A stretch of 64,000 nt of DNA from Barthelona sp. PCE (taxonomy: Eukaryota): positions 186,001 through 250,000 of the forward strand of contig JAUFOR010000006.1 in the NCBI GenBank assembly GCA_040285745.1, read 5' to 3'. Made by a program: the position numbers and the translations under genes. Positions within the stretch are counted from its first letter, which is position 1. Each line of letters begins with the position of its first letter. The notes beneath the pieces are model-generated. The model was not told where the DNA came from, did no database searches, and saw nothing but the letters and a program-made list of their open reading frames with translations. Below, piece by piece: positions 1-64,000 of this stretch.

Positions 1-241
1 CACATTTCTTTTTTTTAGCTAAATAATACATATACGTGTCATTTTGTCCATTTTTTGACAATTTTATATCACTCTCCATTGGAGATGAAACGAGAGAAAT
101 TTGTTTTTAAAATCAATTATTTATTTATAAACAGGAAAGTTTATAAGTATCATGGTTGACAGTTTTCTTATTCCTCTTACTTCAACGTCAACATATTATT
201 GATGAATTACACAAAAAAGAAAAAACTACACTTGTTTAATT

Positions 242-685
242 TTACTGTTCAGCTTTAGCATTACCAGAAGCTAAAGCCTCTGTCTTCTGAATAAAGAGAC
301 TCTTTAAACTTCTTAATAAACTAGTTCTATCCTGAATTGAACCCTCTAATTGTTGAATTTGTTGAGATAACTCATCATGACGACCTTCAAAATATGTTTT
401 AGCTTGTTCAGCGTTTCTTTCAACATAAATCTTTCCTCCAATACCAACTAGGAAATCAGTCTTTGCAATTTGTCCAGGTAGGTAGATGCTTTCTGTAATA
501 GGTACAAGTAGTTCTTTTGTCTCTACGCCATCCTTGTGGTCATCAATTACTGAAACAGCTTTGTTAAGACGGACAGAGATTTGCCTTAATGATCCGTAAT
601 GCGATGTTAGCAAATTTATCTCGCGTTCCATGTTCTCAATGGCAGCTTTAAGCTGTTCTGGTGTAAAGTCTTGAGGAGAAGTCAT
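242..685 (-). CDS. PFDN5: Prefoldin alpha subunit 5
   Basis: 147 aa: coiled coil, then LLVPITESIYLPGQI...FLVGIGGKIYVERNAEQAKTYF (the alpha-prefoldin double beta-hairpin), then coiled coil. Confidence 0.85.
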   Translation of the reverse strand: MTSPQDFTPEQLKAAIENMEREINLLTSHYGSLRQISVRLNKAVSVIDDHKDGVETKELLVPITESIYLPGQIAKTDFLVGIGGKIYVERNAEQAKTYFEGRHDELSQQIQQLEGSIQDRTSLLRSLKSLFIQKTEALASGNAKAEQ

Positions 686-1122
686 TATATAAGTGAAAAA
701 AAGGTATTACAAGTTTAAATAAAAGGATAACAAAGTATAACAAGCAAAAACTTACTCAATGTGCATTGTGTAAATGCAAAGTGGTTTGACAGCATGGATT
801 ATACCTGTTCCTGTATAAATATTAGCTCTAACAGCTTACAAACGCTTTGCGCAATGCCTTGAAAAAAAGCTTTTATTCACGTATATAATTTGAGTCTAAC
901 GACACACTTGAAGAATGATAAGCCTCATAATAACCACAAACAATGAACAACACATCATCAATATATATATCTTGTGCTAATGAGTATATCACATTATATG
1001 GTAAAGGAATTCCCGTTATGAGTATAGTGATTAATAATAAGTTCTATTTATGGTTCAAACCAGATCAAAAAGTAAGACAAAGAGAAAGAGAAAGTGAAAC
1101 TCACTACCGGTAGTAAAAATAT

Positions 1123-2379
1123 TTACTGCTGTTTACACACAGTAGGGTCTTCATTGATCATACGAACAGTCTCAGCTAAAGAATATTCAAACTCACAATT
1201 GATGAACCTCTCCACACACATATTCAAAGTCATAGCTGTATTATCCTCTTCCATATCTTCCATTATTTCCATGGTATTGGTGACATACTGTACAAGAAGA
1301 TTAAATAAGTCGAAATCATCATTGTAGTTCAATATTAATAAGAACAAGTTCAAAGTTTTCCTTATCGTAACTTCAGTAGCATTATTACTCAAACTAACAA
1401 TAGTTTCAAAAATTTTCATCTTTGATGTTTTTGTAATTTCTCCAGCTGTTGCAAATAAGAAACTCTCAAAAGTATATAATAATGATAATATTTCTTTTTC
1501 AGTCTTAAACTCAAATTTTTCTATCAAACTAATTAATAAACCCCATAATTCATCAAATAAGTGTAGAAATGCCATATCTCCAACTACCTTACATGTTGCA
1601 GATAAATCTAAATCATCTAAAGAAGTAAGAAGTAATGGGTATAAAGATTTTTGATTCCATTCATCAATCTTACTCAACACATCATCATCAAAAAAGTCTT
1701 CTGAAGCAGTTGAAATTAACATTTCAGATATAGCACCGAGAATTGAATTGGATAATTTGCAAAAATTTTCTAAAGAAGTTAAAAAATAAGCTGCAAATTT
1801 GGGATATAACTCTATTAAACCACAGAAAGATGCTCCCATAGATACGTTATGATACTTGGGATCAATAACATTCAATACTTTCTTCATAAACTCCATAATA
1901 ATTTTTATAGAATCACTGCTAGTAAAAAACTTATATAATTCATTTGCACCAAAAAAATGATTCATGAACTCGTTTAGTTCTTCAGTCCAATCAAACTGTT
2001 CCCATAATAAGTTCTTCATTAGCTCAATCATATGAAGAACAAAACCTGCATTTTCAGCCGTAATAATAGGTTGTTGTGACCATACACAGACAGTTGCTTC
2101 GATAACATTAGTACCCAATTCTTCCATTTCGTTAACAGACTCTGCAAATTTCACATCACCTGTAAAATTTTTCAAAGCTTCTACAATCATTGTTTTGAGT
2201 TCCATGTCACTAACAACTGTGTCTGTTCCAAGCCACTTTACCAGCTGCTTGGCAACAACTAGTTCAATTTTTTTACCTTGCTCAGCTGAAAATAGAATCA
2301 ATGATTCCAAAATGCTTTTGGTGGGCACTAAGGCTTGTAAAACTACGTTTTGTAGCTCTTCAACTGTTAAAATAGACAT
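1123..2379 (-). CDS. Hypothetical all-alpha (ARM/HEAT-like) protein, 418 aa; paralogue of 2619..3371
   Basis: Long acidic helical ORF; likely start MSILTVEEL at 2379. Aligns by eye with the neighbour (LVKWLGTDTVV / LVSWLDSDVVV; FMNHFF / FMIYFV). Confidence 0.7.
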   Translation of the reverse strand: MSILTVEELQNVVLQALVPTKSILESLILFSAEQGKKIELVVAKQLVKWLGTDTVVSDMELKTMIVEALKNFTGDVKFAESVNEMEELGTNVIEATVCVWSQQPIITAENAGFVLHMIELMKNLLWEQFDWTEELNEFMNHFFGANELYKFFTSSDSIKIIMEFMKKVLNVIDPKYHNVSMGASFCGLIELYPKFAAYFLTSLENFCKLSNSILGAISEMLISTASEDFFDDDVLSKIDEWNQKSLYPLLLTSLDDLDLSATCKVVGDMAFLHLFDELWGLLISLIEKFEFKTEKEILSLLYTFESFLFATAGEITKTSKMKIFETIVSLSNNATEVTIRKTLNLFLLILNYNDDFDLFNLLVQYVTNTMEIMEDMEEDNTAMTLNMCVERFINCEFEYSLAETVRMINEDPTVCKQQ

Positions 2380-2618
2380 TAAATAAAAAGATAAAGAATA
2401 TATATGTGAATGCATTCATTCGGGTTAAAACTCATATTCCACGCATTTATTAACAACTAAGACATTGCCATGATCGCTGTATACCAGTGCCAAGATGAAA
2501 TCTCAACAAACATTAACTCTTCAAAAACAATCTAAAGTGAACCAGCTTCAAAAAACTTATAAGCTCTGTCGTTTCAGTATAAAGAACATTGTCTATAGCG
2601 CGACACAACTTATAAAAA

Positions 2619-3371
2619 TCATTTAGATGCCATCAGCATGAAATTGTTTTTAATCCACTCTATCATATCATAACAAGAAGCACCACCTACCTCATGTGCC
2701 ATTGTTTTTTCTACTAGACGATTTAAACATTGAAGAGTTACATTGGTTAATGATGGTTGACGCTTCCAACATTTTAATATGAACATTCCAATAGGACCAT
2801 AGAAATCACTGAATCTATCATCCTTCAATGTTAAGAAACTAGAAATAAAAATGACCAACTTTTCAAGATTCTGAAAATCATCTGCAAAGAATTCAAAAAA
2901 ATAATCTAACATTTCAACAAAATATATCATGAATGGTTCTATATGCTGCTCGTTCACTAGTCCATGACATATCAGATGTGATAATAACTCCAGCGTTTGG
3001 ACAAACACCTTCGAAAAATCATCTATAACTTTCCTCTCTTGCACCCACTTCAATGCAGTTTTCTCAACAATGACACTCATTAACTCATCCCTTCCTTTTG
3101 CAAAGTCAACAAAAGTGGGCCCACTGGCAAGATTGGTCAGAACCCATAAAAGATTTTCTTTGTGTTCACCAACAACCACGTCTGAGTCAAGCCAGCTCAC
3201 CAATCGCTCCAGAACCAGAGTGCTGGTGACAACATGGCTCTCGTTTTGCATCATGAACTTTCGTAATACCGCCAAAAGAGTTGTATCAGGGTGGTTCAAG
3301 TCCAGTATATACTCAAAAGGCGTTTGGACGGCGATATCGTCGTCCTCCCATTCGCGCTTTACGGTTGGCAT
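2619..3371 (-). CDS. Hypothetical helical protein, 250 aa; shorter, possibly truncated paralogue of 1123..2379
   Basis: Likely start MPTVKREW at 3371, preceded by T-rich TTTTCAC; shares motifs with the adjacent gene. Confidence 0.6.
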   Translation of the reverse strand: MPTVKREWEDDDIAVQTPFEYILDLNHPDTTLLAVLRKFMMQNESHVVTSTLVLERLVSWLDSDVVVGEHKENLLWVLTNLASGPTFVDFAKGRDELMSVIVEKTALKWVQERKVIDDFSKVFVQTLELLSHLICHGLVNEQHIEPFMIYFVEMLDYFFEFFADDFQNLEKLVIFISSFLTLKDDRFSDFYGPIGMFILKCWKRQPSLTNVTLQCLNRLVEKTMAHEVGGASCYDMIEWIKNNFMLMASK

Positions 3372-3783
3372 TGTGTGAATCAGGAAAATCTGATGATAAT
3401 TAGGCTGAAAATGTGAAAACAAAAGTTTTGGCGCGGTCCAGCGTCCAGTGACGTATGTAGTGGTGTTTACTGAATATTTAGCCATGGAGCACGTCCTAAA
3501 AGGCGGCTGCTGCGAGCCGTACCCACAACGTAGCAAAAAAGTGCCCCATAATCAAACCAATGCCCTCACGCGCCCAAAATTTTATGTGCCACGCGCCATG
3601 AGCCCTGCGAACCACATCAATAAAACTGTGAGGGGATAGAAATGCAAATGCTGTTCTGTTTCACATTTGCGCTTTCTGTTTCCGCTTCACATGTATAATA
3701 TCATCTTTATATGCCACGCACAAGCACTAATATTTAGTATATACATGCTATCTCAATTTTCACCTGCATCATCACGGCTATTC

Positions 3784-6700
3784 ATGCCTAGGGTTCGTAA
3801 ATTCGAGGACGACCTTATCATCAGGGCATATCCCGAGGGGCAGATGATATTTGAGGGAGAGGGCGTAAGATTGCTTTCATCAAGAGAAAACAAAGATATC
3901 AGCCTCATTGAAAGCGCTATTGAAGACAAGGACTTTGTTGGGTATGTGGAGGATGCATGCGAGCCTCTTAAGTATACATCTAAACTAAGAGCTGGAGAAT
4001 TTTATATATTTCTATTCCTTATCCGTGGTTTGTTGGACTCATCTCCAAATAGTACGAGTATTTAAAAGCAAAGAAGGGCTGGCTAACATTACACGCTTCA
4101 ATAATGAAACAGTAGCTGTAGAGAACATTGTTCTTTCATCGGAACTGTACAGAGGCACATTCTGGGAGTCAAGAGACGGTGGAACGGTGGCCACGGTGCA
4201 TTTTTCCTGCATCAAAGTGTTTTCAATCCCATCATTGGAGGAGATTTTCAGTATTAGTACTTTTGGAAAGGTAACTGTGGGTTGTCTCAGCTTTGATGGC
4301 CAATTTCTAGCATTTTACGATGACAATGAGTATCACACACATGATGTTTACGCACAGACCTCAGTATCTTGCATTGGTTTTGCTGATGGAAATCAATGCT
4401 GGGTCAATTCGGAATTTCTTTTCGTACGTGTGGGAACCGATCATATACATAAGTTTTGCCACGATACAAGCAAGGGAGCAACAGTAATTAGAAGCTTCTC
4501 AATTATAGAAGAGGAAAAAGATGTATTTAGATGTATTTGGGCAAAACAGAACTCTGATTTTGGTAATAATTGCATTCTCACACTCCAAAATGATGAAGGT
4601 AGTCTATTAGAAACATATAATCATAGTGGATATATTTTTGCACTGAATAAGAGCATAAGTTCTGCGAGATATATTCTATTGATGAAAAATTCTTTTTCCA
4701 TCACACTTATTAATAGATTGACCAAAAAAAGTTATAATTATAAATTTAATACCGAAATAGAATCTTCTTACTTTTCCCCAGATGAAAGGCACTTCATTGT
4801 TGCGTTTAAAGATGGAATAGCAAAGATTCAGTCAGTCAAATACAAAAAAAACGTTACAACAGTACCATCATGGTGCACAGGGCCTTCTGTCACGTATGAA
4901 ATCGTCAACAATGATATAGTAGTGTACAAAACTCCGTCAGGTTCATTTTTCATTTCTGGTAATTCAATAATTGCATATGATCCAAAATATTTTGTCGAAA
5001 CTGTTACAAATGGCTATTTACTATTTTTTTCATCTAGGGTGGTGTACATGACGAAAAAAAAGTGTTTCTCAAAGAATCATGACCCTCACAACAAAACTAT
5101 TGTTAAAGTCACCAAAGATGCTGACTCCGTATTTCATGCTGAATTCGATGATGGCACGTTTATGTTCGTGGAGTGGAGCCAAGACGGTGGTTTTGGACGT
5201 ATTTTGTGTGATAGTTGCAATGGCAACGTTATTGATCTGAAATTTGAAATCTGTGATCTGAAATCGGAGATGGAAGTTCAAAAATCGGAGATGGAAGTTC
5301 AAAAATCGGAGATGGAAGCAAAGTTCCAAATCACTTTTGATGCGCTCAGTCAGCTGCTCCCCAACTCGGGCAGCCACGAGTTCAGCGAGCTGACGGAACA
5401 CGTCGACAGTTGTGCAGCCGCTATCCGTGAGCTCAAGATGCCACTTGACTCTTTGTTTGAGTGGCTGTCTTCCAACCCCAGTATTAGAACTTTCGAACAG
5501 ATCAGGTGCATGTTAGAGAGGGCCATCAGCTACGAATACAACATGAACAACATCATTTTTTCGTTTCACCTAGAAGGCTCTTTGTCCAACACGTTTTTCT
5601 CCCGGTTTTCGGATTTAGCAGCACAGTTCCCCATTGCAAAGGTGCTGAAAGAGAAGCCATATGCGCTTAAGTTGGACGAACTGAAGTGCTTAGACGTTTA
5701 CTTTAATGCTTATGATCAGTGTGTTGGGCTCAAGCTGAATGAGGTGCTCTCTGTGCTCATTGGCTTCACTGACAAGAGAAAGGCTCTAGACAGCATTGGT
5801 AATCAGGTACATGGGGTCATAAAAAGCGCGTATGAATCCATAGAAGCACAGAATGGTGATAATTCCTCTATTGATCCGCTCCATTCGCTTCGAGAGCAGC
5901 TGGAGCGCCATCGCTCGGACATCAACGCATGCGCATGTTCCCTTTTCACGGGTGCTAAAGCCCATCTGCTGAACGCGGTTGAGTCAAAAGACAGGCAGCT
6001 GAAGGATGCAATTTGCGAGTTGACAATTGCAGTGAATCTTGACAGCACGCTGGAGGAGCTGCAGCTCTCGACCATGGCGTTGCCCGACACCCCAAAGATA
6101 GCAGCTGCCTACGTATACTTAGATGGTAAGCTCAAGGAAGTCGGATTGCAGAACTGCGCGTTGGCGAGGGACGATTTGTTCATAAAATGCATTTGTGTCT
6201 CTAAAGAGGTCAGTGATTTGGACGTTAAGCTCGATGAGTTGTGCAGGGAGCTGCATGTTCTGACAAAGCGTCACCCGTACACCATTACGCTCAAAAACGT
6301 GGTGCTCGTCCCTGAAATGCATCACGGCAACGTTTCGTTGAGGTTCGTATGTCTTGAGCTTAAGCGGGCGCAATACAACCTTGAGCAGTACATGAATTCT
6401 GTGCCTGATCTGCAGTTGGAGACGAGGAACCGTATGGCACACCAGCTTGTAATGGGAGTGTTCACAATGCACACCAACAACATCATTCTGCGCGACCTAA
6501 ACCCTCGGAATGTTCTTGTTTTCGAGAGTGACGGAAATCCAGTTCTCAAGCTGTGCGGCTTCAACGTCAGTGCCGACAGCTCGCAGGCCCAGGGTACGTC
6601 AGTGGTAGGAACGGACGGCTACAGGTCGAGTGAGGTTGCTGAGGGACATGAGCACACGTTCTTGAGCGATGTTTTTTCGCTGGGAAGAACAATTGCGTTC

Positions 6701-6864
6701 ATTTACGCCCTGGACAGAACAAACATTTGAAACTCGATGTGCTTATGGACGGCGCGCCCTCTGCAATTATCAAGCGCTGCCAGGCACACAACGCCCATCT
6801 CAGACCGTCGGTGTACGAGCTTTTATCCCATGAGTGGTGCAGAAAATGGATCGGCAGAAAATGA
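3784..6864 (+). pseudogene. Frameshifted multidomain gene: 'MPR'-family beta-rich N-terminus, helical region, degenerate protein kinase domain
   Basis: ATG 3784 (MPRVRKFE). +1 shift between 3989 and 4062 into the 4025..6730 frame. Kinase motifs RELHVL, HPYTITL, LRDLNPRNVLV, GTDGY, SDVFSLG. A -1 shift at CCC 6708-6710 recovers subdomain XI (LRPSVYELLSHEW), ending TGA 6862-6864. Confidence 0.7.
5261..5318 (+). repeat. In-frame 21-bp tandem repeat, about 2.8 copies (KSEMEVQ)
   Basis: AAATCGGAGATGGAAGTTCAA at 5261-5281 and 5282-5302, partial copy at 5303-5318. Confidence 0.95.
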
Positions 6865-6999
6865 AATTCTTCGAAAAAACATACTATATAGAACAATTTA
6901 CTATGCATACATCAAGATATTACCACATGAACATGTGAATTCCAGTGAGGCCAACGTCTTGACTATATTTTAAACTATAAAGTATCTGTAAAACGCTAC

Positions 7000-7368
7000 T
7001 TACTCCTTGTCCAAACAAAAATCGACAATACCATCAATAATTGGATATCGTTGTTCACAAGAAGGGCATATGAGTGCACCAGTCTTGACGTCAATATCGT
7101 TGAGTGCATTGTGGAGAAGATTCAACAAATCTTCATCCTCAGCCCAATCGTTGGGAAGCTCTTCAGGTAATTCAACCTCTAAATCGCTTGCCCCGGATAA
7201 TAGATGCTCGTAAGAACACGAATCAACAAGCGTGCTCAACATTTCAAGATTGAGAGTGGTTTCATTAACAATAGTATCTTCAGCTTCAATTCGAAGCGGC
7301 TGTTCATTGGCTTCTGCCCTGCAACCTTCAGAGTTGCATGTAAAAATGTTATGGCCTCTAAGTTTCAT
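7000..7368 (-). CDS. TRM112: Multifunctional methyltransferase activator Trm112
   Basis: True start MKLRGHNIFTC at 7368; C-terminal LLHNALNDIDVKTGALICPSCEQRYPIIDGIVD is the Trm112 signature. Confidence 0.9.
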   Translation of the reverse strand: MKLRGHNIFTCNSEGCRAEANEQPLRIEAEDTIVNETTLNLEMLSTLVDSCSYEHLLSGASDLEVELPEELPNDWAEDEDLLNLLHNALNDIDVKTGALICPSCEQRYPIIDGIVDFCLDKE

Positions 7369-7522
7369 GATTGTAAAAGGGAGAAATTCGAATTCCACTT
7401 CTTCAAACTGTACTGACAAAAATACCGCCACATAATCATAATATACGTAAAAAGAGCTCAATGAGTATATTCACAAAAACAAAATGAATATCTGTTACAA
7501 TAATAATTTTACATTGTATATA

Positions 7523-10500
7523 CTACTCGACCACATGCTTACCAAGCATAATTATTCTGTCGGGTTCGTCACAGAGATCCATCTGTTCACCCATAACATC
7601 TATGAAACCTATGGTATTAGGAGTGAATGAACAACCTGTATAAATGTTAATTGCATAAGGATTTTCTGACTCTTGAGGTAGACTCACATTGTGTGTTTTT
7701 GGAACACTAAAGATACAATTAGGTTTAACCAAAGGTACTGCATCAATATCAACCTTTGAAAGGTATAAATTGGGTGAACTGACCGTGTGAGCATTTTTAG
7801 GTGGATTAAGTTGTAGTTGACCATTATGTGACATGTAAACATTGTTGGGGACAGACAATCCACTAAAACTGGGAATAATAGAAGATTTCTTCCCAGAAAC
7901 ATTAAGGAATGGTCGTAATGACATGAAAGAACGTGTAGAATGCATGAAAAGAAGAGATAAAACAGCTTCACCCCTGTTCTCCATTTGACTGAAGGATAAC
8001 ATACCATGTTCAGCTGATAACTCTTTCTCTACACGACGTTCTAGCATATGACTAAGAATAGAACCGGGGAAGAACTGAGTATTCTTCGGATATAAATGCC
8101 AATAATTAAGCTCCTTTGGATACGAACAACCTGTTGCAAAGAACCAATCATCTTCAAACTGTAACAGACCCTTCGAAGCAACGATAGCACCAATGTACTT
8201 CATTAGGTATGCAGTATGGAACTCCAAATTCCTCTTGAGCATTGCCATAGCAAAAGATAAGAACGAACTGGGTTGTTGTAAACTATCTTGAGAAGCTACA
8301 AATTCATTCATAGCAAGCGCCATAGGCTTCACTGTCCTACCCGTCATCTGTCCAATGACACGCATGCCGTTCTCGACTGTCTTCTCAGAGTCACTGAAAC
8401 CAATGGTGAATAACTGATTCCCAATCACCTTTGATAACTTGCGTACGCCGCTGACGGTGTTGTAAACGTTCAGGAATGAAGGGGCACATGCACTCTGGGG
8501 CACACCATCTGGAGCATTAACACCAATAACACAGGAATAAGGAATTCCAAAAGTTCGCTGAAGCTTGGGGAATTGTTCCCTAACCTTTGGCAAATCGGTG
8601 GATGAAATGATAGGGCAGCCAGGTAAAAACTCATTAGCATCAGAATTGGCAATCTCAAACATCCTCATAATATAGAATGCTAAAGTTGAACCTACCTTTG
8701 CGCCAAAGTCCTCACCAATAACCTTAGAGTTATGTATAGCAAATGCCTTAACCCAACCAGGTGTGAAACGTTGTAGTCCAACGAATTCCATAATGTTACT
8801 GAACACAATAAAGACAAAAACGATATTTGCTTTTAATTTCTCAAAGTTATATGACATGATACCTATTAAATAAGAGAAGCATTGACCGATCCTCACCAAA
8901 TTCAACGGTACTTCACCAATAACAAGAGGTAGAACATCCAACCACAAAGCGTTGCTGAAAGAAACAATCGATCCAAAGTGTTGATCACTGTCTAACTCGA
9001 AATACATGAATGGACATTGATATTTTGACTGATAAACCTTCCACATGTTATTTGTTACTGCAAACATAACCCTTGACTGTGAATCATTGTAAGCTTCAGT
9101 ACCATATAGTTCATATATTTCATCAATAAGTTCCTCAAGACCATCACAACTGATGACAATCATAACAAAAATACCAGGTTTTAATCGAGCAAACAAATCT
9201 TCTTTGTTCTTCAAATGCGCTACACATAATGAAATGATGTGGAATTTTCCCATAGCCATAGGTACTAAGAATGCCCCATTGAATAGAGGATATTGAGTCA
9301 CATCATGAGAATCAGTATAAAGCATGATTCGCTTATTACCGAAAATTTCATCGTATCTTCGACTGAAATCCATCATTTGATGTGCTGCAGAAGAATTAAC
9401 GTGTAACGATTGTCCAGGTGTTGAAGCGTTGTCCATGAAACGAGATAACAATAATGGTAGAACAGCATAAGATACCGGACCATATAAATTAGTTAAGTAT
9501 GGCTTTAACACATGGAAGAAGAATACAAACTCCTCAATTGGATTCATAACGGTGAAGGTCATAGGCAGCTGTTGGAAGACAAACCGCAACTCCACCTCGT
9601 TATAAACTGAGGCATCCACCGATTCAAAGAAACGCACTACGCTATCATCAACCGAAATGTTGAGCTTGGAGAAGAGGACATCACTCAGAATCGTCTGAAC
9701 AAGCGTGATTGTCAAAGCTACGCGCAGTGAGTTGTGAGAGCTGTTGAGGGATGATGCTGCTGCTGATAATGACATGTAGTCTGATCTATCAAGAGTATCC
9801 CACAAAACTTTCGATTTCTGATGATATTGAAGTTGATACTGTAATGCATTGTGCAACATAGCAGCGAAACGTTGCTCTTTAGGTATCTTGAATGCAACCA
9901 TTGAAAAGTAATGCTTGAGAACTTCTAACAAGTTTTGGATTCGACTATTAGAACCAACAGGAGCGCTTGTAGCCATGGTGCAGATACGCTTACATGTGTT
10001 AACGTAACGGAAAGTGTCATCCTGTGTATGTACAGAAATGAAATCGTTGAACATAGCTACGCTCAAAGTATTAACCTTGTGACGAACACATACATCACGG
10101 GCGACGATCTTATAAGGGTTGAAGTAGCTTTCCACCTCCTCATATTGTTTCAAGTCCACAGCTGCAGAGAAAATGTTGTAAAGTTTATCAAACAACTTCA
10201 AACCATCATCAATCTCAACATCATCTGCTTGTTCTTCCAGTTCCATCTCATCAAGAACCTTACTGCATTGAATGAATTCATTAGTAGTTCGATTGTTAAA
10301 GTGACGAAGCTTATTGAAGAGTGTAACTTGTTCACTCTCAAAGAGGACATGCGCACATATATGTTCGAGAGAGGACTGAGGCAGCTGGCTGGACATAGGG
10401 AAGAAAGTGACATCCATGTAAGGAATGGAAGACAATAATCCTGCATTCTCTAAAACGACAGAAAGTCTAAATGTTGGGGGAATCAGCACCATTTGACCGT

Positions 10501-13500
10501 TTTTATCTGTGATAGAAGCCATGATACGCTTCTTCTTTGCTTGACCAAGTGTTTTAAGGAAAGTTTGCCAGTATCGAACTTGTTCTACATCCGAAATGGT
10601 AATAACATACATACAATCTTCGTTGTTGAAGACAGTCTGTGTAAAATCATCAATAGACTGCATATGCTGCAATTTCATGGAAGATATATCCTCGAAAACA
10701 TTGAAAAGGTGATCAGGACTGGGACAAAAGAGTGGTACGACTCCAACATCACAAAAACTACATAGGGCACCGATTTTAATGAAAACAATCTCGTCACAGA
10801 TAATGGGAACAGAATGATGACTCTTATAACGAAGATATTTTGTGATAAAAGGAACGAATTTCAAAAGCTCATTTGAAGCTAGTTTTCGATCAAACATAGT
10901 ATAATTATCCTTCTTAATGTACTCCGTGTACATGTTATCGTCCATAAGAGAAACAATGATAACATGGAAGATTGCCTGCATCTGTGCATAACAAACTTCT
11001 ACCTCCGTCATACCCACGTAGGGGAATTCCACTTTGAATCGTTCAAACACAGAGGTAAGCTTGGGTTTCATATCTACAATACGGGATAACTCCCTTTCGA
11101 CTTGTTCAAGTTTATCCTCGATTTCTACCAGTTCAAGTGAATTGGTCTGCATTGCTTCACGAGCCAAATCTGCATTCTTACTCATTTCCTCGAGTTCATC
11201 CATGGCTTCAATACTACATTCTAGTGCTTCTTCACCGGAAGAGCCTAAACAAGGATTATGTTGCTTCTGGATCTCCACAGATACAATTTTCTGTGCACAT
11301 TCCTGTATGACAATGTTCTTCTCCTCAATATCCCTCTTAAGCTGATCTCTGAGAACCTCAAAATGATCAATCTGTGATGTAATCAATGAACCCATCCTTT
11401 TCACCTTGTTGACCTTGGCACTGATATCAGCAATAATCTTACTCATCTCAATACCATTACGTGTTACAATCATAGCAGCTGAAAATCCAACACTTAACCC
11501 AATGCGTGAAAGAATATCACTGCGTGCATACTGTTCAACCTTGGGCATAACCTGTACTAAATCAAACTGCGCATTAAAATCACTGAAATGTAAGAAATGC
11601 GTTTTGAGATGGTCGAACAATGCTTCGTTCTCCTTCTCTCGTTTAGCACCTTCAACGCCGCGCATCTTCCTTGATAGCTCACGTAGTGTACTAACAGGAT
11701 CATCTCCTTTGAATATATCCGGAAATGGTGGAATTGTATCGTTCTGTTTAAGTGATATATGATCATTACTAAGGGCTGAACGAAGCCTGATCAATTCTTG
11801 GAAGACTAACGGGAAACTAGTATGGATATGCATTTGCTTCTCCTCATTTCTAATAACCTCATACATTCTCATGTACTCAGCTCTCTCTTCCTTAGCATAT
11901 GAATGTGATACTGTATCTGCTGTGATGACCTCTATGGGAACATCTGATGACAAATGTTGATTAATACTACCAACAACAATTCCTACAGTTGTTACGCGAT
12001 CAAACATTGCAATCTTACGCTGAACAAAATCACCAAACACTGTATCAGTCTCACATACAAAAACAATCTTAAATTGTCCTTTAATGTGCATTAATTCCAA
12101 TAAATCTGAGAGTACACGTTCTTTGTGGTTAATATACTCCACCTCTGAAAGAATTATAAGTGTAGGACAGTTGCTCGTGAGCATCTCCTTGTGTTTAAGC
12201 GCATCAGCAAATGCTATAGGTCTGTAATGAAGGAATTCAGCAAATTCGTAGCATTTTTCAAACTCAATATTGGGGAAAGTCAATCCATCAGCAATTACTG
12301 GATTAACGACAACTCTAACTACCTTATGAGGGTCACTGATAACAGAAAATGCCTGAAGGACTTGACAAACAGGAATTGTGAACTTCTTGGAATATTTCTT
12401 AACGAATGGTACGTTCCATGGAAGAAGCTGCATACAGAACTCATCACAGTCATCTTCTGTGAAGATACGTGTGCTATATTGCTTGGATTCGGTGTCGTAC
12501 AGGTCTATAGCGAATGTGTTTTTGCTGAAATCAATTCTAGACAGGGTGCTTAACGAACCAAGACCTGAAATGATTTCTTTGCGCTTATCTGGAGGGAGTA
12601 ATGTAAGCATTGGACGACAAGTAGAAACATAAAGCATGAACAATAACTTAAAATCTTCTAAATTAATGTTTAGTTTTTCCTCTCCACTCTTTTCCATCAG
12701 AATGACGCGGAAGCCACGGAAAAACGCCTTAATGGGTTCAAAAAAGAGCTTACTGCCATGGAAAGGTGATTCAGAAACAACAGCTGCAAGTAACTCAGAC
12801 ATTGCAGCCAGAGCACCAACAACTTTCTCTCTTGTTTCAACAGTGACACCATTGCGTTCAATAAGAATAACATCAGTTAATGTAGTGATGATGTCTGTAA
12901 TACGACCAGGATAAAAATTATTTAAAGACCATTTAAACGCAGTTCGATCAATGCTATTTTCACTAACTATGGATGGATGTTCATAGTATAGGAAGCCAAG
13001 ACCGACAGCACGGACATGTGCGGGGTTGAGACAGATACGACCAAAAAGACAACCGTGTAGGAACTCTTGGAGTTCTGGTTTAGCAATATTAATATTATCA
13101 AAAGTGAATATACCTAAATCTAGAGCAGAATTTTTGGGTTTAATAACATCAAAACGTGTAAAAACAGTTTCATTCAGAACAAGATCTCTCATGGCATCAT
13201 AAGAAATAGTTTCCACATCTACACGATTGGTAACACTGGAAAAATCAAACTCCTCAATAAAACTTGAAAATAGATTACCAAACCAGTTTGTCATTCCTAA
13301 ACCTTGATCACCAACGAGTTTAATGGTGATAGATCGATCAATCAATTGACTGGAAGAACCAACAAATGCAAAACCAATTATATGTTGATCAAATATAAAC
13401 GGTACATCAACTATGAAATCAAGATTGTAAGCCAAAGAACGATTATGAGTGTACATATTCTTCAATAAGACGCGAGCTGAACGCCATCCACCAGTAACCA

Positions 13501-16500
13501 AACAAGGAACATAATCATAAAGTTGATCTTCACTGAGAGTACTTCCCTTATACTCGAGATACTCTGCATCCATAATTTCAAGCAAATGACTGACAGCAAT
13601 ACCAATAGTATCCATACTTACACCGCTACAAGCACCCCAAATGAGTGCGAAAAGACATGCACGTTGAGACAGAGCAAGTACATTAGAACTGTTAAGGATT
13701 GATTTCCTATTCCAAAGTATTAAGATACCACCCAATATGTTGAGAGAGAATAACAGAGACTTGTGGGCGACCTGCGCCTCAGGGTCAGTATCTTTAACAA
13801 CTTTGACAAGTGAATCAAAATAACTTCCATAAAAAGTTCCAAAATGTTCAACAAAATCAAAATCTAGGAAAGAAAACATTTCATTACAACGGTTTCCAAA
13901 CTTCTCAATGATGCTATACGTATCAATTACAGTACTGGAGCATTTAACAACTGGATTACCGTATGAAGAGACTAAATCATGATCCATTGTTTCAACCACA
14001 ATAATCTCATCAACATCCATTTTCATTGGTTCGTTAAAATGTTCTAAAATATTATCAGTTTCAACAACATTAACCTTCATATGTGTAGTTAGATCACAGT
14101 GAACATCACTACTTTCTTTTTGTGCCTTACTAAACAAGTCATGATGAACAATAGCAACTGCATTTTTCTCTAAGAAAGTATAATGGATTGGTCGAGAAGC
14201 GTGACGTAAATGACAGTTTGGAGGTACATAAAAGACTCTAGCTTGTTGTTCGTTGGGTTCACAATGGAAAAATTTCATCGGAACGCGACTCAAAACCGTT
14301 TCTAATACTAAGGAAAGCGTTGTTTTTCCAGTGAAATTACCTCCAGTAATAACAGAACCTGAAAACAAAATACAACGTAGTATAAGACCACGGAAAACGC
14401 GCATGAAACTAGTTGTTGGTGTAAGATGTAACTCATTCAATACATCTAAACACACCTCATCAATCTGTACCATCAAGTGTTCTCTTCTCTCTGATACAGG
14501 AGCAAAGAATGTAGAAATGGGTTCAAGAATACTAAAGTCATCACAATAACTATCCTTACCGAACGCCTTCTGGATCATTTGCTTAAAGATTGTCATTTCA
14601 CTGGTTGGTTGTGCACCATCAAAGAATGGTTCACCACTATTCATCATCTTATCAATAACAGAAGGGGTATGTTTCTGTCCCTTAGAAGTTTTCTCCTTAG
14701 GCTGGATCTCGCGGATATCGAGGATAACAGTATCGTCAAGGGATGACTGTAAGTATACTGAAAGGACTTCACCAATCAATGATAATTCATGCAACATGAT
14801 AGGGTTATTAGAATTGAATGACAAATCTTCACGAATATAATGCTCAATATTCTTACTCATCTGAGGGTATTCAGTGTTTCTTAATAAAGTACAACAAACG
14901 TCAAAGATGACAATAATTTGATGCACATTTAGATAACTGGAAAAAGTTGAAGAAAACAGCTGAATAAACCAACTCACTATAATACCAACAGAACATGGAC
15001 ATACTAGACCTTGATGTCGGAGATAATTGACCACAAATCCATCTAAATCATAATCACCAAGCTTAATGTGCCAATAATAATCTTTATCAACAAACTGATT
15101 TGTCGTCATCACAATTGCACCATCATAGTTAGCATCAGTGGATACAGTCATGAGTGGAAGTTCTAATTGTTCTCTCTTAAGATAATGAGATGTTAAAAGA
15201 TATCTACTACACTCATCAAAAATGATTTGAGTTTCTTCAGGTAGGTCAACGTAGTTCTTAAGTATGAGTGTACAAGAAATTGAAGATGCACCAGCCATGA
15301 GGCGAGATATACCCTTGGGATTTATCGAACGACTCATTGATATTGTGTAACACTTACAACCAAGTAAATAAGAAGCAAATTCACAGTTTGATTCGCGACC
15401 CATGTTCGGTTGGCCCTGGTAGACAGCAACTCCTGCAATATTTGAATGATAGAATGGTAATTTAGTTACAAAATCAAGCATATTACGTGTTATTGCAAAA
15501 AATGAATGCATACGTTTGTTGACAGGCGTTTTAATAGCAAAATGATACTTCATTGGTGTGATAACACCAGTCAGAATATTAATACCGATGGAACCCGTCT
15601 CCTCATCTTTTGTAAGCTCAAATCGAGGAAAATGCTGCCAAATTGAATCTTCTACAGAACGTACTTGCTCAGCTTGCATAGCAATCACACAATCACGACA
15701 CATAACAATAGCGGTTAAACAGCATTGAAGTTTGAGGATCTGAGCATTCTGATGAGAATCATTTTTAAGTGTTCCAGCTACTGAATGGATCATACTCTGT
15801 AACCGTGATAGACAGTCTGTATACTCATTCTGCAATGTCTTTAGCAAAGATCGCAATTCAGCATGATGAGAGAAAGCTTGGTTCATACGTTGAGTGAAAT
15901 CAATCATGATAGAAACAAACACACTTTGCGAGGGATACTGATCTATCAAATCAACCAGACTCTTCAGATTAAAATTTTGACGGCATGTAAGAATAGAATT
16001 CTTAACAGCCATAGGAATATATTTTTCCAAAAACAAGTTACAGTGATGACATCGATCATCCGTAACGGCCATATCCAAAAGATCTGATACGGGATCCACC
16101 AGTGGGAATACCTCACCAGCTACGTTAACAACAGCTGTGATGTAATCTCCTTCAACTAATACACGTTGACAACCAGGTGCAATTGAATTTGCAACATCAT
16201 CCTTGATTATATCAGACAGACGAGCGCCTGGCATTGAGATGGCACCCATAAGGTCCAACAATTGAATGGGAGATACAAAGAATAGATGCGGTAATGTAGA
16301 ACAAATGTAGTTAAGATCAGATGATAATATATCTGCTAAATGTTCACATTCCTTCAACAAATTTGGTAAAATAAAATCACCGATTGGGTTAGGGACGAAA
16401 GATAATCCATCAAAATTAAGGAAAAACTTTAAAATCAAAAAATGTTCATTTTTTGACTTTGAATAGATAGACTCCCATGAATCTAAACGCTCAACAAGCG

Positions 16501-19500
16501 TATCGTAGACATGGGAGCTCACATGCAACACCTTGTTATCGACAGCGTATCTAATTAGATGTAATTTTTTGATCAACGATTGGGTTTGCTGGAGAACAGC
16601 AACAGACTGGTGGAAGAACTTCATCATATTAATCATAGTATCCACAATCTTCAGTGTACTGCTGCCAACGTCCTTACCAATTGCAACATGCTCTTGTGTA
16701 TCAGCGAGGATACGTAACTGAGAAAAAGAGTCATATCCGTCATCAGTTGCGATAACGATTGAGTGGTGGATTGTCGACATCTGCTCTTCGTTGAACATTG
16801 GGAGACCCAAGAACTCAGTTGTTTTGAATGTTGATGCTTGTAAACGATCTACAAAGGTAGAAACTGAATTGAAAACACGATCTTCTTCATTGAAGATGTC
16901 TAAAAGCTTGAACAGCTCCTTATGACGGTCAATTAGGTTAAGAGAGATCAAGTGCTGAACTGTGAATTGCAACTTACTATTACTTGTAATAACGTTGTTC
17001 ATCTCTGAGATGAACTCGGCGCTACCAAACTGTGCTACGATCTGAGAGAACTTATGTGATGTCAAATTGGTCTCCGATAGACGCTCGACTACCATCTGTA
17101 ACTCAAAGAAACGTTTTAGAGTAGTTGATATCAAAACAACAATTGGTGATTTCACCACAATCGGTGCTCTATCCCTTGTCAGGTTGTCAAGCTTGGCCTT
17201 AAAGCTCCTTGACTTTTCTTTGAGCGTGTTAAGATCGATGCTATCAACTGTCTCTAACAAGAAACCTTTCCAATGATCATTAGTTTCGTTGTAGAACGAA
17301 ATAACACTTTCAGCATAGGATATCTCTTCCTTAACCTGTTTAAAGCCTTCAGGGAAAGTAATGACTAAGTCATCAACAACAGTCTTTCCTGAAAGACACA
17401 CTTTCACATTTTCTTCTATTTCTCTCAACAAAACACCATATTCATTAGCTCTTCTGATTGTCTCCTCCGGTTCTAGATCAAGGGCAAACAATGCATTTGA
17501 TTCAAACATTGACATCAATCGAGTACTCTCCATGGAAATCGATTCTTTTAGTTGTGAAATCTTCTGAATGATGTCACTCTTGGCCTCAAGAATATTCTGC
17601 TGCAGGGCCTCCACCTGGTTCATTGCGCGGTCAAACATATCAGAAGCAACAAGCTTGAAGAATGCTTCTTGAACATCTTCAACGCGAGAAAGTGGAAAAA
17701 CGGCATATGCGTTTAACGTTGCCAAAATATCATCGTTATGGTGGAATTCGCTTGCCAACGACTTGAGTGTGTTTCTTGTTCCTCCAGAGAAGGAAGAAAA
17801 CATTGATGTTGAGGTGTTGCGTGTAAATGAAGTAAAGCCTGTAAGACCTGTTCGATCACTCCTCTTACTGCCCATAGAGAACCCAGTACCGCTCGTCAAA
17901 GCTGTGTAAACAGAACGATCATCATCATCGTTCTTTGCACTGAAGAATTGAGTGACTAAACCTCTACGCTTAGCGTCTTCAGCAGAGAAAGCCATGGACA
18001 TCATCTCACGCATCAGCTTGCGTACAGCATAACCACGGAAAACACGTTGAATGATAAGAGCAGCTGCATTCATTTCTTCATCGTTCCTCTTCTTCTTTCC
18101 TGGTAAATTAATAGACGGAACCCGTAAACCACTACGACCAGAGACTCCACTCATACCACTCACACCGGAATGGAAAGAATCCACGGAATTCATGGAAGCA
18201 AGACTTGAACGACGTGATATGGATCTGCTACCGGGATGAGAGGAAAGGAAACTTGCGTTGGTAGAACCACCACCCATTTCTTTTTTACGTTGAGATTTAA
18301 CAGACTTATAACGCTTTTGAACTGTTTCAGCAAAGAATTGTAATGGTCCAGAAACTTTATGAGCAGCAATTGCAGTTCTGAAATTAGGAAATAATTCAGC
18401 TGCGTAAAAGACACTTTCGTGACTCATTGAAGTATCGTAACGTTCGAGAAGAAGATATCCCTCTTCAACATCCTTAAGCTGCAAGTCAACATCAATACGT
18501 GCGTCAGAAGCCTTCTGAACAACATGCTGTAACTGATGGAAAGTGCTTAAATCACTCAAATCTGAATGAGCACTGGAAAGAATATCTTCACAACTTCTAA
18601 TAATAGTCTCCAAGACAAACACGCACTTCTTGCGCAAGAAAGAAGCAATCACATCAAACCAATGTGTAAGCTCTGTGTTGAGTGCGTTCTTCATTGCTAC
18701 TGTTTTTAAACAAACGGATTTAATATTGCCAAAAGTGATGAAATCAGGGATACTAAACAGCTTACTGCGTACATCTGCGAGACCATCGAATTGCTTCTCA
18801 AACTCTATTGATGAGATACTCTCCTTCTCCAGATAAGCAAGCTCTACCTCTGGCTGTTTGGTAATGATCCACTTAAAAGTATCCAAGAACGTCGAACAAC
18901 GTAACTGGATTGGATCACCTAACTTACGGAAGTAAGATTGAGTACGGAAAATTGGAATAAAAAGTTCTTTGTTAAGAACAGAATCAACGTCAAAGAATTG
19001 TGTAATGAATTGATTTTCCCTCAAACTAGAAAATACACGTTGCCACATACTGGAAATCTCCTTCTGGATGACAGCTAGACTTAAATTCGTTGTAATAGAA
19101 GGAATTTCAAGTTGCATACTGATGAAAAACAAAGGATTTTTCGAACTTTTGAAATCAGTGTAAAATTTGTTGAATGAGTAATGTATAATCTGTTTAAAGC
19201 ACAGATATAAATCTCTGAATAAAATGCTACAATGATCGTCTTGTTTCAAATCACTGATAGAAGAAGATGTTAAGCCAACAAAGCAAGCTAATTCATTCAA
19301 GACTTCCCCGGCTGATGTCAAGATAGCCTCAACAACCTTCATATTACTGCGAATATTTGTCTCAAAATATGAGATGAGATCTGAAAGACTTCTAACATTG
19401 GTCATGTGACGATTTTCCGAATCGTACATGCGACGCAGTGTGTTTTGGTGGGAACGACGGGTGGTGGCAGGGTTCAAACGTTGTGTAAGACGTGTGGCAG

Positions 19501-21943
19501 CATCCGTAACGTGTTGTTGTCTATCGTAAAAATTCTCCTCCTCAAAATTCTCTTGCTGCTGAGCATCATCGCAAACAATCTCATCAAGAAGGCAGACCTT
19601 GCCTAATCTCATGACAAGCATGGCAAAACGATCTAATAAATTATCTACGTTGATTCTGAGTAGGTCAAACTCCAAGAAATGGGTGTGTGCACTTGTCAAG
19701 AAACTCTCGATTGCACCCTCGTTATCCCAGTGGACGTTATCCAGACCAGTATGGAAGATGCTCTCTAACCTCACAATTGAACTGGATAAAAACGGAATAC
19801 TCACCTGTGAAAGTGATTGGATGAGTCTTTTACGTTGAGAAATGACCTCGTTCACACTATTAATGAAGCTGTACTTGAGTGATTGACCCTTGGGAGTTGA
19901 GCTATCAATGTTTTGGTCGACAAAACTTTCATCACGAAGCTTCAAAAGCACTGTATCATCAAGGTTGAGTGAGACGTTGCCACTAGCCTTGCGGCGGAGC
20001 AGACTTGATGAAAAAGCATGATTAGAAATTGAATCACCAGCTAATTTGGTTTGTATTGAAGTCTCCAATTTGATAATCTTCAATAATAATTGATTGTGAT
20101 AATCAATCAAGGTCTGAGCACTCTTCTGAGAAATGATACTCTTATCAACTAACATATTAAATACCTTCATTGGTTCTTCAATTTTTTGTGTTAAAACCTT
20201 ACAATACACAAACAATGTAGAATTCGGAGTACCATTACGAATCAATGAAGCATTCTTATACGTCAAATCACGATATAAATCACCAATACGATTTAGATTA
20301 CGTTGCAACGTAGCCTGGAAATTCAATCCAATCTCTGCGATAGCACGACGTATAGTTGGCCGAATACTTAATTCTAATAGGCTTTCAATGAATTTTCCTT
20401 GGAAAGTAAGTGCATTATCATCAAGTAATTGGAAATACCCATGAATTTTTTGTACCATTTGTGTCTCAACTTGTTTAACTTTGGTTTCAGTATCGGATAA
20501 TTCATCATCAAAATAACCTGTAACATCTTTGAACGGATCTAAATGACAATCATACAGAGGTGCTATGACTTCTTCTATGACATCAAAATTAAATAAAAAG
20601 CTTACAGGGATAGCTGTTTCGCTTTGAATAAGTGGTACATATACAAAAAAGAGTTGTAATTGTTCAACAAATGAGGCAAGTTTAGAGGCAAAAAAACTTA
20701 AATCTTCCAAGACATGTGTACTAGCATAAATAGATCTTAAACGATTATCAACTGCATCTAATAAAATTTGTCTAAAAACGTTCACAACACTAATAATATC
20801 AGTAGAATGATCTCTAAAACTTAATAATGTATCTTTCTGAAGTAAAAAACTAAATTTAAATTGATCATCTTCAGTGTTGAATAAAATCGTCTTGCAGATG
20901 TATAAAAATAGATTAATACCGGAACGTAAGAGATATGTTGTGTTGTCAGACAAACTATAAAACTTAGAGTTACGTATAACATTCAAAAGTGCATGGGCCA
21001 ATTCTCCTGAACTTCTAATATTAGCACGAAGTTCATCATGGTTCTTACATAAATTATACAAAGGTGTTATGTGCTTCAATGTATCTCTGATCAGCACATC
21101 GGTAGTTGATACCTTAGTTTCAAGAAACCTCCAATTACGAAGACTTGGTGACTTAGCAAGTGTTAACAGATTAACAGCAGCACGTAACATCGTTTCATTA
21201 CGCATAGTCTCAATAATCTGTTGGAAACGATTAGAGAAAGTAAACCAAACTCCGAATTCAAATTCAGGACCGATCTTTAGGTAAGATCCACGTGACTTCT
21301 GCAGTTCATTAAGTGAATCAAGTACAGGAACTAGTAATTCCATCCATTGGTTTAAAACACTCTCGCAATCAGCAACGCATTCAGCATTCTGTAAAGCAGA
21401 AGCTGGGTTACGCAATAGACGAGACCATTTCCTGTCTGGTTTAGGTAAAATAAAGCTTAAATCAATGTTGATTTCAAAAAGAAAATCGCTTAAACCTTTA
21501 TCTGATAATCTAGGTTGCATAAAAGGTCCGATAATACTCTTGAATATGTCTACAATGGTTACTGAGGCTGAAACACTAAACATACTTAAAGATTCCATTG
21601 ATTTTTCAGAGTCAAAAACTACTTGAGTAGTTCTGAAAAATATATACCGAAATGGATGATCTTCAAACGTTACAGGGAACTCTACTAATTTATCTCGTGT
21701 GCTAGGGATAAAGAAATTAATGTAATTCTTTGCATCTGAAGACAGATTACTGCTGTCCAGCATCCTAAAGAATTCCTGAGAAACTGTCATAACCATAAAC
21801 CCTGTAGATGAGTCGTGGACAAATCTGCTTAAAGAATCACTGAAATACTCTTCCAGACACCCAATAAGCTCTGGAATTATAAAACTTGTTACAGAACCGA
21901 TTTGAACGATTCTGTCCGCCAGGAAAGAAGCGAATGTCTCCAT
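7523..21943 (-). CDS. Highly divergent axonemal dynein heavy chain (outer-arm gamma/DNAH5-like tail), 4806 aa
   Basis: Size; DHC_N1-like GPEFEFGVW...LAKSPSLRNWR; linker LPHLFFVSPIQLLDLMG, YPSQSVF, WQHFPRF; AAA2 P-loop GGNFTGKTT; collinear but degenerate AAA1 and AAA3 motifs. Confidence 0.85.
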   Translation of the reverse strand: METFASFLADRIVQIGSVTSFIIPELIGCLEEYFSDSLSRFVHDSSTGFMVMTVSQEFFRMLDSSNLSSDAKNYINFFIPSTRDKLVEFPVTFEDHPFRYIFFRTTQVVFDSEKSMESLSMFSVSASVTIVDIFKSIIGPFMQPRLSDKGLSDFLFEINIDLSFILPKPDRKWSRLLRNPASALQNAECVADCESVLNQWMELLVPVLDSLNELQKSRGSYLKIGPEFEFGVWFTFSNRFQQIIETMRNETMLRAAVNLLTLAKSPSLRNWRFLETKVSTTDVLIRDTLKHITPLYNLCKNHDELRANIRSSGELAHALLNVIRNSKFYSLSDNTTYLLRSGINLFLYICKTILFNTEDDQFKFSFLLQKDTLLSFRDHSTDIISVVNVFRQILLDAVDNRLRSIYASTHVLEDLSFFASKLASFVEQLQLFFVYVPLIQSETAIPVSFLFNFDVIEEVIAPLYDCHLDPFKDVTGYFDDELSDTETKVKQVETQMVQKIHGYFQLLDDNALTFQGKFIESLLELSIRPTIRRAIAEIGLNFQATLQRNLNRIGDLYRDLTYKNASLIRNGTPNSTLFVYCKVLTQKIEEPMKVFNMLVDKSIISQKSAQTLIDYHNQLLLKIIKLETSIQTKLAGDSISNHAFSSSLLRRKASGNVSLNLDDTVLLKLRDESFVDQNIDSSTPKGQSLKYSFINSVNEVISQRKRLIQSLSQVSIPFLSSSIVRLESIFHTGLDNVHWDNEGAIESFLTSAHTHFLEFDLLRINVDNLLDRFAMLVMRLGKVCLLDEIVCDDAQQQENFEEENFYDRQQHVTDAATRLTQRLNPATTRRSHQNTLRRMYDSENRHMTNVRSLSDLISYFETNIRSNMKVVEAILTSAGEVLNELACFVGLTSSSISDLKQDDHCSILFRDLYLCFKQIIHYSFNKFYTDFKSSKNPLFFISMQLEIPSITTNLSLAVIQKEISSMWQRVFSSLRENQFITQFFDVDSVLNKELFIPIFRTQSYFRKLGDPIQLRCSTFLDTFKWIITKQPEVELAYLEKESISSIEFEKQFDGLADVRSKLFSIPDFITFGNIKSVCLKTVAMKNALNTELTHWFDVIASFLRKKCVFVLETIIRSCEDILSSAHSDLSDLSTFHQLQHVVQKASDARIDVDLQLKDVEEGYLLLERYDTSMSHESVFYAAELFPNFRTAIAAHKVSGPLQFFAETVQKRYKSVKSQRKKEMGGGSTNASFLSSHPGSRSISRRSSLASMNSVDSFHSGVSGMSGVSGRSGLRVPSINLPGKKKRNDEEMNAAALIIQRVFRGYAVRKLMREMMSMAFSAEDAKRRGLVTQFFSAKNDDDDRSVYTALTSGTGFSMGSKRSDRTGLTGFTSFTRNTSTSMFSSFSGGTRNTLKSLASEFHHNDDILATLNAYAVFPLSRVEDVQEAFFKLVASDMFDRAMNQVEALQQNILEAKSDIIQKISQLKESISMESTRLMSMFESNALFALDLEPEETIRRANEYGVLLREIEENVKVCLSGKTVVDDLVITFPEGFKQVKEEISYAESVISFYNETNDHWKGFLLETVDSIDLNTLKEKSRSFKAKLDNLTRDRAPIVVKSPIVVLISTTLKRFFELQMVVERLSETNLTSHKFSQIVAQFGSAEFISEMNNVITSNSKLQFTVQHLISLNLIDRHKELFKLLDIFNEEDRVFNSVSTFVDRLQASTFKTTEFLGLPMFNEEQMSTIHHSIVIATDDGYDSFSQLRILADTQEHVAIGKDVGSSTLKIVDTMINMMKFFHQSVAVLQQTQSLIKKLHLIRYAVDNKVLHVSSHVYDTLVERLDSWESIYSKSKNEHFLILKFFLNFDGLSFVPNPIGDFILPNLLKECEHLADILSSDLNYICSTLPHLFFVSPIQLLDLMGAISMPGARLSDIIKDDVANSIAPGCQRVLVEGDYITAVVNVAGEVFPLVDPVSDLLDMAVTDDRCHHCNLFLEKYIPMAVKNSILTCRQNFNLKSLVDLIDQYPSQSVFVSIMIDFTQRMNQAFSHHAELRSLLKTLQNEYTDCLSRLQSMIHSVAGTLKNDSHQNAQILKLQCCLTAIVMCRDCVIAMQAEQVRSVEDSIWQHFPRFELTKDEETGSIGINILTGVITPMKYHFAIKTPVNKRMHSFFAITRNMLDFVTKLPFYHSNIAGVAVYQGQPNMGRESNCEFASYLLGCKCYTISMSRSINPKGISRLMAGASSISCTLILKNYVDLPEETQIIFDECSRYLLTSHYLKREQLELPLMTVSTDANYDGAIVMTTNQFVDKDYYWHIKLGDYDLDGFVVNYLRHQGLVCPCSVGIIVSWFIQLFSSTFSSYLNVHQIIVIFDVCCTLLRNTEYPQMSKNIEHYIREDLSFNSNNPIMLHELSLIGEVLSVYLQSSLDDTVILDIREIQPKEKTSKGQKHTPSVIDKMMNSGEPFFDGAQPTSEMTIFKQMIQKAFGKDSYCDDFSILEPISTFFAPVSERREHLMVQIDEVCLDVLNELHLTPTTSFMRVFRGLILRCILFSGSVITGGNFTGKTTLSLVLETVLSRVPMKFFHCEPNEQQARVFYVPPNCHLRHASRPIHYTFLEKNAVAIVHHDLFSKAQKESSDVHCDLTTHMKVNVVETDNILEHFNEPMKMDVDEIIVVETMDHDLVSSYGNPVVKCSSTVIDTYSIIEKFGNRCNEMFSFLDFDFVEHFGTFYGSYFDSLVKVVKDTDPEAQVAHKSLLFSLNILGGILILWNRKSILNSSNVLALSQRACLFALIWGACSGVSMDTIGIAVSHLLEIMDAEYLEYKGSTLSEDQLYDYVPCLVTGGWRSARVLLKNMYTHNRSLAYNLDFIVDVPFIFDQHIIGFAFVGSSSQLIDRSITIKLVGDQGLGMTNWFGNLFSSFIEEFDFSSVTNRVDVETISYDAMRDLVLNETVFTRFDVIKPKNSALDLGIFTFDNINIAKPELQEFLHGCLFGRICLNPAHVRAVGLGFLYYEHPSIVSENSIDRTAFKWSLNNFYPGRITDIITTLTDVILIERNGVTVETREKVVGALAAMSELLAAVVSESPFHGSKLFFEPIKAFFRGFRVILMEKSGEEKLNINLEDFKLLFMLYVSTCRPMLTLLPPDKRKEIISGLGSLSTLSRIDFSKNTFAIDLYDTESKQYSTRIFTEDDCDEFCMQLLPWNVPFVKKYSKKFTIPVCQVLQAFSVISDPHKVVRVVVNPVIADGLTFPNIEFEKCYEFAEFLHYRPIAFADALKHKEMLTSNCPTLIILSEVEYINHKERVLSDLLELMHIKGQFKIVFVCETDTVFGDFVQRKIAMFDRVTTVGIVVGSINQHLSSDVPIEVITADTVSHSYAKEERAEYMRMYEVIRNEEKQMHIHTSFPLVFQELIRLRSALSNDHISLKQNDTIPPFPDIFKGDDPVSTLRELSRKMRGVEGAKREKENEALFDHLKTHFLHFSDFNAQFDLVQVMPKVEQYARSDILSRIGLSVGFSAAMIVTRNGIEMSKIIADISAKVNKVKRMGSLITSQIDHFEVLRDQLKRDIEEKNIVIQECAQKIVSVEIQKQHNPCLGSSGEEALECSIEAMDELEEMSKNADLAREAMQTNSLELVEIEDKLEQVERELSRIVDMKPKLTSVFERFKVEFPYVGMTEVEVCYAQMQAIFHVIIVSLMDDNMYTEYIKKDNYTMFDRKLASNELLKFVPFITKYLRYKSHHSVPIICDEIVFIKIGALCSFCDVGVVPLFCPSPDHLFNVFEDISSMKLQHMQSIDDFTQTVFNNEDCMYVITISDVEQVRYWQTFLKTLGQAKKKRIMASITDKNGQMVLIPPTFRLSVVLENAGLLSSIPYMDVTFFPMSSQLPQSSLEHICAHVLFESEQVTLFNKLRHFNNRTTNEFIQCSKVLDEMELEEQADDVEIDDGLKLFDKLYNIFSAAVDLKQYEEVESYFNPYKIVARDVCVRHKVNTLSVAMFNDFISVHTQDDTFRYVNTCKRICTMATSAPVGSNSRIQNLLEVLKHYFSMVAFKIPKEQRFAAMLHNALQYQLQYHQKSKVLWDTLDRSDYMSLSAAASSLNSSHNSLRVALTITLVQTILSDVLFSKLNISVDDSVVRFFESVDASVYNEVELRFVFQQLPMTFTVMNPIEEFVFFFHVLKPYLTNLYGPVSYAVLPLLLSRFMDNASTPGQSLHVNSSAAHQMMDFSRRYDEIFGNKRIMLYTDSHDVTQYPLFNGAFLVPMAMGKFHIISLCVAHLKNKEDLFARLKPGIFVMIVISCDGLEELIDEIYELYGTEAYNDSQSRVMFAVTNNMWKVYQSKYQCPFMYFELDSDQHFGSIVSFSNALWLDVLPLVIGEVPLNLVRIGQCFSYLIGIMSYNFEKLKANIVFVFIVFSNIMEFVGLQRFTPGWVKAFAIHNSKVIGEDFGAKVGSTLAFYIMRMFEIANSDANEFLPGCPIISSTDLPKVREQFPKLQRTFGIPYSCVIGVNAPDGVPQSACAPSFLNVYNTVSGVRKLSKVIGNQLFTIGFSDSEKTVENGMRVIGQMTGRTVKPMALAMNEFVASQDSLQQPSSFLSFAMAMLKRNLEFHTAYLMKYIGAIVASKGLLQFEDDWFFATGCSYPKELNYWHLYPKNTQFFPGSILSHMLERRVEKELSAEHGMLSFSQMENRGEAVLSLLFMHSTRSFMSLRPFLNVSGKKSSIIPSFSGLSVPNNVYMSHNGQLQLNPPKNAHTVSSPNLYLSKVDIDAVPLVKPNCIFSVPKTHNVSLPQESENPYAINIYTGCSFTPNTIGFIDVMGEQMDLCDEPDRIIMLGKHVVE

Positions 21944-22476
21944 TGGCAGAAAATTCTATGCGAAAGATTGAAAAAAAAGAGAGAAAAAATATAACGTTCT
22001 AGCATTGTGCAGAACATTATATATCATTGTCTTACGCGAGTAACTGTGATTTAAGGCCATCACTACCTTGTTCAGTCCTTAAAAACATTCACTTCTCAAA
22101 CTATCCCATCTCATGCCGGCTTCTGAATTATCAGTTTTTGGTACGTAATCACCGCACATCGAACATTTTCAACTCCTTTTCAAACAGGAAATCGCATAGT
22201 TGAAACTCTTATGAGCAGAAACCAAATTGTTAACCACACAAATGAAACAGAATTTTTTCAGTTACACGCTGATTTTTTCCCACAAAAAGCCTTTTAGTGC
22301 TACACAAAGATCAGTGAAGCACAACTACAAGAAATAAATTTGCTTCCAATATACAAGTTTAATTCTTCCAAATTGAACGATCATATCGCATGTAAAGTCG
22401 CTAAAAATCACTTACACTCATCCAAAAGAGCAAAACTGCGTTTTCATTTTTATTACCTTTTCTTTTACTTTTTTTT

Positions 22477-23295
22477 ATGCATCCACCTGCAGAAAAACCG
22501 ATCATCCGTGCCACGAACGCCTCGTATGTTGTGGAGGATCTTGGAGCAGGATCAGGAAATCTTTTCATATCAAACATTCGTTTGGTGATTGATATTAAGA
22601 AAGGAGACCTTGCAAATCTCATCATTCCTCTGATTAATATTCAAAATCTTGAGCTAAAAACGCGATTGATGGGCCATACGTACATATTAGGTTCGTTCCT
22701 TTCACAAAACAAGAGCTATTACTTTAGAATCATGGTGAACCCTGGTGTTGAACAGATATACAACGTTATGAACGATGCTATTCTTGCTATTCGCCGTTAT
22801 TACACTCAACCAGCATATGTTCGTGTTCCAGTTCAAGCTCCTCAACCACAACCTGCTCAACAGATGAAACCTCCAGCTGAACAGGAAGTTAAGAAATCCA
22901 AGTCGCAGCAGCCTCAACAACCTCCTCAACATCAACATCAACAACAATATCAAGTTGTCCCTAATATGCAACCAATTGTGCACGAAAATGTTACGTATGT
23001 TCCTGTTGTGAGTTATATGCCGGTTCCCCAGCAGGGTATGCACCCTCAACCGCATCTTCAACAACCTCATACTCAACAACCTAAACATCATGGTATGCCA
23101 AAATTGAATATGCAAAAATTGAAGCAAGCAACGCAAAGAGTTATGCAGCATGTTAACCAACGATTTTCAACGCCCCAGGCACAGAATGTTGGTCGTGTAT
23201 TTGTTCATCCTCAACAACAGGTTAATCCTCAGCAAGGTCAACAGCGATACAGTGCTCCATCTTCAATTCCTGTTTATAACCCGGTTCGCAAGTAA
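22477..23295 (+). CDS. GRAM/PH-like domain protein with Q/P-rich tail (WBP2-like)
   Basis: GSGNLFISNIRLVI...IPLINIQNLEL fits a GRAM-type fold; low-complexity Q/P/H C-terminal half. Confidence 0.6.
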   Translation: MHPPAEKPIIRATNASYVVEDLGAGSGNLFISNIRLVIDIKKGDLANLIIPLINIQNLELKTRLMGHTYILGSFLSQNKSYYFRIMVNPGVEQIYNVMNDAILAIRRYYTQPAYVRVPVQAPQPQPAQQMKPPAEQEVKKSKSQQPQQPPQHQHQQQYQVVPNMQPIVHENVTYVPVVSYMPVPQQGMHPQPHLQQPHTQQPKHHGMPKLNMQKLKQATQRVMQHVNQRFSTPQAQNVGRVFVHPQQQVNPQQGQQRYSAPSSIPVYNPVRK

Positions 23296-23365
23296 TTATA
23301 TCTGTGAAACTGTACTGTTAATAGTTTTTTATTGTAAAAGAATTTATCACTAATTTCAAAAGTTT

Positions 23366-23866
23366 ATGGGACAAACTCTTTCTGTAAAGCAAGTCGATGA
23401 TATACATGCGCTCTCTGGGATGGATAAAAATTCCATAAATTTGTGCTATTCACGTTTCTGCGAATTAAAAAGAAGTAGTGATGATGATGGTATCTACCTT
23501 GAGGATATTCAGCAGATTCCAGTATTCAGAGACCATCCTCTCTCTTCTGAAATAATCAGAGTGCTAAAGAAGAACGAAAATGACATTTCTCTTGATTTTA
23601 TGCATCTAACCAAATACTTAGGTACATTCCAAGATTCCTCTTCTCTCAAATTCGACCAGTTACAAAGCTTTTTTCATTTATTAAATGAAGATCGTGATAA
23701 TTCTCTAAAAAGAAATGAATTATATCATATGTTAAGTGTTTTATCTAAAGACGAACTTAATGATGAGCAACGTGGTGAAATCGTAGAGTCCTTCTTCTCA
23801 TTAGTAGATCCTATCTTTTATGATGCCATATCATTTGAAGAATTTTTATCAACTTTTTTAGAATAA
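23366..23866 (+). CDS. Calcineurin-B/CHP-like EF-hand protein
   Basis: Myristoylation-type start MGQTLS; LCYSRFCEL, HPLSSEII, EF-hand-like NEDRDNSLKRNEL and ISFEEF. The EF loops are degenerate. Confidence 0.8.
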   Translation: MGQTLSVKQVDDIHALSGMDKNSINLCYSRFCELKRSSDDDGIYLEDIQQIPVFRDHPLSSEIIRVLKKNENDISLDFMHLTKYLGTFQDSSSLKFDQLQSFFHLLNEDRDNSLKRNELYHMLSVLSKDELNDEQRGEIVESFFSLVDPIFYDAISFEEFLSTFLE

Positions 23867-23885
23867 GTAATTTTTTTTTCTTTTC

Positions 23886-24389
23886 TTAAAGCATTGTATG
23901 TAAGAAATTATGTGTTTTTTCAGGTTCCTTGTGTACTTCACCAAATATTCTAAGTTCTCTAACAATAGAATTACGACCATTTTCAAAATTTGATGGTATA
24001 ACAACTTGCAAACTTGAACATGTAATACCCTCAGTATATATCGTTACAAAACCTTTTTTGTTAACAGGACAATCTACACCCTGGCCGTATTGCATCATTT
24101 CACTGGGATGATCACCATAACGTAATAATAACACATTGGGAGAATAATCTTTATCAGAAAAAACATTCAAATACAGTGATACAGCCTTGATGGAGTAAAT
24201 GTGTGGGAGAAATATGTTAATGGAGTGCGGCATTCTTGCGTCTGACTTCCAATATGTTTGAGGATCACGATCTAACAAATTCGCTGGTAAGTGTTCTCTA
24301 TGACAAGTGCTACATGTTACAATAAAGTCCCTGATCTCTGCCCCGCATCCAATCACTGGAGCTGAAACTTCATCTATGAATTCGCCCAT
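23886..24389 (-). CDS. APC10: Anaphase-promoting complex subunit 10 (DOC domain)
   Basis: NLLDRDPQTYWKSDARMPHSINI, DKDYSP and NFENGRNSIVRELRIFG match Apc10/Doc1; likely start MGEFIDE at 24389. Confidence 0.85.
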   Translation of the reverse strand: MGEFIDEVSAPVIGCGAEIRDFIVTCSTCHREHLPANLLDRDPQTYWKSDARMPHSINIFLPHIYSIKAVSLYLNVFSDKDYSPNVLLLRYGDHPSEMMQYGQGVDCPVNKKGFVTIYTEGITCSSLQVVIPSNFENGRNSIVRELRIFGEVHKEPEKTHNFLHTML

Positions 24390-24531
24390 ATAAGCAATAA
24401 AAAACCGAAACCGATCAATTCCAACCAACACAAAACCTTTGCGCTGAGAAACGTGCATTCCGGATAAAACACAGCCTGTTGTAACATGAAATTAAAGCGA
24501 AACAACTGTATTCTCATTTTCGACTCATTTT

Positions 24532-25923
24532 ATGTACACAACCCAACCCGTAAAGGAATCTGGTTCTCCATTGCTGTACAGCAATACAAACACACCCGTC
24601 TATGCTGATGATTCTGCTGAGCTTCCAGTTAAGAAGCGTGGCTGTACGGATATCATCTTTTCCATCATTTTCATTGCAGTTTTGATCTATTACTTCATCA
24701 ATACTGCCCAGTACTTTGATTTAGACCTTGCATTTAAGCCTAAAACAACATCTTTCAAGTTTAACGATGTTTTAAAAACTTCGTTGTGGCTTTGTGGTGG
24801 TTTTGGTATTGCTTGGCTTATCCTCCTCCGTTACCTTTCCGGAGTCCTTGTCTGGATGCTTGCTATTGTTGGAAATGGTGCTTTATATGTTGTAGGTTTC
24901 CTCGTTTACCGTAATCCTGAAACCCTAAAATTATCAAGTCAAAACGCCTTCTACCTTATGATTATCATTGAGATTGTTGCTATTGTCATTACTTTATTGT
25001 TGATTCTGCTTCGTAACAAAATTAAATTAACTATAGGACTGCTAAAGAATTCTGTTTCTGCTTTTACTTCAGTTCCTTCTGTCGTCTTTGTTTCAGTAAT
25101 CGTTGCTGCCATCATGATCTGTGCAATTCTGTATGGTGTCGTCGTTAACATCAATGCTGTTACTGCATTAAGCGCAGGGGACAGTGCCAAATTTGTCATC
25201 TTTGTTGTTTTTGTAACTGCTTGGATTGGTTTCTTCCTCAGCGGCCTCCTTCAGCTCTCTATCGGTGGTGGTATCGGACATTGGTACTTTACAAAGGATC
25301 GCACTATGGGAACACCTGGATGCTTCCGTTACCTCTTCTTTGGTCTCACTCTTCATCTTGGTACTATTGCTGTGGGTTCCCTTATTCTCGCCATTCTCTT
25401 CACAATTAGATTTATTGTTAATAAGGCTAAAAAGAGCGCTAAAGCCAAGGGTAACAAGATTGGTGCTTGTTTGTTAGGTTGTATCGCTTGTTGTTTGAAA
25501 TGCTTCGAATCTCTCATTGATTGGTTAACCAGTTATGCATATATTTTCGTTGCACTCCATGGTGAATCATTTATTTCCAGTGGTAAACGTGTTACTGCTT
25601 TGCTGAAGAAGCATTTCGATACTGCTGCTGTCAATGATGGCCTTTCTTGGTTTATCTTTACCGTTGGTAATATTTTATTAGGTGTACTCACTTATTCCGT
25701 ACTTGGAAAAATCTATGAAGATGCTACTACTTCTCAACGTATGATGGGTGCTTCTATTGTATTTGTCTTCTTATACGCACTCAGTCTTATGCTTAAACGT
25801 GTTCTTCAAGCTGTTTTTGTTTGCTTTGCTGAAGATGCCGAAGATGGTTATAAGTATACACCTGTGGAACTTCGAGCAATTATCGAAGGTTCAGATCTCG
25901 TTGTTAAGGACAATAGTGTTTAG
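24532..25923 (+). CDS. Choline transporter-like protein (CTL/SLC44/Pns1 family)
   Basis: KRGCTDIIF, IGHWYF, HLGTIAVGSLI, CIACCLKCFE, YAYIFVALHGESF, FVCFAED; about 10 TM segments. Confidence 0.9.
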   Translation: MYTTQPVKESGSPLLYSNTNTPVYADDSAELPVKKRGCTDIIFSIIFIAVLIYYFINTAQYFDLDLAFKPKTTSFKFNDVLKTSLWLCGGFGIAWLILLRYLSGVLVWMLAIVGNGALYVVGFLVYRNPETLKLSSQNAFYLMIIIEIVAIVITLLLILLRNKIKLTIGLLKNSVSAFTSVPSVVFVSVIVAAIMICAILYGVVVNINAVTALSAGDSAKFVIFVVFVTAWIGFFLSGLLQLSIGGGIGHWYFTKDRTMGTPGCFRYLFFGLTLHLGTIAVGSLILAILFTIRFIVNKAKKSAKAKGNKIGACLLGCIACCLKCFESLIDWLTSYAYIFVALHGESFISSGKRVTALLKKHFDTAAVNDGLSWFIFTVGNILLGVLTYSVLGKIYEDATTSQRMMGASIVFVFLYALSLMLKRVLQAVFVCFAEDAEDGYKYTPVELRAIIEGSDLVVKDNSV

Positions 25924-25949
25924 GTCCTGTGAATATGTTAATAAATAAG

Positions 25950-26276
25950 CTAGTTCTTGATGAAAATACATAACCAAACACATTCTTCTGATGTGAATGT
26001 GACTTTGTGCTTATGATGTGGCTTAATAAACACATAGCTTCCTTGAGTCATGTTAAGCGTTGATTTTTCCCCTGATCCGTCCAAAAATTCAAGGCTAGCA
26101 TTACCTCGTAGTAAGACAACGAATTCCCCTTCTTCTTGGTCATAATACTCTTCTGATGTCTGTCCGCACGACAATATGCGCTCAATTTTCACGTTATCCG
26201 TTTCCAACAATGTTGTAAATACTTCATCGTCAAATACACCTTCAGGAATGTTACTGAACAGGTTAGCAGGGTTCAT
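25950..26276 (-). CDS. Cupin-domain protein, bacterial type, 108 aa
   Basis: Start MNPANLFSNIP at 26276; VKIERILSCGQTS..YYDQEEGEFVVLLRGNASLEF...IKPHHKHKVTFTS..CVWLCIF. Confidence 0.85.
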   Translation of the reverse strand: MNPANLFSNIPEGVFDDEVFTTLLETDNVKIERILSCGQTSEEYYDQEEGEFVVLLRGNASLEFLDGSGEKSTLNMTQGSYVFIKPHHKHKVTFTSEECVWLCIFIKN

Positions 26277-26386
26277 TCTTAGTTGAAAACAGCTAAAACT
26301 GGCCAATGTAAGAAAAGGGAGAGAATGTGCAAAGAACATGAATTCACCTTTCTCTCTTTCTCTATTGTTTTTAATTGTTTTTTTGC

Positions 26387-29300
26387 ATGAATAGTGGGTT
26401 TTTTATTACATTTTTTCTTCTTCTGTCCTTGACATTTGTTCTCTCTGTGCCAATGGGTATGATACAATTTCGTTTGAGCAATACATCTCACATTTAGCTG
26501 AAGAAACCCTTCTTATTGGAAGTTTTCACACAGATAGACTCGTCTTTGATATAGTCTCTCAATCGAATTCCGAACTTTTACTTCCAGCCAGTCTAACTAG
26601 TCAACTTTCAGTAGATTCTCTTAGTCTTCCAAGTGGGCAACATACATTCCAGACTGTCCAAAATGACAGGACAGGACATTTCGATATTGGGGGTGGTTAT
26701 GGAGGCATTTACTCTTATAACTATACGCACGGAGATTATGAGGTTAGTCTTGACCTTCCATTCCCTAAAATCGATGGAAAGACACTCTCTCTATGCGTTT
26801 CTGAAGATCATAGCACTACATTCCAGTTTGTTACAACAGGAAGTGATTTATATCTCGTAACATACGATGATAATGACCAAATGTCTCACAAACTAGAAGG
26901 AGTGACTATAGATCCGTTCAATTGCGTTGAATTGGATAATTATATCTATTTTGTCTCTAATCGAAATCTCCAAAAACTTGATTTATCTGACAACTCCATT
27001 TCAACTATCCATACCTTTGGAGCTCGAATCCAGGCTTTTGGACATCGTTACGATGAATTGTTAGATAGACGCCAGTACTTTTTTGACTTTGTTGTTGCTG
27101 GTCGTTTGCAATCCATTAAGAATTTGAATTCTCCTGATCCTACTGATTTGGGTACGTTTGCATTACCTACTGGTGTGTGCGAATTACATGCGTCAAGATC
27201 TGTGGCTGATGGAGTTGAAGCTGTGTGTCTTGATGGTGATCATAATAAGATTTTTATTGTTACTCCTAATGGTCATACTGAGCACACGTGTACTGGTAAC
27301 GCCCCATTTACCTTTGTTTATTATAAGTTACCTATTGCTCAACGAACTACAACCCCACCAAGCGTTTTCCAAGAATCATCAGTTATTGTTGATTACAGTG
27401 GATGGTTTCCTTTTGATCTCGGTGTTTATTATACAAAGAAGTATGATGATACCTTCCCTGAGACTAGTTCCAGCCTGGATATTGATACAATTGCGAAAAC
27501 AATCACTTTTTATGTTGAAGAAGACTTTTTTGGCAGAAAACTACAGTATGTTGACTTTATTTTCGATTTCGATAACCGTGCTGCATCTCTGGCTAATGAT
27601 TTGATTGAAGTAGGTTATCCTAGCACCCGTGTTTACTTTATTCCAGAAATTTTATCCATTCAACCTTCAAAACTTGCTACAGTACCCGATCAACTGCTGA
27701 ACATAACGTTCTCTGCGATGGAGGGCAGTTTTAAGAACACTAAAGTACTGTTTAAGGATGTTGGTGATTGCTTTTCTCCTTTTGAGATTGGGCAATCCGT
27801 TGCTTGTTTCACTCCTGCAGGTTTCGGTACAACAACTGAAATATCCATTGGATTTACAGCAGTTGATAATACCACACAATTCGCTATACCAAATGGTCAC
27901 AGTATTATCAACTGGCAAACACCAAAGATCTATACGTTATCACCTGTTCTCTTCTCTACGCAACCTTTCACCGCTGTCATGACACTCCGTGGTACTAACT
28001 TTGGCCCTGGTATCAAGAATGCCACCGTTACTATTGGCAATTATACAAGTATCAGTTCTGTATATAAAGGAAATATTCATACACATACCGTTCTCAGTTG
28101 TGTCATGCCAGAAGGCGTTGGCCGTGACCTGAACGTTAGTGTTGAAATCGAAGGTGTAGAATCAAATATTGCATTCACAAAGGTTTCTTATCAACCTCCA
28201 CTAGTTTTGGCCGTTGAACCCAGACAAATTAAATTCAATGGTGGTGAACTCACCATTCTTGGTATGAATTTCGGTCCTACATTGGAAACTATGAGTGTTA
28301 ATATTGGAAATTATTCGTGTCAGCCAACTGAATTTTTAATTCCTCATAGACAGTTCAAATGCACATTGGAACCAGGTGTAGGTGCCAATATGGATGTGAT
28401 GATTAATGTAGGTGGACAGAGTGCCATCCTGGCATCAACTCTCTCCTATGATCCTCCTGTTGTCGAATCAATTTATCCAATTTCTTCTTCTACTATTGGA
28501 GGATCAACGATTACGATCACAGGAATGCATTTTGGGCACAGTGAACATGATGAAATAACAGTTTCTATTGGTCAGTTCACCTGTTTCAATGTGGATCGCT
28601 ATTCTTCTACATCTCTGTCATGTGAGGTGCCCCCCGGCACAGGAAGCGATCTTTTGGTGTTTGTTTCCGTCGCTGGACAACAATCTAACACCAGTGTTCA
28701 GTTCTCATATCAAGCCCCTACTTTCCTTAACTCTTTTTCAGTCGGCGATCTTATCACTGATGGCGGAGCTCGTGTCTACATTGAAGGTGCTAATTTTGGT
28801 ACTAACGATATTGGTACCCATAGTGTTTTTATTGATAAATTCGAAGCCACACATATTAGTGTCGAAAGTAATCACTCAATGATCGGATTCACAGTTCCAC
28901 CTGGTGTAGGCGCAGACCTCAATGTCACAGTCACTGTTTCGGGCCAAGAACTCTTTATTCCCAGTATGTTTTCGTATGCCGAACCCATTGTTACGCACAT
29001 AAATATTTCTTCCTTTGACTGTGAGGGTGGTGCTATCGTAAAAATAACAGGCACTTCCTTCCCTGTACTGCCTTCGATCCCAGGTGTCATGTGGGCTTAT
29101 GATGCCCTCAAGGTGACATTAAACTTTGTTCAACAGGATCTTGATTTCAGTTTCCCTGCTTTTAGGGTTAATGTCGTCTCCACAACTGAAATCCATTGCG
29201 TGCTTCCACCAGGTGCAGGCACAGACATCAGACTTGTCGTATCTTATGATTACAGTGGTGTTACGATAAATGGCGTCGTCAGCTCTGTATTGTTTACATA

Positions 29301-32300
29301 CAATGCTCCTGTCATTCAAAATATCGACCCTCTCTTCTTATCCACAGCCTCAGATACAGAAATCATGCTTTCTGGTAAGAACTTTGGTAGATACGACTTC
29401 ATTCCATTGGAGGTACGGCTAATTAACGCTGAATATGGCATTGATCTCCCCTGTGTCGACATGGCACGATGGGGTGACGATGGCCTCACATGTTTTGTTT
29501 CTTATGCTGTTGGTGCTGATTTGACATTAGAAATCAATGTTGCAAACCAGATAACAACGACTGACTACACCATGTCTTACATGTTACCTGAGATCACATC
29601 TTGTACACCGAGCACATGTACTGTCAGTGCAAATAACGGCGGATCGTGTGATCCAATTACAATAACAGGCGTTAACTTTCCTCCACCTAAAGACCCTGAT
29701 GGTAACCCTTATGATACTCGTGTCTACATCGGTGATAAGGAATGCGTGGGAACGACATGGTTGTTCTTTGGTGGACTCCAATGTTATCCCCAGTTATCTG
29801 TTGGAGAAGACTTGCTCGTTCGAATTCAAACATTGAATCATCATTCGCTGACTTCTTCTATTGTCTTCTCATACTCACCCGCCCCATTGGTGGTTGGTGT
29901 TTCACCAAGTTTATTGCTTTTCAACTCTTCTAATGCTGCATTCACTGTTTCAGCACAGTATTTGGGAGAGTTCTTTACTCTTACCACTGAATCTGGACAA
30001 GAATGTACAGATTACAGTACAACCGTGTGTTCATCAAATGAATGCAGTTTCACATGTAACTTTGCATCAGTTGTAGGATCATCTAAGTTGTTCCTCAGAG
30101 CTGGAAATCATAAGTTAGAGCTCAGTAGAACACTGGAAATCTTGCCACCAGAAATCAGTCACCTTTCAAAGATGACAGATATTGTCAAAGATGAATTAAT
30201 TTATATACATGGTTGGAATTTTGGTCATATTGATCACACTAACTCACCATTGGTTACGTTCAATGATGAAGTCGCAACCGTACTTAGCTTTAATGACACA
30301 TGCATCTCTATTGAAGCACCAGTCGGCTACTCTAAGGTAGATGTCAAGGTTGCATTTGATACAATTGAATCTAATGCTGTTGAAGTTGAATTCATGGCTC
30401 CCAGCAATATCATTGTTGTTGCTTCAAACTCTGAGGTCGAACCATATTTCGGATCCACTATATACATCAGTGGTGATGACCTTAGCTCATACCCACCTCA
30501 TATGATTAACGCTACAGTTGGCGGTATCCCAGTCTTCTGTCATAGTATTTTCGATGCAGAGTACAAACTCACATTAAAAACGCCCCGAATTTCTGATATG
30601 GGACCTAATCCTGAGCTCATTCTTATGATTGGTGGGGATATCATTCACCGTGAGATCATCGAGTCAATCGAACCATCTATTATTCAAGTCAGTCCGATGA
30701 AGTACACGTATACCAGTAGCGAAGAATACATTCATGTCGTTTTGTCGGCACATGTACCTATTCCAGTTTCATTCAACGTGATGCAGGGTTTGGATCCGGC
30801 AGCATGTACTGTGACGACCATTGCAACTAATCATTATAAGTTAAAGTGTGATTTCACTACTTTTGATCATAACCTCTCTTATAACGTTGAACTTTTGTAT
30901 AAGACCTTGGTAGTTGACATATATGAACTTCAATTTGCTGAAGAATCAGGTGAACACAAAAATATGTTGTTAGATGCAGATTTTTCTGCTTGGTATCCCT
31001 CTTCATGTTCCTATTATTTGGAAAATTTAATTGGTGATACATACTTAATCCAAGAAGAAATGGACAGATCCCCACTGGAAGGTGGAATTTTTGTTATCAA
31101 ACGAGACTGTATTGGTGTTATCACTTATATTTCTGGTGATAAAGCATTTCCATCACTCGATGAAGTAATTATCCACAGTTCTGTATCTCCTTTCTTCAAC
31201 AATTCCGTCGCAGTAGCTAAAGTTGGAGGGTACCTACCATTCGAAGAAGAGGTTACTGTGCTTATTGGGGGCGGAAACGAGCAAACTGGAGTTATGCTAG
31301 GTGATGGTGTAATTGGTTTTGATATTGTTGTCGCAGAATTGTCATCCACTGTTGTAGAAATTTTGTTTGATAATATTGTAGCTGAACCAGTAAGTGTTGG
31401 CTCTTCATCAATCGCTCCTTATTCCGTTTCAATTTCACCAAATGCTATAACCCGAAATGAAGCTATCCTCATAACTTTTGTTGGTAATCTGCCTTTTGAT
31501 GATGATGTTGTTTTCATAGAATTGACAGATGAAAATGGAAATGTACTTCAAATTGAAGCATCTTCCGTAAGCTCATCACTTGTTGACGGAATTGTATACA
31601 TCGATGATCCGAACAGAGTTTTCCCGACCCTTTCGGGTGATTCTTACGATGTTGTTCTACGTAGCATTGACGTTATCATCCACTGTGGTTCAATTAGCAT
31701 ATTTAGCGTTCATTCTGTGTCACCAACTTTTGGGTCTATGAGCTCTTGGATTCCAATAATCGTAGAGGGTACTGGTTTTGTCGAAAGTATCAATCCTACA
31801 TGTGTTTTCACTCTATCAGATGGTTCAGGCTCTTATCAGAGTATTATTACTCCTACCATTCTTTCTGAAACACAACTTCAGTGTAATGTTCCTCCAAGTA
31901 AGGAGACAGGTGGCGTTAACTTCTATTTGAATGCGAACAGCCATTCAGCATCACCTAATGAAGACTTTATCAAATACAGTGATGTTGTGATTGAGTCATT
32001 CGCACCTCATGTAGCATCGTTGGATGGAAATGACTTCTTTTCTGTTGTTAACTTTACTGGTGGACCCAAGGATTTATCTCAGTTCCAGCTGTGGTTAGTT
32101 GATTCTTTAGAACAAAGATTTGAGATTAGTGATGTGGACTTCTCTTTTCAGTCATTATATTTCCGTATTCCTGCTTATGACACACTTGGTCTTGATTCAA
32201 ATGAGAAGAGTTACCGAGTTGTATACACATTTAACGGTGTTGAAATGAATGAACTCCCAAATCGCGTCTTCTACACTCAACCTGTTGTCACTACAGTCAG

Positions 32301-35300
32301 CCCTCTTCGTGTTAGCCCAGCTTTCCCCATCCCAATCACTGTGGATGGTGCTTTCTTTGTTAACGCCAAAGATGATTCTTTCCTATGTTCGTTCAACGAT
32401 GTAATTTCGCAAGGATACTTTTTCAATTCAACTCGTGTTATTTGTCGTGTTCCTCGTAGTGTGAAAGAGTTTGGTGACCAGGTCTTCCGAATTTCTTTTG
32501 ATATGGGCCAGTCCTGGACTAATGCTCCTTCAGTTTTCTTCATCCAGTCAGTTACAGAGAGTTGTCCTGCAAGTGTATACACCCCATCCATTAGGAAAGA
32601 ACGTCGCATCAAGCAGCAGAGCTACAGGCTTCGCAACATCGCAGGAGACGCATCAATCGAATCCACTGGACTTTCACCTTTTGTATACAACGATACACGT
32701 ACAATAATTGACGGAGATCGATGCTGCACTCCAACCGATGAGAACTTCGGGCTGTGTGGTTTGAAATTCATCTCAAAAACAAACGTTTCTGTTGTGGTCA
32801 AATTCCCCTCACCAGCATATCTTGAAATGATTGTTACTGATTGGCTTGACCCTTGTAACCAGCAACCAAATGCGTTCTCTATCGAAACAATGCAATTCAG
32901 GCCTGATAATGCCGATTGGAGCACTGATTTCGACACTGATGGTGAATGGAACCATATTAGTGATCACTGGACTGGTCGCGGTACTATTCCTTTTGATGTG
33001 TATCCCCGTACATGTTCGTCCATCATCAGTGAACAGGGTGATGTGTCGCAGTGTGTTGATACATTCAAGAATGGCATTATTGTTGATGCTATTCGTCTTA
33101 ACTTTACCAACCGTTTACAGAACCGTAACAGAGCTCATCTCATGGAGTTTGAAGCCCATGGTCTTTTCGTGGCTGAGGCTTTTGAACTAGACGGTGCACT
33201 TGCTGCAATTGGTCTTCCTGAAGATGTTCCAAAATCACCTCAATACAAGTTCCAAATGAAGGAGCTCGAGCCCATCTCTATTCAAACTGATTTCTCCGTC
33301 ACACTCCCATCCATCAACGTCGCGACACTGAACTACGCAGGCACAGCGCTTGGTGACGGTCTAATGGTTGATGCTGAAGTTTCAACACTTTTAGTTGCTC
33401 GTCTAGACGACCGTACGTATGTTGATGAATCAAAGTTTACATTAGATGAGCTTGAGGAATATGAGCGTCAGATTGAACTAACTGAGGATTCTCGGAAAGA
33501 TTATGAAAAGGAAATGGAAGTAGTCAGTGTTCTCCGTGAGTATATGGCAGCACCAGACGCCTCCGAACCCTTAGTTAACGGTCGTGCTTCTCTTGATATC
33601 GAACTGAGAGCTCCACCGAGTGCTGGTCATGATTATGCATATGAACTGTTCGTGTTCTCACAAACAGTTGAAGTAGGTTTCGTTGTACCCATTAATGTAC
33701 TCCCTGGGCCACCTCGTCATATTTCTGTCGAGCCACTGTCTAAACTGAGATACCCAACATATTTCAACGTCACGATCAACCCAATTCAGATATCTATGTT
33801 GGACGCATCACATCATCCTGCTGACTTGACGTTGGGTGATCCAATTGAGGTGAACGTTACAGTTCTTTACCTCAGAAACGTGGATCCTTTGGAAAGACTG
33901 AACCCTGATTTTATCGAACCAGTACCACGTGATGTGACCGACACGATTTTGTTGGAGCAATTAAAGAACGATTCTTCTTCAATCTCAAACAGTACTGACT
34001 TTGTTGAGCTGTATCCGGTCCTTCAAAGCCCTGAAGTAGGCCGTTATTACTTTGTCATTCATTCAAATAGCTCTTCCGATCCAGTTACGTTGACCATCAC
34101 TGTTGCACCGGGTCTTCCTGATGCCATTCGCATTATTTACCCGCAATCGACATTGGTTCCGAACCATGCGCCGTTCTCAATTGCCCCTGTAGTGGAAATT
34201 ATAGATTATTTATCTAATGTTGTCGAAAATACTTCATTAACAGTAACAATAATTGCTTCTGATGAAGAAGACAAGTTGTTGACAATGTCAGATGTGGCAA
34301 CGCGTTCTTACACAGCACTGTCAGGTGTCGCCTCTTTCGAAGACATGTGGGTATCGGCCAAACATGGCACATCATTTGTGCTCACAGCTAGGGTTGATTC
34401 TCCATTATTGGAGGATGTTACAAGCCAATTGCTCACCTTAGAGAGCTGCCCAACTTCAAAAGCAAGTGTTTATGACTCATCAGAGTTCAAATACACCTGT
34501 GTATGCCAACATGGTCACTTTTTAGACGGAAGCGTGTGCACACAATGTCCGCAGAACACCTACAAGGATGTTGTCGGTAACGATGTGTGCACAACATGCC
34601 CTGCGTTGAAGGGAACATGGGGAAGGGGGTCCATTGATAGATCAAACTGTCTGTGCATTGGTAATCTTCTTGAAATCGATGACAGATGTATCCAGTGCCC
34701 TGAGGGTCTGATCTGCGTCAATGGTGTTGCAAACGGTACGCTCCCTTCATACTGGAGCAAGAATCTTACATCGAGCAGCGTTTACACATGTACTAACACG
34801 GCATGTCTAGGTCGAAGAAGTGATTCTCTGGAGCCATGCGAGCCCTACCATAGCGGCCCTCTGTGCAACATATGCATTGATAACTCCGCTCGTGTTGGAA
34901 AAGGATGCTCACCATGTTCAGATAAGGCGTGGCTCGATATTTTAATTCTTCTCGTTATTCTATTCTTTGCAGCTGGTCTCATATACATGCTTATCCGAGG
35001 TAGTAAGACTCCGAGGTCACAGGCCTCGCAGTACACTCGTATTGGTATGAACCACGCACAGGTCTTGTTCGCTCTTGGTGATTTCGGTGCTCGCTGGCCT
35101 GGAATGCTCAAAAGTCTGTTCGGTGCCGCCGGTGCCGCCGGTGGTGGTGTATCTATTCCCGCATTCACATGCACGTTGGGATTGAACTTCCAAAGACAGA
35201 CATACGTATACTACCTTCTTCCATTTGTGATGGTATTCTTCCTATGGATATTCTATAGGTTATTCGGTGACAAGGAAGAGCGTAGACGCTCTAAATCTTT

Positions 35301-36465
35301 AATTTCACCAGAATTACAAAGAGCTATTCTCGCTGTACTTTACACTTTGTATTCTATTGAGTTGAAGCAATCGCTGCAGGCATTAAGGTGCGTCAATATT
35401 GACGGAGAGCATCTGCTACTTGCTGATATGTCGATCCACTGCGATTCAAGCTCGTATGGAACGTTCAGACTGGTTAGTTGGGTCGCTCTTGTTGGTTATG
35501 GTGCAGGAATTCCAGTTCTTTTCCTCATTTTCCTCATTATTGATCTGAACTTGAGCATGAAGTTACCTGATGGTACAATCCCACCTTCCAAATTTTTAAG
35601 TGGTGGTTACCGAAAGAGAACCTTCTTCTGGGAGATTGTTATCGTAGCGCGTAAAGCGATCATCTCTATCCTCACTGTTTTCTTAGCTAGCAACATTGAC
35701 TTGCAATTGATCATGGGTACAGGTACCATTTTTGTATTCCTGATGCTTCATTCATTGTGTCAACCTTACAACTCAAAGACAACCTTCACTCTGGAGCTTT
35801 TATCGTTGTATATTATGTTTGCTACTTTACTGAGTGGTATTACCCTTGGTGCTGATGAGGTTACGACTTCACAGAAAAATATCATCGCCTGGGTTGTTCT
35901 AATTGTTAATCTCGTCATTCTGAGCACAGTGTTCTTCTACTATGCTCATTTACAGTATGATAAATGGAGAAATAAGAGGAGAAAGAAGAAGTATAAGAAT
36001 GGTTTTAAACTACTCAACAACCGTGAAGAATCTCAATTCATTGAGCTCCAGGAGTTTAAGATGACAGTGAACCCTCTGTATGAGAGAGACAGAGCAGATG
36101 ATGATACTAATGATGTATCACTCGGTGGTATCACAGACGAGGTTCGTATTAAGAGAGTTGGACCGATTATTCTCTACTTTGAAGACCTCAAGAAGGAGGG
36201 TATGGTGCCTGAAGGCATGGCGGAAGATCTGTTGGAAGATATCAAGATTACTTTCGTCACAGAGAGGCTTGGTTTCGTAGATATATGCATTGAATTCATT
36301 AATGTGTTGATGGAACCACAAGAATATACATATAGTATCAGAGAACTCAAGGCTGTCAGTAATATGGATGAAATCATTGATCTCGATATGGTTGAACTAT
36401 TGTCGAAACCTTTCTATAGATATATTAACAATAACTTCAACAAGCCCATCAGAGGGCGTAAATAG
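26387..36465 (+). CDS. Giant surface protein: signal peptide, IPT/TIG repeats, discoidin-like domain, Cys-rich repeats, multi-pass TM C-terminus (exons 26387-26456, 26498-36465)
   Basis: Exon 1 encodes a signal peptide (MNSGFFITFFLLLSLTFVLS). Removing intron 26457-26497 joins it in frame to the 3194-aa ORF. Repeated ITITGxNFG...C.VPPG.G..L.V.V.V.GQ; CTQCPQNTYKD; hydrophobic C-terminus with YRKRTFFWEIVIVARK. Confidence 0.85.
26457..26497 (+). other. Spliceosomal intron, 41 nt
   Basis: GTATGA...CTCACATTTAG; removes an in-frame TAG and links the signal-peptide exon to the long ORF. Confidence 0.9.
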
Positions 36466-36505
36466 CAATAAACTAATGTTATAATTTATTTCTCCTTTTT
36501 CAGTA

Positions 36506-37572
36506 ATGAGCAGCGATATTCTGTTCTGTGGGTTCAATCAAAACACGTCTTGCCTTGCAGTGGGAACAGACCATGGGTTCACCATATTCAACACTGAACC
36601 TTTCAGTCTTAACATAAAGAGAAGTATCATTATTTTGACTTTATCATTATTTTGCGCTCACATTTAGTAATGGAGGCCGGAATTGGCCTTGTGTCTATGG
36701 TTTATAGGACAAACGTTGTTGGTCTTGTTGGCGGAGGAAACCCTCCACGATTTGCTCCTTCCAAAGCCATCTTATGGGATGATCATCGTAAGAGAGTGCT
36801 TGGAGAGATTACACTGTCAAGTCCTGTTAAGAATATGCTCTTAAACGCTTCAAATATTTGTATCGCTCTTGAAGATCGTGTTCTGGTCTACAAGCTCGAC
36901 AACCTCATGTTGATGCATGAGGCACAGACTGTTCCAAACGAAGGTGGCGTTCTCGCACTGAGTGGAAGTAGAAACTCCAATATAATGGCTTCCTTAACGT
37001 GTTCTGTTGGTGAAATCCTCATATACAACCTCCTCACACAGACGTCATTTCGGATCGAGGCTCATAAATCCCCTATAAAATGTCTAGCGTTGTCAGACGA
37101 TGGAAAATGGCTTGCTACAGCTTCTGTGAAGGGAACGCTAATTAGAGTCTTTGATCTTTCATCGCACGACCCCGCAAATCCCTCAGTAGAGGTTTCAAAG
37201 CGCACATTCCGTCGTGGTACTGACCAGGCCAGCATTACATCAATAGCGTTTTCTCCTGCTCCAGACAACCGGTATCTAGCATGTACAAGTGACCATGGCA
37301 CCATACATATCTTCTCCCTATTGGAAGGCCGTAATCCTCGACCAAAACTACACTTCTTAAGAGGGATGTCGGAGTATTTTGATTGTGAACGATCGTTAAT
37401 TACATTCAAGTTGGAGGATACGATGCCGAAGGTAGGTTTCCTTGCTGACGACCAGCGCTTGGTATGCGTAACATCACAGGGATCGTTCTATGGTTTTGAT
37501 ATTGATGTGAACAACAATACCTTAAACCCTTATGTCTATGAAAACTTTGTAGCATCATTAACTGATGATTAA
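36506..37572 (+). CDS. ATG18: PROPPIN family WD40 protein ATG18/WIPI (exons 36506-36623, 36668-37572)
   Basis: Exon 1 MSSDILFCGFNQNTSCLAVGT; AHKSPIKCLALS, LATASVKGTLIRVF, lipid-binding FRRG, SDHGTIHIF. Confidence 0.9.
36624..36667 (+). other. Spliceosomal intron, 44 nt
   Basis: GTATCA...CTCACATTTAG; splicing joins the conserved Atg18 N-terminus in frame. Confidence 0.9.
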
Positions 37573-37608
37573 TGTTTTGTTTTTTGTATTTATTACACAA
37601 TTTATAAG

Positions 37609-38880
37609 TTACTTGGAAGTCAAAAATTCCATGACACTGCGTACGGCTTCTGCACTATTGAAACTAATAAGACCATAGCTTTGACTCAAGATATTACTGT
37701 TTCTTTTGCTTAAACCAGGTGACACGGCATCAGAATCTAAAATTAAAATCTTTGCACTCAATACTGTTCCAAAACAACTGAAAATTTGGCCTAATTGCAA
37801 GTCACTGAATTCATTGGGGATGTTACCGATAAGTATGTTGGCTCCTTTTGGCCCTTGAATAAAATCTTTTACGCTATTCAACTGAATCAATGGTTCAACG
37901 CTACAAAATTGAACTGCGCCCTGAGGTACATGGACAATACGCTCGAAAGGGAATGTCATACTGGCCAGTAAAACCTCCTCTTGGCCTGGGTTGTCGGGAG
38001 AAATAATTGTTGGTGGTGGAATACCCAACTGCTTTGACTGTTCGTATAAATTCTCATAGTGTTCGGTGTCTTCTTCACTTGCAGCACGCAAAGTAAGACC
38101 ACGTAAAGCGCTATGCATACGCCTAACCTTCTTTTCTCGGTCAGAATCCGCAAATTTAATAACAGAAGCATGTGGTGCATCAGCAAACAAAAAACGATTA
38201 TTAAAATGATCTCTCACACGTTCTGCTTGCTCGATTGTCTTCATACGTAGAAAAGCACACCCCTTCGATTGCAAATCTGCATCTCTTAATATTGTAATCT
38301 CATCAACTTCACCATAATTTGGATTGTTAAAAATATTATGCAGATCCTCTTCGGTGATTGTTTTCGGTATCATACCGATAAACAGCTTAAATTCGGCTGT
38401 TTGCGGGTCAGGATTGTATTGTTTTGTACTGATAGAAGAAGCAGAGCGATGCGGTGTAGAATACTTAGTTCCTGAAGCAAATCGCACTTGCAAAGGGTTG
38501 GACATTGCTCCACACGCGCGGGTGTTGTGTAAGACATCAATGGCACGTTGAGCATCGTTCAATTCATAAAAATTAACAAAACCACAACCTTTTGAGCGTC
38601 TACTATTCCTCTCCCGGATGATTGCTACTTCCGCAATAGAACCAAAGGAACGAAATAAATGCCTGAGCTGCTTTTCATCCCAAGAACGAGGTACTTGACC
38701 TACAAACAGCTTAACGTACTCAACCTGCTGTTGTTTCTGCATAGGCATGAAGAAATTCACAGGATTTGCCTTGCCCGTTGGAACGAAACTGGGAATAAAA
38801 GGACGAGAACTTCCAGCGTTCACTCTCACCTCCTTTTTACCACTATTTGGCCTGAAAGGCCTGGTTGGTTTGGAGCTCAT
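37609..38880 (-). CDS. CELF/Bruno-like RNA-binding protein (three RRMs, third truncated)
   Basis: KLFVGQVPRSWDE, SKGCGFV, PLQVRFA; KLFIGMIPK, SKGCAF, VIKFAD; GPKGANILIGNIPNEFSD...FGTVLSAK. Confidence 0.9.
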   Translation of the reverse strand: MSSKPTRPFRPNSGKKEVRVNAGSSRPFIPSFVPTGKANPVNFFMPMQKQQQVEYVKLFVGQVPRSWDEKQLRHLFRSFGSIAEVAIIRERNSRRSKGCGFVNFYELNDAQRAIDVLHNTRACGAMSNPLQVRFASGTKYSTPHRSASSISTKQYNPDPQTAEFKLFIGMIPKTITEEDLHNIFNNPNYGEVDEITILRDADLQSKGCAFLRMKTIEQAERVRDHFNNRFLFADAPHASVIKFADSDREKKVRRMHSALRGLTLRAASEEDTEHYENLYEQSKQLGIPPPTIISPDNPGQEEVLLASMTFPFERIVHVPQGAVQFCSVEPLIQLNSVKDFIQGPKGANILIGNIPNEFSDLQLGQIFSCFGTVLSAKILILDSDAVSPGLSKRNSNILSQSYGLISFNSAEAVRSVMEFLTSK

Positions 38881-39178
38881 GGTTGGTTTAAACTGATAAA
38901 ATCAATCTCTACCACATATAAGCGATAAAAATATTACTACGTCAACAATTTTACAGCAAAACTTTCCCACATCTGCAAGCTGGTTGATAGTACAAACACA
39001 GACTTTTCCAATCAATATAACACTAAAACAATCAAACTAGAAATAGCTGCATAATAATAAATGTGGATACACTTACAACAGTAGTTTTAACCAAATTTTT
39101 GTGGTATACACACATGATACAAGAATGAAAAACTTTGTTAAAACCAAAACTAATAAAAAATTATGTTTGTATGTTTTA

Positions 39179-39640
39179 CTACTGCTCTTCTTCTTCTGGC
39201 ACCATCATTGCCTTACTCACATGTTCAGACCATGCCAAGTACATGCTCATCTGCCTCTGCTTCCTCTCCTCCTTAATTGTGCGTTCATATAAAACAGTCC
39301 TCATCAAATAATCAAATTCCGTCTGAGAGAAATCCTTTAACTCATTCATCATGTGCTTCTTATTGATGATCGAAATAGTTTTAATTGAATTACTGCGAAT
39401 TGTCATCACACCATAAGGTTTATAGGCATATTTGCTGTTAATTACAAGTCTTTGGAATACATTGTTAAGTGTCAGGTTGCCAAACTGATCGAAGGTTAAT
39501 AACTCCCCCATGTATACTTCTGTTTCGTTGAGTGTAACCAGTATGGGATGCCCAAGATAAATGCTCAAATAACTGACACCTGGGAATACCCGAATGCGCC
39601 GCTTTTCCTCTGTTTCTGCGTTATTTTGCCACTTTGGCAT
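39179..39640 (-). CDS. LSM1: Sm-like protein Lsm1
   Basis: Sm1/Sm2 motifs GELLTFDQFGNLTL...KYAYKPYGVMTIR with an Lsm1-type C-terminal helical extension. Confidence 0.7.
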   Translation of the reverse strand: MPKWQNNAETEEKRRIRVFPGVSYLSIYLGHPILVTLNETEVYMGELLTFDQFGNLTLNNVFQRLVINSKYAYKPYGVMTIRSNSIKTISIINKKHMMNELKDFSQTEFDYLMRTVLYERTIKEERKQRQMSMYLAWSEHVSKAMMVPEEEEQ

Positions 39641-39704
39641 CTGTTATAATAGAAATTGAATATAAAGCTGAAAGCAAATATTTCCACCATTACTTATTCT
39701 TAAA

Positions 39705-41459
39705 ATGAGCACAGAGGACGTTGTGAACAAGTTTGCAGCCCTCAGAGTGCGGTTAGATGATGAAACAGACGATGATGATATTACAACGGATGATAGTGCT
39801 GTGTTCATTAGTGATTTAGATAATTATAGCGTTGAATCCAACTCTGAAATGCGGTTCACAGGAGAGTTGTATGAACCAAAACCCCCAAACCAGTACGTGG
39901 AGCTAGTTCCTCCAGTATTTAGTGTCTCACCTATCTTTCTTGGTCAGGATGCTCTAGAACAGTTCAACCCGGGATTTGACAACAAAACAGTCGATGTAAT
40001 TTTCGTTGACGCAAGATATATGGGCTTTGATGATTCTCTTGATGGACTGAGCATCCGTCCTATCGTTGACAACCCTATCTTTGACCCTCTCTTTGCCAAC
40101 TTCCGTACAACTGCTGAAGAAACAACATGGGATATTCTGAACAGAGCTTTTAGTGAGTCTTTATGTTTTGGCAAGTTAAGTAAGACTTTTGATGTTTCCA
40201 GTGTGACAGAGTACAGTGAAAACGAAGACACACTCTCATTCACATCTGCTCAAGGCATAAAAATAGAGAGCAACTGGAGGCTTATCAATATGCCAATTTT
40301 TTTGCAGGCAAAACATACAGGGTCTACCAGGCGTCATGATCTGTTCGATCAGGGGTCCCTCATCATATCCAGATACAGAATTCTGGAGAAACTTGATGAG
40401 GGCACTTTCTCGCATGTCTTTGAAGTTGAAGATGTTCGACATTCTGATACTAGAGTTATGAAAGTAATCAAAGATTCACGGAAGTACTTCCAGCAGACAC
40501 TTGATGAGATCTCTATACTGGAATTTTTAAAGAATGAAGATGTTTGTGGTATAGCACCCTTAATAGATTTTTTTTATTACGCAGAATATGTTTTTCTTAT
40601 CTTTGAAAGAGCTCATAAGAATTTATATGCATTTCAGCATTCGTACAGAGAGAAATATGATCTAGTACGGTCATCAAATCGATTCCTACAACCTTTTATT
40701 GATAGTTTATATAGTTTTTATTACCCATTTAATGTAAGTAATTTAAAAACTATAGCGCGGTCAATTCTCACGTTTGTCAGTGACATCCATGCTAAGGATC
40801 TCATTCATTGTGATCTTAAACCAGAGAACATATTGTTTGCAACCAATGAATATGAGCGTTATTTCAGCGTCGATCACGACATCCTTAATGTATATTCAGA
40901 GTTTGTGAAGGATGGTGTTCTCCCGGAGCCTTATAACGGAGATCTATCAGTTCGGATAGTAGATTTCGGAAGTGCTACGTTTTCGACTGATGATCTTAGC
41001 TGTTACGCTCAGTCTAGGAGTTATAGAGCCCCTGAGGTGATTTGTGGCGTTGATTTTGGACCCAAAATAGATATTTGGAGCCTGGGTTGTATCTTGGTTG
41101 AGCTTTTTACTGGTACAGTACTTTTTCCCAATCATTCAACGCAGAAGATAATGTGCCAGATCATATCTCTCTTTGGACCGCTCCCAGATCGTTATTTATA
41201 CAAGGGAAAATATATTTCAGGTATGTTTACATCAGAGGGAGTCTTGTTTGAGTTAACTCCTGGGAGTTCCGCAGGGTCAACGTCATCAGATGGTTCAGAT
41301 ATCGTTAAGCTGCTCATTCCACAACCTGTAACTCTTCGCGACGTCATGAAGTGTGATGATGAGCTGTTCCTTGATTTCCTTACTGGTTTGCTTCAACCTG
41401 ATGACGCATTACGTTTCTCAGCAAAGGAAGCATTAGAACACCCCTTCTTATCAATGTAA
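39705..41459 (+). CDS. DYRK-family dual-specificity kinase (DYRKP-like)
   Basis: IHCDLKPENI, DFGSA, YAQSRSYRAPEVI, KIDIWSLGCI, ALEHPFL. Confidence 0.9.
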   Translation: MSTEDVVNKFAALRVRLDDETDDDDITTDDSAVFISDLDNYSVESNSEMRFTGELYEPKPPNQYVELVPPVFSVSPIFLGQDALEQFNPGFDNKTVDVIFVDARYMGFDDSLDGLSIRPIVDNPIFDPLFANFRTTAEETTWDILNRAFSESLCFGKLSKTFDVSSVTEYSENEDTLSFTSAQGIKIESNWRLINMPIFLQAKHTGSTRRHDLFDQGSLIISRYRILEKLDEGTFSHVFEVEDVRHSDTRVMKVIKDSRKYFQQTLDEISILEFLKNEDVCGIAPLIDFFYYAEYVFLIFERAHKNLYAFQHSYREKYDLVRSSNRFLQPFIDSLYSFYYPFNVSNLKTIARSILTFVSDIHAKDLIHCDLKPENILFATNEYERYFSVDHDILNVYSEFVKDGVLPEPYNGDLSVRIVDFGSATFSTDDLSCYAQSRSYRAPEVICGVDFGPKIDIWSLGCILVELFTGTVLFPNHSTQKIMCQIISLFGPLPDRYLYKGKYISGMFTSEGVLFELTPGSSAGSTSSDGSDIVKLLIPQPVTLRDVMKCDDELFLDFLTGLLQPDDALRFSAKEALEHPFLSM

Positions 41460-41499
41460 ATAATGTTTATTGCATGATTCATTAAATTAAATAGTATTT

Positions 41500-43170
41500 T
41501 CAAACATCAATATCTTCTGGTAACGGACTTATCCTACAATGATCTGTAGTGTTCGGAGCGAGGAGTTTGCTTGGTGTTGAGAAATCATCAACATGATTAA
41601 TGGTGCCAGTTTCCAAAATCGGGAAATCTTCTTCCTTATCCTCAAACATAAACTCTTCTTCCTCGTCTATGTACTCCACTTCTTCAATTACTGTCGCACC
41701 CATTGGTACAATTTTTTCACTTGGTGTCCTGACCTTCAAAATAATCCACAAACCAAAAAAGATTAAAAAGAAGACAAATAAAAGTGCAAATCCATATGAA
41801 CTACTAATGTCACTTCCAAGGGACTGTGAAATACTGATAACCTGACCGAAAATCAACCCTCCTAAGCTTGAACTAGACTTACCTGCAAACTTCGAGATTG
41901 CCAAAAACTTTGCAAAATGTTGTGGAAAGGGTGAACATAGCTCAACCATAAATAATCTTTGACCAATCCAAGCACCGCTCAGTGCTGGTCCTGCAAAAAT
42001 GGGAATAAGAGCAAGTACTATAGATCCTGCGTTGAAACCCCACTCATCATCAAATATCCAGATGTTTGCCATAATCGCCACCAATGCCACGGTCCATAGC
42101 AATGCAGTTGTCGTGAATATTGCACGTGGACCCTTCTTCTTCCCTACCCAACCTAATGGGGTTGTGAGAATTACCGCACAAACGGCTGACGCGATGAATA
42201 TATTCATCGCTGCTGACTCTGATAAACCACAACCATCACGCATAATCGGAATAATAAACACAATGAGGAGTCCAGTTGCGTCTGCAAAAAAGAAATAACC
42301 GATAACGAATTTAAAGATTTCTTTATGATGACGTATCATATTCTTTAACGTTTCCACCAATTGCTCAAAGGCACCACTGATAATAACCCCTATCCGCACC
42401 TTCTCGGGAACAAATACTGTCTCTTTAGCAAACCAAAATGGCAAAGAAATTACTAAAAATGTTGCTACCAATAAAACATATGAAAATGGTTCTCCAAAAT
42501 AACCAAATTCAATAACAGGCTCGTCAGCAGATACCCTGGACACTGGCGTACCATACCATGAATCCAATAGTAGCGTCTCTCCAGCAGCAATACCAAAACC
42601 TATATTTGCATATGCTAAAGTCAATGATGAAGCCAAAGCTACCTTGCCTTTGTCAGCAATGAAGGGGAGCATGCTGTCAAAAACACAGTTCATCCACTGT
42701 GTTACAGCATTACCTGCGAAAATGATAACAGCCAATAACCAAAAATTACTGGTTAAACTTGGTAAAAGAGATATAACCGCTGCTATGAGGAGGAGAAGTA
42801 TCGCAAAGGGTTTTCGACTTCCCAGTGCATCTGCTACAGCTCCTATCGGAGGCATCATGATTGCTGTAACAATCTGAAAAAGACTTCCAATCAAAGTGGC
42901 GCGGGAATAACTTTGACCATAGGACCAACCGTGTTCTAATTGTCCGCTCACCAAAAGCAGTCTGTTTCCAACCAAACTAATAAAGGCGGTGGACCACAAT
43001 GTTGATGCCACATCTAAAAAACCCCATGACACTATGTTACACCATGTGCTCTCCTTACAGTAATGAACATTGTCCCGGTGGGTTGAAATTATTACGCTGG
43101 CTGATAAACGGTTCGTTGTTTCTAAAAAATCTGTATCGCATTCAATATCATAGTTCTCTGAGTCTGACAT
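41500..43170 (-). CDS. MFS transporter, UMF1/Atg22-like
   Basis: About 12 TM segments; SWGFLDVAST, PPIGAVADALGSRK, FDSMLPFIA, FVIGYFFFADA, FAGKSSSSLG. Confidence 0.75.
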   Translation of the reverse strand: MSDSENYDIECDTDFLETTNRLSASVIISTHRDNVHYCKESTWCNIVSWGFLDVASTLWSTAFISLVGNRLLLVSGQLEHGWSYGQSYSRATLIGSLFQIVTAIMMPPIGAVADALGSRKPFAILLLLIAAVISLLPSLTSNFWLLAVIIFAGNAVTQWMNCVFDSMLPFIADKGKVALASSLTLAYANIGFGIAAGETLLLDSWYGTPVSRVSADEPVIEFGYFGEPFSYVLLVATFLVISLPFWFAKETVFVPEKVRIGVIISGAFEQLVETLKNMIRHHKEIFKFVIGYFFFADATGLLIVFIIPIMRDGCGLSESAAMNIFIASAVCAVILTTPLGWVGKKKGPRAIFTTTALLWTVALVAIMANIWIFDDEWGFNAGSIVLALIPIFAGPALSGAWIGQRLFMVELCSPFPQHFAKFLAISKFAGKSSSSLGGLIFGQVISISQSLGSDISSSYGFALLFVFFLIFFGLWIILKVRTPSEKIVPMGATVIEEVEYIDEEEEFMFEDKEEDFPILETGTINHVDDFSTPSKLLAPNTTDHCRISPLPEDIDV

Positions 43171-43501
43171 TCAATTATACAGATATTTGTCAGTAAAATT
43201 GAGTTTGTAAAAGAGAAAGAAATGGAACAACAGCTTACGAACAAAAAATCTAAAATGGTATTGATGTAAGAAGGAGAATCACATGTAAGGAATGTGGTAA
43301 TATATTCCATACATACCACATAATACCATGAAAAACTTTCAGAACAAATCCTAATGCAGCAAAATTTGTCCCATCCTATATGAACTAACTTTATATCATT
43401 AATCTGGTACCATCCATATAATATGCATCTAACCTCCTGTTTCAGATACGGAAAACATAGACTACCAATATAATTTGTTTTCCAGTTTTTCCCCACATTA
43501 A

Positions 43502-44698
43502 ATGGCAAAATTTCCATTTAAATCTCTCTTGAATGAGCCAAAACACAACATTGTGTTAATTCCACTCATTCTTGTTGCGGAATTCTGCATCTGCTTGCTG
43601 ATAATTCATTTTGTGAATTACACGGAAATTGACTGGGTTGCATACATGCAAGAGGTCGGCGGATACCTCTCCGGTGAGAAGAACTACATGAATTTACGTG
43701 GTGACACTGGTCCTTTAGTGTATCCTGCCGGTTTTGTCTATCTGTACTCTTTCTTTTTTAAGATCACTAATTTGGGCACCAACATCAAGCTTTCTCAAAT
43801 CATTTATGCGTTTTTATACGTATTTAATCTTTTCTTTGTGTATAAAATATATCTTTCAGGCACTAGAAAACCCAAACCTTATCATCTTATGTTATTAAGT
43901 GTATCCCATCGAATTCACTCAATCTTTGTCTTACGGTTGTTCAATGATTGTTTTGCAATGTTTTTATTCCATATTGCTTTATATTTACTGATTAAAAGAA
44001 AATATCTTTTTGGTGTTATAATGTTTTCTCTAGCCATTTCCATCAAAATGAACGTCCTTGTGATGCTCCCTGCTCTTGTCTGGTTCCTAGCAATTGAAAG
44101 AGGCTTCCTCCGTTCATTATTGTATGTCTTGATCTTGGTTGGTACTCAAATTTTTGTTGCAGCGGACTTTTTAATACATTTTCCTATCCAATACTTAAAG
44201 AAAGCCTTTGAATTCGATAGAGTGTTCTTCTATAAGTGGACTGTGAACTGGAAAATGTTTAGTGAACAAACTTTCTTATCACAAAGTCTAAGTAACACTT
44301 TATTGGTCAGTCACTTCACTTTGTTATTAGTTTTCCTTTTCTTAAAGTGGGGATCTTTTAAACGTGCTATTGGTGTTGTTTTTCATGTTGTCAAACCAAC
44401 AAAGATGAGTAATGATAAAATTGTCACGCTCTTTTTTGAATGTAATTATATTGCTATGGTTTGTTCACGTTCTATGCATTATCAATTCTATTCGTGGTAT
44501 TTCTTCACACTCCCATGGTTAGTTTTCCATAATATAGCTGACAATGCAAAGAATATTTGTTTCGGAGTTGCTATTCTTTTCTGTATTGAGTGGGGTTGGA
44601 ATGTTTTCCCCGCTAATGCTGCCTCAAGTACCATACTCATGGTTGCCCATGTTGTGCTGCTGGTTCGTCTACTTTTAAAGCCAAAGATGGAAGAATAA
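43502..44698 (+). CDS. ALG3: Dol-P-Man:Man5GlcNAc2-PP-Dol alpha-1,3-mannosyltransferase
   Basis: YTEIDWVAYM, GDTGPLVYPAG, RIHSIFVLRLFND, KWTVNWK, SRSMHYQFYSWY. Confidence 0.97.
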   Translation: MAKFPFKSLLNEPKHNIVLIPLILVAEFCICLLIIHFVNYTEIDWVAYMQEVGGYLSGEKNYMNLRGDTGPLVYPAGFVYLYSFFFKITNLGTNIKLSQIIYAFLYVFNLFFVYKIYLSGTRKPKPYHLMLLSVSHRIHSIFVLRLFNDCFAMFLFHIALYLLIKRKYLFGVIMFSLAISIKMNVLVMLPALVWFLAIERGFLRSLLYVLILVGTQIFVAADFLIHFPIQYLKKAFEFDRVFFYKWTVNWKMFSEQTFLSQSLSNTLLVSHFTLLLVFLFLKWGSFKRAIGVVFHVVKPTKMSNDKIVTLFFECNYIAMVCSRSMHYQFYSWYFFTLPWLVFHNIADNAKNICFGVAILFCIEWGWNVFPANAASSTILMVAHVVLLVRLLLKPKMEE

Positions 44699-44741
44699 AC
44701 TGTTTTTTTGTTTCTTAAGTATATTTTGGGGTCAAATCTTC

Positions 44742-46772
44742 ATGCAGCAGTCAAATGAGATTAAACATCTCCCTGATGGGTCAAGCTTCTTGAATATGGA
44801 AGGTGCTGAGTTTTTCTGTGATTATTTCGACTTTCTGGCAGCTACGCTTGTCAAATCTGTTAAAACGCAGAGAAAACCACTCAAACTTCACTTTAAGCAT
44901 ATTTTCTCACCAAATAATGAAAAGAAGGCTTTCATAATTTTTTTAAAAACTCCAAGGCTGATTGTTCCCGTATTTCCTGACAGTGACAGGTTTGGACCAG
45001 AAACTCACGTCATATTACCCGATCGACCTGCTATAACTCTAAATGCATTTCTAGAATCTAGATTTGTAATTGAAAGAGAGTGGATGGTTTATTCTGAGCC
45101 TATTTTGACGGACAATTTTGATTGGGCTGACATTGTATACCATTTATGTTCCTTTTTTGTTAAAGCAAATATTATAAGTAATTTTACCTTTATTGATTCA
45201 ACACTATCCATCGATGCACCGCTTGATAACGTCTTTGTAAGCGATATAGTTGTGGAAACTGGGTATGATAACGCAGATAGAGCTGTTACCACGATAAATA
45301 ATGTATTTCCTGTAGTCATTCCCAAAATCTCTTTTGCTCGATTATCAACCAATTTAATCAAAGATTTGCTTATCATTGCAGCAAAGAACAATTCTAACTC
45401 TGATGAGGTTGAATATATTCTTAACGACGTTGTTAAAGACCAATATTCTTTCTCATTTTTATTTCAAAACAAAAAAGATGGTGTTATGAATGAATTCACA
45501 AAATTCAACAGTTCTTTTTATGGAATAGATAATAAGACGTATGATGCATTTATAAATGGTAACCCCAAAGTTGTAGAACATGTTTTAAGTGATCCTTTAC
45601 TCATGCTCATGTGTATTTCGAAATATGAAGCTCATTCTCTGGATACCCTTGTTCATGAAACAGAGTATTCTAACGCTGCAAATGTGAAAAGAAATGATAA
45701 CATTCTTGAGCTCTATGAAAGAATGGAAATGTCTCACATTTTAGAAGCATTTGCCATATTCATGACTGAGGCAGATAAACAGGAACAGTTTGCTGCAATT
45801 CATGCAATAATAGCACACAGTATTACCTCTGCATTTCGTCAAGAGGAGAGTTTCCAAAATATTTTTGAAATTTGCTATAAAACCACCTCTGAATATGATT
45901 CATCTTCTGTTTCTCATGCACTTAGTGACCTTTATGAACTGACAATTGGTAAGAAGAGAGGTATATTCAAAGATAATACAGCTTCTAATCCTCCTCCAAA
46001 CTTTCCTGATTTTCCTCAAGATTCCTTTATTTCCGCTAAGAACCTTTGGCCATTGTGTCATTTTCTCCTACACACCGTTATAGGACGTCTGATTTACATT
46101 CATGAATTATGTTCCAAAAGAATAGCAACCAAAATTCAAATTTTGCATCAGATAGCTAATTTGTTTTATGCAATTGAAGATTCACGTTCCATTGCTCCAT
46201 ACTATGAACCGGAGCATGCATACGTTCTTCAGATCGGAGTAGTAATTCGCAAATATGTGAATCAATTATATTTAACGGATAAGAGTATTGTTGCGTATCT
46301 TTTAAGCACTCCTGAACAACACCGCATTGTTTATAACATTTCTGATGAACTTGATATGGATAAGTATTATAAGTACACCACTGAGGATGATTTAGACGTT
46401 GACCAACACTGCAAAACAGTACTGGCTTATTACCTTTTACGCTCCAGATTAAATACCTCAAAAGGTAACTACGCGCTTAGAGCAGTGCATCCTGGACCTG
46501 ATGAACCGATGTTTGCGGATTTAGTTAGGGGAGAAATGCCCGGTTTATTAGCGTACATGATTACAGTACTTTTTAGGTGCACTGGTGAACGTTACAGTGA
46601 GAATGATGTGATTACGGCATGTTCCGGTCATTCTGTTGATATATTTAATGAATTTATGGAAGATTTTTTAATTGTGGAAGATATTCCAACGACCCCAAAT
46701 TTGAATTTCGCATTTGATGATATTAGAATGTGGAAAGTGAATTATATGGAGGCTAAGCCCATTTTTAGATAA
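44742..46772 (+). CDS. Hypothetical protein, 676 aa
   Basis: Long uninterrupted ORF filling the space between ALG3 and the tRNA; no motif recognised. Confidence 0.7.
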   Translation: MQQSNEIKHLPDGSSFLNMEGAEFFCDYFDFLAATLVKSVKTQRKPLKLHFKHIFSPNNEKKAFIIFLKTPRLIVPVFPDSDRFGPETHVILPDRPAITLNAFLESRFVIEREWMVYSEPILTDNFDWADIVYHLCSFFVKANIISNFTFIDSTLSIDAPLDNVFVSDIVVETGYDNADRAVTTINNVFPVVIPKISFARLSTNLIKDLLIIAAKNNSNSDEVEYILNDVVKDQYSFSFLFQNKKDGVMNEFTKFNSSFYGIDNKTYDAFINGNPKVVEHVLSDPLLMLMCISKYEAHSLDTLVHETEYSNAANVKRNDNILELYERMEMSHILEAFAIFMTEADKQEQFAAIHAIIAHSITSAFRQEESFQNIFEICYKTTSEYDSSSVSHALSDLYELTIGKKRGIFKDNTASNPPPNFPDFPQDSFISAKNLWPLCHFLLHTVIGRLIYIHELCSKRIATKIQILHQIANLFYAIEDSRSIAPYYEPEHAYVLQIGVVIRKYVNQLYLTDKSIVAYLLSTPEQHRIVYNISDELDMDKYYKYTTEDDLDVDQHCKTVLAYYLLRSRLNTSKGNYALRAVHPGPDEPMFADLVRGEMPGLLAYMITVLFRCTGERYSENDVITACSGHSVDIFNEFMEDFLIVEDIPTTPNLNFAFDDIRMWKVNYMEAKPIFR

Positions 46773-47139
46773 TATTTATTTTTGGAGCATATCATATCAT
46801 AAAAATAAACTTTATACCTGCTTTACTTTTTTAACCAATGTAAAAATATTTTATTTATTATCAAAAGTGTTATTATTATAACAATTCCCAATAACTATTA
46901 TTCAATATGATGAAATAGAAAATAGAAAAAAATTTTTTTTAATAAATCGAGATATGAACAAATTTGAATTTAAAGTTATTAGTAAAAAATCATTTTTATG
47001 TCATGTAGGTTATATTCCTTATATTAAAATTGCTTTAATTAAAACAGGAGTAAAGATATAGCAATCCTAAAGCTTTATGTACAAATTTGAAATTAATAAA
47101 CCAACCATTTTTGTGAGTTATTTCCGAACAACAGTTCAA

Positions 47140-47211
47140 TCGGGCGTCGTATAATGGCTATTATTCCGGTCTGTCGCACCGGAGACCAGGGTTCAATTCC
47201 CTGCGCTCGAG
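47140..47211 (+). tRNA. tRNA-Asp(GTC)
   Basis: Acceptor stem TCGGGCG/CGCTCGA, anticodon arm CCGGT-CTGTCGC-ACCGG, T arm CAGGG-TTCAATT-CCCTG, discriminator G, no encoded CCA. Confidence 0.95.
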
Positions 47212-47216
47212 TTTTT
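47212..47216 (+). terminator. RNA polymerase III terminator (T5)
   Basis: TTTTT immediately after the tRNA discriminator base. Confidence 0.7.
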
Positions 47217-47405
47217 GACAATTTATTTTTTCACTTTAAATGTTGATGTATAAAATAATATTATAAGCCTTTATTTCTATATTATTAAAATAGTTTTTTT
47301 ATCATTTTTAACATTTTTTGTTTTTGGACTCTAAGGTTGAGAGTTCAATTTTTAATAAAGTCAACTTTTCAACATTGGTTGTTTTCTATTTTATTTCTTT
47401 TTCAA

Positions 47406-49220
47406 GTGCCCAAACCACCAAGAGTAGGCATAGGTGCGAATTGTTCACATTTTTGTGATGGGGAACGTTTATTTGTAACTTTGAATGATGACTTCACTGA
47501 AAAGAATGAGGTGTGTATGTTATTAGGAAGAAAGGGCATCGTATCAAGTGAGCCTTTAGCAAAGACTGTTGTTGGGGATCATTATTACAATTGGAAAGAA
47601 GTTCGGTTCAATACTTTTGAACTACGAATATTTTTTTATTGCGTAGAATCCAATGAATTTGTGCTCATCAAGTCAGTTTGTATTAAGTCAGAGTACAGAA
47701 GCCGTTCCAAATTTATTCTTATTAATGAGCGGTATGGTATATTGATAGAAAGAAAACCGTTTATTCTTGATTTAAAGTTGGGTTCGAAATCTGATATTTG
47801 CTATGATTTTGATTCGGTAATACAAACAAGTTCTTTGTTATTTAGGTCATATTCAATGTATGATTCTCTCTTTGTTGTTTTTAAATCAATAATAAGGTGT
47901 TCACTTGTAATTCCTGAAGATGCTGATGAACATCCGTTTTTTACCGATAAACATGCTCTTGTAGGTGAAGAAGTCTTTGCTTTTGATGTAACTCCAGGAA
48001 AAAATCGTTTCATAATGTTGGATGATGGTGTATTTGTGTATTATAATTCAGATGGTAGATTTGAGCCTATACAGGTTGAACTTCCTACAACACTGCCTTC
48101 AGATTATTTTTTTGTGAATGAAGGTCTAGTTTTTTTTTATGACTCCAAATCATTTTTGTATTATGATACTCAGTGCAAAGAATTGATTAAAGATGGTTCT
48201 ACACTTCAGTTAAAGCAAATGTTGGATATTAATAATGAAATTTTTTTTTTTAGACAAGGTTCATATTTTCCTCTTCTTGATAGCATTAAACAGATTGATC
48301 ACACATCATTTTCAATTGCCAACAACCAAGTTTGGAAGGTTTATGATGGAGAAATACCATATTTTGAACAAAATTCTGTTAAAAAATTGTTTTTGAATCC
48401 ATTTAGTGAGGAAATTGCATTTAAAAATTGTACAGGTATTATGCAAGTCAAACCTTTTTATGACGGTAATTGTTGGACATTGCAGTATATTAAAAAAGTT
48501 GAAAAGGATCACCATTTTTTTGTTGATTCAACAAGAGTTTTTTCATCTCAGGAAATTAGTTTTTTTCACAATATTAGTTTTAATGATTTATATTTAATAC
48601 ATAAGGTTGATAATATGATTCATATTAATGATATTGTGTTACAAGAGAGAGAATTGTTAAATGTTAAGGATATTATTGTTATTAGAGATAAATTATGGAC
48701 GATGTATGAAAACTCAGTGATTATACGTAGTTTGGATGAATTAGGATCCATATTAAGTTCCAAAGAACTTGTTTTTAATAATAGAATTTTAATGCAAATG
48801 AAAGTTAATTCATATTGTGCTGATCAAGCTATAATACAAGGGCATGCCCATAATGATGAGCGTTTGACGTGGATATACTTTGTTGAGTTGGTTGAGGGAG
48901 ATTTTGAGCAAAAATTTATTAGGGTTGTTGAGCATTCTAATGTTGTGTTTGTTGATACTAGTGTTGTTGTTTTACGCAATTCTGTCTACATTTTCAATAG
49001 TAGCAAGCAACGTGTTCTTGAGCTACCTGTATTTGAGGGAAGTGCATATTGTTATTCTCCCAAGCCAGGTGTTTATTCAAGATTATTTTTACATACGTAT
49101 AACCTTGCGATGAAAAAAGAATTATTCGTGTTTAACAGTGATTATACTGGTTTTGAGTTGCATATTGAGGAGATTAACCTCAGAAACATTATTGAGTCTA
49201 CTGAAGTTATAAATCTTTAG
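47406..49220 (+). CDS. Divergent beta-rich 'MPR'-family protein A (start uncertain; GTG at the homologous position)
   Basis: About 604 codons. Shares FELRIFFY, FDVTPGKNRF, VNSYCADQAII and SPKPG with paralogue 51561..53441. Confidence 0.7.
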   Translation: MPKPPRVGIGANCSHFCDGERLFVTLNDDFTEKNEVCMLLGRKGIVSSEPLAKTVVGDHYYNWKEVRFNTFELRIFFYCVESNEFVLIKSVCIKSEYRSRSKFILINERYGILIERKPFILDLKLGSKSDICYDFDSVIQTSSLLFRSYSMYDSLFVVFKSIIRCSLVIPEDADEHPFFTDKHALVGEEVFAFDVTPGKNRFIMLDDGVFVYYNSDGRFEPIQVELPTTLPSDYFFVNEGLVFFYDSKSFLYYDTQCKELIKDGSTLQLKQMLDINNEIFFFRQGSYFPLLDSIKQIDHTSFSIANNQVWKVYDGEIPYFEQNSVKKLFLNPFSEEIAFKNCTGIMQVKPFYDGNCWTLQYIKKVEKDHHFFVDSTRVFSSQEISFFHNISFNDLYLIHKVDNMIHINDIVLQERELLNVKDIIVIRDKLWTMYENSVIIRSLDELGSILSSKELVFNNRILMQMKVNSYCADQAIIQGHAHNDERLTWIYFVELVEGDFEQKFIRVVEHSNVVFVDTSVVVLRNSVYIFNSSKQRVLELPVFEGSAYCYSPKPGVYSRLFLHTYNLAMKKELFVFNSDYTGFELHIEEINLRNIIESTEVINL

Positions 49221-49248
49221 AAAAAAGAAAATGTTTATTATATATACC

Positions 49249-51324
49249 CTATTCAGTATTTGTTGGAGATTTTGTAACAATATTTTTAATAAGAGAACAC
49301 TCAACATCAATGCATGTATAACCCTCAAAATCTCGAACATCAATCACTCGTTCAACAATTTCCGCATTATACTCATCATCAAAGGTTACAATAATGAATG
49401 TCATCATATTTGACTCATCTTTTCTATACACAGCAACGTTTTCCTCATTGCTGCGGTTCTCATGCATCTGGAATCCATCAGGGACTTGAAAAACCTTTGT
49501 TACACTTTGACGATCAATGTCGAATACATAAATTCCTTGGTCTCCAACTATTAAACTAGGACCAATGAACTCAAGGAAATCCTCGTACAACTCATTAGAT
49601 TCAATAACCAGTGTTTTAATCTGATCATCACTGGTAACACTAACAAATTGACCAATCTCATCATCATCATAAGAAACACAGAACAATGTATTACTCCATT
49701 GATTGTAAATAAGGGAATCTGAAGTTATTCCAGTTGGTAGAAGTTGGCAGACGTTATAATCGCTGTCAAAAGTGTAAATAAAAACATCTCTATCTAATGA
49801 TATACCAGCAATACGTTGTTGGTTATTTTCATTGGGTTTAATGAATTTAGCTTCAACTGGTGAACAATCTTTACCAACCTCATTTTCTATTGTAACTGCA
49901 ATGTTGTTCAGCTTCATTACATCGCTGTCTGATGTCAACATAAAACCACCAGGGTTGATATCATCCAATACCATTGTATCGTGTGTAGTAATCTTTCCAA
50001 ATGCAATACCATTGTCCATTGTGACTGGCGCAACTACGCATTTATCAAAATCATATATTTCTTCATTGAATTGAGCGTTGACGATCAAGTATGGTTTTCC
50101 TGTGAAGAACTGAATACATGCTGTATCAAGTGGTGCACAATCTAGATCGACAATGTGACATTCACCGGTTACAGTGTTGAAAACTAATACACGATATAAG
50201 ACGTCTGATATGATTATAAAATCTTTATACAGAGTACAATAAGAAATTTTTGGAATGAAAAATGCAACATTGCTCATTTTCATGGGAACAGAAACAAATA
50301 CATTGTTCCTGGATCTCACATTAAGCTTGTGTAAACCATTATACTCAAACAAAGAGTTCGAATTGAGTGAAACAGAAAAATCTGCGTCAGCACAAGTCAA
50401 CGGTTTACCCCACGAAATTCCACGTGTTGAATGAACAGCGTCACCATTAATAAAAATGTTATAAAAGATATTACCAGTAAAAACAGTCATTTGAAGCTGT
50501 CTATTCGGTATATCAAGTTTATGAATAAGTACCGAGCTCAAACTACTGTCTGTGTACTGAATAGCTGTATCAAGCCCAGGGAATTCTTCAAGAAAATCTA
50601 TAACTTTATCCTTAAAAAAATATTTAATGAAGCAACAACTTCCACCAGCTTCACCTATAATAAAGAATCCATCAAAGTTGAGGCTTTCTGGGAAGTAACA
50701 ATCAGCTGGAACCAATAACTGTCTGAATAAATCTCCATAATTACGATTCATATGATTATCCCTTGTTAACTGGAATAAATAAACTTTTTCATTAGTGTAA
50801 TCATTAAAGAGAATCCCATTTCTACACGTACCCCAATGATCAATCTCATTGGATGGAATTAAAAGGTCGCTGCAGTATATATTAGATGTCATAACATTCA
50901 TAATCCGAAATACACAAATTGTTTCATCAGACTCATCATTGAAACAAACTAGCGCGTCTCCATCTATACTTAAGAAGTATACGTATATGAATGTAATGTC
51001 TTGGTAATCTATTGTATAGCTTAATTCGTGGGTTTGTTGATTTAAGGTATCATAGAAGCTTGTCGTGAATGTATGTGATGATGTTCCTTCATCAACAAAC
51101 TTATCTTCGTTGCTGTAAAATATATGCGGTTCAAAAAGACATTTACGTGATGATAAACGTTGTTTTGGTTTGATTGTTGGCTGTTCAAAAGGAAGAAAGG
51201 CGACTTTTTCATTAGTTAACGGATTATCATACTCATACGACTTGTCTTTCAAGCATAAAACACAACTGTTGTCATATATAACTTTTTCGGTGTTTTCTTC
51301 CACATATGGTTGAATTCTAGGCAT
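49249..51324 (-). CDS. Divergent beta-rich 'MPR'-family protein B, 691 aa
   Basis: Start MPRIQPYVEEN at 51324; LFEPHIFYS matches LLEPTIFYR of the neighbour. Confidence 0.75.
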   Translation of the reverse strand: MPRIQPYVEENTEKVIYDNSCVLCLKDKSYEYDNPLTNEKVAFLPFEQPTIKPKQRLSSRKCLFEPHIFYSNEDKFVDEGTSSHTFTTSFYDTLNQQTHELSYTIDYQDITFIYVYFLSIDGDALVCFNDESDETICVFRIMNVMTSNIYCSDLLIPSNEIDHWGTCRNGILFNDYTNEKVYLFQLTRDNHMNRNYGDLFRQLLVPADCYFPESLNFDGFFIIGEAGGSCCFIKYFFKDKVIDFLEEFPGLDTAIQYTDSSLSSVLIHKLDIPNRQLQMTVFTGNIFYNIFINGDAVHSTRGISWGKPLTCADADFSVSLNSNSLFEYNGLHKLNVRSRNNVFVSVPMKMSNVAFFIPKISYCTLYKDFIIISDVLYRVLVFNTVTGECHIVDLDCAPLDTACIQFFTGKPYLIVNAQFNEEIYDFDKCVVAPVTMDNGIAFGKITTHDTMVLDDINPGGFMLTSDSDVMKLNNIAVTIENEVGKDCSPVEAKFIKPNENNQQRIAGISLDRDVFIYTFDSDYNVCQLLPTGITSDSLIYNQWSNTLFCVSYDDDEIGQFVSVTSDDQIKTLVIESNELYEDFLEFIGPSLIVGDQGIYVFDIDRQSVTKVFQVPDGFQMHENRSNEENVAVYRKDESNMMTFIIVTFDDEYNAEIVERVIDVRDFEGYTCIDVECSLIKNIVTKSPTNTE

Positions 51325-51560
51325 TAAAAATAAACAAAGCTGTACAAAAAACTTGTGATAGAGAGAGAAAAGGTAGAACAAGTATTGTGATTTATTTTTA
51401 CCCTTTTCATATTTTAGATGGAGATGCGTTTGAAGCCAACACACAGCGGTAAGACGATAGTTGTCTTCGTTGAGTAACTGATCATGAATTAGACCAATTT
51501 CTTTGTGCTTTTTACATTTCTTCTCTTTTCAGTTTTTATTGGGACAGTACTGTACATGCA

Positions 51561-53441
51561 ATGCCTCACGTAAGGCCATGGGTAACGGAGAACTTTATTT
51601 TCACAAATTTTCATGAAATAGTAATTATTTCAAGTACAAATGAGGTATTTAACAACCGAAAACTACACTTAATTGACATATATAAGGAATTAGTATTCCA
51701 AGGTCCGCCCGTACCTCCTCTTTACAACGATATTGTTCAAAGTGAGAAATTTGATATGTTGAAACCAACTTTGTTAGAGCCAACGATTTTTTACCGAACT
51801 ATGCATCTTGGTACAGATAGATCTATTACTGAACTGTTTGAATTCAGTGAAGGGGAGTTTATTTTTGTGAATCAATTCGATTTACCCTTTAGTTTTGAAG
51901 GATTCTTATTGGATAAGAATTATTTGGTATGCCAGAGAAAAGGTAATTATAAGACAGTTATTGAAATTGTGGAATTAAGAAGTAGCAATATTGTTTTTTT
52001 GAAAGTTTGTGAATCTGAAGTTGTTGAATTTGTTGAACAGTATGGATGTGCTTACATGGTATTCGGAGATCATTATAGTAACATTATGCTGTTTTCATAT
52101 ACAGATGAAGGCGTACCACAACTTATACATGATCATCCCTTTCAGAACGTAAAAATACGTGCGTTAGATCGAACTCCTGGTTATAATCGTATTGTAGTTG
52201 AAGAAAATGAAGAACTATGCACTTGTTCAGTGGACGAAAATGGTGTTTTGTCATTTCACCAGGAAAAATATTGCTTTACAAAATGGAATTGCAGAATAGA
52301 GTTTATTAACTTCTTAGATATTATTATTCCACACCCCAGGGACCGCGTACACTGTCACAGCACATATTGCGAATATTGGGATTTTGTGATGCTTGATAAT
52401 CAAGTGCATTGCACTGTGTATGATTCAGTAACAGGATTTACAACATTTCACCGTATATTTAAACGTGATATGAAATGTTTGTTTTTATTAGGAATCGATA
52501 CATTACCGTTTTTAAACATTAACCAACGCACTAGCACATCTTTTAGAAATTTCCCATTGTGTTTTGATTGGGTTAACAATTCTATCTGCTTATTTCATCC
52601 TTCTTCAGCAATGGAGGGCAGTACACTGCATAGTGTACACAGGTTTTATGATATTAATTCTCAGAAATGGTGCATTGGTTATGTGGTTGAAGAAGAAGGA
52701 GATTGTATAATTATTAAGCCAAAGAAAACAGTGAGATTTAAGAATCCAAAAGGCATTGAGTATTACAACGTATCCTTTAACAACAAACATCATGCTATTA
52801 CATTTAAACTGAGACAAGGATGGTTTTTCAAAGTTAATGAATTGTCATTGAACAGAAACGATATTCAATCAATGACAGTCGTGGGCAACCATGTATGGTT
52901 TGTTATTGGATTTAGAATTATCGCTATTTATATCCTAGATGAAGAAACAAGTGTTGTTAACAAAGAAATTGAAGTTGAAGTTGGTGATATGGTTGTTTAT
53001 TTATCTCCTAATCCATATTGTAAGGACGAGTGCTTTATAGGTTGTCATAATCGATGCTTTATTGCTAAATATGACAGGGAAGAAGAAATGCTGAAGAAGT
53101 ATGAAATTGTGCTCAATGATTCTCATAATCTTTGCTTTATTGATCAGGGAATGGTTGTTTATGGCAATAAGCTGTACGGTTTTGATGAGGATGGAATTAG
53201 TAATACATGGAATATAGCATTGGAAGAGGAAATTTTGCAAAAAAAAATGATATCACCTAATCCTGGTTTTGTTGCATGGTTTGAATATATTAATAGTTTT
53301 AACTTAAAGATGCATACCATGACACACAATCACGATTTAACTGGACTTGTTATTGACTCAAAAAATTTAAATGTCATAGAGTTTTTAGCAAATTGTAATG
53401 TAGATTCTGTATTATCCTCTTTTGGTAGTTTTTGTTCATAA
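51561..53441 (+). CDS. Divergent beta-rich 'MPR'-family protein C, 626 aa
   Basis: MPHVRPWVTEN start; LLEPTIFYR, DRTPGYNRI, PNPYCKDECFI, SPNPG. Confidence 0.75.
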   Translation: MPHVRPWVTENFIFTNFHEIVIISSTNEVFNNRKLHLIDIYKELVFQGPPVPPLYNDIVQSEKFDMLKPTLLEPTIFYRTMHLGTDRSITELFEFSEGEFIFVNQFDLPFSFEGFLLDKNYLVCQRKGNYKTVIEIVELRSSNIVFLKVCESEVVEFVEQYGCAYMVFGDHYSNIMLFSYTDEGVPQLIHDHPFQNVKIRALDRTPGYNRIVVEENEELCTCSVDENGVLSFHQEKYCFTKWNCRIEFINFLDIIIPHPRDRVHCHSTYCEYWDFVMLDNQVHCTVYDSVTGFTTFHRIFKRDMKCLFLLGIDTLPFLNINQRTSTSFRNFPLCFDWVNNSICLFHPSSAMEGSTLHSVHRFYDINSQKWCIGYVVEEEGDCIIIKPKKTVRFKNPKGIEYYNVSFNNKHHAITFKLRQGWFFKVNELSLNRNDIQSMTVVGNHVWFVIGFRIIAIYILDEETSVVNKEIEVEVGDMVVYLSPNPYCKDECFIGCHNRCFIAKYDREEEMLKKYEIVLNDSHNLCFIDQGMVVYGNKLYGFDEDGISNTWNIALEEEILQKKMISPNPGFVAWFEYINSFNLKMHTMTHNHDLTGLVIDSKNLNVIEFLANCNVDSVLSSFGSFCS

Positions 53442-53445
53442 CTTA

Positions 53446-55269
53446 TTAAATAAGTTTAACTTCAAAAACGGACAGAAAGTCCATTAAAATATCATAACGG
53501 TTCTCTTTTTCACCTTGTTCAGATATACTACGCACAACAATCTCTCTATTTATATAAGAAATTTCTTCAACAACATTTTCACCTGGACAGGAAAGATGCT
53601 TGTCTATATCTACATCACAATGGACAATATTAATTATGGAAAAATCTTCACTCATTTTATAAATACCCTGATCAGTAAAGAACCCTAGACATCCACAACA
53701 TCCACCAATACACTCTTCTTCATTAATTTTCAGCTGAACAGATCTATCAGCAGCAATATCACGGACATAAGACCCTTCGTTTAAGGTATAAATGTAATAA
53801 TTAGGATTAAACGGATTTGACATCAAATCATCTGATTCTTCATCAAAAATTGTAGTATTTGTAATTGTGACATTATCATTATCATAATAGAATTCAATCT
53901 CGTATCTTTTATCTCTTGAGAACACACATAAACCTTTGTTAGGACCAATACTACAACAAAACATTTGAGTATAAAAATTTAGATGTGAAATTTCTCCATT
54001 AGCATCATACATTAAAAAATGTTCATTGGCATCAGCTTGGGACGTCCATTCACATACAGCATCACCTGCTTTGATCATAATGCGATTTGTAAGACCGTTG
54101 GAGAGGTCTTGAGCAGAAATCCCTTCATGAAGCACTGAATTAACAAAATCATTCCACTTATCTTCATTAGAACCTTTCAAGTACACACGCTTCTCATCGA
54201 CATTTATGATGACATTAACGTCATCACCAAAAATGAAATTTGATCTGTATTTACGAACGGTTTCGGGATCAAGTATTGCATATACGTTATCAAGGCTGAC
54301 GATTCTATCAAAAGAATAGAAGCTATCATTTAAAACTTGTAATTCTTTCTGAAATAGTTCACGGAGATCCAAACCATGGGAAAAGTTAACTTTAGGTCTG
54401 TTATTAAATGCAATATTACCTGTACCTGATATACTTGCAATGCATCTGATACCTTCGTCTGAGAGATCTATAAAGTTTGTTGTTTCAAATGACGAAAAGC
54501 AAAACAATTGATAATCTTTTTGATAGACTAGCACACAAAAAGTATTAATAAAAGAAATATCATTCATCATGGATGCTAAATAGTCGACTAGCAACTGTGG
54601 TATAGGTTCTATGTTAACACCATCGTATAGAAATGATGCTGAATCATTGGGTTTCAAATACATGGTAACCAAACAATTCCCTCCAGGTATAACAGCGTAA
54701 GTATCAAACAATTCAATGTCTATAAGGGCTCCATCAATGTCCCTAGAATGATCTGTATCTATTATTGTTTGATTTTGAATAATAGATGAGGTAAAAATAC
54801 ATCCTGACTCCGCTAATAATTGCTTTTCGTTTCTTTGAGAAGATATCAATGGAGTAGTGTATAAAGCCAACACGTTATCATCACAAGAGTCAGCTTCGTG
54901 GTAGATTTTTCCAACACCAAAAGCTATTTTTGCGCTAGATTCTAAAGAAACGTTATAAGTATTCAGTATTTTAGGTCCATTTTTGGTGAGGGATACCTTT
55001 ACGATACTCTCCGTGTGACCTAAGTCATTAACTCTAAAATATGCTTCATTTCCAAAAAGTGTGGGGAAAAGCTCATATTTCATTTCTATTGGATATTCAA
55101 AATGCTTCATCCGCATAAAGTGGCAGTTGTAATGATCATTAAGATTGAAAATATCCAGAAATTGTAAGTCTCCATCATGTAACCAAATAGTATTACATGA
55201 GTCAGTAACCACGCAATCAACCAGTCCCTGAACGTGCATTCCGCCTTCAAATCCCTTTCTGCGTGGCAT
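53446..55269 (-). CDS. Divergent beta-rich 'MPR'-family protein D, 607 aa
   Basis: MPRRKGFE start; AVIPGGNCLV, ISFIN, SNPFNPNYYI, FTDQG are collinear with paralogue motifs. Confidence 0.7.
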   Translation of the reverse strand: MPRRKGFEGGMHVQGLVDCVVTDSCNTIWLHDGDLQFLDIFNLNDHYNCHFMRMKHFEYPIEMKYELFPTLFGNEAYFRVNDLGHTESIVKVSLTKNGPKILNTYNVSLESSAKIAFGVGKIYHEADSCDDNVLALYTTPLISSQRNEKQLLAESGCIFTSSIIQNQTIIDTDHSRDIDGALIDIELFDTYAVIPGGNCLVTMYLKPNDSASFLYDGVNIEPIPQLLVDYLASMMNDISFINTFCVLVYQKDYQLFCFSSFETTNFIDLSDEGIRCIASISGTGNIAFNNRPKVNFSHGLDLRELFQKELQVLNDSFYSFDRIVSLDNVYAILDPETVRKYRSNFIFGDDVNVIINVDEKRVYLKGSNEDKWNDFVNSVLHEGISAQDLSNGLTNRIMIKAGDAVCEWTSQADANEHFLMYDANGEISHLNFYTQMFCCSIGPNKGLCVFSRDKRYEIEFYYDNDNVTITNTTIFDEESDDLMSNPFNPNYYIYTLNEGSYVRDIAADRSVQLKINEEECIGGCCGCLGFFTDQGIYKMSEDFSIINIVHCDVDIDKHLSCPGENVVEEISYINREIVVRSISEQGEKENRYDILMDFLSVFEVKLI

Positions 55270-55407
55270 AATAAAAAAAAGAACCTTTTAAAAGAGTGAA
55301 AAAAAAAAATTGTAGTTAGTTTCAAGTGCTTTGTTTCATTTTAGCATACTCAATGAAGTTTATGCAATCTAATCGAGATATTAAACTATATTTTACTACT
55401 TTTCAAA

Positions 55408-56406
55408 TCAACAACAATCCATTGAACCATAACAATGCTTAATAATATCTTCTTCTGTCATATTTTCAAAGTTACTTAAACTATTCCAATCAATAAAAAT
55501 GTTAAACGTGCCCATATCCCCAAACGTAACAGGACTTAAAAGATCTGAATCGAAGGAAATAAAATTTGTTTGTTTTTCACAACCTGCTTCTTTCCAATAT
55601 GAAATAGGATCTTGAGTAAAGACACCAGTAGCCGAAAATAAACGTGTACCAGCGTTTCCAGATCGCCAACGACCATAAAGACAATCATACATAACTTCAT
55701 TGCAAAAATCTTCAAACCATTTGAATGGTTCCGGTAAAGTGGCATCTTCAAAATCGTGCTCAATGGTTCGCACTCTGATAGCTTTAAAAAATTTCTTTGA
55801 AAAATCGTTATAGTCAAGATTCTCATCTTTTGGAATATCAGCAACTTGACGAAGGTAATTGCAAAGAACTAATTGTTCAACATTAATCCAACCTGTAAAT
55901 GTTTTAGGTACAAAATCTCCACAAAAAGTTTCTTCTTCAGGAATATAAGGATAATCACTTAGATTTATAGGTGATGAGATATCATCCTTGGTTAGAAGCC
56001 TAATGACGACTCCTGCATCGCTTAGACCATACATGTTACCAGAAGGAGTATAATTTTCAGTAAAAAAAACTTGAATCATTGCAACAGTGCTGGGGATATT
56101 CTGTTCAGCTAAATATTCATTTGGAAGATCATCAAGATAGAGTTGTAGGGCCAAATTGGCTTTTGGATCTGGTTTGAGTGGATATCTTTCACATAAAAAT
56201 GGTAAACCACCAGTTTTGGAACATAATGAAAGAGGTTTGAAATCAATCTTTCCAACCTCTACGATTGGCATAAGTGAAAAAATTCTTGTTTCAAAGATTT
56301 TTTCAAGTATCTCAGCCTCTTCAGCTGTTTCAAATTCTGAAAATGCAGGATGCGCGGATAAAGTTTGAGAAGATGGAAGATGCAATGTAACGAAGGGAAG
56401 AGGCAT
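55408..56406 (-). CDS. DUF1963/YwqG-family protein, bacterial type, 332 aa
   Basis: SKTGGLPFL..YP, LALQLYLDDLP, MIQVFF, FTQDP, FGDMGTFNIFI and terminal DCC; start MPLPFV at 56406. Confidence 0.85.
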   Translation of the reverse strand: MPLPFVTLHLPSSQTLSAHPAFSEFETAEEAEILEKIFETRIFSLMPIVEVGKIDFKPLSLCSKTGGLPFLCERYPLKPDPKANLALQLYLDDLPNEYLAEQNIPSTVAMIQVFFTENYTPSGNMYGLSDAGVVIRLLTKDDISSPINLSDYPYIPEEETFCGDFVPKTFTGWINVEQLVLCNYLRQVADIPKDENLDYNDFSKKFFKAIRVRTIEHDFEDATLPEPFKWFEDFCNEVMYDCLYGRWRSGNAGTRLFSATGVFTQDPISYWKEAGCEKQTNFISFDSDLLSPVTFGDMGTFNIFIDWNSLSNFENMTEEDIIKHCYGSMDCC

Positions 56407-56836
56407 TAGTAGTGGTGCAAATTGAAGTGGTAGAACGGAGGAGAATTGGAAAAACAAAGATCTTTTTATGCAGTTTTTTCATGTCGTTTTGATAGCTCTT
56501 AAAGGGGTTAATGTATAGATTTAGTGTTTATTGGTTGAAATCAAGAGTATTCACATGTAAATAAAGGAGCCTGCACTATTTGCTGCCAATTTTTTTGATT
56601 AATTACTGTATCTTACCCATATTCGCGAGATAAAATAGTATTTGGTGCGCTTCAAACGATTTTTTTAGAGGAAAAGTATATCTCTTTTTAAAACTGCCTT
56701 ACATATTCTTTTCCATCAATTTTATTAGTGAAATGACGGTAATATTTCAACTTATAGTGATAATCAGGAATAAAAGCCTGAAAAATTGCTTTATCAATTA
56801 TTCCCCCATTTCTACTTGATTTCCTAAAAGCGCACA

Positions 56837-59239
56837 ATGTCAAACTCGACCTCAGTTCTACAACAGCTCGAGGACGATGATTCTGAGTACGAATACGAAG
56901 AAGAACAACCTACAGGAGCCGGAATGCGTTTTCTTGATATGGAAGCAGCCGGTGAGAGCGAAGAAGAAGAGGAAGACGGAGAGTATAACGAAGATGAGTT
57001 CAATGACTTCATCTCAACAATGCAAACAGATAAGCGTGGTCGTAGAAGTTTCGCTGATATTGATAAATACATGAACATGACTGAGGAGCAGGCCGAAGAC
57101 ATGTCTACTGATGCAGTAATGGATGATTCGGTACGTTTACACTTACTAAAACCTGATCTTCATGACCCCAAAATTTTCGAGGTCATGTGTCGTCCAAACA
57201 AAGAATTCCTCGCCGTGAGGCAGCTTACAATCATTGCAACGAACCATCAGCTTCGGAATAATCGTTTAGGGGTTACTGCAATATTACACGCCAATCGACG
57301 TGGTGCGATTTTCATTGAAGCAATGAATATTAAGGCGGTTGAGAACCTTTTGCAGTACGCTGGATCGGAGTACATTATGTTTACTAAACCACCGGTCCTC
57401 ATTGAAGACCCGACGAGAGTTTTCTTGAAACTATTATCCACTTCTGCTACAAATCTTACACCAGGTTCTTACGTAAGGATCAAGAAGTCACCCTACACCA
57501 GTGATTTGGGTGAAGTTGTCTTTTATAATTCTGCACGTGAAGAAGCCATGGTAAAAGTTGTACCTCGTATTAGGTATGAACGTGGTGGTGTCAAAGGACG
57601 CCCAGAGCAAAAGCTTTTCGATCTTAGCATCGCAGCAAAGTATTCAAAGTCTGGTCATATCTCAAAGAGCGTCATTCATGGTATTGAAGTTTACCATTAC
57701 AGAAGGCATAGGGTTGGTGTCAGTGATAATATGGCCTATGTCATCTGCAAGCTTGAGGATCTGGAGACTGATGGAATTGTTTTCTCAGCAAAGGAGATTC
57801 AATTTTTTAGTATGGAGAACAGACAGTCTATTGAATTCATCGTTGGAGACCGTGTGACAGCCATAGAGGAAAGTTTCAAGGCTTCACAGCTCACAGGTAC
57901 AGTTGCTAGCAAGCATGAGCGTAACGGAGAGATTTTCTTGGAGGTTGCATTTGATAGCTCGTTCAATCTTGACGGAACGTATGAATTCCCAGTGTCAGAG
58001 GTCCTGTGGTTGCCCATAACAGGCGACAAGGTGCGTTACACCGAGGAATCGACTGACTTGGAGGGAACGCTTGTTTCGTACTCGTTGGAGAACTATACAG
58101 CAGTCATTGCTACATCAACGGGTAACACAGTGACGAAATTGCTCAGCGAGATCACCAAGCCAGCACAAGAGGTTGAATCAGTTGGAGATTTTGTCAGGCA
58201 TTCGTTGATAGAGTTATCTCTTGGAAAAGTTGGAGTTATTTTACGTATGACTCCATACAATGCTACGGTTCTGTTGACTACAAACAAGATGATGGACGTT
58301 TCACTCGAACAGGTCCGTCTCATTTCTCAGGCATATGCACGTGCTACAGCTCTCGATAGTCAGCGCTCAACGATTCATAGAAGTGTTGAGGTTCAAATTT
58401 TGCGTGGTCCAGGTATGGGCCGTCACGCCACTGTGCGATATGTGTACAACTCGTATCTTTTCTGTGTCGATAACAACTCTAGATGGGTATGTGTTGCTGC
58501 AGGTGACGTTTTACTTAACAAATCTGAAGAACCTCGCATGCTTGTTAACAGCGTACCCGCATCCCTCAGCAGAGCAGCGAAGCGTACAGGTGTTCGCGTT
58601 ACTGACAAATATGTTATCATTGACAGAGGCGAGTACAAAGGAAAATACGGTTACATCGAGTCACAACACGGTGGTTTTGTCCGTGTTAAACTCGAGGCAC
58701 TCGGAAGGACAGTCTCTGTTGATCGTCAGGCTATTAGAGAAGCAAATTGGCAGAAGAGTATCGGTGAGACCACAACCATTCGTACAGCTCAATGGGAGAC
58801 AGATGATCTCTGGAATGATGAAGCCATGCCAGAGGAGACTATGGAGGTACCAGGAGAGGTAGAAGAGGAAGAGTTTGATTTGTTTGATGATGGTAAGGTG
58901 TATTCTACAATCAATGAGAAATTAGTCGACTTCGAATGGGTGCTTCGTGGTGCTTACATTTGTCACAGACAATCTGGCGAGGAAGCAGTTATTTTAGAGA
59001 AAGAAGGAGATGTCGTACTGGTTAAGTTACCTAATCAGGAGCAGACAAGGTGGCAAGTCTTTGATATTAAGCCTGGTTCCATTAGAGATGATTGTACGTT
59101 GTATGTTTGGGAGAATGATAGTTTTGAAGTCCAAGATTGTCTGTTTGCAATGGAAAGAAATATTCAATTGGCTAATAATTCTTCTACTTCACAGGACAAG
59201 GTCATTAGAATCGATAGAAACATTGCTGGTATTGAGTAA
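56837..59239 (+). CDS. SPT5: Transcription elongation factor Spt5
   Basis: Acidic N-terminus (RFLDMEA); NGN domain (PDLHDPKIFEVMCRPNKE, GAIFIEA); KOW domains (YVRIKKSPYTSDLGEV, VKVVPRI, RPEQKLFD, GEYKGKYG). Confidence 0.92.
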   Translation: MSNSTSVLQQLEDDDSEYEYEEEQPTGAGMRFLDMEAAGESEEEEEDGEYNEDEFNDFISTMQTDKRGRRSFADIDKYMNMTEEQAEDMSTDAVMDDSVRLHLLKPDLHDPKIFEVMCRPNKEFLAVRQLTIIATNHQLRNNRLGVTAILHANRRGAIFIEAMNIKAVENLLQYAGSEYIMFTKPPVLIEDPTRVFLKLLSTSATNLTPGSYVRIKKSPYTSDLGEVVFYNSAREEAMVKVVPRIRYERGGVKGRPEQKLFDLSIAAKYSKSGHISKSVIHGIEVYHYRRHRVGVSDNMAYVICKLEDLETDGIVFSAKEIQFFSMENRQSIEFIVGDRVTAIEESFKASQLTGTVASKHERNGEIFLEVAFDSSFNLDGTYEFPVSEVLWLPITGDKVRYTEESTDLEGTLVSYSLENYTAVIATSTGNTVTKLLSEITKPAQEVESVGDFVRHSLIELSLGKVGVILRMTPYNATVLLTTNKMMDVSLEQVRLISQAYARATALDSQRSTIHRSVEVQILRGPGMGRHATVRYVYNSYLFCVDNNSRWVCVAAGDVLLNKSEEPRMLVNSVPASLSRAAKRTGVRVTDKYVIIDRGEYKGKYGYIESQHGGFVRVKLEALGRTVSVDRQAIREANWQKSIGETTTIRTAQWETDDLWNDEAMPEETMEVPGEVEEEEFDLFDDGKVYSTINEKLVDFEWVLRGAYICHRQSGEEAVILEKEGDVVLVKLPNQEQTRWQVFDIKPGSIRDDCTLYVWENDSFEVQDCLFAMERNIQLANNSSTSQDKVIRIDRNIAGIE

Positions 59240-59293
59240 TAAAAGTTATGAAGGTTGGAAGATTGTTTTGTTTTTTCACTCCATTTCAAAAGA

Positions 59294-60176
59294 ATGTCGC
59301 AGCAGGCTATCACCAAAATCAATAGGATTTTACACAGGCTGGACTCTATTATCGATGAAAACGGTGGAATTAAAGAAGACACCAAGCAATTGAAGCTTTC
59401 TGTCTGGAAGAGCACGCGTAACGAATTATCTTCCCACATCAAGTCCATTAGAGAGGTATGACGACGTTCAAGATTGATATACTTATGTTTAGATGGTAGA
59501 ACACAGAGATCAGATTGCTGCAAAGAAACCACATGACAGACAGGTTCGTCAGCTTACAGCTCAGATTAGGTCGGAACTCTCCAACCTCAAAGAAGAATAT
59601 GAAGATTTGGAGGGTTTGAAAACCTCAAAGGTAAAAAAGAACACTCAAGATGATGCTCCAGAGATCCGTGAACAGGTTCTCGATCTCGCACAGCAGCATA
59701 TATCCCAAATTGAGAGCAGTTTAAGCAGAAAGAAACCTTCCAGGGAGGCAGGAGAACGTGTTAAACGTTCTTCATTATTTGCTCAAAAAAAGAATGGTGA
59801 ACCTAATCAACCAACGCCAACCAAGCCACTTATCTCAGAGCAGCTCCCAGAACTTGATTGTGATGAAGGATTAGCTCAAATATACGAGAACATTGAAATT
59901 CAGGATGGTAAATTGGAAGTTTTGTATAATTCAATAGTCAAAACAACAGATACAGCATTAGTTATTGGTGATGAGTTAGACAAACATGAGGAACTAGTTG
60001 AAGTTATTAGTGATAAAACTCAAAAAGCAACTGAACAAATTTCAGATGTTAACAAGAGAATCAAAAAGGCTATTGTAAGTGTACGAGGAGGAGAAAAATG
60101 TACATTGGATCTCATTTTACTGGTTTTGGTTGTATCCATTGCTTATTATATCTATCAAATGTTATCAAAAGCATAA
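59294..60176 (+). CDS. Qc-SNARE of the SYP7 (syntaxin-71-like) type (exons 59294-59455, 59493-60176)
   Basis: N-terminus ILHRLDSII; SNARE motif IQDGKLEVL...ELDKHEELVEVI; C-terminal CTLDLILLVLVVSIAYYIY TM anchor typical of SYP7. Confidence 0.8.
59456..59492 (+). other. Spliceosomal intron, 37 nt
   Basis: GTATGA...CTTATGTTTAG, phase 0; joins two adjacent ORFs into one SNARE. Confidence 0.88.
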
Positions 60177-60236
60177 AGGGGAAATTGTGAATAAAAATTA
60201 CAAAAAAGATTTTCTTTACTTTCCTAACCAGTTTGA

Positions 60237-61026
60237 TTAATCCTGTCTGGATCTTAACACAACAGTTCTTACATGTTCTTTTGTTACAACAGTCACATGT
60301 AATTTCCATCCTGATATAGCATCTCTGTTTAATGCTCCTTGCATAGCATGAGCAACAGCATGCATTAGTTCCTCTTCTTCAAGATCAGGACGCCAGAACG
60401 TCTCTGCCATACCCATAAGATTCTCTTCACACGTGCCTGCTACAATAAAATCATGAGGTTCTGTAATATCTCCGATAATATCTGTTCCATACACTCGAGG
60501 CTTACCATCTTTATCAAAGCCTGCGATGATGCCCTCAACGTAGAACGGTGACCAGCGTTTAATGTATTGTTCGTGAGAAAGCATGTGAGTAAAGGCTTCA
60601 ACATCCATATCTCGCTTTTCCTTCATTTTATAAAGGTTGCTGTGGAATTTCATTGTGCTGTGGAGTGTCTGAACGTCAGAGGCCATTCCAGCTAAGCCAT
60701 AGTAACATTCATCATTGATTCTGAAAACCTAAATATTAGTAACTGAATCCAGTTATTAAAGAGTTATGCAGCGGTTATTGTAAAGGGAAACTCGCAAAGT
60801 GTGAGTTAAAATATGAGCAATATCCCCTTTAAAAATAAAAAACACAGTTGAAGATCAACTGATTAACAACATAAAACATTTAAATGTCACATACGCGCTC
60901 GAAATCTTTGCCTAAAAACTCGGCATTGTTTCCAATTTTGCTGTCATAACCAATAGCGATGCAGGATTTTCCTGTCATTGCCATCATTGCGCCTCCATTA
61001 ATTTCCATTGGATTTTGATCTGACAT
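60237..61026 (-). CDS. PSMB3: 20S proteasome subunit beta-3 (exons 61026-60895, 60728-60237)
   Basis: Exon 1 MSDQNPMEINGGAMMAMTGKSCIAIGYD...KDFER; exon 2 VFRINDECYYGLAGMASDVQT...GMAETFWRPDL...NRDAISGW...RQD. Confidence 0.95.
60729..60894 (-). other. Spliceosomal intron, 166 nt, structured
   Basis: GTATGT...CTAATATTTAG on the minus strand, phase 0; restores a contiguous beta-3 sequence. Confidence 0.92.
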
Positions 61027-61637
61027 ATCTGCTAATTCCGCTCTTGAACGACTTTAAAGAAAAAAAGGTGAAAGGAGAAGGAGAAAATGTGTTTACAACA
61101 TTGACAATTAGAGTTTGCGATTGCAACATCCTCAGTTGGGAAAATCTCGATGATACATCAGGGTTGTGCGATTGAAAAGAGCAAAGGAATATCCAATGGA
61201 ATGTGAGCCTTGAAGTAATTTACTTAACATTATGTTCTTGTTTTAATATTTCACTGGTATATAGTTTGCATAAAATCATTTATGAGTTTGCAAAACTGTA
61301 TCAATGCTATTCATAGGTTCATTGTGATTGATAGTTTTCTAACATACTTTTTCAACGGTATCATAATCACTCTCCGTGGATGGATGATCATAAAAAGTAG
61401 TTAAAAGCCACAATTAGAAGCAGTTAGCCCATAAAATTCAAACAAAATTCAGATACAGCAAAGAACTCAGTTAAGCTCTTTTTTTAGATGTTATATATAA
61501 AAGCGTGTATATAAGGTCATAATATCGGTATTGTACAAAAAAATTTTAACAATTAGGAATAAATTAAGAGTTTGCAAAATAACACGATGTTTTTCATAAT
61601 TTTACTCTTTCAAGATATGTCACCTTTGACTTAGTCA

Positions 61638-64000
61638 ATGAGTAGCACATACGACGAGATATTTCGGGATCTGTCCTCAACGGATTCAACTTCCCGTTAC
61701 GATGCTCTTCACAAGCTGAAGATAGATCTCAGAAAGCATCGTGTGGTCGATCTAAACATCGATCTTGAGCGCCTAGTAAGGTTGCTGAACGAATGTCTTG
61801 TATATAAAGTCTGGTCTGTATCGCATCAGACTTTGCAGTTGTTACAGCAGGTTGTAGGGTCTCTTGGTGTCAGTCAGAACGAAGAGGAGATTGTTCTATT
61901 CCTTGAAAACTTCACATATAACACGATTGAGCTATTAATGAATGAAAAAGTTTTACTTCGACGAGGAGCTTCTCGATTACTGTCACAATGGAACGAGAGC
62001 TACGACATGTCGAAGGGTTACATCATTAAACGTTTTCTAGAGCATATTGGGAAAGATGTATCGTCCGATAGACTTTCTCGGTTGTTGGAAGAGATGACGT
62101 GTATAATGGAGTCGTATGAGGATCTTGACGACGCAATGTTATATGACATTTTTGTGTTCTTACACGCAAGCAAGGATGATAATAACGATGTTATGGAATT
62201 TTATGAATTTCTGAAGAACAGATTCTATACGGGTTACAAACATTTCATTAACAAAGCGGGGATCCAGGAGGAAAAGAACGTTACGGAATCGATGAGTAGG
62301 AGCTTCTCTTCTGCTTCTATGGTCTCTAATTCTGGATTCATTGGTCTTGATGTACAGTTACAACAGGCATTGAATCGTATCGAGGACGAAACCAAGTGCG
62401 TTGACCTGTTGCAGACAATCGATGATCATTTATTACGGTTACCTATTTCTTCATCATTGCAATATCTGAATAATTTGAACAAAAGTATTAAAATTCTAAC
62501 TCATTTCTTTATTGATACTACTGATAAACGCATCATCTTAGTTGCATTTGATATCCTCAACAGATTGATCCAGAAGGTTGGTCTAGATCTAATGCCTTTA
62601 TTACCGGTTGTTATTGAAGCATTAGTGAATGTGAATATTGGTGTTAGAGGTGTAGTGAACCCGCTGTTGATGGTATTCATTGAGTTATTTAAGTCGTTTA
62701 CTCCCAAAGCCGTTCTCAGAAACTTACTTGCCTTAATTCACAGCAAAAATTGGGTTGTTCGTTTTGTTGTGCTCTGCGCATTAGCACAGGGTTTACTGGT
62801 GACGGACACCGTGGCAGATATCAACCTATTGATGCCAGTGTTGTTGGAGATGGCGACTGATGAGTTTAAACCTATTCATGAGATAGTTGTGGAGATTGTC
62901 GCACATCTAGCAATTGTGTGCAGTGCTACACGCCTACGCCTACAGTTAAGTACAGCCAGTATTTCGCAGAGAGCGTCAGTCATGGAGGGTATCCACGCCC
63001 CGCATCGACTGCAGACGGTTGTTGATTCAGGCCTTTTAGACACAAGCATCTTTGATTTGACAGGGTTGGAGCAGCGAAAGCAACGCCAAAAGCAGAAGAC
63101 AATGACCCCATTACAGCAGTTTAGGAGGAGTCATTCAAGGACAAAGATACGTGAGTCTCCATCACCTGTTGCAGTTCAACCTCAGCAGCGCCCTTCACCA
63201 ACAGATGTATTCTCGCATAGAAGTCTGCCACGTTCGCCAAGTTTTGAGAATGATTTGGATGAAGGAGAGAAGTTCACCATTAATACCCTTATTTCGCCAC
63301 TCCGAAAGAAGTCATCTCCCTTGAGCAATGAGCAAGAGATGGAACTGTCCCCCCGGTTTACACCGCTGAAGGAGAAGACCCCAGTAAGACAGATCAGGGA
63401 GCCTGAGAGTCCAATGCCTGTGATTCCTCATATAGCACTGGAGGAGAGGAAGAAAGCAGAGCAGAAGACGCCCGAGAGGTACCAGGAGAAGTCAGATGAC
63501 TTCGAGGACCTGTTCAGGATAGCGAAAGAGAAGCAAAAGACCATTGATAGGAAGAAGCCTGAAGCAGTTATTGATGATCATTATAGGATAAATAGCGGAA
63601 AGCTGCTAGAGGACGATGACAGAGTCGTGGACACGTCCATCCTGTCGTCCAGTCTTGCAACACTCAAAACTAACCGAACAATGTGGAGTTCAAGGTCAAG
63701 CAGGCGTTCGCAACGCGTTTCAAATTCTGCCGGCCGGAAGACGCGCCGCACATACACACCTAGTGCGAGAAACAGAAAGATGCCTGATGCGCTGCAAAAT
63801 CTTCGGAATTCACCAACAGTAGCGACAGCTTCAGTAGTATCGTCTTCAGTAGCTTCTAGCATCGGTGATCCACATGAAAGTCATGAATCTGCACCGCCGG
63901 TGATGCAGACGAATGTGTTTGGGATGACAACACCTTCAAAAACAAATATGTCGAGTATTGCAAGTATTAACTCCTTGAAACTGGATGATCACGAAAAGAG
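61638..64000 (+). CDS. TOG/HEAT-repeat microtubule-binding protein, crescerin/TOGARAM (CHE-12)-like; 3' partial
   Basis: ATG 61638 (MSSTYDEIFRDLSS). Absent from the ORF track, consistent with no stop before the window end. The second TOG-like block (FFIDTTDKRIILVAFDILNRLIQKVG...FTPKAVLRNLLALIHSKNWVVRF) resembles crescerin TOG2, followed by an S/P/R-rich linker. Confidence 0.75.
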   Translation, partial: MSSTYDEIFRDLSSTDSTSRYDALHKLKIDLRKHRVVDLNIDLERLVRLLNECLVYKVWSVSHQTLQLLQQVVGSLGVSQNEEEIVLFLENFTYNTIELLMNEKVLLRRGASRLLSQWNESYDMSKGYIIKRFLEHIGKDVSSDRLSRLLEEMTCIMESYEDLDDAMLYDIFVFLHASKDDNNDVMEFYEFLKNRFYTGYKHFINKAGIQEEKNVTESMSRSFSSASMVSNSGFIGLDVQLQQALNRIEDETKCVDLLQTIDDHLLRLPISSSLQYLNNLNKSIKILTHFFIDTTDKRIILVAFDILNRLIQKVGLDLMPLLPVVIEALVNVNIGVRGVVNPLLMVFIELFKSFTPKAVLRNLLALIHSKNWVVRFVVLCALAQGLLVTDTVADINLLMPVLLEMATDEFKPIHEIVVEIVAHLAIVCSATRLRLQLSTASISQRASVMEGIHAPHRLQTVVDSGLLDTSIFDLTGLEQRKQRQKQKTMTPLQQFRRSHSRTKIRESPSPVAVQPQQRPSPTDVFSHRSLPRSPSFENDLDEGEKFTINTLISPLRKKSSPLSNEQEMELSPRFTPLKEKTPVRQIREPESPMPVIPHIALEERKKAEQKTPERYQEKSDDFEDLFRIAKEKQKTIDRKKPEAVIDDHYRINSGKLLEDDDRVVDTSILSSSLATLKTNRTMWSSRSSRRSQRVSNSAGRKTRRTYTPSARNRKMPDALQNLRNSPTVATASVVSSSVASSIGDPHESHESAPPVMQTNVFGMTTPSKTNMSSIASINSLKLDDHEK

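Follow-up and report, generated by a model that had tools for sequence, protein, structure and literature searches.

Dynein heavy chains that are not motile are already known as a kind from animals and other protists; their recognition is recent (DNAHX in 2025, and DNHD1 through the genetics of infertility). DNAHX (sea-urchin XP_041462850 and its animal orthologues) is described as a non-motile chain that arose from outer-arm alpha (DNAH5/8) by duplication, in which the AAA1 motifs are not conserved, the function of the stalk and microtubule-binding domain (MTBD) is impaired, and insertions, one of them disordered and in the tail, make the protein longer than usual (Chai et al., 2025; 10.1101/2025.01.18.633724). 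By the same account, its motor remains recognisable, with a Walker B motif and bound ATP, and its MTBD is present but contains insertions; it is defined by an insert in the AAA4 small domain, its proposed role is that of a static member of a dynein complex, and it is reported in animals only, being absent from protists (10.1101/2025.01.18.633724). The Discussion of that paper gives the mammalian orphan heavy chain DNHD1 a poorly conserved AAA1 that is without the catalytic Walker B residues (10.1101/2025.01.18.633724), and the titles and abstracts of papers on DNHD1 place its function in flagellum formation. The survey of Kollmar (2016; PMC5100056) lists 75 unclassified heavy chains together with classes 10-17, with conserved tails and diverged motors, and infers an axonemal localisation of the orphans from their tails; as presented there, it is the motor domains of these orphans that identify them as bona fide homologues of dynein.

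Here we describe a gene of Barthelona sp. PCE that would extend this series. It occupies positions 7523..21943 of the (-) strand of the window (the whole 64,000-nucleotide stretch of contig JAUFOR010000006.1 that was analysed), and all the features discussed below are given in coordinates of that window and lie on the same strand. Our preferred reading, to which we assign a probability of about 0.68, is that it encodes a lineage-specific orphan heavy chain, duplicated from an outer-arm alpha/gamma-class (DNAH5/8-type) chain and now non-motile; it is best read as analogous to animal DNAHX and DNHD1 and to the orphan dyneins of Kollmar. The canonical outer-arm gamma/alpha chains with which it can be compared (human DNAH5 and DNAH8, P0004 of Percolomonas cosmopolitus, as it is named in UniRef, and the Chlamydomonas gamma chain, which we take to belong with them) have all the Pfam motor domains, an AAA1 with GPAGTGKT and an Asp-Glu Walker B, and a 320-residue stalk with an MTBD, and have no IQ insert. 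The Barthelona protein resembles DNAHX, as the latter is described, in its probable DNAH5/8 origin, its loss of AAA1 motifs, its affected stalk and MTBD, and its insertion on the tail side, but unlike DNAHX as so described it has no Pfam-recognisable motor, MTBD or Walker B, and its origin was probably independent. With DNHD1 it shares, by description, the character of an aberrant chain with a degraded AAA1, and nothing suggests common descent; DNHD1 is an animal family with orthologues, whereas none was found for the Barthelona protein in the collections searched. It also differs from the orphans of Kollmar, as those are described, in being invisible to a search by motor domain and in lacking an MTBD.

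The reading frame runs from an ATG through 4806 codons to a TAG stop, with introns unnecessary, and is the single entry in the list of open reading frames (at least 300 aa) between 7000 and 22500; the ATG is separated from the preceding stop by just four sense codons. It has no internal stops, compared with 187-523 in each of the other five frames. Its relative synonymous codon usage (RSCU) correlates with that of 22 neighbouring ORFs at r=0.93 (0.72-0.90 when six segments are compared separately with the neighbours), and its GC contents at the three codon positions are 0.464/0.334/0.341, those of the neighbouring ORFs being 0.469/0.349/0.347. The open frame and the neighbour-like codon usage and composition support the view that 7523..21943 is a real, maintained gene, so that both the uninterrupted 14.4-kb ORF and the intact state of the gene reported in a preliminary description of this DNA are upheld. 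A duplicated dynein gene might nevertheless be drifting neutrally and happen to be still unbroken, and the extreme divergence, the failure to find an ortholog in the collections searched and the depletion of tryptophan (0.5%, against 1.3-1.6% in canonical chains) could all be taken in that sense. We regard such a decaying relic as very improbable: divergence to the point of being undetectable by profiles, with not one stop in 4806 codons, is unexpected under neutrality, and position-specific GC and codon usage match those of the neighbouring genes in every segment. Internal repeats were not found when the protein was compared with itself by BLAST.

The tail of a dynein heavy chain is the region of heavy-chain dimerisation and of intermediate- and light-chain docking. 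In the Barthelona protein, it extends over aa 182-1177 (18413..21400), and comprises a DHC_N1 domain (aa 193-745) and a region aligning to the coiled coil of DNAH5 at 1162-1297; the preceding residues, aa 1-181 (21401..21943), lie outside every alignment, and homology was not detectable in them. When the tail was scanned alone, Pfam DHC_N1 scored 103.9 bits (E 1.1e-29, profile positions 4-559 of 562, cut-off 28.3). A Pfam scan of the entire 4806-aa protein gave no dynein family, but its omission of DHC_N1 is a false negative, as scans of segments recover the domain. A custom HMM built from 21 canonical dynein sequences gave the tail 148.1 bits.

Searched against the PDB, the tail matched DNAH5 (8j07_n0) at E 4.8e-15 and 6.1e-17, and at E<=10 the only matches were to DNAH5 and 9fqr_I3, a 4730-residue chain from the bovine sperm axoneme. 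A HMMER search with the tail among 1.84 billion representatives yielded 17 non-self matches (the highest-scoring reached 63.8 bits, with 23% identity); 15 of 16 library matches are 32-70% identical to DNAH5/8-type chains, and all eight of the tail matches submitted to Pfam contain DHC_N1, seven of them also having DYH2-5-8_CC. Canonical outer-arm chains are homologous to, and colinear with, the tail and linker of the Barthelona protein, at ~21-25% identity. Judged by the best matches of the tail, its nearest relatives therefore appear to be chains of the DNAH5/8 (outer-arm gamma) type, an assignment that these comparisons support and that agrees with the derivation first proposed for the gene. 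No ortholog was found in the collections searched, where the only matches were self-matches and the tails of canonical dyneins: a word-indexed search at full length, with 4111 candidates, returned the protein alone, none of 8000 shorter candidate proteins scored against the motor part reached E<=0.001, and none of 10 pattern matches among metagenome contigs was confirmed.

Between the tail and the linker, in the gap between domains 1 and 2 of the custom HMM, is an insert of 258 residues (aa 1178-1435; 17639..18412) that stands in for about 13 canonical profile columns, and is rich in serine (15.8%), arginine and glycine. It contains a putative IQ motif of the consensus form IQxxxRGxxxR (aa 1298-1308; 18020..18052), found both by Pfam IQ (E 0.0057; 16.8 bits, which is under the cut-off of 20.3) and by a strict regular expression that matches the protein only once and gives no match at the corresponding position of any of 21 canonical chains. 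The linker itself (aa 1436-2121; 15581..17638) was delimited by DHC_N2, the custom HMM and hhalign. Pfam DHC_N2 scored 29.1 bits (E 5.9e-7) over aa 1535-1727, under its cut-off of 31.9 and covering only the first 170 of 403 profile positions, and the second half of the linker (aa 1858-2121) scored 20.7 bits with the custom HMM. An hhalign alignment of aa 1811-2297 with canonical residues 1548-2082 crosses the boundary between linker and AAA1 at a probability of 85% (E 6e-6), and 13 of 13 profile slices taken from canonical positions 240 to 1919 match colinearly, with scores over those of the six controls. At the level of sequence comparison, the dynein homology is solid for the tail and well supported through the linker as far as the beginning of AAA1.

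Beyond the linker, recognition becomes difficult. The four motifs quoted in the preliminary description are all present where it had placed them, and its main contentions about them (that the catalytic residues of AAA1 have been lost, that AAA3 and AAA4 are without a lysine P-loop, and that AAA2 has kept its own) have stood up. The first of the AAA modules occupies the AAA1 position (aa 2134-2345; 14909..15544) and was recognised by reading of motifs, hhalign and block ranking; Pfam AAA_6 was not found in the motor segments at E<=10. Here the Walker A position reads GQPNMGRES (aa 2177-2185; 15389-15415), with arginine replacing lysine and glutamate replacing threonine, and the Walker B position ILKNYVD (aa 2227-2233; 15245-15265), with Lys-Asn replacing Asp-Glu. 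A 70-column AAA1 block has its best score exactly at the ungapped register (rank 1 of 4737, though not significant against shuffles), whereas hhalign favours a gapped one. The ungapped alignment is plausible, and in both registers the Lys/Thr of Walker A and the Asp-Glu of Walker B are absent.

The P-loop stretch at the AAA1 position also shows a resemblance to AAA4 that a simple decay of AAA1 would not predict, and that we leave unexplained. In profile comparisons, aa 2171-2210 match the AAA4 P-loop block best, with a score of 48.1, against -1.3 for the AAA1 block; the maxima in eight shuffles of this test were 31-35 (the highest 34.9), and in a canonical chain no module scores above 16.1 against the block of another. 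A second, weak block, which pairs aa 2306-2345 with canonical 3030-3069 at a score of 27.8, falls on nearly the same diagonal, and BLASTP and hhalign pick this out too. These observations raise the idea that AAA4-type sequence replaced the large subdomain at the AAA1 position, through conversion by, or recombination with, a paralogous module; the catalytic site would have been lost in that one event, and the remainder would have decayed afterwards. However, the strong signal covers just ~37 residues, the second block is not significant alone, the motif specific to AAA1 that precedes the P-loop continues to align to AAA1, and convergence on a generic P-loop/helix pattern could produce a similar result; we think such a replacement unlikely.

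A probable AAA2 module (aa 2443-2821; 13481..14617) was recognised by hhalign, block ranking and Pfam, each of these lines being weak when taken singly, as are those for AAA3. Its P-loop, GGNFTGKTT (aa 2534-2542; 14318-14344), is intact; hhalign aligns it with the canonical P-loop (E 0.0093, probability 4.4%), this site is ranked 1 of 4766 by the AAA2 block, and two HMM slices are colinear across the module at an offset of +347. The motif of the AAA1 small domain that precedes the P-loop is also colinear with the canonical arrangement, and Dynein_AAA_lid matches aa 2750-2821, as far from the P-loop as expected (E 0.0056; 17.2 bits, under the cut-off of 23.1). At AAA3 spacing there is a P-loop-like GDQGLGMT (aa 2878-2885; 13289..13312), recognised by reading of motifs, with methionine in place of lysine; at this register the AAA3 block ranks third, which alone is not significant. 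Across all 4806 residues the pattern G....GK[ST] is found a single time, at aa 2534, so there is no lysine P-loop of AAA3 or AAA4 type, and Pfam AAA_7 and AAA_8 were not found at E<=10 in seven motor segments.

The intact AAA2 P-loop and the maintenance of the entire length might suggest a working motor that has merely evolved fast, and that hydrolyses ATP elsewhere, for example at AAA2, or with an arginine in its P-loop. We consider this very unlikely. The AAA2 site of canonical dyneins is structural and non-hydrolytic, neither register of the first module contains the Lys/Thr of Walker A or an Asp-Glu, and the microtubule-binding domain appears to be absent. Conserved neighbouring genes, moreover, such as that for ALG3 (E 1e-122), make it clear that the genome overall is not hyper-divergent.

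A hairpin is predicted at the position of the stalk (aa 3477-3639; 11027..11515), on the basis of an AF2 model and a heptad scan. The single-sequence AF2 model has antiparallel helices at 3477-3561 and 3571-3639 joined by a turn of nine residues, with pLDDT 73-95 over about aa 3509-3629. The heptad scan gave one coiled-coil pair at this place, whereas in three canonical chains it gave CC1, a gap (~117 aa in P0004) and CC2; P0004 and P0028 have an extra coiled coil at the place expected for the strut. The start of the coiled coil fits the stalk position (offset +368, compared with +343 to +358 at AAA2/AAA3), and Pfam MT was not found in the motor segments at E<=10. On this modelling, the stalk is cut to a hairpin of ~160 residues without a microtubule-binding domain. 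Foldseek comparison of the hairpin model with the PDB gave nothing at E<=0.001; the top matches are helical hairpins of a generic kind, and although a dynein MTBD-truncation mutant ranks second among them (E 0.019), the comparison is not diagnostic.

The C-terminal residues, aa 3640-4806 (7526..11026), are presumed from position and length to correspond to AAA5, AAA6 and the C-terminal region, there being 1,167 residues past the stalk, compared with 1,130 in a canonical chain; their sequence is unrecognisable, and Pfam AAA_9, Dynein_heavy, AAA_lid_11 and Dynein_C were not found in three C-terminal segments at E<=10. For the ~2,600 post-linker residues as a whole, scanned in seven segments at E<=10, no Pfam motor model matched besides the sub-threshold Dynein_AAA_lid, and phmmer searches of the PDB with aa 1901-3300 and aa 1430-2860 did not find a dynein motor. 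The ESM Atlas is more suggestive: for two queries, the only named matches are dynein motor clusters, and the associated Pfam families are those of AAA1-4 for aa 2001-4000 and those of AAA4-6 for aa 2801-4806, the latter query sharing 203 of 256 features, at 0.91, with clusters having AAA_8/MT/AAA_9; the two scores, 0.89 and 0.91, are at lead level by the tool's own grading, with recognition values (2241 and 2083) below 2300. A dot plot contained 20 profile matches of at least 21, compared with 2-10 in five shuffles. Global alignment of the motor by hhalign was uninformative, giving trivial end overlaps for real and shuffled sequences alike.

Alternatively, the protein might be a chimera in which the tail and linker of a dynein have been joined to ~2,600 C-terminal residues of some origin other than a dynein motor, perhaps apart from generic P-loop modules. 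Curated and custom dynein profiles do fade directly past the linker, hhalign windows past aa 3000 give only non-colinear matches at probabilities of 1.3% or less, and the single-sequence AF2 model of aa 2121-3300 shows no fold (mean pLDDT 34.7, which makes it unusable for fold comparison). On the other hand, the alignment continues from the linker into the N-terminal motif of AAA1; the AAA1-small-domain motif, AAA2 P-loop and AAA2 lid are all colinear; the first module matches the dynein AAA4 P-loop block far above shuffles; segment lengths and the position of the stalk are canonical; and the ESM Atlas gives dynein motor clusters for both halves. The spacings between successive P-loops are 357 and 344 aa, against 282 and ~329 in a canonical chain (the AAA3 position there being read from the printed sequence). 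We consider a chimera decidedly unlikely. The dynein architecture originally attributed to the whole protein is confirmed for the tail and linker; for aa ~2350-4806, where the Pfam motor models are blank, it is inferred except at AAA2 and the stalk position.

Since its motor ring is now barely recognisable and the tip that would bind microtubules is apparently gone, the protein is most likely a non-motile, dynein-shaped scaffold. Under our preferred reading of an orphan heavy chain, an outer-arm alpha/gamma-class chain would have been duplicated, and one product converted into a non-motile protein. The C-terminal ~2,600 residues may retain the form of a dynein-like AAA ring, which a structural nucleotide at AAA2 perhaps holds together, and the protein would join a dynein complex, or occupy a docking site on the axoneme, by way of its tail; its head there might be static or serve as an adaptor with no motor role, as has been proposed for animal DNAHX. 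The IQ motif and the basic, serine-rich stretch at the junction of tail and linker might provide calmodulin-type and phosphorylation inputs. A more elaborate, and rather doubtful, proposal is that of an independent protist 'dynein-X', stripped of hydrolysis and microtubule binding (perhaps in one step, by an AAA4-type overwrite of the AAA1 core) and provided with a neck insert carrying a calmodulin-binding IQ and phospho-acceptor sites, which would act as a calcium-responsive non-motile arm, or as an assembly chaperone, plugged into dynein complexes by its tail.

If the orphan heavy chain is indeed non-motile, a protist case would imply that 'dead dyneins' arise repeatedly, and that a tail with a ring-shaped head can be useful without motor activity: here the docking tail and the lever would have been kept, catalysis and the microtubule-binding tip lost, and a calmodulin-type motif gained. 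In a genetically tractable, intron-poor organism, the role of such a head could be tested directly. The gene also serves as a warning that searches based on the motor domain would overlook genes of this kind.

Finally, we draw attention to three further points. The apparent loss of the MTBD, the 258-residue IQ insert and the AAA4-like P-loop at the AAA1 position had no place in the preliminary description; four neighbouring proteins whose sequence clusters were consulted each proved to be a nameless singleton; and one of the proteins encoded nearby is BBS5-like, at 27.3 bits, barely over the 23.8-bit cut-off of that model.

The focal gene (7523..21943 of the window, minus strand) is the sole ORF of at least 300 aa between positions 7000 and 22500. 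It runs for 4806 codons from an ATG, separated from the upstream stop by only four sense codons, to a TAG terminator, and has no internal stops, whereas each of the five remaining frames over this interval holds 187–523; the uninterrupted full-length ORF of the preliminary description, which had been made by a model from the sequence alone, was thus recovered. Codon usage correlates with that of 22 pooled neighbouring ORFs (r = 0.93), and does so in each of six segments of the gene (0.72–0.90; two shifted frames gave 0.51 and 0.79). GC at codon positions 1, 2 and 3 is 0.464/0.334/0.341, compared with 0.469/0.349/0.347 in the neighbours. The surrounding contig is gene-dense and eukaryotic, and conserved genes there read as single ORFs; one neighbour, ALG3, matches its own Pfam model at E = 1e-122, another is choline-transporter-like (Pfam match at 1e-53), and neighbouring ORFs use all three stop codons. 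Four proteins encoded nearby are singletons when clustered at 90% identity. The coding sequence is real and has been maintained; that it is a neutral relic is very improbable.

Scanned against Pfam in one piece, the 4806-aa protein matched none of the dynein families and gave nothing beyond an IQ match below threshold, but this proved to be a false negative. When the protein was rescanned as nine segments, the tail segment alone yielded DHC_N1 (103.9 bits, E = 1.1e-29, aa 193–745, profile 4–559 of 562, cut-off 28.3) and the linker segment DHC_N2 (29.1 bits, E = 5.9e-7, aa 1535–1727, profile 2–170 of 403), below its cut-off of 31.9. (In such an hmmscan set-up, strong domain matches can go missing from very long queries, as DHC_N1 did from the whole query.) A custom profile built from 21 full-length DNAH5/8-type outer-arm chains, whose coordinates we term canonical, matched aa 182–1177 at 148.1 bits and aa 1858–2121 at 20.7 bits, with a small colinear match at aa 1436–1590. 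Divided into 35 slices of 240 positions each, the same profile gave 13 of 13 colinear matches over canonical 240–1919, all exceeding six reversed or shuffled controls, and hhalign paired aa 1811–2297 with canonical 1548–2082 (probability 85%, E = 6e-6), an alignment that passes hallmark linker motifs and reaches the N-terminal part of AAA1. Judged by these profile comparisons, tail and linker are demonstrably dynein.

As to class, a PDB search with the whole protein found DNAH5 only (8j07_n0, E = 4.8e-15), and one with the tail alone found two chains only at E ≤ 10: DNAH5 and a 4730-residue chain of 9fqr, by its title the bovine sperm 96-nm repeat. (This chain, 9fqr_I3, is labelled 'Cilia and flagella associated protein 57' (CFAP57), a label that its length does not fit; it aligns to the dynein tail over residues 368–961 and is of heavy-chain length, so the label is probably mismatched.) When aa 160–1200 were run with full HMMER against 1.84 billion representatives, 17 proteins other than the query itself passed E ≤ 0.001, the top one at 63.8 bits and 23% identity. 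DHC_N1 was present in all eight of these that were scanned with Pfam, and the DYH2-5-8 coiled-coil family in seven; in BLAST of 16 against the DNAH5/8-type set, 15 gave 32–70% identity and one 23%. The PDB matches, together with the Pfam content and identities of the HMMER hits, support the outer-arm gamma (DNAH5/8) class proposed earlier, as an assignment from database matches. For the focal protein itself no ortholog was found, and it is an orphan in every collection searched.

Between tail and linker, aa 1178–1435 have about 13 profile columns as their counterpart. This insert contains 15.8% Ser, with basic-Ser runs, and holds a perfect IQxxxRGxxxR (aa 1298–1308; a Pfam IQ match below cut-off, E = 0.0057). 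At an equivalent place such a motif is absent from all 21 canonical chains, and the strict pattern occurs in one of them elsewhere, in the motor. In Chlamydomonas, the gamma chain has a calmodulin-like light chain as a binding partner.

The preliminary description had called the motor apparently dead, quoting four strings, all of which were located on the minus strand where it had placed them. Two belong to the first AAA module: GQPNMGRES (aa 2177–2185, window 15389–15415) and ILKNYVD (aa 2227–2233, window 15245–15265). Its ungapped AAA1 register, in which the Gly-Gly spacing of the P-loop, a Leu-Gly 18 residues on and the strand preceding Walker B agree, is plausible. Of 4737 positions, this one ranks first for a 70-column AAA1 block (−1.8; next position −16.2), at a value within the range of shuffle maxima (−8.3±5.1, highest 6.7), and hhalign picks a gapped register instead. 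A Lys-Thr/Ser Walker A and an Asp-Glu Walker B are absent in both registers, and the AAA1 catalytic site is gone, as had been claimed.

Unexpectedly, the P-loop/helix/strand stretch of this module (window 15296–15415, aa 2177–2216) fits the AAA4 consensus far better than AAA1. Scored as aa 2171–2210, it gives 48.1 with the canonical AAA4 P-loop block, equal to the best tail blocks and exceeding the global maxima of eight shuffles (31.2–34.9), compared with −1.3 for the AAA1 block; within a canonical chain, scoring one module against another gives at most 16.1. The strong stretch is about 37 residues long, and close to the same diagonal there is a second, weak block (aa 2306–2345 against canonical 3030–3069, score 27.8), picked also by BLASTP and hhalign. 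By position the module is AAA1: this numbering agrees with the AAA1 motif upstream of it, with AAA2 downstream and with the distance to the stalk. Either a decayed AAA1 has converged on the AAA4 pattern, or its core has been replaced by AAA4-type sequence; replacement as the inactivating event, compatible with the reading of a non-motile dynein preferred below, seems unlikely.

Of the dynein architecture reported earlier, tail and linker stand; the motor beyond them is much less visible. In seven motor segments no Pfam motor family appeared at E ≤ 10 except Dynein_AAA_lid (aa 2750–2821, E = 0.0056, 17.2 bits, below its cut-off of 23.1), and phmmer against PDB found no dynein for aa 1901–3300 or aa 1430–2860. 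Among 15 hhalign windows of 400 residues, 1801–2200 was the sole significant one; three within 2201–3000 were colinear at probabilities of 0.8–3.5%, window 2001–2400 preferred AAA4, and all ten beyond aa 2800 were non-colinear. Such results are what a chimera, with the tail and linker joined to a non-dynein C-terminus, might give, and we consider it improbable. Several weaker observations agree with a colinear, decayed motor.

The pattern G....GK[ST] occurs once in all 4806 aa, at 2534, within GGNFTGKTT (aa 2534–2542, window 14318–14344), in keeping with the earlier view that only AAA2 keeps its P-loop; the fourth string, GDQGLGMT, lies at aa 2878–2885 (window 13289–13312). The best local hhalign alignment of AAA2 (aa 2443–2758 with canonical 2110–2458, E = 0.0093, probability 4.4%) pairs the P-loops and also the conserved motif ending the AAA1 small domain. 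An ungapped 41-column AAA2 block scores best exactly at this P-loop (rank 1 of 4766; 16.6 against maxima of 4.4±4.0, highest 17.3, in 30 shuffles), and two profile slices match the region at an offset of +347. The lid match sits 216–287 residues past the P-loop, compared with a canonical estimate, from domain coordinates, of about 220–279. P-loop-like motifs are spaced by 357 and 344 residues (canonical 282 and about 329, the latter with the AAA3 position read from the sequence), and the offset from canonical is +343 at the AAA2 P-loop, +358 at that of AAA3 and +368 at the start of CC1, the first stalk coiled-coil strand; 1,167 residues follow the coiled coil, compared with 1,130 in a canonical chain. 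By ESM Atlas language-model features, the nearest clusters to aa 2001–4000 are dynein clusters with AAA_5/AAA_6/AAA_7/AAA_8 (top 0.89, 192/256 shared), and those to aa 2801–4806 carry AAA_8/MT/AAA_9/Dynein_heavy (0.91, 203/256), scores that the tool grades as leads, with both recognition values below 2300. A profile-sequence dot plot of aa 2101–4806 against the canonical motor gave 20 matches with scores of at least 21 (2–10 in five shuffles), about five of them coil-on-coil and most others off the main diagonal.

The stalk adds a loss that the preliminary description missed. A crude heptad scan of the whole motor found one coiled-coil pair (aa 3489–3530 and 3581–3636). Three canonical chains showed CC1, a gap and CC2 (the second strand) as expected, and P0004, the chain of Percolomonas cosmopolitus by its UniRef name, and P0028, another canonical chain, have a further coiled coil at the expected strut position; in P0004, a CC1 of about 120 residues is separated by a gap of about 117 from a CC2 of about 80. 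Single-sequence AF2 of aa 3430–3700 folds helices 3477–3561 and 3571–3639 into a hairpin with a nine-residue connection (pLDDT 73–95 over roughly aa 3509–3629; whole-model mean 63). Foldseek with this model returned generic helical hairpins only, nothing at E ≤ 0.001. The stalk region is about 170 residues below canonical length, the size of the microtubule-binding domain plus some coil. The loss of that domain strengthens a non-motile reading; an aberrant motor that is still active, for which the retained AAA2 P-loop might be invoked, would have to work with neither this domain nor an AAA1 site, and is most improbable.

It thus seems likely, with a probability of roughly two in three, that the protein is a lineage-specific, non-motile dynein heavy chain; the earlier observation is confirmed, and its interpretation was largely right, on incomplete evidence. 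Through its tail the protein would join dynein assemblies, and its ring would be decayed and perhaps kept stable by a nucleotide bound at AAA2.

In the account of a recent preprint (10.1101/2025.01.18.633724), DNAHX, which arose by duplication of the outer-arm alpha chain, is confined to animals and absent from protists; it has non-conserved AAA1 motifs, impaired stalk and microtubule-binding function and many insertions, and is proposed as a non-motile partner in phi-like complexes; DNHD1 is there described as without catalytic Walker B residues. Kollmar (2016; PMC5100056) reported 75 orphan dyneins and eight new classes, and argues that the orphans are functional and axonemal. As portrayed there, they are of the same kind as the focal protein, which is more extreme in having a motor invisible to curated profiles, no microtubule-binding domain and an IQ insert. 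P0015 (4699 aa), a divergent heavy chain of DNAH5/8 type found in another record, is possibly a further dynein in partial decay: at AAA1 its Walker B is FHEIDS, with His in place of Asp, and a P-loop pattern search finds no AAA4-type P-loop.

Finally, we draw attention to other features of the window. The divergent neighbour at 22477–23295 (plus strand, 272 aa) matches the second half only of Pfam BBS5 with a low score (27.3 bits, cut-off 23.8) and ends in a Gln/Pro-rich tail; it resembles a protein with a PH/GRAM-like domain more than a genuine BBS5, and so provides no evidence for cilia. A giant surface protein is the probable product of a 3194-aa ORF at 26881–36465 (plus strand), in which IPT/TIG repeats (216 bits) and one ephrin-receptor-like repeat were recognised. 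At E ≤ 1e-5, 11 of the 22 neighbouring ORFs of at least 150 aa match no Pfam family, among them a consecutive run of six (44742–56457), and a single tRNA-Asp (GTC) gene at 47140–47211 (plus strand) is the sole Rfam match in the window.

Follow-up and report, generated by a model that had tools for sequence, protein, structure and literature searches.

Introns in which the branch site and the acceptor are fused into a single 3' signal are known from Giardia and Trichomonas. According to Hudson et al. (2019, PMC6679479), the fused signal of Giardia is VCTRACACRCAG, its donor is VTATGTT and 11 introns are known, and for the type A introns of Trichomonas the signal reported by Wang et al. (2018, PMC6260720) is RCTAACACAYAG, with the branch A located 7 nt from the 3' splice site. 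The latter paper describes two intron classes (A and B) with different signals and a few dozen validated introns, and cites mutagenesis by which the conserved splicing motifs are required. A 4-nt spacer and the lack of a polypyrimidine tract are given by Irimia and Roy (2008, PMC2483917), who argue for convergence of the architecture in intron-poor lineages, and the long introns of diplomonads and Trichomonas are reported to fold (PMC6679479). Here, a stretch of 64,000 nt (contig JAUFOR010000006.1) from the metamonad Barthelona sp. PCE, a free-living anaerobic protist, was compared with these systems. In this stretch, hereafter the window, 28 genes were surveyed and four introns verified, all of which end in a 3' signal of the same frame, CTHAYRTTTAG.

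The four are genuine GT-AG spliceosomal introns with exact borders. Their removal yields a continuous homologous reading frame in every case, the unspliced frame meets a stop codon in all four, the spliced models equal the deposited proteins letter for letter in three of the four genes, and homology spans the junctions of introns 2, 3 and 4. The first lies on the plus strand in PCE1_002879, encoding a giant surface protein with TIG and ephrin-receptor-like domains (Pfam). Its exon 1 (26387-26456, 70 nt, phase 1) encodes a signal-peptide-like N-terminus and is followed by intron 1 (26457-26497, 41 nt), which runs from GTATGA to CTCACATTTAG; the model joining 26387-26456 to 26498-36462 is identical to the deposited protein P0031 (3345 aa). 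Unspliced, the frame from the ATG at 26453 stops after 14 codons, and no deposited protein equals the ORF that starts at the first in-frame downstream ATG (26881). The second intron, also on the plus strand, interrupts a PROPPIN (WIPI3/Atg18-like) gene. Residues 4-34 of its exon 1 (36506-36623, 118 nt, phase 1) match WIPI3 residues 9-39 (E 8.8e-9) and exon 2 corresponds to residues 47-264 of the same protein (E 3.6e-33), the junction fitting within one residue. Intron 2 itself (36624-36667, 44 nt) extends from GTATCA to a second copy of CTCACATTTAG; the unspliced frame stops within it, and a protein made of exon 2 only is absent from the deposited set. An alternative in-frame donor 15 nt upstream, GTCTTA, was rejected, as it is without GTAT and would drop five more residues compared to WIPI3.

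In the SNARE gene (plus strand), exon 1 (59294-59455, 162 nt, phase 0) precedes intron 3 (59456-59492, 37 nt, GTATGA...CTTATGTTTAG), and the spliced model equals the deposited P0032 (281 aa). This protein aligns to its homologue P0033 without gaps over residues 36-95, across the junction between residues 54 and 55 (E 9e-28), and the unspliced frame stops one codon past the junction. Intron 4 is found on the minus strand (60729-60894, 166 nt), in PCE1_003129, the gene for proteasome subunit beta-3, where it begins with GTATGT and ends with CTAATATTTAG (60739-60729). Against solved beta-3 chains, exon 1 (60895-61026, 132 nt, phase 0) aligns to residues 3-41 or 4-41 and exon 2 takes over from residue 42, the stop-to-stop ORF of the latter beginning at 60728; the complete model equals P0001 (207 aa). 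A metagenome scan with this protein gave four loci at 24-58% identity, with no close relative among them, and these loci were left aside. The positions of the four introns had been proposed in an earlier note on this DNA, and are borne out by the three identical deposited proteins and the three junctions spanned by homology, as is their confinement to the first 165 coding nucleotides, given the exon 1 lengths of 70, 118, 162 and 132 nt. The same note had assigned the TIG gene a first exon of 4 nt (ATGG); this was abandoned because the deposited protein starts at the ATG at 26387, which makes the real exon 70 nt long.

Occurrences of the shared ending were counted over both strands of the window (128 kb). 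Five exact matches to CTHAYRTTTAG were obtained against 0.51 expected. One of 100 shuffled sequences reached five. A further 400 sequences, simulated with a first-order Markov model, averaged 0.54 matches and never contained more than 3. Four of the matches end the verified introns and none of the five falls in coding sequence, although this makes up 91% of the window. The geometry is constant, with CTNAY at -11 to -7, a 4-nt spacer and AG, so that the A lies 7 nt from the junction in all four introns and in all five copies. All five copies likewise agree in C(-11), T(-10) and A(-8). The most invariant letters of the 11-mer are TTTAG and not those of the branch-like part. Among the donors GTAT is invariant, and positions +5 and +6 vary (GA, CA, GA and GT in introns 1 to 4). 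No polypyrimidine tract is located upstream of CTHAY in the four introns, where pyrimidine richness is confined to the TTT of the spacer.

The fifth copy (3727-3737, plus strand) ends an unannotated candidate intron of 45 nt at 3693-3737, GTATAA...CTAATATTTAG, with AA at donor positions +5 and +6. It is the sole further exact match in the window, is non-coding, lies on the sense strand at the 5' end of the gene PCE1_002956 and has a donor at the usual distance. Since it sits upstream of the annotated ATG of this gene (3784), the intron would probably belong to the 5' UTR or lie close to the start. At least one pair of motif and donor arose somewhere in 78 of 400 simulated windows, and as the length of the candidate is a multiple of 3 and contains no in-frame stop, its splicing is unprovable from the sequence alone. 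A relaxed scan (yUnAy, a 4-nt spacer whose last three letters include two or more T, and AG) returned 27 hits, of which those in non-coding DNA, beyond the five exact ones, are at 56518, 61111 and 61556 (plus strand) and 39699 (minus strand). In these four the motif is poor and the context lends no support. The site at 61556 closes the stretch 61507-61556 (GTATAT...TTAACAATTAG), a possible intron upstream of the gene at 61638.

One conceivable explanation for such similar ends is recent common descent by introner-like copying, with no functional constraint. The 11-mer is indeed identical in introns 1 and 2, and ACTAATATTTAG is common to intron 4 and the candidate. However, when the short introns are aligned, invariant columns are found only at the ends (GTAT and the 11-mer) besides a single T, with no similarity elsewhere, and the introns measure between 37 and 166 nt. 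Copying of this kind is therefore highly improbable, and the absence of similarity between the ends of the short introns indicates that the ends are conserved as signals.

In their frame these signals correspond base for base to those published for Giardia and Trichomonas type A, a comparison already drawn in the earlier note. The features shared with the descriptions in PMC6679479, PMC6260720 and PMC2483917 are GT-AG borders, a GTAT-type donor, CTNAY at -11 to -7, the 4-nt spacer, the lack of a polypyrimidine tract, short introns with a 5' bias and folding potential in a long intron. The differences are in the letters and the setting. The branch pentamer of Barthelona is degenerate and its spacer is RTTT, not ACAC/ACRC; its short introns carry A at donor position +6; the organism is free-living; and its apparent intron density is much higher, with four introns in about 28 genes compared to the 11 introns known in Giardia. 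The pentamers are CTCAC (twice), CTTAT and CTAAT, and CTRAC occurs in none of the four introns. CTRAY fits only intron 4 and the candidate, the two CTCAC and the CTTAT having a pyrimidine at -9, a position taken by a purine in the WCTRAYN consensus of intron-poor species. A pyrimidine in this position, before the putative branch A in three of the four introns, would weaken pairing with U2. Compared with those signals, conservation in Barthelona has moved away from the branch sequence and onto the letters of the spacer. Of the earlier propositions, the following are upheld: the fixed-spacing 11-mer common to all four introns (five matches against about 0.5 expected), the lack of a separate polypyrimidine tract, read directly in the four intron sequences, the likeness to the Giardia and Trichomonas signals, and a distinct acceptor with a more degenerate branch site (RTTT against an ACAC spacer, and no CTRAC).

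The weight of conservation on TTTAG raises the question of whether the 11-mer includes a branch site at all. It might instead be an extended, protein-read acceptor consensus of the kind exemplified by the nematode TTTCAG, with the true branch point at a variable upstream A and CT..A.. kept for another reason. Such a reading would account for TTTAG being the most invariant part and for three of the four branch-like pentamers deviating from WCTRAY, and it has a precedent in C. elegans, which according to PMC2483917 combines a strong TTTCAG, with its T-run conserved directly before AG, with no recognisable branch sequence. In contrast to the nematode, CT.A. is invariant and at a fixed distance in Barthelona, the invariance of C(-11), T(-10) and A(-8) in five of five copies fitting yUnAy. 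Moreover, the frame matches that of Giardia and Trichomonas base for base, whose motifs are required according to the mutagenesis cited in PMC6260720, and in the short introns no more than about 20-25 nt lie upstream, where no other shared motif is found. An extended acceptor is accordingly a distinctly improbable explanation. The 3' signal is likely a composite of a yUnAy-type branch site (CTHAY), a fixed RTTT spacer and AG, an architecture of the Giardia/Trichomonas type A.

Other organisms resemble this arrangement in part. Spironucleus vortens (GTAAGTY...RCTAACAARHTAG) also has a fused branch point and acceptor ending in TAG, introns of 40-67 nt, a 5' bias and start-proximal and 5'-UTR introns, but its branch lies one nucleotide further from AG than in Barthelona, its branch sequence is a strict CTAAC and its donor is GTAAGT (as reported in PMC6679479). 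In Yarrowia lipolytica and other hemiascomycete yeasts, as described in PMC2483917, the branch site is likewise anchored near AG and a polypyrimidine tract is lacking, but the spacer is 2 nt long and the branch sequence a strict ACTAAC. As this lineage is unrelated, its likeness to Barthelona represents convergence.

U12-type introns have the donor RTATCCTT and the branch site TCCTTRAY. The donor of intron 2, GTATCATT, resembles the U12 donor and comes closest to it among the four. Judged by this consensus, a U12-type identity was rejected, as neither its donor nor its branch site is present in any of the four introns. The strict spacing between branch and 3' splice site and the lack of a polypyrimidine tract are shared with U12-type introns, a parallel to which PMC2483917 devotes a section heading and which is noted in PMC6679479, where diplomonad signals are judged closer to the U2 type.

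With a composite signal of this type, the U2 snRNP would pair with CTHAY and bulge out A(-8), the presumed branch point, which would attack the GTATNN donor. The AG exactly 7 nt downstream would then serve the second step as the first AG in reach, with no need for a separate polypyrimidine tract. This may involve a reduced spliceosome, as put forward in the earlier note, and would be independent of U2AF-type factors. A search of the window with Rfam revealed no snRNA, the gathering threshold giving only a tRNA-Asp and an E-value of up to 1 adding only a chance lncRNA hit. The distance between donor and branch site would be set by the length of the introns of 37-45 nt, and the long intron 4 may reach the same by internal folding. 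Folded with both splice signals kept unpaired, intron 4 has an energy of -31.5 kcal/mol against -20.8 +/- 3.3 for shuffled sequences, none of 300 being as low. The unconstrained fold has a z-score of -2.33 and pairs part of the branch motif. The exterior length of the folded intron is 26, a value for one long intron only and equally short in 41 of 300 shuffles.

The deposited annotation contains one intron without the 11-mer, at 4052-4121 (plus strand, GTACGA...GCTGTAG) in the kinase-like gene PCE1_002956, the model 3784-4051 plus 4122-6727 being identical to the deposited P0007. Read from 4049 in the downstream frame, the sequence yields a stretch that aligns with the paralogue P0009 from residue 1 to residue 1 (E 8e-49) and is gap-free with six paralogues; residues 2-24 of this stretch come from the intron. 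Removal of the intron takes out 23 codons conserved in all six, and the annotated exon 1 does not resemble the paralogue (E 4.1). Codon 1 of the downstream reading is ATA, where the paralogues have M. The annotation pipeline of the Barthelona genome is reported to have used RNA-seq hints (PMC11316075), which, together with a normal coding score of exon 1 (0.30 per codon against a mean of 0.32), means that the intron could be real. Because the homology to the paralogues runs through the removed codons, it is nevertheless probably a gene-model artefact. Alternative junctions in the same gene (4058-4112, 3942-4068 and 3972-4052) are in frame and unsupported, and were superseded by the paralogue alignment.

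The annotated intron bears on whether the rule is a local one, the four introns with the motif being one class in a mixed population whose other members have conventional, variably spaced branch sites. With its GTACGA donor and a perfect CTAAC placed 35 nt from AG, it has the appearance of such a member; two intron classes with different signals are also reported from Trichomonas (PMC6260720), and the survey covers only 28 genes. This lone counter-example is, however, the one that removes the codons conserved in six paralogues and has an exon 1 unrelated to them, and the remaining genes offer no other. Twenty are deposited as plain single-exon ORFs and no further convincing split gene was found among the 28 surveyed in the window. 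A missed upstream exon of a truncated BBS5 at 21944-22476 was rejected (no ORF above 66 codons and no signal), as were introns upstream of the ATGs of P0003 and P0004, where the open stretches of 76 and 68 codons have codon scores of 0.10 and 0.15, no higher than the 5th percentile of true coding sequence, and no Pfam hits, the ORFs starting with ATG being the deposited proteins. A mixed population is consequently considered unlikely. The statement of the earlier note that the signal ends all four introns stands for the four confirmed here. As a census of the 64-kb window it is to be extended by the fifth motif copy with its GTAT donor (3693-3737) and by the doubtful motif-less intron of the annotation. 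The use of the 11-mer as an intron finder, suggested in the same place, is partly supported, by the new candidate and by the flagging of an annotated intron that the paralogues contradict independently. Trans-spliced halves left no sign in the window, where each of the five motif copies is accompanied in cis by a GTAT donor no more than 170 nt away.

The fused architecture as such is already known from Giardia and Trichomonas, and what differs in Barthelona, as far as the present sequences tell, are the letters of the branch site and the spacer. No description of barthelonid intron signals was found in the literature; in the main text of the genome paper (Williams et al. 2024, PMC11316075), introns come up in the methods alone, and the supplements of that paper may contain intron statistics. 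The rule may extend beyond the 64-kb window, and the 11-mer offers a cheap annotation check for the published Barthelona genome. Fused signals have so far been studied in organisms in which introns are scarce, with the 11 introns of Giardia (PMC6679479) and the few dozen validated in Trichomonas (PMC6260720). If Barthelona uses fixed spacing with a weak branch site on many more introns, it would provide a far better data set on the role of spacing. A tentative possibility is that the 7-nt distance between branch and junction is a trait of a metamonad-type spliceosome, common to parabasalids, Giardia and the deep-branching barthelonids, rather than the product of repeated convergence, and that Barthelona combines it with a degenerate, mammal-like yUnAy on an order of hundreds of introns (four in about 28 genes, with 5064 genes in total). 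If so, spacing and not the strength of the branch site would be the primary determinant, and Barthelona would represent the first large natural set of introns with fused signals, including unannotated 5'-UTR introns that can be found by means of the 11-mer. The organism would then help to decide whether this architecture is ancestral to metamonads or convergent.

The four introns of the window, claimed in an earlier note to share a fused branch-point and 3' splice site (CTHAYRTTTAG) at fixed spacing, were assessed using the 64-kb window, the deposited proteins and homology as the basis of the whole analysis. All four 3' ends and all four donors are exact in the sequence. Intron 1 (26457-26497, plus strand, 41 nt), in the gene of a TIG-domain protein, and intron 2 (36624-36667, plus strand, 44 nt), in a WIPI3-like PROPPIN gene, carry the donors GTATGA and GTATCA, respectively, and both end in CTCACATTTAG. 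Intron 3 (59456-59492, plus strand, 37 nt), in a SNARE gene, runs from GTATGA to CTTATGTTTAG, and intron 4 (60894-60729, minus strand, 166 nt), in the proteasome beta-3 gene, from GTATGT to CTAATATTTAG. Removal of intron 4 gives a protein 100% identical to PCE1_003129, in which the 44 codons of exon 1 align with positions 3-41 or 4-41 of beta-3 chains of solved structure and exon 2 takes up the alignment at position 42 of those chains. Likewise, removal of intron 3 yields the deposited 281-aa SNARE, which aligns with a homologue ungapped over residues 36-95, across the junction at 54|55. The spliced model for intron 1 equals PCE1_002879 (3345 aa), whose exon 1 starts at the ATG at 26387 and encodes 23 hydrophobic, signal-peptide-like residues, as suits a giant TIG-domain surface protein; the intron borders proposed earlier therefore stand, while the 4-nt exon 1 proposed with them does not. 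For intron 2, exons 1 and 2 match WIPI3 at residues 9-39 and 47-264, respectively, with the junction off by no more than one residue, and an exact-sequence look-up found no exon-2-only version among the deposited proteins. The unspliced frames of introns 1-3 meet stop codons, and in the gene of intron 4 the reading frame of exon 2 is open from the acceptor onwards. The reported bias of the introns towards 5' ends also holds, exon 1 measuring 70, 118, 162 and 132 nt in the genes of introns 1-4.

The 11-mer occurs five times on the two strands of the window versus 0.51 copies expected, a number reached in one of 100 shuffles and in none of 400 first-order Markov simulations (mean 0.54, maximum 3). 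A GTAT donor lies 30-170 nt upstream of all five real copies (simulated mean 0.22), and no copy falls within the coding sequence of the window. When the short introns are aligned, the invariant columns are both ends and a single T only; the ends are thus conserved as signals and not by common descent of whole introns. The fifth copy closes a non-coding 45-nt unit, GTATAA...CTAATATTTAG, at 3693-3737 on the plus (sense) strand, shortly before position 3784, where the kinase-like gene PCE1_002956 is annotated to start, and is preceded by a T-rich leader similar to those of other genes. At least one motif-plus-donor pair arose anywhere by chance in 78 of 400 simulated windows; counting the location at a gene 5' end, a chance origin of this unit is unlikely, a few percent by our own estimate. 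The unit is a whole number of codons long and has no in-frame stop, so that the sequence is compatible with splicing and with its absence alike; it is regarded as a candidate intron of the 5' UTR or close to the start codon, a type reported in Spironucleus (PMC6679479). Elsewhere, the unusually long region between divergent genes at 61030-61637 (610 bp) contains a weak intron-like unit (61507-61556, GTATAT...TTAACAATTAG) upstream of the gene at 61638. The same region holds GAGTTTGCAAAA twice exactly (61284 and 61568) and once with two mismatches (61262); this sequence is not enriched window-wide (18 occurrences versus 14.6 expected, with up to two mismatches).

Fused signals of this kind have been reported as VCTRACACRCAG with the donor VTATGTT in Giardia, and as the one base longer RCTAACAARHTAG with GTAAGTY in S. 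vortens (Hudson et al. 2019, PMC6679479). In type A introns of Trichomonas, GYAYGY...RCTAACACAYAG, the distance between the branch A and the 3' splice site is exactly 7 nt, as in Giardia (Wang et al. 2018, PMC6260720). This arrangement, with a 4-nt spacer and no polypyrimidine tract, is described as convergent with that of Yarrowia, where the spacer is 2 nt, and strong branch sites of intron-poor lineages fit WCTRAYN (Irimia and Roy 2008, PMC2483917). Position by position, CTHAY-RTTT-AG of Barthelona follows the frame of the Giardia and Trichomonas type A signals, but differs in its RTTT spacer, in the A at donor position +6 of the short introns, and in the branch pentamers, none of which is CTRAC; three of four have a pyrimidine before the A and only the loose yUnAy fits. 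To this extent, the match to published signals bears out the earlier interpretation of a Giardia/Trichomonas frame with a distinct acceptor and a more degenerate branch site. In such a system U2 would pair with CTHAY and bulge the A at the eighth base from the intron end, and the AG lying 7 nt further downstream would then be taken for the second step, as the first one within reach. As the earlier note held, a separate polypyrimidine tract is not seen, nor is there room for one; the TTT of the spacer may serve acceptor recognition. No snRNA genes were found in the 64-kb window. With both splice signals held single-stranded, intron 4 folds at -31.5 kcal/mol versus -20.8 +/- 3.3 kcal/mol in shuffles (0 of 300 as low), which parallels the folding reported for long introns of diplomonads and Trichomonas (PMC6679479). 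As this is a single long intron and its folded exterior length is ordinary (41 of 300 shuffles as short), the likeness is a lead only.

The deposited model of PCE1_002956 (958 aa; 3784-4051 joined to 4122-6727) includes an annotated intron at 4052-4121 (plus strand), GTACGA...GCTGTAG, with CTAAC 35 nt before the AG and no CTHAYRTTTAG, which if real breaks the motif rule. However, when the downstream frame is translated from 4049 onwards, its first residue falls on residue 1 of the paralogue P0009 (E 8e-49), and the N-termini of six paralogues align with it without gaps. The annotated intron thus covers residues 2-24 of an N-terminus that is conserved; annotated exon 1 bears no resemblance to the paralogue (E 4.1). 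At 4049-4051 the sequence reads ATA where the six paralogues have their initiator ATG, and the first in-frame ATG lies at 4682, 211 codons downstream. The likeliest explanation is a lost or mis-called start, for which the gene finder borrowed the upstream ORF via an invented intron; the ATA could represent start-codon loss (a pseudogene or a non-AUG start) or a base-call error. That Barthelona also possesses introns of another kind, lacking the motif, appears doubtful on these alignments, and is kept as a minor possibility because the upstream ORF scores normally for coding (0.30 per codon) and the annotation pipeline is described as using RNA-seq hints (PMC11316075). This ORF (3784-4065, plus strand, 93 codons), unlike the kinase paralogues in sequence, may be a separate small gene overlapping the start of the kinase gene by 17 nt. 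The family itself (P0007-P0014) comprises at least eight paralogues of 591-1470 aa on several contigs, sharing a conserved N-terminal region and a degenerate protein-kinase domain.

Barthelona sp. PCE is a free-living anaerobic metamonad with a 10.2-Mb genome, 40.3% GC and 5064 proteins (Williams et al. 2024, PMC11316075). The window is compact (~91% coding; GC 32-44%), and of 30 plain ORFs looked up by exact sequence, 20 are deposited single-exon proteins (4, 8 and 8 in batches of ten), while seven of the ten undeposited ones are partial or alternative forms of the spliced genes. At 43125-43517 (minus strand), an undeposited ORF that overlaps real genes scores 0.00 for coding. The longest-ATG form (430 aa) of the ORF at 1126-2415 (minus strand) is absent among the deposited proteins; an AT-rich stretch follows its first ATG, and the second, at 2379, is probably the start. 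At 25953-26339 (minus strand), an ORF with a Cupin_2 domain (Pfam, E 1e-7) and a coding-like score of 0.20 is not deposited in its ATG-to-stop form and may be unannotated or otherwise modelled. For a 4806-aa protein (7526-21943, minus strand), deposited as a single exon, Pfam gives no domain match at E up to 0.001. Candidates for RNA processing are a 153-aa LSM-domain protein (39182-39640, minus strand) and a CELF/ELAV-like protein with several RRMs (37612-38880, minus strand; best solved matches CUGBP/CELF1-2).

In the literature searched, no description of barthelonid intron signals was found; the main text of the genome paper (PMC11316075) refers to introns in its methods only. The fused architecture is already well known, and its geometry is unchanged here; distinct in Barthelona are the degenerate branch site, the different spacer and the occurrence in a free-living lineage. 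With four verified introns in about 28 protein genes, roughly 0.14 intron per gene as a rough figure from one window, intron density in Barthelona is seemingly higher than in Giardia and Trichomonas.
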